Positions 1 through 64,000 of a DNA stretch of 64,000 nucleotides are shown here, one piece after another. Source of the stretch: Botryllus schlosseri. Taxonomy: Eukaryota. The DNA is taken from contig CM119371.1 of the NCBI GenBank assembly GCA_051294905.1, positions 37,016,001 through 37,080,000 on the forward strand, in the 5' to 3' direction. Made by a program: the position numbers and the translations under genes. The notes below the pieces were generated by a model that did not search any database, had not been told where the DNA came from, and was given only the letters and a program-made list of their open reading frames with translations. Positions within the stretch are counted from its first letter, which is position 1; every line of letters begins with the position of its first letter.

Positions 1-494
1 ACCACTGTTGTAGAGGTACGAGTCTGAGTCAAAGTCCACTGTTCAATTTTCAGTTCAATCCACTTTTTCAACTTTGCTCGAGTGAAATAGAATGTCTCGC
101 ATTGATATTAGCCCATAGTAAATTTCCTCAGTCTAATAGTTTCTGGCCCTATTCTCCAAGTATCGGGACTGATGGACGAGATACCAATAATGTGTTAACT
201 TTATTATCCTTCGAAGTTACAATGAAATGTCTGTCCTGTCCGCCCTATAGTATCGAGTCATATGACTTGGTTCGCGTCATGTACAATGACTCGAGACGAT
301 TCATTACAACCCTTGCATGTTGGCCAGCCATGAGCGAGAGTGCTTTGCAGCAAGTGTTTCACATGACATGCTGTTGTGTTTCAAATTGCCATAAATATTG
401 TGTTGCTATTGTTGCAGATTAGTTGTAGTCGTCGAGAATACGAAAGTTCTGTATTCAGGATAACGTGACTACTGATTATGACTGGTAATTGGCT

Positions 495-3400
495 ATGCTG
501 CTGCATCAGCCCTTTACAGTGGTGGTGTTTCACATAGGGCGAGCACGAGCATATACGAAAGGTGGGATTGCTGCAGAATTGACGCCCCCCTGTTCTGAAA
601 ATCCATGGTGAGTTGACGAACGCCGAGTTGTGCTATACTATTACTCGAAGTATTTTAGTTGGACATTTTCTGAATCATAATTAGCAGTTTTATAATTTCT
701 ATCAGCCCTTACCATGCAATCCAATGTACATCTCATTTATGTTTAAGCGTAGTAAGTAACGCTGCGATGATAGCAGTAAGCTAACATGAATCCACATTTT
801 GGCAATTTCACATTTCATGCATAATTTGGCTTTTGGCGCAACGACCTAATACATTGGTTCTTAAACCTTTTTGATCGCGGATCCCGTCAAGTTTTCTGGA
901 CGGTTGCGCGTAACCCCCATATGTCAGAGGCCAGAGACTGGAAGCTCATCACCTCAAACTGTATTGTCATCACCTCAAACTGTATTTAGGCTATTTTACT
1001 TTTGAAATAACATAACAAATGCCAAGATTAAGTAGTCACAGTGCAACTCACAACGTCATTCTCAGAGGATAATCTGGTTTTGTAGTTTCTTGATAATGTA
1101 ATGCCTTTTCACGTGACCCTAAAACTAGTTCGTGTGTCCCTAAGGGGCTCGTGGACCCCAGTTTGAGAAACCTGACCTTGATTTCAGTACGATTTGATAT
1201 GATTATTTGCCATTCTCATGCTTATTTGAATTTAATCTGATCTGATGAAGAACTGAACTTGATTTTGTTGTATTTCTTTCTAATGCGGGATATAGTTCAA
1301 CCACCGAGTTGTGGAGAATTCTGTGGTTCTTATTGTTATTTAATTTTGAAAAATCTGTGTAGCTACATGATATTAATTCTAATATCATTTGTAAAATCTG
1401 TCCCACTCTCCTTGCCAGCTTGCGGGACCCGTCATTCACCAACAGATTCAAACATTCATTCGGGCCGACGGGCTGATGCAGATGAAAGACGGAAATATCG
1501 TGAAAATAACGGAAGACCTCGGTCACAGAAGATATTAAGGTGTGTGCGGCTCAGTGCCTCATGAAATGAGCCCACTGCGACGACACACCACGTTCTGATT
1601 TTCCACGATCGTGGATTTTCCAGGAACGGGATCACGTCGCCAGCCCAGATATGCCTAAATTTTGTCAAAGTAGTCACAGCAGATACTTTAGTGAAAATAA
1701 AAGTAATGTTGTACATCTCTACTCAAGTACAAGAAATGATCTACATCAGTCGTTCTCAACCTTTTTCACCTTGCGGACTGGTGGATTTTCAAAAATTGAG
1801 ATGAAGCCAAAATGTAACGTATGCAAGTTTTTTTGTAATTACATGGTGCCAGAGAGTGACATTTAGAGGGTTTTATTCCTAATTATCTATCTTCATAATG
1901 GCATCCATTTGATTTCATGGCAATGAGTCTGCTGAGTCGAGGTAAAATTGGCTTGTCCAGATTGACGTGCCGCCGAATGTCGTTTACAGTCTTTCACGCC
2001 GATGGCCGTGGGTCTAACTGACCATTCCAAATTAAATAATATTCTTCACTTTGACAATATCGAGAGAAAAAGCGTTTCGGAGTCGTCCCAAGCACATTGT
2101 CGCACTACCTTGCTCGACGTAGGCTACTCTTTCAACTACGAACACATCGCGCCGCTCGATAACAGCCAGACCAGCCATCCAAAAATCCGGGCCGTAAAAG
2201 CACTTTGTCAGCCCACCCCCGAAAACGTTTGTCTTGACGCCCCACAGGGCGATAAGCTAAACTTCAGGGGGCTTCACCCCTAGACCCCACAGTTGGGTGG
2301 ATGTTTTCATCTGTACTTGTGAGCACATTCATTCTACTCAGTGTAAGCAGAGAGTTTATGTAGCTTAATCGCGCCAATATCGAAAATTTTTGAGCATTCA
2401 CGACTGAATCGACACTAAATCGCAAAAAATTTACACTAAATCGCAGAGAGCGCGAAAAGAAACTAAAAAAATGTTGGTAAACGTTTAAAAAAAAAGATGC
2501 TATGATTTATGTTCATTTTCAAAATCTTGGGCCCCTTACAAGCTCGGCCTCTCTCCAATTTGGCGGTTTGGGGTGCCCCAGTTACGGTCCTGCACAAAAC
2601 GAATGAATCGAAAACGAATGATCGCGCAAACTGCGTTGTTTAGGGATGAGCCAGCTCGTATCTGTTCTGTACTTTTCTCTCGCATGTCGTCAAATGACAA
2701 GTCTTGAACATGTATCCAGCCCTAATCTTACCTCACAAAGTTTTGAATCAGTTTAAAATTTGATGTTTTATTCATTTTATCAATGGACAAGCCTTCAACA
2801 TTGCATCTTGAAATTAAAATATAAAATTGTAATATACCTGGCAGACCGGTGGTTGAGAACCACTGATCTATACAATCAAGTTGTTGTAGTATATTCATAG
2901 TGAAATGAAACCGAATATTTTTGGCTGATACTAGTCAAGGGTAGTTGTCAGCAACTAGTAGCGAATTGTATGAATATTGTAAATCAACAATCGTATCACA
3001 AAATATGGCGTCGCCAGCTTGAAATTTCAAATAGTAGTGAAGAGAGCGCTGAAGCTCAATGGTACAAGAATTCTTTCTCATGGCACAAACGGGGTTGGCA
3101 CATTTCGATGAATCTCGCGTCTAAGGCACCCAACCACTTCTGTGTCTACAGAAGAAGGTTGTGTACCATCTAAAAATACTACATTGAGTCAGAGTTGTAA
3201 ACAAGTCACAAGTCAATCTCACTTTTATAGTTTTGACATGAGTCAAGTCGAGTCATTATGTTCACTATGCAGTTTTCAGTACAATCGGGTTCAACCCACG
3301 TTTTCGACTGTGCTCGAGTGATATGGAATGACTCGCATTCATACCATAGTAATTGTCCTCAGTCATGACCATTTCTGGCTCTAAAGTATTAGGACTGATA

Positions 3401-6400
3401 GACGAGACTTTACTATTCATCAATGTCACAATCAAAAGTCTGTCTTGGCCGTCCTAGTCTCAAGTCATATGACTTGGTTCGGGTCATGCACAATGACTCG
3501 AGTGCAAGTCGAGTCAATACAAGAATTGAGTCCAGTCATTTTATGCCGCTTATAATAACTAAAAATGTAAAGGAGCGATTTCCAAGACCTGTTAAAACTC
3601 ACGGTTGTGACAAAGTCACAAGGTTTCGGGTCACGAGTCAATTAGACTTTTATAGCTTCGTCCCGAGTCAAGTCGAGTCATTTCCAATTCACTATCGAGT
3701 CGCCGCCAAAAACTTACGGCTCGATTGAAGTCATTACAACCCTCCATTGAGTTTAAGCGCTCTCTTTGCTGTGAATATGCGAAATGTATTGCCGGTGTCA
3801 TCATATTTTGGGATACCGTACCATTGTTGATATACAAAATTCTTTCCAATGAAATTTACCCCTGACGAGTGGCAGCCGAAAATATTCGGGTTCATTTCAA
3901 TATCAGACTATTATTCAACAGTACATACTAAGTATCAGAAGTTCAGAACTGGTCACGGGACAAATATCAGTGTCTGTAGAAACAGCGATATCGGTCGGCT
4001 CCAGCCGACATTTCTCGTGAAATTCTATCGTATTTTGTCAGGTCAAGTCTCCTTTCGTCACGGAGCACCGGCGGACCAGAGAAACCCTGGCTCACAAGCT
4101 AGCCCATTCATTGGGAGGTTGCGCTGAAATGAGAAAAAGGCGTGGAAAGCCTGATTTCTGCGCGTCAACCCACACCACCCCCTGACCTGATGTGTCCGAT
4201 GGGCGGCCTTGGACAGTTGTTGATTATGGGGCTGGTACATGAGGAAGCCGCGGAGATTCTGTTCGAACAGGTTTGATTTTGTTGGTTTTCAAATTTGTGC
4301 TTTGAGGGTAGTGGTTGTCAAGTGCTGCTTTGCCAAATACGTTGCAATTATATATCTCAATTGCAAAATGCCGGGAGTTTAACATTTGCCCATTAATTAG
4401 AAAAGTGAAACGTCCAATTCTATATTGATTGAGAAATTTGGAATGCATTGCATTGATCATAGACGCCGAGTGGCGGGGTGGCCCGCGCAGCCACCCCAAA
4501 TTTGTTCTCAAAAATGCCAAATTATCTTTATTGCTATGTAGAACTGGCATTATATTCATTGTGGTAGCTTCGACGATAAATATTCGAGCTTTCCATAATT
4601 TTCATACTCACCTCAACCCTAAGCCTAACATTTGATTCAGAATCGAATCTCTATGTTGCCTTGCCCACTCCGTAATATATGTTTACGCAGCAATGATGCG
4701 AGTATGGTCCAACACAACTTGAAAGCAACCTGGGTCTTGTTTAAGACTTGTTATCTGTGAAATCTTAGGAGTCTCTGTAATACTAAATGATTAAAATTCA
4801 TTGGATTTGGACTGTGCAATTGATAGCGACATTTTACAGTATAATATTGGCTTGAAAACGGCTTAGTCGCAGTTGTTACGAATGATACTAAACTTGACTT
4901 GATGATTTTAAGCAGGAGTTTGCCATACAGACAGATATATCCAAGGAACCGTGTATAAAATGTGTAGCATCAGAAAAGTAACAGCAATTGAAATTTTGAA
5001 TATTTGCTTTACAGTTGCATACCGGTACATTGGTTGTAATTAAATTTTTTTCAATTTAGAATTACCAAGTCCTTAAAATTTGCCCCTTGCTAAATAGCCT
5101 ATAGTTGAGAACACGGTTGTAGCCAACTCATAAAGTTCCGAGTCACAAGTCAATCTCACTTTTATGGTTTTGACTCTAGTCAAGTCATTTCCAATTCACC
5201 ACCAAGTCAAGTCCAAGTCAGTGGGTAGAGGGTCGAGTCCGAGTCATAGTGCTTTGACTCGAGTCCAAGTCATTGTGTTCGCTGTTCAGTTTTGAGTTAT
5301 TGTAGTTAAAGACGAAAGAAGAAACGGTGACTCTTTTCACTTTAAAGCCTTTTGCATCACAGTTCATAATTCAATCCGGCACAAACCACGTTTTTCAACT
5401 CAGCTCGAGTGATATCGAATGGCTCGCATTAATAATATCGTAATTTTCCTCAGTCCTAACATTTTCTGGGCCGATTTTCCAGGTATCAGGACTGTTAGAC
5501 GAAATACCAATCATGTGGTGACTTCACTATTCTTCGAAGTTACAATCAATTGTCTTTATTGGCTGTCCTTGTCTCGGGTTATATAACTTGGTACAAGTCG
5601 AGTCAGTATACAAATTGACCCAAGTCGAGACATTTTATGCCTTTGAAAAAATGACTCTAGTGAAGTCGAGTCACCCAAAAATCACGAGAACCCGGGTTGA
5701 GAACCGCTGTGTTGAGTTGTGATTTCTAGTTCACTGAATCGAATCTATTTTATATTATTTCAAGACAATGACCGGTTATCGCTGCCAACTCTGGTGCTGG
5801 ACTCCATATTAAAATGCCCAGTCGACTCGAGAAAGGCTCTCGCCTCGAATCTGGTTCTGTCAAGAAATTCTGCATGTGCGATATGCTGTGTTTGGTATTT
5901 TATTGCGTTTCGTAAAGGCTGACAGAGGTCATCGTTGGCTTTCAAGTAGGCATAGTTGTGTAACTCTGTAAATAACTAGTTATGACTTGGGAGTACTTCC
6001 GTTTGGAATAGTTTCGGCCTGTTTTAAAATTCGGTGCTTGTAACCAATGTAAAGTAGCGATATCTAAGACTTGTGAAAACTATCTCAAGTGCAAGTAGAA
6101 AATGATGATTAGAAAAGAACTGCTATTGAAATATAAAACGAATGCCGTTTGTGTCTTTAATGTGGCTAAATATATTTGTTCCAGGTGGAACATTCATGCT
6201 TCCCGACTTTTCGCACAGATTGTTTTTCGAGCTCAAAGATTTGGTCGCGATCGAGGAACGCTACAAGCCTGTGAGTTATGTTTTTGTGGTCTGCAATTAC
6301 TTGTAATTACAAGAAGAGTTGAACGACTAGAAAATTTTAAGCTACTACAAATCGGACTATAAAATTGGGCATATAGCTGCATATTTTTTCAAATTAGATT

Positions 6401-8871
6401 AGAAATAGAATTACTGAATTTAAATAAACTTGAAATTGATTGGTTTTGCATTCTCAGTTGTCCAAGGGTCGGTTTCGCGTTCATAACACGCCGGTCCGCG
6501 GAAATATAGTGTCGTGGTTGGGAGCCTCTATATACGCCTCGCTGGAGACCTTTCCTCACAGATTCATAACGAAAGAATATTTTATCGAGGTGAGGGGAAC
6601 TGTCCTTTATAAGTCACGTTCGAAATCGCAAGTGTCATAGCACGGCTGTGGAGTTGGTTCACTGTACCTCAGACTCAGACATTTACAATATGCCTATTCA
6701 ACTCTGCCGCTGGAATCCGACTCCTAATATATTCTTCACTGAACTCAGACTCCAACATTCCAGCAAATCCTCTCAGGTCATTTTACGTTTGGCACATTTT
6801 TAGTTATTATTATTGAAGAGACTCTTGGAAGTACAAAACTTCATCATCGAAATCATGTATTCATATTGAAATAGTCCGTAATATTTTCGGCTGCTACTTA
6901 TCTGGGGTCAGCAGCAGCTAGTTGGAGAATTGGAAAGGACATTGTATGTCAACAATCGTATCACAAATGTTCTTTCAAATTCTCTACTAAGTTGCTGACG
7001 ATTACCGCTGATGCGTCTCATCAGCTTCAAATATTAGGGTATTTTCGATATGAATAATTGAATATACTAGGGATGGTGTGAACGTGAGGTTCACGTTCGC
7101 GTTCTGTGTGTGAACCTCGGAAATCTTGATGTTCGCGTTCACAACAGAACCTTGGTAGGTTCTGCACTGTGAACCTTTTTCTTATATTACAATTTGAACT
7201 TCATTATAACATCTTTGGTTCACATTTATTGCATTTCAACTGCGAACCACTCTATGCATGGGCTGGCAGCAAAAACAATCAACACTAAACGAGCAATTTG
7301 AGCATGCACCTTGACAATCTCAAAAATTTTACTTGCCTTGTTACAAAATTTTGCTCAAAATATCCAGCTTTCCGTTTGTGAATACACTACATCTAGTCAG
7401 GGAATGATGCTTATTCAACCAATCAGTGACATTGATATCGTTTTATGATGTACAGATCTAGCAGGCGTACGGCTCAATATTGACTTCATATGTTCCCTGC
7501 ATCATAATAAGCAAATCCGTGCAATTAGTGTGTTGGCCACTGCTGTATAACTTGTTAATGGGGTAATATCGGTAGCAAGTATAGAAACATGTTTTGTACT
7601 CTGCTCAATATCCGTGTATATTGTCCGGTCAGGCCAATACCGTTAAGGCGTAAGCTTGTATTCCCTGGCAAGTCCTCATCGAAATTGTTGGCAAAGTGAC
7701 AGAAGTTGTTGATTTTTGGCATTATTATATCATTTGATTGCCTCAGTTGACACATTTAGCGACGTTTAAAACGTCAATATATACTTCAGCATTGTGGCAT
7801 TATGTGACACGAGTCGTCGCTAGGTATTGTGTATATTACTATAGGCTATCACTTCATTGAAATATAGGGTTGAAATTAGCAATATGAGGTCACATGACGT
7901 CACGAGGTTCACGTTCGTGTTCACGCAGAACCTTTAAAAAAAGGTTCGCGTTCACACGAACCTGAACCTTTCAGAGGTTCACACCATCCCTGGAATATAC
8001 CATTCAATTGTATATTGAAGTTTTATACCTCCAAGAAGCTCTTCAAATAGTGAAGAATTGGAAGGGACTTGTATGTCAACTATCATATCACCAATATGAC
8101 GTCACATCCACAAAAATTCAAGTATTCAAGTACAACAGAGGGGTTGAGCTAAATGTACTGTTTTTAGAGTATATAACAGGATTGTAACCAAGTCACAAGT
8201 CAATATCACATTTTTGGTTTTGACTCGAATCAATTCGAGTCATTTTCAATTCACCATCGAGTCAATTCCAAGTCGGTTAGTAGATGGTCGAGTCAGAGTC
8301 ATAGTGTTTTGACTTAAGTCCGAGTCATTATGTCCACTGTTCAGTTTTCAGTACAGTCGGCTTCAACATACTTTTTTCAACTCTGCTCGAGTGATGTAGA
8401 ATGGCTCGCATTCATATTATCGTAATTTTTCTCACTCCTATCAGTTTCAGGTTCTATTTTTCGCGTAACAAGACGGATAGACTAAGACCGATATTAATGT
8501 GGTGACTTTGCTCTTCTTACAATGAAAAGTCTGTCTTGGCCGTCCTAGTCTCGAGTCATATGACTTGGTTCGAATCATGCACAATGACTCGAGTACAAGT
8601 CGAGTCAATACATAAATTTACTCGAGTCAAGTCATTTTACGTATTTGAAAAAATGACTCGAGTCAAGTCGAGTCACCAGAAAATCGTGATTCGAGTCTGT
8701 CTCAAGTCGTGTCAAAGCCTGCGATAATATAGTCTTCCCTTATTTCAGAACAAACATCGACTTCCGGATTGGTGCATATTGGATCTGCAAACTCCCGAGT
8801 TTCAGCCTGAAAAACCAGCGGAGATAAAGTCCCGCCGTAAAAGCCTGTCTTACCCGGCTCGTCCAGGCTGA
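495..8871 (+). pseudogene. ACTR10: Actin-related protein 10 (Arp11)-like spliced pseudogene, copy 1
   Basis: Exon remnants in ACTR10 order: 495-607 (MLLHQPFTVVVFHIG..AYTK.GIAAE), 1419-1539 (LAGPVIHQQIQT...EDIK), 4042-4270 (VKSPFVT...PPPDLMCPM...EEAAEILFEQ), 5764-5863 (DNDRLSLPTLVLDSILKCPVDSRKALASNLVLS), 6185-6270 (GTFMLPDFSHRLFFELKDL), 6458-6589 (FRVHNTPVRGNIVSWLGASIYASLE...TKEYFIE), 8749-8871 (NKHRLPDWC...). These resemble ACTR10 motifs as I recall them (VVIDLGEAFTK, EILFEQD..SVATLILDSL..CPID.RK.LA.NL, GGTSMLPGF, VAWLGG, R.PDWC). Lesions: 8-bp deletion in the 1419 exon relative to copy 3, a 229-bp (frameshifted) 4042 exon, and lost acceptor and donor around 5764-5863. Confidence 0.85.
7068..7992. 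mobile_element. Non-autonomous hAT-type DNA transposon (925 bp)
   Basis: Termini TAGGGATGGTGTGAAC / GTTCACACCATCCCTG. Perfect 8-bp TSD GAATATAC (7060-7067, 7993-8000). The paralogous site near 35690 is empty. Confidence 0.85.
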
Positions 8872-9738
8872 GAACGTCGTCAAGATCGAGCGTTGGGTCG
8901 GTACCAAGAAATCCCGCAGCCGTATCGGCCCTGGCTGTGTTAAAACTGGCACAAGCCGAAAAGGTGCAGGCCGAGAAGAAGTAGCCCACTCTCGTTCAAG
9001 ACAGGATTGTCGGTTGATTGTTCTGTGGAAATATTGCTGTCTATTGGTAAAAAATACAGACCGCGCCAGGGATGTTCCTGTGTCAGCCGATTGGTTTTGC
9101 GACTAGGTTTGAGCTATATCGAGTATTTGAGTATCAATAATCATGACATGACAACAGTATGAATGATGTGAAAGGTTCAAGTATCTACCTTTTATGCGAC
9201 CACTATGATAGGGTTGCGATATTTTGGGATTCGGAAAGGAGGATACTTTTTACCAGTTACAAGATTCAGTATGTCGATGATATAATTTTAAAGAGAAATT
9301 ATGTTGCTTCAACTAAAAAACTTTTCGACTCACAAAAAAGAGAAAAGGTCATATTTCCAGTCCTACTCCCGAAATACCCGCCCGAATATCCGCGGGTGTG
9401 TATTAGTGTGTATATTTCTTGAATCCAGCCTCTGGGAACAGTGGTTGTGTTTATTGTCGGAATTTTATCCCAATAAAGTGCTATATTTAACAGTGCTGGT
9501 ATTTATTGCTGATGGTGTGTGCGGGAGTGGGTCAACATTGTTCCTTAAGTAAAAGTAAGGCCATAAATTCCTACTCATTTGCAAGTAAAATCATTGGATT
9601 TAAAGACCCGACCGTCCTAACTACTTGGAAGTAGAAAGTCTGTATTCGAGTGAGTAGCTTTGGAAGTTGATCTATAGTTGGGTTCTAATAGCGCGCTGAC
9701 TTGGGTCTGGAATACTTTGCTGTCATTTGGGTACTTAG

Positions 9739-10134
9739 CAGAGATGAGCATGGATTAGGATTTGAAAATGCCGGATTTGTGAAATTTTGTCGGACCAGGA
9801 TTAGAGCTTTATTCTGAACGGATTAGGATTGGATTTATCGATTTTTTTTAGCAGATTGGCGACAAGCTATGTTCAGATCAGTTTTTATTGCACTTATGGT
9901 ACACTCGTTGCCAATGAACATGAGAGGTGCAGCCATATGCCAAGTTATCTTAAATCGAGAGGATTGTTGGTTGTGAAAGAATAATTCCACATCTTTACTG
10001 AATTTCATGTTAGAATCGGAGTAGGATTGGACAAATGGACACGGATTTGAATACACAAAAGTTCTGGATTATGATTTGAAGTTTCAGATTTTGATTGGAT
10101 TAGGACATAGAAATTCCAAATCCGCTTATCTCTA
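9739..10134. mobile_element. MITE with CAGAGATGAGC-type termini and GGATT subrepeats
   Basis: Left CAGAGATGAGCATGGATT, right AATCCGCTTATCTCTA. A related GGATC/GGACT subrepeat element ends CAGTCCGCTCATCACTG near 52315-52631. No clean TSD seen. Confidence 0.5.
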
Positions 10135-10460
10135 GAGTTTATCTATCAAATGTAAAAACCACTTGGGTATTATATGTAAACCATAAAAACATGAATGGCA
10201 ACGGTTGATTTTGCTGGTTCGTTCCGCTTCGCTGAGGCATGATTCAGAATTGTTTTGCGGCAGCGACTGCGGGATTTCTGGCAATCCAAAAGTTATCATT
10301 AGGAACGCAGAATTTACTAAATCTGACCATGACCGAAACGTACTGTCGAATCGACGGCGAAAATTTCACATTCGATAGTGTAGCATTGTAATTTACGCCT
10401 TGTCGACGGTCCGCCGTTTAGTGTTGGCTCGCGTGTTGTGATTACAATAGTTCAATATCG

Positions 10461-12268
10461 CTACAGGGTTGGTTCGATTGGTTTGAAATAAGGTCAAATT
10501 TGTTTGAAATGAGGTGAGTCTCATGTTTGAAATGAGGATAGTCATGTCAGAAATAAGGATAGTCATGTTTGAAATAAGGATAGTCGCTATATTCACTATA
10601 AAGTCAGTTGCAGTACCAGGCACAACTTCCCAGTGCTAACCCAGTCCGAATACATCCCAGACATGATGTCCGAACACGCCCCAGACACGATGTCCTAGCG
10701 TCAACACAGTCCTGACATACCCCAGACAAGATGTCCGAACACGCCCTAGACACGATGTCCGATTGGCAGCACAGGCCGAACACACCCCAGACATGATGTT
10801 CAAACACGCGCCAGACACGATGTCCGGGTATCAACACAGGCCGAACACGCCCAAGACATCGTGTCCGAATGGCAACACAGGCCAAACACACCCCAGACAT
10901 GATGTCCAAACACGCCCCAGACACGATGTCCGAGTATCAACACAGGCCGAACACGCCCAAGACACCATGTCCGAATGACAATACAGACCGAACACGCCCC
11001 AGACACGATATCCGAGTGTCAACTCAGTCCGAACACAACCCAGACACCATGTTTGAATGACCGAACACGCCCCAGACACGATGTCCGATTGGCAGCACAG
11101 GCCGAACACACCCCAGACATGATGTTCAAACACGCGTCAGACACGATGTACGAGTGTCAATACAGGCCTAACACGCCCAAGACACCATGTCTGAATGGCA
11201 ACACAGACCGAACACGCCCCAGACACGATGTCCGAACACTCCCCAGGCACGATGTCCGAACACGCGCCAGACACGATGTCCGGGTATCAACACAGGCCGA
11301 ACACGCCAAAGACACCATGTCCGAATGGCAACACAGGCCGAACACACGCCAGACATGATGTCCAAACACGCCCCAGACACGATGTCCGAGTATCAACACA
11401 GGCCGAACACGCCCAAGATACCATGTCCGAATGACAATACAGACCGAACACGCCCCAGACACGATGTCCGAGTGTCAACTCAGATCAGAAAACAACCCAG
11501 ACACCATGTTTGAATGGCCGAACATGCCCCGGACATGATGTCCAAACACCCGCCAGACACGATGTCCGACTATCCTTATTTCAAACATGACTATCCTTAT
11601 TTCTGACATGACTATCCTCATTTCAAACATGAGACTCACCTCATTTCAAACATGACTATCGTTATATCAAACATGACTATCCTTATTTCAAACACGAGAC
11701 TGACCTTATTTCAAACACGAGACTGACCTTATTTCAAACATGACTAACCTTATTAACATCGTGTCTGGGGGGGTGTTGGGACTGTGTTGCCAATCGCACA
11801 TCGTGCCTGGGCCGTGTTCCGACATCATGTCTGGGTTTTGTTCGGCCTGTGCTGTCATTCAGACATTATGTCTGGGGCGTGTCGGCCTGTGTTGACACTC
11901 GGACATCGTGTCTGCGGCGAGTTCGGACATCATGTCTGGGGCGTGTTCGGCCTGTGCTATTGCCATTCAAACATGGTGTCTGGGGCGTGTTCGGACATCA
12001 TGTCTTGGGTGTGTTAGGACTGTGTTGACGCTAGGATATCGTGTCTGGGGCGTGTTCGGACATCATGTCTGGGATGTGTTCGGACTGGGTTAGCACTGGG
12101 AAGTCGTGGCTGGTACTGCAACTGACTTTATAGTGAATATAGCGACTATCCTTATTTCAAACATGACTATCCTTATTTCTGACATGACTATCCTTATTTC
12201 AAACATGAGACTCACCTCATTTCAAACAAATCTGTCCTTATTTCAAACCAATCGAACCAACCTTCCTC
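10461..12268. mobile_element. Foldback-like element with long modular inverted repeats
   Basis: 10467 onward (GGTTGGTTCGATTGGTTTGAAATAAGG) is the reverse complement of the sequence ending 12262. The arms are built from 21-bp ATGACTATCCTTATTTCAAAC units and 24-bp CCGAACACGCCCCAGACACGATGT units. 8-bp direct repeat CAATATCG at 10453-10460 and 12269-12276. Confidence 0.8.
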
Positions 12269-13924
12269 CAATATCGTGAATATTATAGAAAATTGTCAGT
12301 CACACAGTCAGTATAGCTCAGCGCTCAGTACAGTACCACTCACGAGGAGCGTTGCTGTGATTATTTCGCAATAAGGTCAGTCTCTACGTTCAATATAAGA
12401 TCATTATGTTGACAGCAAGGTCAGTCCATGGTTGAGGGTTTATGGCATTAGGAGGAGGGTTGGGGACGAGGGTCCTATCCGGGGGTCGCTCACTACTACT
12501 ACGCTATCCCCCCTTATGACAGTAACCCATAATCTAATGACCCCATTGACCCGAGCCTCAATCCTAAGGACCCGCACCCCCAAATCTAATTACACTCACC
12601 CTTAACCGTGGACTGAAAGAATTGTGAACATAGCAGCTCAAGTGACCTTATTGTGAACGTAATCGCGCCAACCATGTAGAATAATCTGCGCGCCACGGAA
12701 ATGTTTGTTGCATGGAAGAATTAGGTTATTAAACAGAAAATTGCGTGTGAGATTGCCACTAATTCCACTCTAGCACCCACCCACCCACTGACCCACTTTT
12801 GCCTATAGAACAGGGTGTCCAAATCCAACCTTTTTTACCAAAATGCAATATTCGGTTAACGAATGATTACAAGGGCCACTTGATTATTGATGAATTTTTT
12901 GCTGTTTTTCTACATACAATGGAGCTAAGCTGCAAAAATAAATGATATGAGAAATCAGTGTGCTTCAATTTATCAGTCGCGAAAAAATGTACCTGCAAGC
13001 TAATTTCTTTCTCCGCTCAAGGGTTCCATACTCCAGTAGATGTTTTTAGTGTGACGTTTTCAAGTCCAATGCGTTAGGTACTATAACCAATAAGTGTCGC
13101 GCGTAGAAAGTTGCTACGACAATATGGATTGATCGTAAAATATGTGCCCGTCCCAGCTGACTTACAAAATTTGTCTGATATTTGGTTTCTCTGGAAAGCT
13201 TCAACAGGCCCGGGCAATTGGCCGACAAGGTAGAGTGGACGAGGGAGTTGGTGTTAGACTTGCTAAGGGTGAACCATCAATGTCATAGTGACGTTTTCCA
13301 ACCAACTGGTCATCGATTACTGTTTTACCGGGTACAATTAGGTTACCCTGTTCACCTGCTAATGGCACACCTACCTACACGTAGTTTAGTGCATATTATT
13401 TTTGATTAAATCACTAATCTTGAAAATTCAGGTGTGATTTAACTTGAAAATTCCTTGCAATGAGTCCGTGTCTAGGAAACAATTGGAAACAATTGACGCG
13501 TACATTGTGCCGCACAGTAAAAAAGAGTCCTGCAGTAAAATACTACGAAGGAGAAATTTCAGTCGCATCAACTTCACTTAATCGATGACCTTTATTGTAT
13601 TGAATTAATTTTCTTCCAATTGTGTAGCATGCAGCTGGAGCTGGTTATGAGCATACAATCATTAGATATGCATTTGCATCGACCTGTGTGCCTCATTTCG
13701 CGAGATATTATTGAAACTCAGTTTCTGGTTCTAAAAAGTTTGAGAACCACTGCATTTCACGCATTGTACTTGTTTATGAATTTGCTCTACTTCGTAGCAA
13801 CACGTCATTGATGTGTACATCAAAAAACTATCTATGCAGAAATTGGTATTTCAACATTAAGATATATTGAAATAGAAGTAGTACAGTATATGAAAAACAC
13901 TACTTGAGAGCAAGTGAAACTAGT

Positions 13925-14385
13925 AGGTTTCGACTCGAGTCGAATATTGCACTATCATTCATTATGATGCCACCAAATTGTGAATGATGCGTTAAGTTCA
14001 AATATGTGCCTTATATGCGATCACAATGAATTGAATGCCAGTTCTAAATGGCATTAAAGTTTTGGTGTTTTACGACCATGCCGATTTGATTGCACTTTGT
14101 GACGATGCTGTGAGTGATCACGACTTCACAGATATGTCATTTCATCTAACATGTTCACTGTGCAGCTTTGTACTGCCGGTTTCGTATGTTGCGATATGAA
14201 CAATCGAGATTCACAACCTTACACAGTGGAAAATTGCATCAAAAATAGAATTATCGTTCTGTTAGCGATAAGAAGGATCGAATAATTTCGGTACTCGAAC
14301 AAATCGTCTCTCACTTCTCGATTCGAATCATTAGAATTTGTGCTCAATGCAGATTCGAGTCCCCGACTCATTGTACCTTGCTGTA
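13925..14385. mobile_element. Degraded hAT-type MITE upstream of ZNF-A (same family as 48585-49099)
   Basis: Colinear similarity to the intact copy at 48585-49099. Followed by GTGATGAG (14386-14393), the same 8-mer that precedes the paralogous left end at 39343-39350. Left boundary approximate. Confidence 0.7.
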
Positions 14386-14626
14386 GTGATGAGTTGATTA
14401 GAGTTAGCAAACTTTGTTACAAAATCTGTTGCAAATTTGTGTCTAACATTTTGCATTTAAAAACTTCAAGTAGGATGTTATCTCAATTGCTATATATTAG
14501 AGATGCTTTTAGTGGTGATCATTACAACAAGTGACACAGACTCTAGTATTGTAACTTTTCAATGTGACCTGAAAGATCGTTTAGGACTTTGGTGATATTT
14601 ACAAGTGTAGTGGAGGATCAAAGGAG

Positions 14627-15673
14627 ATGCATAACGGTGCCAAAAATCATGAATGTGATGTATGTGGGAAAATATTTACTCGGAAGTGTGACCTCAAGAG
14701 TCATATGGAGATGCATGCTGGCGTCAAAAACCATGCATGTAATGTGTGTGGAAAAGCATTTACTCAGAAAGTTAGCCTCAAACTCCATATGGACATACAT
14801 GCTGGCATCAAAAATCATGAATGTGCTGTGTGTGGAAAAGCATTTCATCGCAAACCTAACCTCAAGCTTCATATGGAGGTGCATGCTGGCGTCAAGAACC
14901 ATGAATGTAATGTGTGTGGCAAAGCTTTTACTCAGAAGGTAGGCCTCAATCGTCATATGAAGATCCATGCTGGCGTCAAAAATCATGAATGTGCTGTCTG
15001 TGGGAAATCATTTACCCATACGGGTGACATGAAGCTTCATATGCAGATGCATTTTGGCATCAAAAACCATGAATGTGATATATGTGGGAAAGCATTTACT
15101 CAGAAGAGTCATCTGAAGCTTCATATGCAGACGCATATTGGGATCAAAAATCATGAATGTGCTGTTTGTGGAAAATCATTTACTCAACAGAATAGCCTCA
15201 AGCTTCACATGGACATGCATGCTGATGTAAAAAATCATGAATGTGCTGTGTGTGGGAAAGCATTTACTCATAAGGGTCACCTGAAACCTCATAAGGAGAT
15301 GCATGTTGGGATCAAAAACCATGAATGTGCTGTGTGTGGAAAAGCATTTACTCGGAAGGGTCACCTCGAGCGTCATATGAAGAACCATGCAGGCGTCAAA
15401 AATCATGAATGTGCTGTGTGTGGAAAAGCATTTACTCAGCAGAGTACCCTCAAGCTTCATATGCAGATGCATATTGAGATCAAAAATCATGAATGCGCTG
15501 TTTGTGGAAAATCATTTACTCACAAGAATAGCCTCAAGCTTCACATGGAGATGCATTTTGGGATCAAAAACCATGAATGTGATATATGTGGGAAAGCATT
15601 GACTCGGAAGACAACCCTTACCGGACATATCCGGATACATGATTGCATGAAAAATCATAAATCTGGAATATGA
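14627..15673 (+). CDS. Tandem C2H2 zinc-finger protein ZNF-A, 12 fingers, no other domain
   Basis: 348-aa ORF of 28-aa C-x2-C-x12-H-x3-H repeats with HAGVKNHEC-type linkers, uninterrupted. The true start may lie on an upstream exon, since the frame is open back to TTTAG at about 14584. Confidence 0.85.
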   Translation: MHNGAKNHECDVCGKIFTRKCDLKSHMEMHAGVKNHACNVCGKAFTQKVSLKLHMDIHAGIKNHECAVCGKAFHRKPNLKLHMEVHAGVKNHECNVCGKAFTQKVGLNRHMKIHAGVKNHECAVCGKSFTHTGDMKLHMQMHFGIKNHECDICGKAFTQKSHLKLHMQTHIGIKNHECAVCGKSFTQQNSLKLHMDMHADVKNHECAVCGKAFTHKGHLKPHKEMHVGIKNHECAVCGKAFTRKGHLERHMKNHAGVKNHECAVCGKAFTQQSTLKLHMQMHIEIKNHECAVCGKSFTHKNSLKLHMEMHFGIKNHECDICGKALTRKTTLTGHIRIHDCMKNHKSGI

Positions 15674-17896
15674 GAAAATACATTTACTCAAAAGAGTCAC
15701 TTCGAACTCCATATGATTATCCTTGCTGACATCAAAAATCCTGTCTGCAATATGGGCAAGAAACCTCGAACATGCCCCTGACATGGTGGCGGAGTGGCAT
15801 TACAGTCCAAGTATACCCCATACGTAATGCTGTCCGCTCGCTGACATACAATATTTGTTTATGAAGCGAAAAGCAATCGCTACCTACATTTGGGTAGGCC
15901 TACTCATCCATTAATCACATGTTGCGCATCTATGTGTCGATTAGTTATCTATAGTCGAACATTTCGTAGACACTCGGCAGCATCTGGCGTCTGAGCGGGT
16001 TTGGCTTCTGTTGCACTCACGTGCATAGTCGTATTGAATTCACTGAACGCCAAATACCATGTTCAAAGTCTATTTCTGGTGAACTCCCGATTAATCCATT
16101 TTTTTCATATCACCTTACTATGTGCACCGAAATCGCGAGTGGTCTTGTTATGAACTGACCGGAAGTCAAGGAAATCGCTTGAATTCACTAATGAATTTCG
16201 TCATTATTATTAGTAGTTACCCATATTACTATCAAATATTTAAATGATGAAGCGGGAGTTTTCAAAAATTTGTGGCAAGTTATGAATGATGATGCATTTT
16301 CGGACTTTGTTGCATGCTGTTTTTTTCTTGAGCTGTCGTCAGGATTTTCGGTATAGTGGTAAGATGTTGGAAACGCCCAAACGTACCAGAAACAAATTTC
16401 TTTTGTGAAGGGCACACGGTTGCAAGTTGGTATTTATATCATTTTCCTCTGCTGTTCGCATCTGTACTGTGGGGCTCTGATTGCAAAGTACGCCTCTATA
16501 TTAAAATAAAAAAATTAATGAAGTCGCACTAAATATCGCATAGCGCGAAGAAAATCTCAAGTGTAATTAAAATCTCTCAAAAATTCGGGAGTCCATTCAT
16601 AAATTCAATTTCCGTGTCGACGGTGAATTACGTGTCGAAGTGAATTACGTGTTAACGGATGCTCAAAATTTTTTCTACAGCTGCATGTTGCTGGGATGTA
16701 ACCAAGTCACAAGGTTCCGGGTCACTAGTCAATCCCGGGTTTTAATGACTCGACTTGAGTCACGATTTTTTGATGACTGGACTTGACTCGAGTCATTTTC
16801 TCAAAATAGGGAAATGACTTGATTCGACTCCAGTCAATTTGTGTATTGACTCGACTTGGGCTCGATTCATTGCGCATGACTCGGACCAAGTCATATGAAT
16901 CGAGACTCGGACGGCCAAGGCCGACATTTAATCGTAATTCCGAAGAATAGTAATATAGCCAGACTATAGGGATTTCGTTTATTGGTACTGGTACTTGAAA
17001 ATGCGACCAGAAACTGCTAAAAGTGAGGAAAATCATAATTTATAAATTCGAACCATTCGATATCACTAAACGGAGTTACAAAAATTGGATTTAACAAGAC
17101 TTGAACTGGAAACTGAGCAGTCGACACAATGACTTGGACTCGGACTCGAGTCATAATACCATGTCTCGGACTCGACCCTCTGATCGCTGACTTGGACTTG
17201 GACTAGACTCGCTGGTGTATTGAAAATGACTCGACTTGACTCGAGTCAAAACTATAAAAGTGAGATTGACTTGTGATTCGGAGCCTTGTGACTTGGTTAC
17301 AACCCTGAGTCAATCTCACTTTTATAGTTTTGACTCGTGTCAAGTCAAGTCGTTTTTAATTCATCACCGAGTTAGTTCCGAGTCCGCTAGTACAGGGTCG
17401 AGTCCGAGTCAAAGTCGTTATGTCCATTGTTCAATTTCCAGTTCAATCCGGTTCAACCCACATTTTCAACTCTGCTTGAGTGATATAGAATGGTAAATTT
17501 CCCCAGTCTAATAGTTTCTGGTCCTATTCTCCAAGTATCGAGACTGATATACGAGAAACCAAGAATGCGTTAACTTTACTATCCTTCAGAGTTAAAATGA
17601 AATGTCTGTCCCGACCGTCCTAGTGTCGAGTCATATGACTTGGTTCGAGTGATGCACAATGAATCTAGTCACTAAATTTTTGCGACTGGCGTCGAGTCAT
17701 TACAACCCAGGCAGGTTGACCAGCCCTGAGCGAGAGCATTGATTTCCAGTGCTTTACAACAAGTGTTTTACCTGACATGCTGTTGTGTTTCAAATTGCCA
17801 TAAATATTGTGTTGCTATTGTTGCAGATTAGTTGTAGTTGTCGAGAATTCAAAAGTTCTGTATACAGGATAACGTGACTATGACTGGTAATTGGCT

Positions 17897-18013
17897 ATGC
17901 TGCTGCATCAGCCCTTTACAGCGTTGGTGTTTCACATAGGGCAGGCATATACAAAAGTTGGGATTGCTGCGGACTCGACACCCCACATGCCCCCACTGTT
18001 CTTAAAATCCATG
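17897..18013 (+). pseudogene. ACTR10: ACTR10-like first coding exon, copy 2 (rest of gene largely deleted)
   Basis: MLLHQPFTALVFHIGQAYTKVGIAADSTPH...; GTGAGT donor at 18014. Flanks are homologous to 300-720 and 28500-30000. Confidence 0.7.
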
Positions 18014-19991
18014 GTGAGTTGAGGAACGCCAAGTTGTGCTTATACTATTACTCAAAGTATTTTAGTTGAACATTTTCTGATACAGAATTAGCCGGTTTAT
18101 AATTTTCATCAGCCGTAACCAGACAATCCAATGTATAATGCGAAATGTGATGTAAGAAACATATATCGTTTCAATTTATTCATCATTTCAAAAACATCAC
18201 ACGATTGGTAGGAAGGACAGGAAGTCGAAGCGACCGAGTAGTTTTCAACGAAACAACAACCTTGGAATAGAACATATATATAAGAGGAATGCACGCTGAA
18301 TTGATGGTGTAACATTCTAGAATATGTATGTATAATTACTTGAACCTTGTCATCACATGCTCAACCCTCTTCTAGAGTGAAAATTGAAGTACCGGTAGTC
18401 GTTGAATTTTTTAGGGGCAGAGATCGCAGTAATCTCTAGATTACTCATATCTTCTATGTCTAGAACACCAAAACTTTGGAGTACGGTAATTATTTGTTAA
18501 TGGAATATTATTGTGCTGAAATGCTGCAATATTTTTAGTTTTTCGCTGTAATATGTGAAGAAATCCTCTGTTTATATAGCTAAATAATCTGTCCATGATA
18601 TCATAGTAAATACCTAGTAGATCTAACTGGTGCACTTTATTTGTTTGTTAATTTTTATTTCTGGTTGTGTTCTTTATTTTGTATTTCATGATAAATGATG
18701 GACACCAAGCCTCGGTGACGGTGACAGTAGTTCACTCGTTCTACTGTCCTGTAACATTATCTATTTTCTATATGTTGCATTTATTTGATTTCCAAACTCA
18801 ACTCTTCTCTGAACAAAACGTAGCCTATTTCGCATTTTGTATTTCAAACTTCAAACCGCGTCAGCGGTGTCTTACGAAAGCCTAGAGGTGGGCCTAAGTC
18901 AGCAGTTATGGAAAATGATGAAGAATATCGACCTGGTGTAAATGACCATTGCAGTCGAGTGAGTCGACAAACACCGCGAATACCCCTAAACAAAAGTTCA
19001 CTATTCAATAGTACAAGTACAATTAGTACAAGTAAGCTACAACAAGTACAAGTAGGTCTTCCAGGTGGTACGCGAGTGGATTCTGTTTTTTTCGACCGAA
19101 GGGAGTAGGCTAATTAGTTAAGGTGGGGCTGAACATAAATATTGTTCTCCAATAAACATTCAGGCTTAGCATGGCCTCCTAGTACTCAACTCTAGCTTCT
19201 CACGCTATTCCCCAACTGCTAAGTTTCCTTTTTACGTGGGAGTGCGAGCAAGGATTTTTATATTCGATGAGTGATGACTATCATGTCGAAGAAACGAAAC
19301 CGACTTGAGCCCATGCATGACTATCGGTGCGCTGTGAGCTAACATATGCCACGCATCGACCAGCTAGTGCAGTGTTCTCAAACTGGGGGGCGTGAAACCA
19401 TCTGAAGGGGGCGCGATCGCGAAACTGCGGCCAACTGATTTTTTTTTTCGCGCTTCGCGCGATTTACCCCCAATTCATTGTTTTTGTTTTATGTATAGTC
19501 CTTATTGCATATTTAAGAATTCTCCTATCAACTGTCATAATCTTCCGTGTCATCAAATTATTCTTTGGGATTGCTAGCATTCTGGTTGCATTTTGTGATA
19601 TGACGATAAGGGCTAATTCCATTATAACTTAACAGGGGCTGTAATGCATACCCTCAGAATTGTCCAATATTTACAAATGTTGTTCTTTTTTGAATTCTGG
19701 GTACATTAAAAAAAAGTAGATTGAAAAATTTCCAGCGGTTCAAAAGATAATGCAATTCAAAATTATCATGTCACTAGGTGGCGCTGCACGCAAAATTCTC
19801 AAAAATCCATATTTTTTGCTGTAATAATGGTGGAGAATCACTTAAAATGTCTAATTATACAATTTTGGGGCCAAGGAATTCAAAAAAATCAACATTTTCG
19901 CTCTAAACTCGAAGAAAAAAAAGTTACGGACAAAACAAAATTGGGGGGGAGCGGACTTGAAAATCCATGTAGGCTACCGTTTACAGAAAAA

Positions 19992-20286
19992 AAAATTATT
20001 GCAAAATGTACTCTGAAGCAGTGTGATTGAGAAACAATTGGATTTTTAAATTAATCTCTATTCCTCAAGGAAATCACGAAAAAAATAATCTTTGCTTTGA
20101 CTGATTGATTATAATAGTAGTTGTGGTGGGCAGCAGTGCAAATCTGCTCACCGTAACTACTATATTAAGCAATCACTTGAAGCAAAGATTATTTTTTTTC
20201 GTGATTTCCTTGAGGAATAGAGATTAATTTAAAAATCCAATTGTTTCTCAATCACACTGCTTCAGAGTACATTCTGCAATAATTTT
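19992..20286. repeat. About 295-bp near-perfect palindrome
   Basis: AAAATTATTGCAAAATGTACTCTGAAGCAGTGTGATTGAG... is the reverse complement of ...CTCAATCACACTGCTTCAGAGTACATTCTGCAATAATTTT. Pairing continues imperfectly to a loop of about 10 nt near 20135-20143. Confidence 0.9.
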
Positions 20287-21084
20287 CGTTGGTATCGTAG
20301 ATTTTGCACTGTCGGTGAACGTATCATGTGATATTTTACAGCTTGTAGCCTACTTTATAGGCCTACTGTTGTAAACGGCCAATAGTCTGCTCATACTGAA
20401 TCATCAACGGTCAAATGAAACAAATAGGTGGACATGGTATTATGGTCAACGTACCGCAATATCCTAACTGGGGCATGATTCTTATATTGAGAAGCGCATG
20501 ATGAAAAATTGTAATAAACAACATTGTCAGAATGAAGCAACATGGTGTCTTACCAGTAGTGTATGCACAACTTGAGTGTTGTCAGCCAACAACTGCTGCT
20601 GTTGAACGTCCTTGATGCACTTTTTACCCAAGAATATAGGAAAGTATCTCTCGTTGTACTACAATTTTTTTAAATTATTTCCACCATAATACGTATTGCA
20701 ACCACTGGAATTCTTCATAGGGCCAGATTTCGTTAAAATATTGTTTTTTATATGTACAAAGTTGCCTGTTTCTATGCCAAAAACGTATTTTCAGGCCAAA
20801 CTACTTTGTTGGGACAGCCAGTTACAACCGGAAATGTAGATAACTGGTACAATTTTGACATTATTTAGGAAAACACCTAATTTGCATACGATAGGTCAAA
20901 ATTTGGTCAAAATTCATTTTTTTAGGTCAAAAAAAGTCAAAATTTTAATTTTTTAGGTCAAAATTTTCTTTTTTTAGGTAAAAAAAAAACCACTCTAGTC
21001 ATTAGTAGTACTGTAACACGTGTTCTTTGAATGCTTTAGAGTCGATAGCAGTAGTTTATGCTTTGGAGCAACAATATTGCAGTC

Positions 21085-22357
21085 ATGGCAGAAGCAAATC
21101 GGCGAAAGATTGTACACATGCCGCAGCGAAGAACAAGATCTAAATCTGAGCAGTACCGTACTTGGTTGGATATACTTGCGATTACATCTGTGGCTTGAGA
21201 TTTCCTACTATACGAGAAGTAATGAGATACTTGGTGCATCTGAAAGAGCATTGTCCTCAGTCAACTCCTACTCATGAACTATGTAATGTGCTGGTGGTGG
21301 ATGATGTAATGACATTGTGGAAAATGGCGAGGATTGAAAACCTGCATTAAAGATGGCGTGATCACATGGTATGCCCAACTTAAGAAGAGCTTGAACAGTC
21401 TGGACAGAAAACAGCAATTCCAGACTCTGACTATTCCTATATGTTTTAAAGAACGAGCAGCAATGACAGGTGATAACTTCAAGCTACTACTAACCAGAAA
21501 AGATTTCTTCCCACGGGATGACTACAGACAATGTGTGCATAATGCTCTTGCGCTTCTCGGTGCAGGTGAAGATATACATCATCACAAACCTGGTGCAACA
21601 TACCATGCAAGGTGGATGGGCACAATTCTGTATGCTCAGAAGATGTTCATGTGGGCTGATCAGTTACATTACAAATCTGAAGAAGTGGAACTGCTGCATC
21701 GCTTCAATTTATTTTTAGTTCTCTTTTATATCCCTGCCTGGGTTGCTTCCAGCATCGGTCGTGATGCAGCCGGTGAAGACTTGAGATTCACTCAGGAGAT
21801 CTTGAGTTACAAGGAACATGATGAACAAGCTTCCAAAGCTGCTTTACAAAAGCTTTTGAAGTATGACTGGTATATCGTGGAGGAAACCGCTGTATATGCT
21901 TTGTTTTCGCCGAGTGAAAGCATTGAAACCCGAGAAAATATGGCAAAGATGCTCCTGCAGGTAGAGCAAACTTCAAGTTTCAGAAGGGGCCAGGCCTCGT
22001 TTAGTGCAACTGTACAGGTCTACAAGGACACTACTTTTTCTGTCTTTATTGGCCCACAGACATGGTACATATTTGATCTTTCTGAATGCTGTGGGACGTG
22101 GCTAACTCAACCGGTTGATGTTTGGAACTTATCAGATTCCTCCATCAGAATGAGCTCCTACATCAGTTCTGTCAAAGTCGTTAATAATGCCGCAGAACGA
22201 GGTGTAAAGCTAAGCACAGACTATGCTGCAATCTTGACTGACAATGAACAAAAACAGAGACAGTGTGCTTCAAGCTGTGGAACAGCATAGGAAGACAGTT
22301 GGAGACAGCAGGAAGTCAACTCTAATCAAAAGCCTGTTATCTGCAACTTGTGCCTGA
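21085..22357 (+). pseudogene. Internally deleted, frameshifted DNA transposase (hAT-group, probably hATm-like)
   Basis: N-terminal ICGLRFPTIREVM...LWKMARI and C-terminal PRDDYRQ...LLG, PGATYHARWM..ILY..K, VVNNAAERGVKL..DY..ILTDNEQ..VLQAVEQHRK motifs, spread over several frames. The central catalytic part appears missing near 21420. Subfamily assignment is from memory. Confidence 0.65.
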
Positions 22358-25300
22358 CAATGCAACACTGATCCTGCAGCGTACTTTTTCAATGTCTTTC
22401 GTAAATAGTGCTTTTTGCCTTCATTAATTGTGAATATAAGTGTAATATGCGTTCGTATATTGGTGAGACGTCGACTGGACATAACAAGTACTACTGAGAT
22501 GTTGACTACTGGTAAGAAATTTTTGAGTTTCACTCATTGTCAGTAAGTTTTGGAAAGGTTCAAGGTAGCAAAATGCATGCATCTAGTTGATTCGTATCTC
22601 AACTACCGAGAGCACCTGTGCAATACATAGTAACACTATTATACACATTCTGCAGGTAGATAATAACTTAGGGGGTTGCGGTGTTGTACTATGGTCTCTC
22701 GATGACAACATTAAAAAAAGCAATATATGATATCATGTCTGCAATGCCACCAACAGAAACGACTGCACGACAGCGCACAGAAATCGTAACCAGCAGTGTT
22801 CACAAAGTCGGTCTTTCAGCCAATCGGTAGCTTATTATTATTTTTTTGTTTTTGTTTCTGTTTGCCTGCCCACTTCATCGATGCCCCGCCCACTCACCGA
22901 CGGCTACTTTCAAACGCATTTAGACAAATCTTACCAGCTTTCTTGCGAGCTTCTTTCAGGCCCATTATTGTTTTTTAACAATAATCTACAGAATAACCCG
23001 TGGATATGCAGTATTCCAAACATTTTCCAAATTTTGAACAGCCCTATTGGACAATCTATAATTTAGCGACATTTGGCAGTGTAATAGAGGCTTGCAAATG
23101 GCGTAGTCGTAATTCTGACGAAAGATACTAAACTGAAGTTGATGATTTTAAACAGGACTTCGCCTTGCAGATACGATGCAGGGTTGTAACCAAGTCACAA
23201 GGCTCCGAGTCAAGAGTCAATTTCTCTTTTATGATTTTGTCTCGAGTAAAGTCGAGTCATTTTCAATTCACCATCGAGTCAAGTCAAAGTCCAAGTTAGC
23301 GAGCAGAGGCTCAAGTCCAAGTCATGGTATTGTGACTCGAGTCCAAGTTATTGTGTTGACTGCTCAGTTTCCCGTTGAAGACTTTTTATAACTCTGTTTG
23401 GGGATATCGAACAGTTCGCATATATAATATGCTAATTTGCCTCACTCTTTTCCTCACAGATTGACTCGAGTCGAGTCATTTCCGTAGTTTGAGAAAATGA
23501 CTCGAGTCATCAGAAAATCGTGACTCGAGTCATTACAAACCTGGAACCGGAGCCCTGTATGAAATGTGTGATGTCACAAACGTGGCAGCAATTGAAAATG
23601 GGAATATTTACTTTCCAGTTGCATACATACCTTGCATGTCGCATTTCACTGTTACATTTTTGTAGTGTTATGTTGATATGTAGTATACGAATAAAGATTC
23701 TCTCTCTCTCTCTCTGTTGCGATTGTGGGATTTTGTGATATCATCGATAGACCACAGCCTTGTCGTTTAGTATTGCCAGTTCCGCTGTTTAGGGTTCGTT
23801 TAGAGTCGAGACGTTGGTTGATTTTGTGGTATTTATGGTGTTTTTCGACTACTCTGATCAATTGATCATGGTCATTTGCACCAGGCCTGTATTCTTCATT
23901 TTTTTTTCCGTAACTGCCGACTTATAGCACAGCCCGCTTCCAGACTTTTTGAAAGACACCGCTTATGAGGAGTCGAGTGATTTGGATTGGTCCTGTAGTC
24001 TGTCAGATCCTCAGTTTTTTGGTCTGGTCAGTGGGTCACCTTCCCACATCACAAGTTAGACTGAGTTTGTCATGATCTGCAGTTTTGCTCAGCCCGCTGT
24101 TAAGTTTTTAGTATTACAAGTTTCGCCTGGTCCACGGTCGGCTTGGTCCGCCGTTTAGCGTTGGCCGGGATGTCACTACATGCAATATAATATTACAATT
24201 TTCAGTCAGTACGAGGAGCAGTGGTGCCACTCTTAGCGTTTTGACACTAGATTTAGTGTATTCTGACTTGACCTAGGGTTCTAGGGTATTTTTTCATCAA
24301 AAGTCTGACATTAAATGAAGATGTTGTTTTAATGGGCTCGACAATCGACATGATATATACTTTATTGACGAATATCAAGTATTATCCGTCTAGTGGTGCT
24401 CATTTATCACAGGAACAAACTTCATAGGTATAAAGCCTTGCCGCCACTTATTTCTATCACTGGCAGATTGATGATCCTGTGATTATATCCAGAATCTCCA
24501 ACACTTTATAAATGTAATGCCGATTTGTGTTCTATTGTTTGTGAGTCCATGTTGAAGTTATACCGGGTCATAACTGGCAGTTTGTCAATCTAATCGTGAT
24601 GTTCTAGTACGGGTGAATTTTGTATGACAGCGACTGAGATAAACCGGGCCAACCGGCAACGTTATCATTAGTTTTACCTTGGTCCCAAAAGCAAACCGAT
24701 GAAAGAAGCGAACATGATACCTTGCCGCAAATTGCCTCCAGGGGCCCATTCATGAATTATTTTTAAAGGTGTATGCATTATTGCACATTTTGTGTAGCTC
24801 TGTGATATACACCTAGATATATATCCCTGGTGTTGCCAAGGATGTAAATGTCTTTAAGGGTACATATTTGAATTGAAAAATGGCGTGACGTCATACCACC
24901 CAGACTGGAATCGAAGGTTGTTTTCGACAACATGTTGTGCGTGACAGCCAGATTTCTCGCGTGATTGGAAAATTTCATCCGCGTGACGGAAATATATTTC
25001 GCTCTGATTCGATACTGAATTACTTATTATACGACACAATGTGCTAAAATAGACATGGTATAGTGAACAGCCCCAATGCACAAATTAGTATTTCAGCAAT
25101 ATGCTGAAATATAAGTAGCATATCAATGAAACTATATACTTGAGCAAGTGAAACTGGTAGATAAACCCACCCGGGTACTGTGGAAAAGCAGAAACACTGT
25201 ATAACTGATGAACTATTTTAGTGGAAAGTGGACATGTGTCAAGTGTGATAAGGGGTGATAAGTGCTTGGTTTCTACTAGAGTCGAGTATTCGATTATCAC

Positions 25301-25461
25301 TCATTATGACAGTCTTTTATGCGACCACAATGACTATATTGCCAATTCTACATCACGTTGAAGATTTGGTATTTTTCAACCATACCATATGATTGCACTT
25401 TGTGACAATGCTGTGAGTGGTCAGGAATTCACAGATATGACATTTCCACTAATGTGTGCAG

Positions 25462-25899
25462 TAAAGTTGCTTAAGAATAACTTTTTTCGGATCCCAGGCA
25501 TTCACAGGTTGAATTGTTAGGTTGCCTAAAAAGTCGCTGCTTACCAAATCTGGCTCAATTCCAACCAGTATACGTCGACACAGCCAATTGAATTTTTTGA
25601 ATTCATTATAAAAAATGAAAAAAAATTCAAATTTTACTGTCAACCCCATGAAATTGTTTAACTGTCGACAAAAACGTAGCAAAACAAATTCCATGCAATT
25701 GCAACACATAGAAGTGAAGTTATTTTCGTTTTTCAATCATAATTCTGGGATTTTCCACTGTCTATCCTGTCTTATTTTTGCAAATCCGAATCTTTCAGCT
25801 GCAATAACTTCGCTTCTATGGGTTGGACTGGGGTCACATTTGTTTTGCATCATTTTTGGAGACTGCTGAACAATTTTTTCTTATTTTTTAATAACCTTA
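25462..25899. mobile_element. MITE nested in the ZNF-B upstream MITE; orthologous insertion at 53627-54198
   Basis: Flanked by GTGTGCAG (25454-25461) and GTGTGTAG (25900-25907). Same insertion point and left end TAAAGTTGCTTAAGAATAAC upstream of ZNF-D. Absent upstream of ZNF-A and ZNF-C. Confidence 0.7.
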
Positions 25900-26466
25900 G
25901 TGTGTAGTTTTGTAGGCTACTACCGGTTTCGTATGCTACAGTACGACCAATCCAGGTTTAAAGGCCTCCACGGTGGAAAATAGTATCGGAAATATAGAAC
26001 GCGTCTGTATTTGTTTTTTCCAACGAAAATATCAAACAAACAGGCGATATGATCAATCGAGATTCATAGCCGTACACAGTGAAAATTGCATCAAAATTGT
26101 AATTGAATATCTCAAATATTAGCGACAAGATCATATAATTTCAGTGGTCGAAAATATCACTTCTGTCTATTCGACTCTAATCGTTAGAATTAATACTTGA
26201 TTCAGATTCGAGTACGGTTCTCAAATCATTGTGCCCAGCCATATTGATGAGTTGATTAGAGTTAACAAACTTTGTTACAAATCTGTTGGTAATTTGTGCC
26301 TAACATTTTACACTTGAATACTTCGAGTATGATGTTATCTCAATTCCTATATATAGTACATTCATTAGCAATCATTTCAACAAGTGACTTAAATATTATA
26401 ACTATTCATCATGTCTTTGAATATCGTTTAGCAGATGCTCACTAGAGTAGTGGAGGATTAGGGGAT

Positions 26467-27597
26467 ATGCATACCGGTGTCAAAATTCATGAATGTGATG
26501 TATGTGGAAAATCGTTTACTCGCAAGAGTAAACTGAAGCGTCATATGAAGATCCATGCTGGCGTTAAAAATCATGAATGTGCTGTGTGTGGGAAAGCATT
26601 TACTCAGAAGGGTAACCTGAAGCTTCATACGGAGACACATGCTGGCGTCAAGGGCCATGAATGTGCTGTGTGTGGAAAATCATTTACTCTCAAGAGTAAC
26701 CTCCAACGGCATATGGAGATACATGCTGGCGTCAAAAACCATGAATGTGATTTGTGTGGAAAAGCTTTTACTCAGAAGAGAAACCTCAAGTTTCATATCA
26801 ATATGCATGCTGGCGTCAAGAATCATGAATGTGACGTGTGTGGAAAATTATTTACTCAGAAGGGTAGCCTGAAGCTTCATATGGAGACGCATGCTGGCGT
26901 CAAGGGCCATGAATGTGCTGTGTGTGGAAAATCAGTTACTCTTAAGAGTATCCTCCAACGTCATATGGAGATACATGCTGGCGTCAAAAACCATGAATGT
27001 AATCTGTGTGGGAAAGCATTTATTCAGAAGGGAGACCTCAAGCTTCATATGAATATACATGCTGGCGTCAAAAATCATGAATGTGCTGTGTGTGGAAAAT
27101 CATTTACTTACAAGAATAACCTCAAGCGTCATATGGTGATGCATGTTGGCATCAAAAATCATGAATGTGATGTGTGTGGAAAATTATTTACTCAGAAGGG
27201 TAGCCTGAAGCTTCATATGGAGACGCATGCTGGCGTCAAGGGCCATGAATGTGCTGTGTGTGGAAAATCAGTTACTTTCAAGAGTAACCTCCAACGTCAT
27301 ATGGAGATACATGCTGGCGTCAAAAACCATGAATGTAATCTGTGTGGGAAAGCATTTATTCAGCAGGGAGATCTCAAGCTTCATATGAATATACATGCTG
27401 GCGTCAAAAATCATGAATGTGCTGTGTGTGGAAAATCATTTACTCACAAGAATAACCTCAAGCGTCATATGGCGATGCATGTTGGCATCAAAAATCATGA
27501 ATGTGATGTGTGTGGGAAGGCATTTACTGAGAAGACAACCCTTACCGGACATATGCGGATGCATGCTTGCATGAAAAATCATGAATGTGGTATATGA
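26467..27597 (+). CDS. Tandem C2H2 zinc-finger protein ZNF-B, 13 fingers
   Basis: 376-aa uninterrupted ORF of 28-aa C2H2 repeats. Fingers 5-8 are duplicated as 9-12. Confidence 0.85.
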   Translation: MHTGVKIHECDVCGKSFTRKSKLKRHMKIHAGVKNHECAVCGKAFTQKGNLKLHTETHAGVKGHECAVCGKSFTLKSNLQRHMEIHAGVKNHECDLCGKAFTQKRNLKFHINMHAGVKNHECDVCGKLFTQKGSLKLHMETHAGVKGHECAVCGKSVTLKSILQRHMEIHAGVKNHECNLCGKAFIQKGDLKLHMNIHAGVKNHECAVCGKSFTYKNNLKRHMVMHVGIKNHECDVCGKLFTQKGSLKLHMETHAGVKGHECAVCGKSVTFKSNLQRHMEIHAGVKNHECNLCGKAFIQQGDLKLHMNIHAGVKNHECAVCGKSFTHKNNLKRHMAMHVGIKNHECDVCGKAFTEKTTLTGHMRMHACMKNHECGI

Positions 27598-29444
27598 GGG
27601 AAGGCATTTACTCGGAACAGTCACTTTGAATTCCATATGAATATCCTTGCTGATATCAAAAATCTTGTCTGCAATATTTGCAACAAAGCTCGAACATGCC
27701 CCAGGCGTGGTATCCGAGTGGCAATACAGTCCAAATAATCTACCCCATACGTAATGATGTCCGGTCGCTTGCATGCAATATTTTACGGTTACGAAGCGAC
27801 CAGCAATCGCTAGGTACAACTCGGTACTCATCCGTTAATCACATGCGCACCTATTCGTTGGTTAGTTATCTATTATCAAATGCTTCGTAGTCACTCGGCC
27901 GCGTCTGGCATCTGAGTAAGGTTTATCTTGTGTTGCACTCAAGTGTATAGTCGTATTGAACTTACTTGACGCCAAACACCCATGCTCAAAGTCCATCTCT
28001 GGTGAACTCCTGATTAATCTATTTTATCATATCAGCTTACTATGTGCACCAAAATCGTGAGTGGTCTTGTTACGAACAGTTACTGGGAGTTCACAAGATC
28101 GCTTGAATTCAATAATGAATTCCGTCATTAATATTAGTAGTTCCACATATTACTGTCGTTTATTTAAATGATGAAGGGGGTATTTTCAAAAATTTAGGGC
28201 AAGTTATGAATGATGAATGATGATGCACCTTCGGACTTCGTTGCATGCTGTTTTTTCTAGAACTTCCATCAGGATTGTCCGTATAGTGGTAAGATGTTGG
28301 AATCACTCAAACGTATCAGAAAATCTCAAATGTAATCCAGTTCTCTCAAAAATTCGGGGGTCTCTTCATAAATTCTAGTTGCATGTCGACGGACGCCTAC
28401 ACATACGGGACTGATAGACAATATACCAATCATGTGTTAACTTTACTATTCTTTGAAGTTACGATGAAATGTCTGCCCTTGGTTTGAGTCGTGCACAATG
28501 ACTCGAGTCACTAAAATGACCCGGCTTGAGTCGAATCATTACAAACCTGGCAGGTTGGCCGGCCCTGAACGAGAATATCGATTTCCAGTGCTTTACAACA
28601 AGTGTTTCACGTGACATGCTGTTATGTTTCAAATTACCATAAATATTGTGTTGCTATTGTTGCAGATTAGTTGTAGTCGCCGAGAATTCGAAAGTTCTGT
28701 ATACAGGATAGCGTGACTATGACTGGTAATTGGCTATTCTGCTGTATCGGCCCTTTACAGCGGTGGTGTGTCACATGAGGCAAGCCTATATGAAAGTTGC
28801 AATTGCTGCAGAATCGACGCTCACTGTTCTGAAAATCCATGGTGAGTTGACGAACGCCGCATTGTTGTTGTTGTTGTGAGTTAGACATTTACTGATTCAT
28901 AATTAGCGGTTTTACAATTTTCATCAGCCCTAACTAGGCAATCCAATATACAGTGCTAAACACATGGGCCTATAGCTGGATTTCTAAATGAAACAATCAA
29001 GTCAGTCCAGTTCAATTTAATAATTCGTCATTTCAAAAACATCACAAGATTGCGATAAATGTAAGGTAGGAAGGAAAGGATGTCGAAACGGCCGAGTAGT
29101 TTTCAACGAAACACCCACCTTGAAATAGAACATGTATATAAGAGGAATGCACTCTGAATTGATGGTATAACAGACTAGAATATCTGCATGTTTAATGACT
29201 TGAACGTTGTCATCACATGCTCAACCTTTTTCTAGATAGAAGATTGAAGAAATCGGTAAATTTTACGGGGTAGTGATCGCAGTGGAACTGAATACTGATG
29301 CATTGGTTTATATATCTTCTGTTTAGAACACCAAAACTTTGGAGTACGGTAGTTATTTACTAATGTAATATTATTGTGCTGAAATGCTGTAATATTTTAG
29401 TTTTTCGCTGTAATATGTGAAGAAATCCTCTGTTTATATAGCTA

Positions 29445-29730
29445 GACAAGATAGCGTTGTGGTGAAGCGTCCTGCTTCTTAATGGGTTGATCGTGGGTTC
29501 GATCCGTGACCGGGTCAGACCAAAGACCTGATTAGTCACACCAATCCATGTCTTCCCTGCTTGGCGCTCGTGCATTACTGGGATAGCATAGAGGGGTGGT
29601 GCAATACTTAGAATGCCAGATAAGGCTATATCTGCACCTCCCTTGTCCAGCGGCATATGCACAGATCGTGTGCAGGTATATCATGAGTCGGTTTATACGC
29701 CGTAAAAACATTAGGGACGAAAAATAAATC
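29445..29730 (+). mobile_element. tRNA-derived SINE (family 1); second copy at about 45730-45910
   Basis: Pol III A-box-like TAGCGTTGTGG and B-box GGTTCGATCC, then CCGGGTCAGACCAAAGAC...TTCCCTGCTTGGCGCTC, with an A-rich end. The paralogous site at about 18578 (TATAGCTAAATAATCTG) is empty. Confidence 0.75.
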
Positions 29731-32700
29731 CTAAATAATCTGTCCATATTATGATAGTAAAGAACTACTAGGTGTAGCTGGTGCACTTTATTTGTTTATT
29801 TTTTTCTCTGGTTGTGTTTTTATTTTGTATTTCATGATAAATTATGGGCACCAAGCCTCGATGACAGTGACAGTCGTTCACTCGTTCTTTTGTACTGCAA
29901 CATTATTTATTTTCTATACGTTGCATTTATTTGATTTCCAAACTCACTCTTCTGTGAAAAAACGTAGCCTATTCGCATTTTGTATTTCAAACATTAGGAG
30001 TTTCCTCATTTGTGTTCAAGCGTAGTAAGTACCGCTGCGATGATAGCAGTAACCTAACATGAATCCACATTTTATCAAATTCACATTTCATACATAATTT
30101 GGCTTTTGGTGTAACGACCCCAGACAGGGTTTCTTAAACCTTTTTGATCGCGGATCACGTCAAGTTTTCTGGACGGTTGTGCGTAACCCCCAAATTTCAG
30201 TGGCCAAAGACCGAAAGGTCATCACCTCAAACTGTATTTAGGCTATTTCACTTCTAAAATAACATAACAAATGCCCAGATAAAGTAGGCACAGCCCGACT
30301 CATGATGTCGTTCTCAGAGGTTAATCTGGTTTTGTAGTTTCTTGATGACGTAATGCCCTTTCACCTCCCCCTAAAACGACTTCGCGGATCCCTAAGGGGT
30401 GCCCAGTTCGAGAGCCCCTGACCTAAGATTTCGGTATGTTTTGATATGATTATTTGCCATTGTCATGCTCATTTGAATTAAATCTGATCTGATAAAGAAC
30501 TGAAGTTGATTTTTGTTGTAATTCTTTCTAATGCGGAATGTTATTCAATCATCAACTTGTTGAGAATTCAGTTATTTTTATTGTTATCTAATTTTGAAAA
30601 ATCTGTGTTGCTACATGATATTAATTCTAATATCATTTGTTAAAGCTGTCCAACTCTCCTTGACAGCTTGCGGGACGCGCCGTTCTCCAACAGATTCAAA
30701 CTTTCATCCGAGCTCGCCGCCTGATGACGATGCAAGATGGAAATCCTGTGAAAATAACGGAAGACCGCCCGCTTTCGGTCATAGAAGGTATAAAGGTTTA
30801 TGCGGGTCAGTACCCCGTGAAATGGGTCCACTGCGACGACACGCTACATTCTGATTTTCCGAGATCGTTTTGAACTTTCCGGGAGCTGGATCACGTTGTC
30901 GTCAGTCCAACTACGCCCATATTTTGTCAAAGTAGTCACGGCTGCTACTCTTGGCAAACTCAAAGTAACGTTGTAAATCTCTACTCGAGTACAAGAAAGG
31001 ATTTATACAATTGATTAGTGGTAGTATATTCATATTGAAATGAACTCGAATATTTAATAATTGTCAGCAAGTACCGTAGTAGCGAATTGTTAAGAACATT
31101 GTATATCAGCAATCGCATCACAAAATATAACGTCACCAGCATGAAATTTCAAATCGTGGCGAAGAGAGTGCTTAGCTCAAGGTTCTATTTTTAGATGGTA
31201 GGCTACACGAATTCCGTCTGTTGGCACAAACTAGGTTGGTGCATTTTGATAAAAGTCGAGTCCGAGGCACCCAGTTTGCGTGCCATCTAAAATAGTACAT
31301 TAAATCAGGGTTGTAACCAAGTCACAAGTCAATCTCAGTTTTATAGTTCTGACTCGAGTCAAGTCGAGTCATTTTCAATTCAAGTCCGAGTCCATATCAG
31401 CTAATAGACGGTCGAGTCCGAGTTATTATCTTAACTGTTCAGTTTACAGTTCAATCCGGCTCAACCCCCTTCCAACTGTGCTCGGGTGATATGGATTGGC
31501 TCGCATTCATAATATAGCAATTCCACCTGGTCTTGACAGTTTCTGGCCCTATTGTCGAAGTATTCGGACTGATGGACAAAATCTAAATAATGTGATAACT
31601 TTGCCATTCATCACGGTTATAATGAAATGTCTGTCTTGGCCGTTCCAGTCTAAGGTCGTATGGCTTGGTTCGAGTCATGCAAAATGATTCGGGTGCAAGT
31701 TGAGTCAATACAAGAATTGAGTCGAGTCATTTTATGCCACTTATAATAACTAAAAATGTAAAGGAGCGATTTCTAAGACCTGTCAAAACTCAGGGTGTGA
31801 CAAAAGTCACAAGGTTTCGACTCACGAGTCAATTTGACTTTTATAATTTTGACTCGAGTCAAGCCGAGTAATTTATAATTTACCACCGAGTCGCCACCTA
31901 AAAATTACGAGTTTAAGCGAGCTCTCTTTGCTTTGAATCTTTCGATTATTCGAAATTTAATGCTGGTGAGGTCATATGTTGGGATACCGTACCATTATTG
32001 ATATACAAAATCTTTTCCAATGACAATTATCCCTGACGAGTGTCAGCCGAAAATATTCGGGCTCGTTTCAATTTGAATTCACTATTCAATAGTAGGCTAC
32101 GTATTGAGTATCAGAACCGGACACAGAACACATATTAGTGTCTGTAGAAATAGCGGCATTGGCCGGCTCCAGCCGACATTTCTCGTGAAATTCTGTCGTT
32201 TCGTGTCAGGTCAAGTCGCGTTTCGTCACGGAGCACCGAAGTGCCAAAGAAATCCAGGCTCACAGGATCGCCCAGTGGGAGGCCGCGCTGAAACGTGAGA
32301 ACGGCGTGGAAACCATGATTTCTGCGTGTCGACTCACCGCCCCCTGGCATGGTGTATCCGATGGGCGGTTGATGATTCCGGGGCTGGCACGGGAAGAAGC
32401 CGCAGAGATTTTGTTCGAACAGGTTTGATTTTGTTAGTTTTCAAATTGGTGCTATGGTGCTCAATATACATGGGGGGCGTACTACATTTGCAAAATTACG
32501 GTAGTACAAAGTTATGCGCGTTACTGACATATCAGTGAAGTTGTGATCAACCCACAGCGTTGACACGAAGTGCAAAGAAATAGTCATTGTCGAAAAAACT
32601 ACTAAATTATCTTTCATGTGATCGTAACATATGCGTACGCACTACGCAGCAATGCCGTGAGTGTAGTACAACACAACTTGAAAGCAGCCTGGGCCTCGTT

Positions 32701-33154
32701 CAAGACTTGTTATCTGGGAAATCTTAGGAGACTCTGTAAATGATAAATAATTAAAATTCATTGGAATTGGGCAGTACAATTTAACGAGATTAGGCAGTAT
32801 AGACCTGATCTCGTCTCGCTTCATGGTGTAGTTGGTTCTGAATCCAACGATATATTACTCATTGGTTTCGCATCCCGTTAAGGTCATGCTTTACAGTTTT
32901 GAAAAGTCAAGCAAAATCTTTTGGAAAAACCAGCCGGTGCCAGCCAGTTAAGACCATTATCTGTGAAATCTAAGGAGACTCTAAATACTAAATCATTAAA
33001 ATTCATTGGATTTAGACAGTCTACGATTTAGCTAAATTTGGCAGCATAATGAAGGCTTGCAAACAGCTTAGTCGTAATTCTTACGAAAGACACTAAGCTG
33101 AAGTTGATGATTTTAAGCAGGACTTAGCCTTGCTGAGACTTTCAAAGAACCATG

Positions 33155-33604
33155 CAGGGTTGTAACCAAGTCACATGGCTCCGAGTCAAAAGTCAATTTC
33201 ACTTTTATAATTTTGACTTGTGTCAAGTCGAGTCATTTTCAATTCGCCACTGAGTCAAGTCCGAGTGATGGTATTGTGACTCGAGTCCGTGTCATTGCGT
33301 TGACTGCCAAGTTTCCCGTTGAAGACTTGTTAAACAGACTTTGTATAACTCTGTTTGATGATATCGAAAAATTCGCATTTATAATATACTAATTTTCCTT
33401 ACTTCTAACAGTTTCTGGTCGCATTTTCAAGTACCGTTCCAGTACAAATAGACGAAATCCCAATAGTGTGGTTACTTTACTATTCTTCTAAATTACAATG
33501 AAATGTCGGTCTTGGACGTCTGTGTCTCGAGTCATTTCTGTAGTTTGAGAAAATGATTCAAGTCGAGTCATCGGAAAATCGTGACCCGAGTCATTACAAC
33601 CCTG
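33155..33604. mobile_element. About 450-bp hAT-type MITE rich in GACTCGAGTC palindromes; the most abundant repeat in the window
   Basis: Termini CAGGGTTGTAA / TTACAACCCTG with 8-bp TSD GAACCATG/GAACCCTG. Other full or partial copies at about 1-315, 3190-3745, 5115-5690, 8178-8720, 16693-17710, 23179-23544, 31307-31900, 33990-34520, 35878-36335 and 63386-64000. Confidence 0.85.
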
Positions 33605-36600
33605 GAACCCTGCTTGAAATTTGTGATGTCACAAGCATGGCAGCAATTGAAATTTGGAATATTTACTTTCCAGCTGCATACATTTGTTGTAATTACCTGT
33701 TTGGTCAATTTTGATATTGTAATTTCTCAGAATTTGTTCAAAAATTTTACTACTCCCCAAGCTAAGATAGTTGAGAACCACTGTGTTAGGTTGTGATTTC
33801 CAGTTGACAATCAAATCTATTTTATATTATTTCAGGACAACGACAGGTTATCTCTGCCAACTCTGGTGCTGGAGAAAGGCTCTCGCCTCGAATCTGGTTC
33901 TGTCAGGTGAACTATTTTATGGCTGTCTAACTAATGTTAGAAAAAATTTTGTTCGGGTAACAAACTGACTCTAGAACTTGACAACATCCGCTAAATCTTA
34001 CTTGATCTGTACTTACCTAATCTTACTCCAGTCACGATTTTTTGGTGACTCGACTTGACTCGGGTCATTTTGTCAAATGCGTAAAATGACTCGTCTCGAG
34101 TAATTTTCTGTATTGACTCGACTTGTTCTCGAGTCATTATGCATGACCCGAACCAAGTAACATAACTCGAGACTATGACGGCCAAGACAGACATTTCATT
34201 GTAACTTAGAAGAATAGTAAAGTTACTCCTTGATTGCTATTTCGTCTTTCAGTCCTGATACTTGGAAAATGGGCCAAAACTGTTAAGACTGAGGAAAATG
34301 ACGATATTATGAATTGGAGCCATTCTATATAACATGAGCAGAGTTGTAAACAGTGGGTTTAACCGGATTGGACTGAAAACTGAACAGTTAACATTGCGAC
34401 TTGGACTTCACCTCTACTAGCTGTTTTGGAGTCCCTAGCGAATTGAAAATGACTCGAGGCAAAATCGTAAAAGTCGGATTGGCTTGTGACTTGGATCCTT
34501 GTGACTTGGTTACAATCCTGGTTTCAACTAGTCGTTGTGACGATTTCAATTTCACTCGTAAATGCGACAGACATTTGTTTCAAAAGTAGGCCTACTATCT
34601 GCTTTACAAAATCCAAAACTACAAATGAAAGTAGTCAAAACACACTACTTCTTGGGTGCAAGTACACAATGTACAAGTCAACATACTTCGTTACTGACAA
34701 CCTCCATATCAGGTATATTTCTTGAATTGTAAAACGAAGTGATCTCAGTGCCTTTAATGTGTCTTAATACATCTGTTGCAGGTGGAACATCCATGCCTCC
34801 CGGCTTTTTGCACTGATTGTTGTCTGAGCTCGAAGATCTGATCGCGGTTGAGGAACGATACAAGCCTGTTTGTTATGATTTTTTTGTCCGTAATTACTTC
34901 TAATTACAAGGAGAGTTTGACGAATAATAGATTTTAAACTATTCCAAATTAGATCATCAATTACACTTATAGCTACAGTTTTTTTCAAATTAAATTAGTA
35001 TTCGAATTAATCACTGAATTAGCATGCACTTGAAATTGAATTAAATTCCTAATTCCATTTATGTATTTCGCATTCTCAGTTGTCCGAGTGTTGGTTTTGC
35101 GTTCATAACACACCGGTCTGCGGAAATATCGTGTCGTGGTTGGGAGCCTCTATGTACGCCTCGCTGAAGACCTTCCCACAGAGATCCGTAACGAAGGAAT
35201 ATTTTATTGAGGTGAGGTTATTGTCTGTTATGGCTTGCGTTCGAAATAGCCAAGTGTCATAATATCTCATGGCATTCAAAATAGTTAGTGTACTGGCTGG
35301 ACAGGAAAAGCAGGGCTGTGGTGTCGGTTCACTGTATCTCTAACTGAGACATTTTGAATAGGCCGATTAATATTTTCTTCACCGAACTCAGACTCAAGCA
35401 TTCCTGTAAATCCTTTCAGATAATTTTACATTTAGTACATATTTAGTTATTATTATTGAGACTCTCGGAGGTACAGAGTTCAACGTACAAATCATATATT
35501 AATATTGAAATGATCCGTAATATTTTCAGCTGATACTCATCAGGGGTGATCGTCAGCAGCTAGTGGAGAATTGGAATGAACAGTGTATGTCAACAATCGT
35601 ATCACATATGTTCTTTCAAATTCTCTACTAATTGCTGCCGATTACCGCTGATGAGTGTCATCAGCCTAAAATATTCGGGTTCGTTTCAATATGGATATAC
35701 TATTCAATTGCATATTGAAGTTTTTTACCTCCGAGAAGCTCTGCAAATAGTGAAGAATTGGAAAGAACTTGTATGTAAACTATCATATCACCAAATATGA
35801 CGTCACATTCACAAAATATCAAGTATTCGGGAAGAACAGAGGGGTTGAGCTAAATGTAATATTTTTAGAGTATATAACAGGATTGTAACCAAGTCACAAG
35901 TCAATCTCATTTTTATAGTTTTGACTCGAGTCAAGTCGAGTCAATATTCAATTCACCATCGAGTCAATTCCAAGTAGGTTGGTAGATGGCCGAGTCAGAG
36001 TCATAGTGTTTTGACTCTGGTCTAAGTCATTATGTTCACTGTTCAGTTTTGAGTACAATCGGGTCCAACCCACTTTTTTTAACTCTGCTCGAGGGATATA
36101 GAATGGCTCGTATTCATAATATCGTAATTTTCCTCAGTCCCAACAGTTTCTGGCATGTTTTTCAAGTATCATGACTGATAGACAAAATACCAACAATGTG
36201 GTGACTTTACTGTTCTTATAATGTAGAGACTGTCTTGACCGCCTTGGTCTCGAGTCAAGTCATTTTACGGATTTGAAAAAATGACTCGAGTCACTAAAAA
36301 ATCGTGACACGAATCTGTGTCAAATCGAGTCAATGCCTGCGATAATATAGTCTTCCCTTATTTCAGAACAAACATCGACTTCCGGATTGCTGATGGGATC
36401 TGCAACCTCCCGAATTTCAGCCTGAAAAACCAGCAGCGATAAAGTCCGGCCGTAAAAGCCTGCTTTACCTCGGCTCGTCAGCGCTGAAACGTCGTTGAGG
36501 TCCAGTGTCGGATCGGTACCAAGAAATTCCGAAGCCGTATCGGCCCTGGCTGCGTTGAGACTGGCACAAGCCGAGAAGAAGTAGCTCGGTTTTATTCAAG

Positions 36601-39488
36601 ATAGGATTGTCGGTTGCTTGTTCTGTGGAAATATTGCTGTCTGCTGATATACAGGCCGCACCAGGGAGTTCCTGTGTCGGCCGATTGGTTCTGCATCTAG
36701 GGTTGGGCAATATTGAGTATTTGAGTATCACTAATTATGACATGGCAACAGTTGGAATGATGTGGCTTCAAGGTTCAATTATCTACCTTTTATGCGACCA
36801 CTATGATAGGGTTGCGATATTTTGGGTTCCAGAAAGGAGGACACTTTGCAAGTTACAAAATTCACAATACTGAACCCAAAAAGTGCTGATGCTACTATTT
36901 TTACGGGAAATAATGTTCCGTTAACTTGAAAATGTCAACTTTTCGACCCACTTCATCAAAATGCTGCTGTGTTGTTGACTAAAAAATAAAAGGTAATATT
37001 TGCAGTCCTACTTCTGAAAGACCCGCCCGAACATCCACGGTAGCGACAATTTGTGTATATATTTATTGAATCCAGCCACTGGGAACATTTGTTGTCTGAA
37101 ATTTTATCCCAATAAACTGCTATATTTTATAGTGCTGGTATTTTTTGCTGATTGTGTGCGCAGGAGTGGGTCAACATTGTTACTTCGGTAGAAGTAATAC
37201 CATAAAGTCCTACCTATTTGCAAGTAAAAGTATTTATAGTGTGGTGCCAGTAGCGTGCTGACTTAATTTTGTCCGCAATATTTTGCTGTCATCTGGGTGG
37301 ATAGATCGGTTGATCAAAGTGTTCGATCTAAACATTCTACGCATTCTTAAGACAGAATGCAACAATTAATGGATCAATCCCTTTGTTTGTTTTGATAAAT
37401 CACTTACAACAGCAATTTACTGTTTCTGTATTTTGAGATTGTATGACCGACGACTTGATTTACTGACGTTCGTTCCTGATGAAAGTCAGCCGAATAGCTC
37501 AGAGTGGCATACATTTAGCGATATGATTTTGAGCGTATTGTTTTTGGCATAAAAGTTGGCAGTTTAAATCTGTTGACGTAGAAATACTTAGCTGACATAA
37601 TCTCTCAAGTAAGCAGTACAGGTTGACTAAAATCATATACCAGAATGCTCCAAAAAAGCAGCACTTCGATACTTGCTACCTCCAAGGAAAATTTCTGATG
37701 CTACCCAAGTAGACGCCATAATAGTGAAGTAGATCAAAGCTACTGCACGTAGTAGCAGAATAGAACGTAGTTGAAAAGTCCTAGAAGTAAATCTGAACTA
37801 GACGATAGGGCTACCTGACTTGAGAATGAGTTTAAAAATGATGCGCGAACTTTAAAGATTATTGAAGTGAGAGTAGTCTAAGACCACTCGCGGAAGGATG
37901 GTCCGCTGTTGTGATTGTGGGTGTTATGTTCTTGATCTTGTTTGAACAATAACTCAATACGACGAGGTTGCAATAAGAAATCAGTATATTGTACAGCAGA
38001 ATAACTTAACGGCAGCGACACGATCCAGAGTTTCAGTTAAATGAAAAGACCACGAGACAACAGAACACAGGGTATAAATACAAGCATGACACACGAGGAA
38101 ATAATGATTGGCTGAAATTACTAATCCTATAGAAATAAAGAGTTCTACGACACCGAACGTAAATGCACGAACATAACAGTGGGATTTTGTGATATCATCA
38201 ATAGACCACAGCTTTGCCATTTATGGCGCGTTCCGCCATTTATACTCAAGGGATTTTATCGTAATCCGTCCGGTCCGCCGTTTAGTACTGGCCGTGATGT
38301 GATTACAATAACAACAATATAATGAATATTAATTGTCAAGTCAGTACGGAACTACGAATCACGAGTACTGTTGCTGTGATTATGTTCAGAATAAGGTCAG
38401 TCTTTACGTTCAATGTAGGATCAGTATGTTGACAATAAGGTCATTCCACGGTTGAGGGTTCATGGCATTTAGGAAGGGCTGGGGACGAGGGTCCTATCCA
38501 GGGTCGGGCTCGCTCACCACTATACACGCTATCTCTCCCACTAATGATAGTAACTTCTGTTCAAAATTTTTCAAAATTTCACTGGATACGTTATAAAATA
38601 GTTATGTTGGCTAAAATGATGTTGCACACCAAATTTGGCGGAATTCCAACCAGTATGCAGAGTTCTTGCATCAAGAAGTTTTGAATTTATTTAAAAAATA
38701 GTAATTGAAATTTCATGCCCAACCTGTAAAATTATTAGGCTGTCAGTAGAGACGATGCAAGCCAAATTGGGCTCAATTTCAACCAGTAGAAGCGATGTTG
38801 TTGCAGTAGAAATTGAATTGAAAAATTTGAATAAAATAGTATTTGTGGTGGCTAGTTCTTACATTATTTATTATAGAATCTTGAAATTGATCATTTTTAT
38901 ACTGCAATAGCTTCGCTTCCAGTGGTTGGAATTGAGCCGAATTTGGCGTGCATTATCTCCACTGACAGCCTAACGAATTTATGGGATGGACTGAAAATTC
39001 TAGAAATTTTATTCGAAATATTTTTACCATAGGAATTTCGCTTCTGCCTGTTGGATTCGAGCCAAATTTGGTGTGCAGTGTTTTTTTTTTAGCCAACCTA
39101 ACAATTTTGTCAAGTATCCAGTGAAATTTCAAAAGTTTTTTTGTTGAACAACCCTAATGCACAAATTAGCATTCCAGCATTTATAAATGTTGAAATAGAG
39201 GTAGTCAGGTAGTATATGAAAAAGACAACTTGAGATAGTGAAGCAAGTAGATAAATCCTGTGTACTACGGAAAAGCAGAAATACTTCGTAACTGATGACC
39301 TCTTTTAGGGGGACAGTAGACATATGTCGAGCGTGATAAGGGGTGATGAGTAGAGCCGGGACAATCGAGTATTAGGCTTCGAGTCGATTGTTTGAGTATG
39401 ACTGGTTATGACGTCACAAAATTGTGAATGATATGGAAATATGTACCTTCTATGCGACCACAATGAATAGAATGCCAGTTCTACATCA

Positions 39489-40500
39489 GATTACCAGTGA
39501 ACCCGTCCCGTGAACCCGTCCCTCGGTGAACCCGGCCCTCGGCAAATTTTGTATTCATCGGCAACCCTAATATCCCACCTCCGGCAACCCTAATATCCTA
39601 CCCCAACCCTAATGTCCCCCACCCAAACCCTAATGTCCCCCACCCCCAACCCTAATGTCCCCACCCCCAACCCTAATATCCCACCTCCGGCAACCCCAAT
39701 GTCCCCCCCCCAACCCTAATATCCCACCTCCGGCAACCCTAATATCCCAACCCTAACATCCTACCCCAACCCTAATATCCCCCCTCCCCCAACCCTAACA
39801 TCCTCCCCCAACCCTAATATCCCCCCAACCCTAATATCCCACCTCCACCAACCCTAATATCCCATCTCCCCCAACCCTAATATCCCACCTCCGGCAACCC
39901 TAATATCCTAACCCCAACCCTAATATCCCACCTCCACCAACCCTAATATCCCACCTCCCCCAACCCTAGTATCATACCCGAACCCAATGTCCCACTCCCC
40001 GAACCCTAATGTCTCCCTCCCCCCTACCCTACCCAACCCTAACACCCGACCTCAACCTACAGTTGCAATAACGAGCAGACCATGCGTGGTTGATATGTGA
40101 GCAATAACAATCGTTGGGATATATTTTTCATCTGAACAAGTCACACACAATATACAATGCGATAAGACCCAATGCGATGTCATGAACAGATACGAGGATG
40201 TCGCACGTCCGCCCCTCGCCAAGTCAATTCAACAATGAGCCGACCACGCAATCGTGATCACGTGATCTGATCACTCCGTGACTGCGTGATCTACGCATGC
40301 CCTGACCTCCTTACAAGATCGACAAATCAGTTGATGATAACATTATTAGTTTAATAATTCATATTAATACTTGTTAATACACTTAATTTCAAAATTTCCC
40401 GAGGGCGGAATTCACCGAGGGTCGAGTTCATCGAGGGCCGGGTTCACCCAGGGACGGGTTCACCGAGGGACGGGTTCACGGGACGGGTTCACTGGCAACC
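39489..40500. mobile_element. Non-autonomous TIR element carrying a CCCTAA-containing C-rich array
   Basis: Termini GATTACCAGTGAACCCGTCCCGTGAACCCG / CGGGTTCACGGGACGGGTTCACTGGCAACC. Perfect 8-bp TSD CTACATCA (39481-39488, 40501-40508). AACCCTAATATCCC..CC units at 39560-40060. Paralogous sites at about 25348 and 53514 are empty. Confidence 0.85.
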
Positions 40501-40981
40501 CTACATCACATTGAAGATTTGTGGTATTTTTCGACCATACCTGTGTGATGCGATAGCACTTTGTGACAATGCTGTGATTCATCACGACTTTACAAATGTG
40601 TCATTTCAACTAACGTGCGCAGCGTTGTGCTACCGGTTTCGTATGTTGCGTTATGATCAATCAAGATTAACAGCCTTGCACAGTCAAAAATTGCATCAAA
40701 ATTATTATTATCTATCGGTAATAAATTAACTTTTAGCGACGAGAAGGATCGTATCATTATTAGAGTAAGCAAACTTTCTTGCAAAATCTTTTAGAACTTT
40801 GTGCCAAACATTTTGCGCTTAAAGACTTCAAGTACTACGTTACCGCAATTGCCATATATAGATGCAATCAGTATCAATCATTTCAACAAATGAGTGTTAC
40901 AGACAGACATATTCTAACTATTCATCCTGACTTGAAATATCGTTTAGGTGATATTTACAAGAGTGGGGAGGATCAGAGGAT

Positions 40982-42847
40982 ATGCATTCCGGCGCCAAAA
41001 ATCATGAATGTGATGATTGTGGGAAAGCATTTACTCGTAAGGGTAGCCTGAAGCTTCATATGAAGACGCATGATGAAGTCAAGAACCATGAATGCAATGT
41101 GCGTGGAAAAGCATTTACGTATACAGAACATCTGAACCTTCATAAGGACATGCATTCTGGCGCCAAGAACCATGAATGTAATGTGTGTGGAAAAGCTTTC
41201 ACTCAGAAGGGAGGCCTCAAGCTTCATATGAAGATCCATGCTGGCGTCAAAAATCATGAATGTGCTGTGTGTGGGAAAGCATTTACTCGGAAGGGTAACC
41301 TGAAGAGTCATTTAGAGCTGCATGCTGGCGTCAAAAATCATGAATGTGATGTGTGTGGGAAAGCCTTTACTCAGAAGGGAGACCTGAGGCTTCATATGAA
41401 GATCCATGCTGGCGTCAAGAATCATGAATGTGCTGTGTGTGGAAAATCATTTACTTGGAAGGGTAGCCACAAACTTCATATGAAGATCCACGCTGGCATC
41501 AAAAATCATGAATGTGCTGTGTGTGGGAAAGCATTTACTTTGAAGGGTAGCCTGAAACTTCATATGGAGATGCATGCTGGCGTCAAAAATTCTCAATGTT
41601 CTGTGTGTGGAAAAGTATTTACTCAAACGGGTCACCTCAAACTTCATATGGAGATGCATTCTGGCGTCAAAAATTATCAATGCGCTGTGTGTGGAAAAGC
41701 GTTTACTCACAAGGGTAGCCTCAAACGTCACATGGAGATGCATGCAGGCGTAAAAAATTATGAATGTAATATCTGTGGAAAAGCATTTACTCAAAAGGGT
41801 AACCTCAAGCTTCATATAGAGATGCATGCTGGCGTCAAAAATCATCAATGTGCTGTGTGTGGGAAAGCATTTACTAGCAAGGGTGAGCTCAAACTTCATA
41901 TGGAGATGCATGCTGGCGTCAAAAATCATCAATGTTCTGTGTGTGGAAAAGTATTTACTCAAGCGGGTTACGTCAAACTTCATATGGAGATGCATTCTGG
42001 TGTCAAAAATCATCAATGTGCTGTATGTGGGAAAGCATTTACTGGGAAGGGTAACCTCAACCTTCATATGGAGATGCATGCTGGCGTCAAAAATTATGAA
42101 TGTGATATCTGTGGAAAAGCATTTACTCAGAAGGGTAACCTCAAGCTTCATATGGAGATGCATGCTGGCGTCAAAAATTATGAATGTGATATCTGTGGAA
42201 AAGCATTTACTCAGAAGGGTAACTTCAAGCTTCATATGGAGATGCATGCTGCCGTCAAAAATCATCAATGTTCTGTTTGTGGAAAAGAATTTACTCAGAA
42301 GGGTAGCCTGAAACTTCATATGGATATGCATGCTGGCGTCAAAAATCATTCATGTTCTTTGTTTGGGAAAGCATTTACTGGTAAGCGTGACCTCAAACTT
42401 CATATGGAGATGCATGCTGGCGTCAAAAATTACCAATGTGATGTGTGTGGGAAAGCATTTACCCAGAAGGGTAGCCTCAAACTTCACATGGAGATGCATG
42501 CTGGCGTCAAAAATCACCAATGTGCTGTGTGTGGGAAAGCATTTACTCAGAAGGGAGGTCTCAAACTTCATATGAAGATCCATGCTGGCATCAAAAATCA
42601 TGAATGTGCTGTGTGTGGTAAAGCATTTACTCATAAGGGTAGCCTCAAACTTCATATGGATTTGCATGCTGGCGTCAAAAAACATCAATGTGCTTTGTGT
42701 GGGAAAGCATTTAGTGGTAAGCGTGACCTCAAACTTCATATGGAGATGCATGCTGGCGTCAAAAATCACCAATGTGATGTGTGTGGGAAAGCATTTACCC
42801 AGAAGGGTAGCCTCAAACTTCATATGGAGACGCATGCTGGCGTCTAA
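40982..42847 (+). CDS. Tandem C2H2 zinc-finger protein ZNF-C, 22 repeats (two lack the second Cys); three more disrupted fingers follow to 43122
   Basis: 621-aa ORF ending in a TAA inside the linker. The repeat continues past the stop with a second TAA and a 5-bp insertion near 42908. Could be a truncated gene or a young pseudogene. Confidence 0.7.
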   Translation: MHSGAKNHECDDCGKAFTRKGSLKLHMKTHDEVKNHECNVRGKAFTYTEHLNLHKDMHSGAKNHECNVCGKAFTQKGGLKLHMKIHAGVKNHECAVCGKAFTRKGNLKSHLELHAGVKNHECDVCGKAFTQKGDLRLHMKIHAGVKNHECAVCGKSFTWKGSHKLHMKIHAGIKNHECAVCGKAFTLKGSLKLHMEMHAGVKNSQCSVCGKVFTQTGHLKLHMEMHSGVKNYQCAVCGKAFTHKGSLKRHMEMHAGVKNYECNICGKAFTQKGNLKLHIEMHAGVKNHQCAVCGKAFTSKGELKLHMEMHAGVKNHQCSVCGKVFTQAGYVKLHMEMHSGVKNHQCAVCGKAFTGKGNLNLHMEMHAGVKNYECDICGKAFTQKGNLKLHMEMHAGVKNYECDICGKAFTQKGNFKLHMEMHAAVKNHQCSVCGKEFTQKGSLKLHMDMHAGVKNHSCSLFGKAFTGKRDLKLHMEMHAGVKNYQCDVCGKAFTQKGSLKLHMEMHAGVKNHQCAVCGKAFTQKGGLKLHMKIHAGIKNHECAVCGKAFTHKGSLKLHMDLHAGVKKHQCALCGKAFSGKRDLKLHMEMHAGVKNHQCDVCGKAFTQKGSLKLHMETHAGV

Positions 42848-43330
42848 AATCATTAATGTTCTGTGTGTGGAAAAGCATTTACTCAATCGGGTGACCTCAA
42901 ACTTCATACGGTATGGAGATACATGCTGGCGTCAGAAATCATGAATGTGATGTATATAGGACAGGATTTACTCATATGGATCACCAGAAGCTTTGTATGG
43001 AGATGCATGCTGGCGTCAAATATCATCAATGTTCTGTGTGTGGAAAAGCATTTACTCAGAAGGGTAACCTCAAACTTCATATGGAGATGTATGCTGGTTT
43101 CCAATTTGGCTCAGTTGCATGAAGCAGAAGCGAAGTTATGACAATTTGAAATTTCAACCATTTTGTAAAATAATAGTATTGACGGTGCCTAATTTTTTCA
43201 AATTACCAAACATCATGTTCCATGCGTTTTTATGTGGGATGTGATGAGACTGCGTTTGCGTAAAGACATTAACTGAATACAAATTTAGACGCTCATTCGC
43301 TGGAAATCGGTGAGATTCATTTTGATAGCC

Positions 43331-44338
43331 CATTGTTCGGATCAAGTCATTACAGCACTTTCGAGTCACAAGTTATCGCGAGTCGTTGCATATTTTGACT
43401 CGAATCAAGTCAGGGTTAATTTTCGAAATATGAGGCGTTATTCAAAGCCAATACTTTTGCTAGCTGCTGGAAAGTGGGAACACAGATGACTTGACTTGAC
43501 TTGACTCGGAGCTTCGAAAATGTGCATTGACTCGTGACTCGGAGCAAAATTTACGAGTCAATTTCAAGTCATTAAGTAAGCGGTGTCGAATAAATCACTG
43601 CATCTTTTGTATGTTCGTATTGTCCGAGATACGCCGGTGTCACTCGTAAGAACAACCAGTCATTCAGTGATTGTACTTTACAAGGTTCCTCTATTGTTAG
43701 ATCACAAATAAATTGACCGCAAAAGTAGAAAATTGATGTAAATAGCAATGTGTCTCTGTTTCTTAGACGACTCAATGCTTATGTTGCCCAGTGCTCACAT
43801 TTACCAATCCTCTTGTATGATTTAAATCGAACGAATATATTGCGTGCGTTTATATTGTCACGGACTTGTAGATGGGTAGTGTAGGCTATTGAACCATATC
43901 AATTTGTTGTAACTCCTCGAAGCTTCTTATTAGGTCCTATATTTTGGCTGATAAGAACTGACTGTAGTAGGTAGCTATACAGTGTACAGTTACTCACGTA
44001 CCAGTTCTACGTGTGCGTGAGGGATACACCGCCGTTTTACATTTGTATTTATCTAGATATTCGTTATTTTATTAAGATAAATGATTTATTAATCTGTGTT
44101 TCACGCAGCTAGCAAAATGTAATGAATTTGAATCATCACTCGTACTTCGAAAATTCAATCTGACTTGAATTGTGACTTGACTTGACTTGACTCGAGTCGT
44201 CTCCAAAAAACGAGTGACTTGACTTGACTCGAGTCGAGTCACCTTTGAAAATCGATTGACTTGACTTGACTCGAGTCAAAATCTGCAATGACTCGAGATG
44301 ACTCGTGACTCGAAGGTAGTGACTTGATCCCAACACTG
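43331..44338. mobile_element. About 1-kb hAT-type non-autonomous element with GACTT/GACTCGAGTC subrepeats; partial copy from 45928
   Basis: Left CATTGTTCGGATCAAGTCA, right TGACTTGATCCCAACACTG. 45928-46240 repeats part of it. No clean TSD. Confidence 0.6.
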
Positions 44339-44615
44339 GATAGAATACGATAGAAACCGCAGGTAGTTGAAACAAATTCATATGATGCAATACCTCACCC
44401 ATGAAACACAATGTAAGCCTGCTTCTATTGTTAACGAATAATAATTACATTATACGTACATACTATTCGTGCGGTTTAAGTCATATAAGGGGGATGGTTA
44501 AGGTGAACATTGCCAGAGTGAGAGCAGTCTACAGAACCCGGGATATAATAATTAAATTACTATACTTCAAGTTTAACAGCAACGTCAGCTGTGATCATGA
44601 TCAACAATGGAGGCT

Positions 44616-45185
44616 CAGAGGTGGTCAGTACCGAAGTAATTCTACTTTCTGAAGTACTCAAGTAGTTTTCCACTACTCGGGTACTTACTCAAGTAGATCT
44701 AATTTCCCCTCTACTTTTACTTCGTAATATTTTGTGATCTACGTACTTACTTTCACAATTTCAGTTTGTCGAATAGAAGTAGTTTAATCCCACAATCAGG
44801 AAGATAGCCTGGGGAATTTCAGGGAAGTTTTCACGCAATATCACCTTTAAATTGTCATAAAAGTTCAGTAAAGTTAATAATATTTGCTGCGCAGAGTGGA
44901 TATGGTGTGACCAGTATGATTTCACAGAAGTATCGGTGAATTCGATTTAGGTAGCGGGTTGTGTGGTTCCGTTAACACCGCATTGTCGACCGTGTGAAAT
45001 ATTTCATCGGTGTAGGCTATATCAGGCTCATCATAACGTTTGAAACTGATGTTTTGCAATCTGCTGCTCAATTACTTTAGTAGAATTAAAGTCAGTAAAT
45101 TACTACTCCAAGTAATTCTAAGTTGCTTATAAAAGAAGTGCTTCTTACTTGAGTATCTTTCTTGACTATACTTTGACCACCTCTG
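44616..45185. mobile_element. MITE with 12-bp TIR CAGAGGTGGTCA
   Basis: CAGAGGTGGTCA at 44616 and TGACCACCTCTG ending 45185. AGTA/TACT-rich subterminal repeats. Confidence 0.6.
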
Positions 45186-46339
45186 CGAACAATACGAAGA
45201 TATACATACATCTAGCCTAACTGTTCAATGTGTACATTATGCAGGGATTTAGTCGACATCAATTACTTGACCAATTGAACTTGACTCGCAAATTTTACTC
45301 CGACTAGTCCCGAGCAATGTTCCCTCTAATTTTCCACAAGTCTGCGCGCACTCACCAACTCATTGCGCGGTCCCATATTGGACAACAGTGCGTAACATCT
45401 TGAGATCCGAAGCAGAGGACAACGTGTTGACTAAAAAAAGTCATCATTATAGCTGAACTCCTTTTTTCCGCTAATGTGTGGTTTTGACTAAAAAATGGTC
45501 ATCACGTTGACTAGGCTCCCATATTCCACGAGTTTTCTGAAACTTCGACTTTTCATCACGTTCTAATACATTTCCTACATTCGTACATCGAAGATGGTTG
45601 TCAGTTTGGTCGGATGATCATCAGTGCCTTCTGCGAAAGAGTGTTCATTTTTTTGCGGGGCACAGATTTTTCTGTGCGCGCCGACTTTGTTGAAAGTGCG
45701 CGGCCACGCATGCTGCGTTTGGCTGAGAGAGGACGATTGTGATAGTGTAAGGGTGATGAATCCGGCTTCTCGATCGGTATATCGTGGGTTCGATCCCTGG
45801 CCGGGTCAGACCATGAAAGACTAGAAAACTGGTATCCGCAGCTATCGTGCTTGGCGGTCATGCATCCAAGGAGAGCATGGAGGAGAAAAAACGGGGGTGC
45901 AGACTTTAGGTGACCTTACGGTCGTATCAGTGTTGGGATGACTCGAGTCAATTTTTTCGTTTGACTTGACTTGACTCGAGTCACTTTGCTAAATTGACTT
46001 GACTTGACTTGACTCTACGTATCAGAAATGGGGATTGACTCGATCGTGACGCGGAGGAGAATTCACGAGTCAATTTCAAGTCATCAAGTAATCGGTGTCG
46101 ATAAAAATCACTGTATCTTGCATATGTTCAGATTGTTCGCGAAGCGCTGGTGTAACCCGTTAGAATGACCAATCATTCAATGATCGTGCCTGTTACTGAG
46201 CCTCCACTGTTTCCTCACAAATAAATTGACCTCAAACGAAGTGATCGAAGCCTACTTTGCGTTGTCGTAAACTAGTATTAAAGTATTTCAATAGCAAAAT
46301 ATTTAGTTCTGTTTCTGTTCTTATCTTATCGCCAACAAA

Positions 46340-47607
46340 TGGTTGCGATCTCAAACACATTGTCCTCTCTTCACCTGGTGACCTGTGGTGTACCCCAAGG
46401 CTCAGTACTCGGACCGGTCCTCTTCACCTTACATGTCAACGACATTTTTGAAACCTCCTCATTGAACACCACACTGTTCTCTGATAATACTAACCTCCTT
46501 TCTTCCGCATCTTTGACGGCAGAGACTAGTGACCAAATGCCTGAAGTCCATGCGTGGACGGCCCAGATAAACCTTTGCATAAGCGCCTCGAAATCCCAAC
46601 TGCTGACAGTAAATTAAAAAAATAACCTAACCGTTAATATCGCTGGTCAGCCCGTTTCCAACACAGATAATGCCAAATATCTCTGGGCTTTACTGGACTC
46701 GAACATGTCCTGGAAGAGTCATATTCAGTCCCTAGACACTAAATTAGCACCGAAGTGTGGCCTGCAGTTCTACAGCCTTAGGCGCTTCATGCCAGCATGG
46801 GTTCTTCTGATACTCTTTAAATCCTTAATCCAATCGAAGTTGTTACATTATGGCATCCTCTGTTGGGGGGCTGCCAGTAAAACTGCACTCAAGCCACTGC
46901 AAAAACTACAGCATAAAGTATTCCGAATCATAGCAAGGGCCCCAAAGGGGCCTGGCTGCCCATCCAACAAGTCGCTGCTGAAGAGATTCGACGTCCTAAT
47001 AATAGAAGATATGCGGAAACTGGAAATCGCCAAGTTTATGTATCAGTTCCACCGCGGTCGTTGCCCCGAATATTTCAATGACTTCTTTACCTCGGAATCA
47101 AAAGCGCACAAGTAAAACACACGCTCGTCCACGTCGTCCAAATATCATATGATCGACTGAAAAGATCATCGCTCTATTAAATATGCCGGACCTGAAGTGT
47201 GGAACAGTATCCCTCCGGCCATCCGACAGTAGACTAGCATGTTCACTATCCAGTTGTCCACATTCAAGTCGAAATACAAGCAATTACTACTAAATAAATA
47301 CAGTCCATCCTTAAGATTACCAGACCGGATCGCGACTGACCTATCGATCTCGCTTCCCATGACATGCCCCGTTGCCCCCCTATTCTTCTCGCTTCCTTTT
47401 TCTATACTGTCTTCTTTACTTTCATTCAGTGTGCAATGTGCATGCCTCTTCTTTACATCGCCTAGGCCAAGGTGGGTGTCTGATTCCATAGACTACTCCC
47501 AGTCGCTTCGACATCTTCCTGTCTATTCATTGTATCGCATTTTTTGCGGTGTATTGAACTGATAAAATTGCTAATAAACCAATGATGATGATGATGATGA
47601 TGATGAT
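46340..47607 (+). mobile_element. 5'-truncated non-LTR retrotransposon, CR1/L2-group
   Basis: RT motifs CGVPQGSVLGPVLF.L.VND and a degenerate FSDN (F/YADD position), then SWKSHI, SLIQSKL.YGILCWG, LQKLQ.K..RII across frameshifts. The 3' UTR ends in AATAAA (47573) and an (ATG)n tail at 47582-47607. Confidence 0.85.
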
Positions 47608-47698
47608 TTGACGATTATTGAGATAGTATCGATAGACCACAACTTTGCCGTGTAGTATTGAAAGTTCCGCCTTTTAGTTTTACCTCAGTTATCTATAT

Positions 47699-47987
47699 TT
47701 GAATAGTTATTCATATTGAAATGAGCCCGAGTATTTTCGGCTGACACGGTTCGTCAGGGGTAATCGTCAGCAACTAGTAGAGAATATGAAAGAACATTGT
47801 AAATCAACAATCGTATCACAAAATATGACGTCACCAGCATGAAACTTCGACTGGTGACGTCATATTTTGTGATACGATTGTTGATATACAATGCTCTTTC
47901 TTATTCTCTACTAGTTGCTGACGGCTACCCCTGACGAGTGTAAGTTGAAAATATTTGGGTTCATTTCAATATGAAGATACTGTTCAA
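47699..47987. mobile_element. Fully palindromic MITE (about 290 bp)
   Basis: The arms ...GTATCACAAAATATGACGTCACCAG and CTGGTGACGTCATATTTTGTGATAC... are reverse complements around a loop of about 13 nt. Related arms at 2885-3030/3790-3920, 6860-7060, 31020-31150/31965-32090 and 35500-35710. Confidence 0.75.
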
Positions 47988-48584
47988 TTGTATACTGAAG
48001 TTCTGTACCTCCAAGAAACTCTTACCTATCTTTAGAGTTTTAGACATCCTCATCATTTTAGACTCGAGTAATTTTGTCAGAGTCTGTCTGTCCAACGGAT
48101 TGCTCGGTCCGCTGTATTTAGTATTGGTTAGTATTGCAATTTACGCCTGATCCACTGTTCGCTCGGTTCGCTGTTTAGTGTTGGCCGTGATGTGATTACA
48201 ATAACAACAATATCATCATGAAGTGAATACTATAAGAAAATTATTGGGTATAGTTCTACTTCAGTACGATGAGGGTTGCTGTGATTACAGACTTGTATGA
48301 ACCAAACATTCAGTTGGTTGATGGTCAACTAACTAACTAACAAGTTTTGAGTAGTTCTAGTTCTAGTTGCGGATTTGAAATTGAGTACCGTTAGTTCTAT
48401 AGGGGCAGATTTTGAAAATTCAGTAGTTCAAGCTACACATTTGAAAAAAACAATAGTTGCCGAACAGCTAGAAAACACGTGTCGTGGTTTTGGACGAATT
48501 GAGTGGCCGGTGTTCCATTGAATGGCGTTTGTACAGTCATTTCTCGCTCAGAGCCATCACCGCTGACAGTCGTGGGGTGGCGGG

Positions 48585-49099
48585 TAGGGCTGGGCAAAAT
48601 CGAGTACCTGAGTGATTCGATTCTGAATCACGTAATATGCTTCGAGTCGAGTCGAGTAATCGAGTACCACTTATTATGACGTCATAACAGAATGTAATAC
48701 GTCAAAGTTCAAATATGTACCGTTTATGCCACCACAACGAATAAACTGCCTGTTATCCATCTAATAAATGACACTATGATATTTTTTCGACCATACTGAT
48801 TTCATTCCACTTGGTGACAATGATTTGAGATAATCATGACTTCGGAAATGTGCTACGTCCAGTAACCTTCGTAGCTTTGTACTATATGTTTCGTATGCTA
48901 AGATACCACCAATCAAATTTTCAAGGCTTAACAGTGAAAATAGTATCGAAACTATAATTCTCGTTGATAAATCAACTTTCAGTGGCGAGAAGCGCATAAT
49001 TTCAGTACTCGAAAAAAGCGTATTTTACTACTCGACTCGAATCATTAAAAATAATACTCGATTCGGATTCGAGTACTCGAATCATTGTGCCCAGCCCTA
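48585..49099. mobile_element. Intact 515-bp hAT-type MITE
   Basis: TIR TAGGGCTGGGCA / TGCCCAGCCCTA. Perfect 8-bp TSD GTGGCGGG (48577-48584, 49100-49107). Confidence 0.9.
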
Positions 49100-49964
49100 G
49101 TGGCGGGGAACCGGGGTGAAATTCGCCCGCACAGTTCTAGCAGTTCTCCATCTTAAGGTTCTTTTTTGAAATAAATCCTGCGTGATGAGAGCTTTTCTAC
49201 ATAGAATAATTAAGTAATTAAGCAGAAAGTTCTGCGTGACGTTGCCACCAATTCCACTCTGACGTAGCCAGAGGGTGTTTTTTTTTTGGTCCAAATCTCT
49301 CCTATTACAAACTCTAAATCCCGTTCTTTTGAAATGTCGATTCAATGTCTGATATTTCCGATGAAATGAAAAATTGATCTGTTGACTAAGAGAGTGAAAT
49401 CTAGTTCTGTACGGTTCTAATCTTTAATGACTTGGGAACCCCTACGTCCAAGATGGGCAACTATTTTCTGAGAATGAAAGGCGGCTAAGTACGTTGGTGA
49501 GCTAAGTCAAAAGTTTGTATTTGTACTATATTCGGCGATGTACCGTCCGTATTAATTTCTAATACGGTAATTTATGAATTGAACGCAAAGAATCAGGCGC
49601 TTCTTCGATATACGCCCCAGATCGAAACAGTGTTTCACATGTAACCAGCAAGTGTTTCCCATGAACATGATCAAATTTTATAAACGTCAAAACAAATTGT
49701 TTTTGCCTGTGGAGAGACGGATATTAGGGTTGGATGTGGTCAAAGTTGGGGTTAGGTATATCAGGGTTTGGGGAGATTATGGTTGGGGGTAGGTGGATAT
49801 TAGGGTTGTGTTAGGATATTCCAGGATTAGAGCGCACTTTTTTTGTAAAATAAATTTCATTCGCACAAACTAACTGAAAATTGTTATGCAAAAGGAAGAT
49901 GAAAATACTTTATTTATTCGTTCAGATGTACAACAAATTGGCTACTATGTATCTTAAGCTATCA

Positions 49965-50150
49965 AGTGTTGCGGGTTTGAGTCCGACCGAGATCGACTTC
50001 AGAATTCCTATCCTTAATTGTTGGAGGTTTATCTAGGCTCCTGCTCGTCACCTCATCCGCGTAAGAAGTGGGCCGTGCTATAAGTCCGGCCTAGTGTAAA
50101 TGACCATAGTAGCCGACAAACACCATGAATACCGCAAACAAACAAACAAG
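49965..50150 (+). mobile_element. SINE-like repeat (family 2) with (CAAA)n tail
   Basis: B-box-like GGGTTTGAGTCC, a body containing GGCCGTGCTATAAGT and GTGTAAATGACCA...CGACAAACACC, and a tail CAAACAAACAAACAA. Related pieces at 18865-18996 (+), 23812-23972 (-) and 61624-62635 (-, interrupted). Confidence 0.6.
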
Positions 50151-51249
50151 TGTAGTGTCTCAATAAAAAGGCTACTATTTTCGCTTGTTTCGATTTCAAC
50201 TATTTCACTAAAACCCTTCTCTGCCTAACAAGTTGTTGGGTTTTGTACAAGAACGTATACTAGTGCTTGGATGGCCACAACTTAAAATTTGTTCTGCACT
50301 CCCATCCAAAATACAACTTGTTTTTCACGACTGAAAAATGCTTGCTGGAAGGAATCGATTTTGAGAGCTTACGAAAAGGTCGAGGAGGCTCTATAGAGTA
50401 TGTCGAAAGGCTGAAAACCCCACCTGTTTATGTTGAGGCTTTTGCCTCATGTCTTGGAAAATAAGGTTCAAACTATCGAGAAGAGTAGGCACATTGGAGC
50501 TCGCTACCTTATGAGACTTTCTTCGATTTACCATTTTATGTCTCGCGAGTATGTGGGAATAGCAAATAAACTGACGATACTGTGTGTTCTGCTCCTTAGC
50601 TCAATCTAACTTGAGAATTCATAACAGTTTATTAACGTTAACGCAGCTTTTTAGACTACTACCAAAATCTGAGTTTTTGTGGCATCTCGCGACCCGAGCC
50701 ACACCCATGAAAAGGAATTCATTTTGAATATTACAGTATAGTATGCTACGATTTTACGGACATGTATGACATACAGAGCGCGCACACCACAATTCTATCC
50801 AATACAGCTCTACAAAATGTGTCTGACGCACGCGATTTCAAATTAGGGTGCATTAAATACCGACGCGTGTCACAGTTGTACTACTGTCTTACTCAGATTG
50901 CAAGAACAGCACTATTCCGTGCCGACAACGGAGCATATCCATATCGAATGGTTTGGCCATACGACATCGCTCATTTTTTGGCCAAGGTTTTGTCGACTCT
51001 TATGTTTTGACACCGCATTTCATCAGCGGTTTGTTGGCCAAAACTTTTCGTCTTCATTTGACCCGACGCAAAAGGGGTTGGCCTCGAAATGAATGAGTCT
51101 CATAGACCTGAACGCGCTCGTTGCACATCCCTAGTCCCTACACTAGTTCATCCCAACGGTCATCGACCATGTTTTCCGGAAAAACCAGTCGGATAAATCT
51201 TATCATGAATTCTCATGATAAAACCATATTTTTTGCGAGTCTCGTTTAT

Positions 51250-51640
51250 TGGCTGGAGTAGCCTACTCAACTCCGTGACCATGGATTTGTAAAAACTATC
51301 GCAGGATTTTTCCAATAAATTTAGGAGATAATACATACATATTAACGGATAGCTTTGCCACCGCGTCGACCCAAAATTATACCCTTTTGCGGTCCATACT
51401 GTAATAACCTTTGAAGGGGTAAAAATTTGCGTTACAGTAACTTGCAAATGTGAGTCTGTAATGATGGTATGTACTACTATCCCCGTGCCTCGCATTAATC
51501 GAACAGTTATTACGAAAGTATGATGATTTTTAGCGAAAGAAAGCAGAAAGTCAATTTGACGTCATGTTTCGAGCCTGTCGCAGGCTCAGAAGGGCTTATA
51601 TACTGTATTTCTGCCACTACACAAGCTTCCGAACCAGGCT
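51250..51640 (-). pseudogene. Possible highly decayed Kolobok-type transposase fragment
   Basis: The minus strand reads GIVVHTIITDSHLQV...VWTAKG, reminiscent of the TDRH.QI...DVWH.AKG motif, with a weak KYSI*ALL upstream. Motif match from memory only. Confidence 0.3.
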
Positions 51641-54600
51641 TTTGGTTACGTAATAATTATAGTGCGAAAATATTAATTCATTGCGGCTTGTGAGAGCTAC
51701 GACTAGTGATGCGTCGTAAATTAAACAAGTTTTCACAATCGCGTCGCAACAACAAAAGTTACACTGCCCTTGAATTTCCTAATAGGTTGATTTGAATTAT
51801 TCCAGGTCAGAAAAATCAACAATAATTATTCACGATTTTCATTCGAACTCATCCGAGATCTTCAATCGCACCATTCGCACCACTTTCGTCATTCGCACTC
51901 AACCGGAATTTTCATTCGCACCGTTCGCACCACCTCCGTCATTCGCACTGCAATTTTTTTCATTCGCACTAGTGCGAACCGTCACACAGGTTGAAAAGCA
52001 CTGATCTATAGAATAAGCCATTACAACGGCATATTTGCAAGCTTATCCAAATTTTGGACAACGCTAATGTACATGCTCATTGCTCATGATCTGATGATTA
52101 AGTATTGATAGCCATCTTGCTAGTTTAGTCATTTACACTCGTGTCGCTAAAATGTGAAATGAAAATTGTTGTGTCATGTAGGCCTACTGTAGTTTCGACT
52201 GTAGGCAAACATTGGAATGATACATATTGTCACATATTGTCACAGACCTGAGGTATATTTCAGAGAGCCTAATTATTCTCTGTAACATGTTCTTCTGTTT
52301 TTTCAGTTATAGAATGGGACTTTGGATTTTGAAAATATTTTGGATCAGGATGGAGTTGGACTGTAAATCAGGAAAATATTTCTTGATCAGGACTGTAAAT
52401 TTTTAAAATATTTTCGGATCAGGATGGAGTAGGACTTGGTTCAAATTTTCAGGACCGGACTTGGACTGTGAATTTTGAAATTTTTGGATCAGGATGGAGT
52501 AGGACTGAATTGAAAATTTTCAGGAATGGACTTGGACTGAAAATATTTTTCGATTAGGATGGAGTAGGACTGAATTGAAAATTTTCAGGATCGGACTTGG
52601 ACCGAAAAATATCACAGTCCGCTCATCACTGGTCTGCATACAATGGAGCTAAATTGCTTAAATTATTGATATGAGAAATCAGCGACCAGTGTGTCACCAG
52701 TTCAGTGTGACCCTCATTGTAATGAATTAATTAGCCTACAGCTGGTTGTCTGCATCTCATGCATGCCCACAAAAACGTAGCCTACTAACATTTGCATTTT
52801 TCTCGACGTGTGAGGCTTGGTTCGTGAGATAATACTAAACCTCAGGTTGAGTTCTAAAAAGTTAGAGAGCCACTGCATTACCCGCATTGAACTTGTTTAT
52901 GAATTTATTTCACTTTGTAGCGACGCGTCATTGTATTTACGAGACTAACTCTATTATTTATTATATGAAGAGAAATTCTTCTACTGCAATACCTTTACTT
53001 CAGGTGATTGGAATTGAGATGAATTTGGTGTGCATCATCTCCACTGACAGCCTAACAATTTTATGGGGTAGACAGAAAAATTTGAAATTTTCTATAATAA
53101 ATACAAATTTTCTACTGTAGGAATGTCTCTTCTACCTGTTGGAATTGAGCCAAATTTGGTGTGCACCGTTTTTTAGCCAACCTAACAATTTTTTCAAGTA
53201 GCCAGTGCCATTTGAGGAAAAAGATTTTTATATTGAACAGCCCTAATGCACAAATTAGTATTTCAGCGTTAATATATGGTGAAATAGAAGTAGTGTATTG
53301 AAAGACTACTTGAGCAAGTGAAACTAGTAGATAAATCCACCCGAGTGCTACGGAAAAGCAGAATACTTCCTGACTAATGACCTCTTCTAGGGGTACAAAT
53401 GACAATAGATGTGTCAAGCGTGATAAGATGTGATAAGCGCTAGGTTTCAAGTCGAGTATCGATTATCACTCGTTATGACCTTTAATTCGACCATAATGAC
53501 TATAATGATAATTCTGCATCACATTGAAGATTTGGTATTTTTCTACCATAACTATGTGATTGCACTTTGTGACAATGCTGAGTGATCACGAATTCACAGG
53601 TATGCCATTTCCACTAACGTGTGCAGTAAAGTTGCTTAAGAATAACTTTTTTCGGATCCCCGGGCATTCACATATTGAATTGTTAGGTTGCCTAAAAAGA
53701 AGCTGCTCACCAAATCTGGCTCAATTCCAACCATTATACGTCGACGCAGGGCCAATTGAAATTTTTGACTATATTATGAATAAAAAATATTCGAATTTTA
53801 CAGTCGACTCCATAATATTGTTTAGCTGTGTACAAAAATGATGCCAAACAAAATCTACGCAATCCCGACCCGTAGAAGCGAAGGTATTTGAGTTTTTCAT
53901 TCAAAATTCTGGGAGTTTCCACCATCGATGCTATTTTCCAAATCCGAAACTTTCAGCTGCGATAACTTCGCTTCTACCGGTTGGACTTGCGTCAAATTTA
54001 TTTTGCATAGTGGGGTTGATAGTAAAATTTGAAAATTTATTTTTTTAAGTAAATTCGAAAATTTAAATTGGCTCTGCGTCAGCGTATACTTGTTGAAATT
54101 GAGTCAAATTTGGTGTGAAGCGTATTTTAGGCAACCTAACAACTTAGTCAGTAAGTCCCCGAGATTCGGAAAAAGAAAGTTATTTTATAACAACCCTAGT
54201 GCACTGCTCTGTACTAGGCTACCGGTTCTGTATACTACAATACGACTAATCCAGGTTTAAAGGCCTCCACGGTGGAAAATTGTGTCGGAACTATAAAATG
54301 AGTCTTTATTTGTTTTATCCAACCAAAATACCAAACAAACAGACGATATGATCAATCGAGATTCACAGCCGTACACAATGTGAAAATTGCATCAATATTG
54401 TAATTGGATAACTTGAATTTTAGCGCCAAGAAGAATCATACAATTTCGGTACTCGAAAAATCATCTATCACCATTCGACTCTAATCGTTAGAATTAATAC
54501 TCGATCCAGATTCGAGTACGGTTCACGAATCATTGAACCCAGCCATGGAGATGAGTTGATTAGAGTTAACGATCTTTGTTACAAAATCTGTTGGTAATTT

Positions 54601-54787
54601 GTGCCCAACATTTTATGTTTAAAGGACTTCAAGTAGGATGTTATCTCAATTGCTATATATAGATAGTACATTCAGTAGCGATCATATCAAAATGTGAGTG
54701 ACACAAAGACTCTAAATTCTAACTGTTCATCATGACTTGAAATTTCGTTTAGGTGATATTTACAGGAGTAGTGAAGGATCATAGTAT

Positions 54788-57700
54788 ATGCATACCGGTG
54801 TCAAAATTCATGAATGTGATATATGTGGAAAATTATTTACTCAGAAGTGTAACCTCAAGCATCATAAGGAGATGCATGTTGGCGTCAAGAACCATGAATG
54901 CAATGTGTGTGGGAAAGCTTTTACTCAGAAGGGTACCCTCAAGCTTCATATGGACATGCATGCTGGTGTCAAAAATCATGAATGTGCTGTGTGCGGAAAA
55001 GCATTTACTGGTCACCTGAAGCGTCATATGGAGTTGAATTATGGTGTCAAAAATCATGAATGTGCTGTGTGTGCGAAAGCATTTGCTCGGAAGGGAGGCC
55101 TCAAGCGGCATATGAAGATGCATGCTGGCGTCAAAACTCATGAATGTGCTGTGTGTGGGAAAGCATTTACCCACAAGGGTAACCTCAAACTTCATATGGA
55201 GATGCATGCTGGCGTCAAAATCCATGAATGTAATGCATGTGGAAAAGCTTTTACTCAGAAGGGTAACCTCAAAGTTTCACATGGAGATGCATGCTGGTGT
55301 CAACAAACATGTATGTGATATATGCGGAAAGGCATTTCCTCACAGGGGTAGCCTCAAGCTGCATATGGAGATGCATGCTGGCGTCCAAAATCATGAATGT
55401 GCTGTTTGTGGAAAGGCATTTACTCAGAAGGGTAACCTTGAGCTTCATATGAAGATGCATGCTGGCGTCAAGAACCATGAATGTAATGTGTGTGGCAAAT
55501 CTTTTACTCTGAAGGGAGGCCTCAAGCGTCATATGGACAATTGGACATGCATTCTGGCGTCAAAATTCATGCATGTGCTGTGTGTGGAAAATTGTTTACT
55601 CACAACGGTAACCTCAAGCATCATATGGAGATGCATGCTGGCGTCAAAAATCATGAATGTGTTGTGTGTGGGAAAGCCTTTACTGGTCACCTGAAGCATC
55701 ATATGGAGATGCATGTTGGTGTCAAAAATCATGAATGTGATGTGTGCGGAAAAGCATTTGCTCACAAGCTTACCCTCAAGCTGCATATGGAGATGCATGC
55801 TGGCTTCAAAATTCATGCATGTGCAGTGTGTGGAAAATTGTTTACTCACAAGGGTAACCTCAAGCGTCATATGGAGATGCATGCTGGCATCAAAAATCAT
55901 GAATGTGCTGTGTGTGGAAAATCATTTACTCACCAGAATAGCCTCAAGCTTCATATGAAGATGCATGCTGGCATCAAAAATCATGAATGTGCTGTGTGTG
56001 GAAAAGCATTTACTCAGAAGGGTAACCTCAAGCGCCATACGGATATACATGCTGGCGTCAAAAACCATGAATGTAGTTTGTGTGGGAAAGCTTTTACTCA
56101 GAAGGGTGACCTCAAGCGTCATAGGGCCATGCATGCTGGATTCAAAAATCATGAATGTTCTGTGTGTGGAAAAGCATTTACTCGGATGAATTACCTGAAG
56201 CTTCATATGGAGATGCATGCTGGCGTCAAAAATTATGAATGTGCTGTGTGTGGGAAAGCATTTACTCACAAGTGTCACCTGAAGATTCATATGCAGATGC
56301 ATGCTGGCGTCAAAAATCATGAATGTGCTGTGTGTGGGAAAGCATTTACCCACAAGGGTAGCCTCAACCTTCATATGGAGATGCATGCTGGCGTCAAAAA
56401 CCATGAATGTAATGTATGTGGAAAAGCTTTTACTCAGAAGGGTAACCTCAAGTTTCATATGCGGATGCATGCTGGTGTCAACAAACATGTATGTGATGCA
56501 TGTGGAAAGGCATTTCCTCACAAGGGCAACCTCAAGCTTCATATTGAGATGCATGCTGGAGTCTAAAATCATAAATGTGCTGTGTGTGGAAAAGCATTTA
56601 CTCAGAAGGGTAACCTCGTTCTTCATATGAAGATGCATGCTGGCGTCAAGAACCATGAATGTAATGTGTGTGGTGTGGCAAAGCTTTTACTCTGAAAGGA
56701 GGCCTCAAGCGTCATATGGACATGCATGCTGGCGTCAAAATTCATGCATGTGCTGTGTGTGGAGAATTGTTTACTCACAAGGGTAACCTCAAGCCTCATA
56801 TGGAGATGCATTCTGGCGTCAAAAATCATGAATGTGCTGTGTGTGGGAAAGCATTTACTGGTCACCTGAAGGATCATATGGAGATGCATGTTGGTGTCAA
56901 AAATCATGAATGTGATGTGTGCGGAAAAGCATTTGCTCACAAGGTTAAAGGTCAACTATATCGACCAAAACAACTTTGGCTCATTTTGTAGAGTTTGTTA
57001 TGCTGATTCCAATAATATACATCCTGCCTCCTAAAATTAAGTATTTCTTGAGATATCGCAGTGCAAACTGCCGACTTCTGAGAAACGGCTGTAAAATCAG
57101 CGACCGTGTCGATGACGTACTACCAGGATGTTTTGCCGATACATGGAAAACTGAATGGGATGTCTAAGTCAGTCGTAGGTTGTTTTCTTCGCCTTAACTG
57201 CCTGATGCTGCGATGTTTTGATCCGTCGGGCCCGACTGGACTATTCCATCTTCATTTTATGGTACTTTAGGTTCATATAATTTGCGATGCCTAGTGTACA
57301 GGGAGTACAGAAATGAACGTGCAATGCAAGAATCCAGTTCTGTTTACATCTCATTTATTGATTCCATGGAAACGCCACCTCTTTGGGATGAGGTGGGCTA
57401 GCTGCCCTGCACTTCAATGAAAACAGATGAAGAGAGCAGAAGAAAATCAAGCCGGAGAGACATTTTTTGCAGAAAAATATGTAAAATGTAAGGAAGGCTG
57501 TCTCGTTAATAAAAGTGCTCACTGATGTACAGTATTATTCAGTAGGATGCTATAGTCATTGATTACTTTGAGGAGAACTTTGTCATCACACTTCCTCTAC
57601 CACAAATGATACTGTACAAAGGAGAAGAACGAGTTCTGAAGTCACATCTGTCATTGAATCGTTTACCTAGAGGTGTGATCAGAACCCCCTCCTCTCGCTG

Positions 57701-59216
57701 CTGCACGCGCACGATGGTAACGAAATCAAGCCACCAGATAGCAGAGAACTTGGTTCAACACATCATGATGAAGTGGTATCACGGAAGGTAATTATTATTT
57801 CAAACTGACTTTCCCTAACAACTTCAGAGTTTTGTAACTTCAAACAACCACCCCTGTTATAGGCTTACATAAAAACCCTTGTTCTTGCTGCTGGCTTTCA
57901 CTTGGATATTGAACCGGTGTTACAATAAAAAAGAGTAAATCGAGTGTTAGTGAGTGTATATGATTTAATTTCTGCTGTAAATGATTATTTCAGCGACGTT
58001 GACAATCCTGTCTGAGGGCATCATGCTGAAGCATAACATCAAGAAAAGAAAAATCCTGGAAATATCAAGACTTATTCACACAGATTTATTGGGATGATTG
58101 CCTTCTATGAAATTATAAATCTTACGATTCTGTATGTATTAAAACCTAATAAAAGGTTCTGACTGTTCCATATGTATTAGAATCGAGTAAAAGCTTTTGG
58201 GTAAAGTCATTTTATTACATACAAAGATAAGTGAAAGTAGCGGACTGTGTGAGAACTGATCAGCGGTGTTGAGATACTTCGAATCCAGTGCATGCGGCGG
58301 AGATGAATTCCAGTCTGAGTGAATCTAGTCGGGTCGAGCGTCTCTGAAAAGTCGATATGTACTAGTTATATGCATCAGTCCTCAAGCTTAGATCCTCAGC
58401 ATACCGCACAATCGTACATGCATACAGTACTCCTATTGTTTTAGACGTGCAATACCAATCATTTGGCAATACGGTACGGTACTTTCGTCGTCCAGGAATG
58501 CCCAAGTAATTGTATATACCATTCAATTATATGGGAATTCCTCAATAGTGTCAAAATAAGATTTACTAGACACCGTGTCGCTATCAGTTGACTCCGCAGC
58601 TTCTGCAGAAGTTGACATTATCCCACTTCAATACATACAGCACGGCCGCAGCATCAGAAATCCTCCTGGTAGTACGTCATCGACATGGTTCATTGATTTT
58701 ACTACCGTTTTGGTCTGTGGTGGTATTTTGCGACTTTTGCTGCTCGATATCTCAGAAACTACGTGATTTTAGAAGATATGAGGTATATTATTGGAATCAG
58801 CATGCGAAAGTCTACAGAATGAGCCAAAGTTGTTTTGGTCGATAGAGTTGACCTTTAACCTCAAGCTGCATATGGAGATGCATGCTGGCATCAAAAATCA
58901 TGAATGTACTATGTGTCGAAAAGCATTTCGTCACAAGGGTAATCTCAAACTTCATATGAAGATGCATGCTGGTATCAAAAATCATGAATGTGCTGTGTGT
59001 GGTAAATCATTTACTCGCCAGAATAGCCTCAACCTTCATATGAAGATTCATGCTGGCGTGAAAAATCCTGAATGGGCCGTGCGTGGAAAATCATTTACTC
59101 ATCAGAGTAACCTCAAACCTCATATGGAGCTGCATGCTGGCGTCAAAAGCCATGAATGTAATGTCTGTGGAAAAGCTTTTACTCACAAGGGAGACCTTAA
59201 GCATCGTATATTATGA
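54788..59216 (+). pseudogene. Tandem C2H2 zinc-finger array ZNF-D, about 30 fingers, disrupted
   Basis: Continuous 84-bp finger repeats with a +1 frameshift (about 55272), +8 (about 55539), TAA at 56564, +5 (about 56670) and a 1.9-kb insertion at 56949-58854 splitting finger 26 (HKV|NLKLH). Confidence 0.85.
56949..58854. mobile_element. Non-autonomous Kolobok-like DNA transposon (1906 bp) inside ZNF-D
   Basis: TTAA duplicated at 56945-56948 and 58855-58858. Imperfect TIR of about 100 bp, AGGTCAACTATATCGACCAAAACAACTTTGGCTCATT / AATGAGCCAAAGTTGTTTTGGTCGATAGAGTTGACCT. AG...CT termini fit Kolobok rather than piggyBac (CC...GG). Confidence 0.8.
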
Positions 59217-60559
59217 TGGGTATAGGGCAGTGGTTCCCAACCTTTTGCGACTCATCGCCCCCTTTTGAAGCTCCACACTGATCATCGCCCCCCAAATATT
59301 GGGAAAATAACAACAGCACTTTGTCAGCCCCCCAAACATTGGTATTTGGCCCCATAGGGTGATAAACCAAACCCCAGACCATCCCCCCCTCAGCCAATGG
59401 GCCTTTTGTCGCTACATATCAGCTATACGGTACCCTATTTCATGTACTGTTTGGTGAGACACCGTATTCCGCCTAAACGCGCGAAGCCCGACAAATTTCT
59501 ATAATTCATGTTTGAATCGGTCAATATGGTCGGGAATTTCATATATATTGCTATCAATTTTTTATCCTCTTTCTGCTCGCGTAATCAGATTTACCAGTAG
59601 AGCTGAGTGTGGTGTGTGCTGGAAAAGGTAGGACCCCTAAATAATAATTAAACATCTTCGGGCGGAATCGTTGTTATATTGACTTCGTTACATGATGCTA
59701 TTGTGTGACCTCCTATATCTGCTATGTCAGAAGATATGGAAATCATCAAAACGTACCAAACTAAAAGACGCACATGATTTCAAATTGGTATTTCTGTACT
59801 GGCAAATAATTTTTTACTTGCGGGATGGCATTTGTCCTGTAGGGTTAAGGTCGCCAGGACAGGAACATTCGATTCCAGCCATTGAGGCGCCTATTGACAA
59901 TTAAACATATATGTATATTAGGCTGTTCAAAAATAACTTTTTTTTCTGGATTCCAGCCATTCAGTCATTAAATTGTCAGGTTACCCTAAAAAACGCTACA
60001 CACCAAATTTGGTTCAATTCTAACTGGTATAGGGCTCCGCAGATCCGATTAAAATTTTTAATTTATAGCCTACAGGAAAATCGAGAAAAAAAATTTTAAA
60101 ATTTTTTTGTCAACCCAATGAAATTGTTGAGCTGTCTTCAGAGACGATGCAAAAAAATTGGCTCAATTTGGACTAGTAGAAGTGAAGCTATTGGAGTTTT
60201 CCGTTGATAATCCTTGGATCAACGACCAATCAAGGATAATCCGAGAATTATCAAGGAAAAATTCAAATAACTTTGCTTCTACTAGTCCGAATTGAGTAAA
60301 ATGATTTGCGACTCGCAACAGGTAGCAGCCAGGCATAGTTCGCTCTTTCTGTATGGTAAATGCCGTAAATATGTAGGAATTGTGACTGAATGAGGTAGCG
60401 GGTAAAAGGTATATGCAGTAGCATATAGCTTCTGGGGTATTTTGAATTGCCTGTAGTATATGACACCTAGAGCTGTTTGACTTTCTTCAAACCAGGCGTA
60501 GACAACTAGTCTCAACTTTTCAAGGTTAGAATTATAGAGCTAAATCGTTTTGCGTTTGG

Positions 60560-61115
60560 AGAGGGTTAGGGTCAAAGTTGGGTTGTGGGTATCCCAATAT
60601 TAGGGTTGGCGTATTAGGGTGGGGAGGGGGATATTAGGGTTGTGAGAGGGGGATATTAGGGTTGGGTTAGGGGAGGTATTAGGGTTCTGGAAGGGGAATA
60701 TTAGGGTTGGAGTTAGGGGATATTAGGGTTGCGGGAGGGAGGATATTAGGGTTATGGAAGTGGGATATTAGGGTTGTGAGAGGGGGGATATTAGGGTTGG
60801 GGGTGGGGTATATTAGGGTTGGGTTAGGGGATATTAGGGCTACGGGAGGGGGGATATTAGGGTTAGGGTTAGGGAAGTCGGGTATTAGGGTTGGGGGAAA
60901 GGGGGGTAGGAGGTAGGTTAGGTTCAAAGTTGGGGTTAGATTACTCCTAACCGGGGTTTAACCCGCCTCCTATCTCCCTTTCCCCAACCCTAATCTTGGG
61001 ATACCCTAACCCACCTACAATCCCCCATTTCCCCAACCCTAATTCCGCCTTCCCCAACCCTAACCCAACTTTGACCCTTAGCCACTTCCAATCTCCCTTT
61101 CCCCCACCCTAATGT
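60560..61115. repeat. G-rich GATATTAGGGTT array followed by an inverted C-rich (CCCTAA) arm
   Basis: Repeated GGGGATATTAGGGTT units at 60595-60900, then CCCCAACCCTAA units at 60980-61113. 61100-61240 is reverse-complementary to 49595-49735. Confidence 0.8.
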
Positions 61116-61715
61116 CCGTCGGCACAAAAAACACAATTTATTTTGACGTTTATAAATATATATTTGTGTTCATGGAAAACATACGTTGGTGCTTATGGTG
61201 AACACTTTTCGATCTCTGACTGCCATCGAAGAAGTGCCGAATTTTCTAGGTATATAAGTCATATAGATACATACCTGTAGAACACTGATTCGTAGGTTAC
61301 CTGCCTTGGTACTGGCATCCTGATTTTATAAAAGTTGGTGCAAGAATGGACATTTTCAACTTGATTGATGGAGCAAAATTTGATATTGGAGTGCAATTAT
61401 ACCTCGAATCCAGTGACAAGATTATTAATCGTTGAAACCAAACGCAGCTTGTTTATGTTGGCCCATAGAATGTGGCTAGCCAGACCATATTGATAGAATA
61501 TGGTCACAGTAAGATAATGTTTTGGGCTATTTTACATGAACATTCAACATTTGATTTGATATGTCCGGTAAAACGGTTGTTATTCTGCTTTCGAATAAGG
61601 TAATTAATTTTCCATGTTAGATGTTTGTTTGTTTGTGGTGTTCATGGTGGTGGTTCGACTACACTGGTCATTTTACACCAGGCCGGTTCTTCTTATTATT
61701 ATTCCGTATCTGACC

Positions 61716-62469
61716 GATTACCAGTGAACTCGGTACTTGGTGAATTCAGTCGCACAAACTCGGCACTTGGTGAATTCGGCCGTGATAGATCTTGTAGAGG
61801 TACCGGTCACCATGATTGGTTACTGGACTGTTTGCCAGTGAACTTGGCACTTTGAGTGGTTGTCAATTTTGTATGGGGGTCAGGGCATGCGTAGATCAAA
61901 CAGTCACGGCGTGAATAGATCACAGATTGCGTAACCGCGGGAAATAACGCGACGCTCTTCACTTATTGAACTCGGCCCTCGGAGAATTGGCACTAGGACA
62001 CCTTCGCATTAGAAATGCATTTAATATGAATGAACAGTATCAAAAAGGAAACTTGAACGTGCCGGGGCATGATCATGCGAAACATTTGGTGATGAGGAAA
62101 ACTGGCTTGTCGTGATCGATGAACGAAGAAGTGCCGCTTGATCTTCCACAGCTCCGATTTCACATACAACGACAAGATCCATCTTCTCAAAACTTGCACG
62201 ACACAGCCCCGTCACTCACGCCATCGATTCCAAGCAGACCACGCGTGGTCGGTATATGAGCGCTGCGTCATTTCCCGCGGCTACGCAATCCGTGATCTAA
62301 TCACGTCGTGACTGCGTGATCTGCGGATGCCCTGACCTCCTTACAAGATTGACGAATCACTTGATAATACTATTATTAGTTTAATAATTCATATTAATAG
62401 CTGGTAATACACTTAATTACAAAATTTCCCGAGGGCCGAATTCACCAAGTGCCGAGTTCATCGGGAACC
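61716..62469. mobile_element. Second member of the 39489-40500 TIR family, inserted in a SINE
   Basis: Starts GATTACCAGTGAACTCGG, ends CCGAGTTCATCGGGAACC. TSD ATCTGACC/ATCTGCCC. 62285-62465 closely matches 40250-40430. Confidence 0.75.
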
Positions 62470-62809
62470 ATCTGCCCACTTAGAGCACGGCCCACTCCTA
62501 GGCTTTTCAAGTCATGGCTATGCGTATCAGATGGCGAGGAGGAGCCTAGATAAACGGCCAACACTTCAGTAGGAATTATGCAGTTGACGTGTCAGGCTCG
62601 TGCCCGCAATTCATTGGTGTTTAGCTATAATGGAACGTACCACTACGTTACCTCGCCATACCTTGTAACATGGGACCGTAGCATTTGGCATTTTGTGTGG
62701 CAATAGAATTTTGTGTGGAAAATTGTGTTCGCTTTAGAACTTATCCGAAACTTTTATTCCGCCATAGATTGTATATGATTAAACGATATCGGAATTGATC
62801 CTAGAAGAA

Positions 62810-63301
62810 TTTCAAAGCCACTCACCACAAAGGAGGATTAAAGAAGTTTGAGGACAAATTGAATGAAAGCAAAAGCCTTTTCAAGAGATGTGGTATGTTG
62901 AATCTGTTTTGTTATTTTTAAATACTTTGTTGTGCAGATAGCAGACGGTATATATAAACGTAAGATGTGGAAGCTATCAAGGTGTTATGTTTATTATTTT
63001 TAGAAAGTCAGTCAATCAAAGTGGACGATCGTATTGCTTGGATTATATTTAGGCTTATTTTAGCATCTTTAAGATCAATGCAACTCTGAACGTGGACGGT
63101 CATGAACACTTGAGCAGTGAACTAATTCTGTTCCTATATTGACATATCAGACATTTGCACTCAGTACCGTTGGCGGCGACAATATTGGTCAGTCAGCAAG
63201 AAGCATCATGAAGAGGGTTGCCAGTCTGGTGTAATTATAGCAGAGTCGGAAAGAATGGGAAATACGCTTTCATCGACCTAATTTGAACAAGATCACATAA
63301 A
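62810..63301 (+). pseudogene. DUF4806-like domain relic over two exons
   Basis: KPLTTKED/LKKFEDKLNE... ending at GT 62893. After AG at 63150: TFALSTVGGDNIGQSARSIMKRVAS.../NYSRVGKNGKYAF..NL.KI then GTAAG. This fits the LP..T.E.L..FE..L...GG......R.IM.....NYS..G..GK..F pattern as I recall it. Frameshifted. Confidence 0.45.
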
Positions 63302-64000
63302 GTAAGAGACATTCATGATATGCTGCAAATGTGACTTTGTTCTTTGTCTAGTCACCCCACTTATGTAACAATTCAGGCTTCATGCCCGGGTTGTAACCAA
63401 GTCACAAGGCTCCGAGTCGCAAGTCAATCTCACTTTTATAGTTTATACTCGAGTCATTTTCAATTCACCATTGAGTCAAGCCCGAATCGAAGTCAGCGAG
63501 CTGAGGGCCTAGTCCGAGTCGTGGTATTATGACTCGAGTCAGAGTCTAAGTCGTTGTGTTAGCTGATCAGTTTCCAATTTAAGTCTTGTTCAACCAACTT
63601 TTTATATATTTTTTGTGAAATCGAGTGGGTCGCATTTATAATATACTAATTTTCCTTACTTTTAGCCAGGGTTATAATGACTCGAGTCATTTTCTCAAAA
63701 TACGGAAATGACTCGACTTGGACTCGAGTCATTGCGCATGACTCGAATCAAGTCATATGACTTGGGACTCAGATGGCCAACACCGACATTTCATTGTAAT
63801 TTCGAAGAACAGTAAAGTAACCACCCTATTGGGATTTGTCTATGGGTACTGGTACTTAATAATGCGACCAGAAACTGCTGAAAGTGAGGGAAATTAGTTT
63901 ATTGTGAATGCGAACCATTCGATATCACCAAACAGAGTTATAAAAGTGGGTTTTACAAGACTTTAACTGGAAACTGAGCCGTCAACACCAGGCGCGTATC

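Follow-up and report, generated by a model that had tools for sequence, protein, structure and literature searches.

The cluster and the unit that carries it

The window analysed here is a stretch of 64,000 nucleotides from Botryllus schlosseri (contig CM119371.1, positions 37,016,001 to 37,080,000). It holds a tandem cluster of four C2H2 zinc-finger arrays, A1 to A4, all on the plus strand. A sequence-only reading had described arrays of 12, 13, about 25 and about 30 units with an 84-bp period, and these are real. Tandem Repeats Finder gives 11.6, 13.6, 25.1 and 25.8+4.0 copies of the 84-bp unit at 78-81% matches, and there are 67 in-frame matches to C-x2-C-x12-H-x3-H (12, 13, 20 and 22 in A1 to A4). 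The fingers adjoin each other, at least four in a row with 7-residue linkers, as in tandem poly-C2H2 proteins of the Krueppel type.

The A1 array exon (14585..15673) is intact, with a coding sequence at 14627-15673 for 348 amino acids and 12 fingers. So is that of A2 (26432..27597; coding sequence 26467-27597, 376 amino acids, 13 fingers). These two have a stop in common and their last fingers are 89% identical. A3 (40948..43097) has 25 units, of which 22 lie in an open reading frame of 621 amino acids (40982-42847); stops and a frameshift follow unit 22, and the second Cys is absent from two of the 22. A4 is a pseudogene array, with frameshifts, stops and fingers shortened to 78 nt in its 5' part (54753..56948) and its last 4 units (58855..59216) beyond a transposon insertion. 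Of the four genes, A1 and A2 alone are intact; A3 is a truncated or dying gene and A4 is a broken one. The birth and death of genes that had been proposed is plain enough in a tandem cluster with two members intact, one cut short and one broken. We rejected a candidate fifth gene at 48.6-49.1 kb since its match breaks off at the terminal inverted repeat of a small dispersed element, and the adjoining blocks are collinear with the region upstream of A4 itself.

The insertion in an A4 finger is a DNA transposon of 1.9 kb (56949..58854), which we take to be Kolobok-like. TTAA is duplicated on both sides and the terminal inverted repeats match at 84% over 126 nt. The surroundings had been said to hold many recently active transposons; a few of the 25 longest inverted repeats are indeed 94-99% complementary, but most are at 72-88%. 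Finger number evidently alters via internal block duplication; fingers 9-12 of A2 are a recent copy of fingers 5-8. Part of the array turnover is mutational, because the longest arrays, A3 and A4, are also the damaged ones and the defective 78-nt fingers have been multiplied within A4 too.

Self-BLAST places collinear blocks around all four arrays. Exons of ACTR10 (Arp10/11) map in three copies on the plus strand. The first (482..8871), upstream of A1 and within the tandem unit, is broken. The second (17884..18850), between A1 and A2, is a 5' remnant whose right edge is that of the DNA homology block. The third (28690..36500), between A2 and A3, is also broken, with in-frame stops and a deletion in one exon. 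The alignments show that the cluster grew by head-to-tail duplication of a unit of finger gene plus ACTR10, and that ACTR10 then decayed. The best named full-length match to an ACTR10 exon is from another ascidian, Phallusia mammillata; a single-exon ACTR10 word search found nothing. Two ways of joining ACTR10 to the fingers were considered and rejected. Copy 1 terminates at a stop of its own (8871), leaving 5.7 kb to the A1 acceptor, and just a 5' remnant lies upstream of A2 with none seen at A4, which lends a fusion no support. An operon does not fit either, the spacings here being unlike those of Ciona operons, which the accessible text of PMC1488885 describes as mostly without intercistronic DNA.

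Where the genes start

A branch-point-like stretch, a TTTAG acceptor and a short leader precede the ATG of A1 (14540..14626, plus strand), and this arrangement is conserved: the paralogous acceptor stretches of A2, A3 and A4 end at 26431, 40947 and 54752. From acceptor to ATG the leader measures 42, 35, 34 and 35 nt in A1 to A4, which makes three different phases. Stops in the finger frame interrupt it in A2, A3 and A4, and the ATG is kept in all four. With three phases, and stops in three of four copies, the leader is probably untranslated and likely a 5' UTR. Translation would begin at this ATG, which lies nine codons ahead of the first Cys. The message may take its 5' end from an untranslated exon or from a spliced leader, which ascidians add to many mRNAs.

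The claim that no KRAB, SCAN, ZAD, BTB or SET domain is visible holds up. We searched Pfam with 386 segments that run from stop to stop and lie outside the arrays, namely the 150 longest counting both strands and every plus-strand one of at least 38 aa upstream of 54,800; they matched none of these domains and neither THAP nor SSXRD. Pfam matches nothing in an ORF of 325 aa at 21,313, whose Atlas scores stay below 0.9. Leader and Pfam search together suggest that the proteins probably consist of nothing but zinc fingers and are effector-less.

A different reading is that an upstream coding exon, present or past, supplies an effector unknown to Pfam and is spliced to the array in phase 1, as with FiNZ in cyprinids. 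The conserved acceptor before each array is what KRAB- and FiNZ-ZNF genes have (PMC10547256), the ATG corresponds to a Met in what is left of a degraded finger tail, A1 and A3 both have a conserved donor-like site upstream (12376 and 38396), and Pfam misses small novel exons. The difficulty is in the phases. If such an exon joined in phase 1 then A2, A3 and A4 would be dead or recently truncated, and the stops in three of four copies fall within about 150 nt in total, against 2.2 kb of open frame in A1 and A2. Apart from the ACTR10 exons, the best 70 of 224 six-frame self-matches reveal no conserved upstream protein block. We consider this reading quite unlikely.

RNA reads from four runs were mapped on 12,300-28,600, which of the four arrays takes in A1 and A2. 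Depth over the two arrays is 0-2.9 per strand and the matches are mostly partial; dispersed repeats gave most of the signal, with 71-99% of mapped reads continuing into unlike sequence. Among the joints and loose ends listed (15 out of 67 and 24 out of 1,200, respectively), none falls at the A1 or A2 acceptor.

Comparison with PRDM9

The arrays had been likened to PRDM9, as minisatellites with homogenised units. The cluster does share with PRDM9 an 84-bp coding repeat, blocks duplicated within the array and contact residues that vary, and the tandem units in one exon with recent block duplications are what a recombination or meiotic-drive factor would have if its array were a coding minisatellite under concerted evolution. 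The homogenisation is not borne out, and the analogy fails. Mean unit identity is 77-83% within arrays vs 79-81% between them; units of A1 are no more alike inside A1 than to those of other genes. Contact sites hold 0.25-0.34 of the diversity (0.22-0.25 with three sites instead of four), whereas for PRDM9 the figure is 0.687 in human, 0.910 in mouse (Table 1 of PMC5519329) and mostly 0.4-1.0 overall. Among 111 fetched arrays the median share is 0.25 and the 95th percentile 0.40; the cluster lies between these and is ordinary in this respect. Unlike PRDM9, this is a cluster of several paralogues with units about 80% identical, and SET, KRAB and SSXRD went unmatched in the Pfam search. We believe the PRDM9-like reading is largely refuted and give it hardly any credence.

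Residues and selection

The linker is of the HAGVKNHEC type in place of HTGEKP, as claimed, with A at its first position in 55 of 69 units and T in none; the canonical TGEKP is not found in the arrays, which retain its G and K. Our recount of helix position -1 returns the same residues as before (Q, H, R, L, Y, F, W, E, S and G), and at +3 every residue claimed is present, with Y and I in addition. At +6, Leu occupies 44 of the 69 fingers, and Leu is a poor base reader. The scaffold had been called homogenised; it is not fixed. Non-contact unit positions 4, 9, 21 and 22 have entropies of 1.5-2.2 bits vs 1.8-2.6 at contact positions and are nearly as variable.

The fold itself is maintained. 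The zinc ligands and core (C, C, H, H, F, L) have omega of 0.05-0.12, which is strong purifying selection, and the roughly 2.2 kb of A1 and A2 contain no frameshift, whereas the paralogous flank has 71 indels of lengths not divisible by three over 5,531 aligned bases. Contact codons change fastest, with omega of 1.4-2.0 over 69 fingers at p values from 1e-6 to 0.10 depending on the model. On a tree from all positions, contact omega for all 69 fingers is 1.63 (p = 0.0008 vs 1); by helix position it is 1.86 at -1 and 2.06 at +3. An excess had been expected at -1, +2, +3 and +6; it is seen mainly at -1 and +3, and the +6 signal is weak. Four of the five amino-acid changes in the recent A2 block copy fall within helix -1 to +3. 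Closest-pair counts are biased because the pairs were picked on non-contact positions; a fair ratio from them is 1.2-1.7.

It is also conceivable that the genes are born and die without any conflict, the fold being held by purifying selection and the surface and contact positions drifting near neutrality. Constraint on synonymous sites, together with gene conversion, would then produce the apparent omega above 1, and gene conversion between fingers does violate the tree assumption of the omega tests (PMC5519329). Several results lean this way. The contact signal drops to p = 0.08-0.10 once contact codons have their own synonymous rate, and to an omega of 1.37 (p = 0.05) when the baseline is conserved codons not followed by G. 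For A1 and A2 alone on the full tree p is 0.06, and for single arrays on full trees omega above 1 is not significant (about 1.1 in A3). CpG observed/expected is low in the arrays (0.33-0.55 vs 0.93 elsewhere), so their synonymous sites are biased. Non-contact position 21 has an omega of 1.55-2.1, and in A4 even defective fingers multiplied. Against drift, contact sites outpace the nine most variable non-contact sites, a set chosen post hoc (1.64 vs 0.94, p = 7e-5 for 69 fingers; p = 0.017 in A1 and A2 alone), a within-codon CpG term leaves the contact estimate unchanged, and none of 37 neutral simulations, run without gene conversion, reached the observed signal. We regard neutral birth and death as unlikely, though it is the alternative that we take most seriously. 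Omega above 1 at contact sites is significant under some baselines only. The proposed diversification at DNA contacts stands in that these residues change fastest, but its excess over neutrality is model-dependent. The likely cause of this fast change is selection to recognise new targets in DNA.

Relatives and known systems

The family had been thought lineage-specific, and the databases agree. Among the matches listed, the best identity is 50% in the set of 210-671 aa and 56% in the short set. No family member is in the best 120 of 5,586 hits (8,000 candidates of 210-671 aa scored) or in the best 120 of 1,527 hits to short proteins, and no fetched protein is built on a HAGVKNHEC-type linker. 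The Atlas search returned generic C2H2 clusters alone. In the literature searched, mostly open-access main texts, we found no description of a subfamily with this linker. Among the transcription factors of tunicates the C2H2 family is the largest and varies most, at 72-310 genes (Table 1, PMC8122590), and the accessible text on these ascidian repertoires describes no subfamily with the linker and no selection test.

It is important to realize that the suggested undescribed analogue is not a new kind of thing. Positive selection at -1, 3 and 6 in lineage-specific expansions has been described in mammals, frog and fish (PMC2604467, PMC10547256). The KRAB-ZNFs (PMC2604467) and cyprinid FiNZ-ZNFs (PMC10547256) also have a single array exon, the C-x2-C-x12-H-x3-H finger, 7-residue linkers, tandem duplication and base-contact residues that change fastest. 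They differ in their upstream coding exon, KRAB or FiNZ-type, of which we found none here, in a TGEKPY linker where this one is AGVKNHE, and at +6, where the signal here is weak. KRAB-ZNFs have been recorded from tetrapods and from lobe-finned fish (PMC10547256). Repression of transposable elements has been shown for both groups and is a candidate role for the present cluster. A close parallel in architecture is offered by the ZF271-like/APEZ families of Oncopeltus fasciatus and the pea aphid, whose proteins have 3-45 repeats each and no domain besides fingers, as the present ones probably do not either (PMC6444547). These families expand in a species-specific way and form tandem clusters of few genes with pseudogenes among them (PMC6444547); A1 to A4 form just such a lineage-restricted tandem cluster with pseudogenes. 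The Botryllus cluster is distinct in its independent origin in a chordate lineage, its threonine-free linker and the site-wise estimates of omega. The lineage-specific subfamily is new; its kind has been described before in mammals, fish and insects.

What the cluster may do

We favor, with moderate confidence, four C2H2 paralogues in tandem that code for what are likely finger-only DNA-binding proteins, with base-reading residues likely retuned by selection. The proteins would contact DNA as zinc fingers usually do. With no effector domain, their effect would come from occupancy of the sites or from co-repressors recruited via the fingers. By analogy with fish and mammals, the changing targets would most likely be young repeats and the role may be transposon surveillance. 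A bolder version of this idea would be that sea squirts independently evolved effector-free transposon blockers, finger-only and made from spliced-leader-capped messages, with -1 and +3 retuned to young DNA transposons. The threonine-free linker would evade the mitotic phosphorylation that strips ordinary C2H2 proteins from chromatin and so keep them bound through rapid embryonic divisions. This is a long shot.

The cluster is an ascidian case of an animal-wide pattern, in which lineage-specific zinc-finger expansions have DNA-reading residues that change fastest. Knockdown tests are feasible in ascidian embryos. If these finger-only proteins do repress transposons the cluster would matter more, because it would show a chordate lineage doing so without a KRAB-type module.

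Finger genes in a duplicated unit

The four arrays of C2H2 zinc fingers, A1 to A4, sit in a head-to-tail duplicated unit whose flanks are collinear when the window is compared with itself and have diverged by about 15%. The unit includes exons of ACTR10, the Arp10/11 actin-related gene (Pfam Actin; best solved-structure matches Arp10/11), the first of which starts about 1.1 kb past the A2 stop. The best named full-length match to the two-exon ACTR10 alignment, among 13 hits, is ACTR10 of Phallusia mammillata, which makes an ascidian the probable source of the DNA. Mapping the Phallusia protein back onto the window gives three broken, intron-containing copies with stops and frame changes, all on the plus strand (482-8871, 17884-18850 and 28690-36500), in alternation with the finger genes. 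The best reading of ACTR10 is that of a passenger carried along in the duplicated unit. The first bases of the window belong to the flank block found after both A1 and A2; a further finger gene is therefore probable immediately before base 1.

A six-frame scan of the window finds 67 intact C-x2-C-x12-H-x3-H fingers in the four arrays, on the plus strand only: 12 in A1 (14,654-15,640), 13 in A2 (26,494-27,564), 20 in A3 and 22 in A4. Tandem Repeats Finder gives 25.1 units for A3 and 25.8 plus 4.0 for A4 (matches 78-81%), and therefore the 12, 13, about 25 and about 30 fingers counted in the sequence-only reading stand. The reading frames of A1 (348 aa) and A2 (376 aa) run uninterrupted from a conserved ATG to a common stop. 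The A3 frame covers 621 aa and 22 units, two of them missing the second Cys; beyond it lie stops and a frameshift. A4 is a pseudogene with several frameshifts, a stop and, within one finger, an inserted 1.9-kb element (56,949-58,854) with terminal inverted repeats and TTAA on both flanks, which we take to be a Kolobok-like transposon. Between 54,980 and 56,900 of A4 a 78-nt finger, minus two helix codons, is present three times; defective units were therefore multiplied together with good ones.

Other elements lie around the arrays. The upstream region of A1 holds an inserted 1.8-kb element (10467-12262) whose 302-nt terminal inverted repeats are 95% complementary and whose interior contains tandem repeats of 21, 24, 41 and 65 bp. 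Between A1 and A2 is a 325-aa open frame (21313-22290, plus strand) that on inspection resembles a transposase; Pfam gives no match and Atlas only weak ones. A LINE-type RT fragment at 46282-47115 (plus strand; RVT_1, E 1e-10) is truncated and frameshifted. Two 22-23-bp tandem arrays in opposite orientation (39562-40031 and 60611-60898) contain a telomere-like hexamer.

Variation among the fingers

We compared 69 in-register units (12, 13, 22 and 22 in A1 to A4), excluding A3 units 23-25 and the indel-bearing A4 units. Mean identity within arrays is 77, 81, 83 and 82%, and between arrays 79-81%. Of the 69 units, 47 have their closest relative within their own array, mostly because blocks were recently duplicated, as with A2 fingers 5-8 and 9-12. 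The common scaffold, earlier described as homogenised, is therefore family-wide inheritance and not gene-by-gene homogenisation.

The arrays had also been likened to PRDM9, the recombination factor with 84-bp finger repeats. The contact-site diversity statistic of Baker et al. was run in two versions, because the contact positions are unlisted in the sections of PMC5519329 used. It gives 0.25-0.34 for A1-A4 with positions -1/2/3/6 and 0.22-0.25 with -1/3/6, against 0.687 for human and 0.910 for mouse PRDM9 (PMC5519329). Across 111 fetched arrays of at least 8 fingers the median is 0.25 and the 95th percentile 0.40. By this statistic A1-A4 are ordinary, and the cluster is not PRDM9-like.

Under a fixed-class codon model, omega (site-wise dN/dS) is 0.05-0.12 at C, C, H, H, F and L and 0.4-0.7 at the remaining non-contact sites. 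Non-triplet indels number 71 in 5,531 aligned bases in the paralogous flanks and 0 in A1 and A2. At the contact codons (helix positions -1, +2, +3 and +6), omega is 1.63 (p = 0.0008 against 1; 69 fingers, tree from all positions). None of 37 neutral-contact simulations reached that value (maximum 1.29), and omega is also higher at contact sites than at the nine non-contact sites that vary most (1.64 against 0.94). Contact residues thus change faster than other sites, and this part of the earlier claim of diversification holds, with -1 (1.86) and +3 (2.06) carrying the signal (+2, 1.13; +6, 1.46). However, omega above 1 loses significance under some baselines and in single arrays: p is 0.08-0.10 when contact codons have their own synonymous rate, and 0.06 for A1 and A2 alone; A3 alone gives about 1.1. 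With conserved codons not followed by G as baseline, contact omega falls to 1.37 (p = 0.05), and position 21, past the first His, is fast as well. All four arrays are poor in CpG (observed/expected 0.33-0.55, against 0.93 elsewhere in the window), which may reflect germ-line methylation or the codon use of the ancestral unit; in such arrays the synonymous baseline can be depressed. Gene conversion, moreover, violates the tree model (PMC5519329). We believe positive selection at the contact residues is likely, but not proven.

Proteins probably without an effector

A Pfam search of 386 stop-to-stop segments lying beyond the arrays found no effector domain, although a small unknown one would escape it; its matches were an RVT fragment, actin-like exons and the sub-threshold CFAP43_N and Tubby_C_like. 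The local evidence for effector-less proteins is stronger. Ahead of each of the four arrays stands a shared branch-point-like stretch with a TTTAG acceptor, and in each an ATG is retained nine codons ahead of the first Cys. The stretch from acceptor to ATG is 42, 35, 34 and 35 nt long (A1 to A4), giving three different phases, and holds a finger-frame stop in A2, A3 and A4. It is likely a 5' UTR: with 2.2 kb of open frame kept in A1 and A2, a coding junction would not tolerate these phases and stops.

The acceptor may serve trans-splicing, because in Ciona a spliced leader is added to about half of expressed genes (PMC1488885). A donor-like site upstream, conserved between A1 and A3, is alternatively compatible with a conventional non-coding first exon. 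RNA reads from four runs over 12,300-28,600 reach an array-bin depth of 0-2.9 per strand, with 71-99% continuing into unlike sequence; at this low depth, 0 splice joints enter the acceptors among 15 of 67 joints. Each of the four finger genes has, 2.3-6.6 kb upstream, a copy of a short conserved block (10381-10449, 24085-24213, 38271-38323 and 48100-48216), which may be a promoter, a first-exon element or the end of an old repeat.

Proposed binding and targets

Invariant residues in A1 and A2 include the zinc ligands, Gly-Lys following the second Cys and the linker Lys. These fit finger-train binding, and the trains would bind the major groove in the ordinary way. The most frequent helix type carries Gln at -1, either Asn or Ser at +3, and Leu at +6. 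In the recognition code this combination favours A-rich triplets, one base being read with little specificity. Lacking an effector, such proteins would act through site occupancy or by recruiting partners via the fingers. Thr, the residue phosphorylated in C2H2 linkers, stands first in the linker of 0 of 69 units. In human cells linker phosphorylation is reported to take C2H2 proteins off mitotic chromatin (PMC4359306), so these proteins might escape that mitotic switch. ZNF and retroelement numbers are correlated across animals, and knockdown of FiNZ-ZNF, a cyprinid zinc-finger family, de-represses elements in zebrafish (PMC10547256). By analogy only, transposons would be the most likely moving target.

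Standing of the family

No close relative appears among the protein matches listed, and none of the 240 proteins fetched from them has more than 3 linkers of the A1-A4 type (HAGVKNHEC instead of HTGEKP). We found no description of this subfamily in the literature, and it looks lineage-restricted. C2H2 counts are reported to vary strongly among tunicates (PMC8122590). Finger-only tandem clusters with pseudogenes, described in Hemiptera (PMC6444547), are of the same kind, and positive selection at -1/3/6 is reported for vertebrate lineage expansions (PMC2604467). A1-A4 form a real, fast-turning, lineage-specific zinc-finger cluster of a kind already known.
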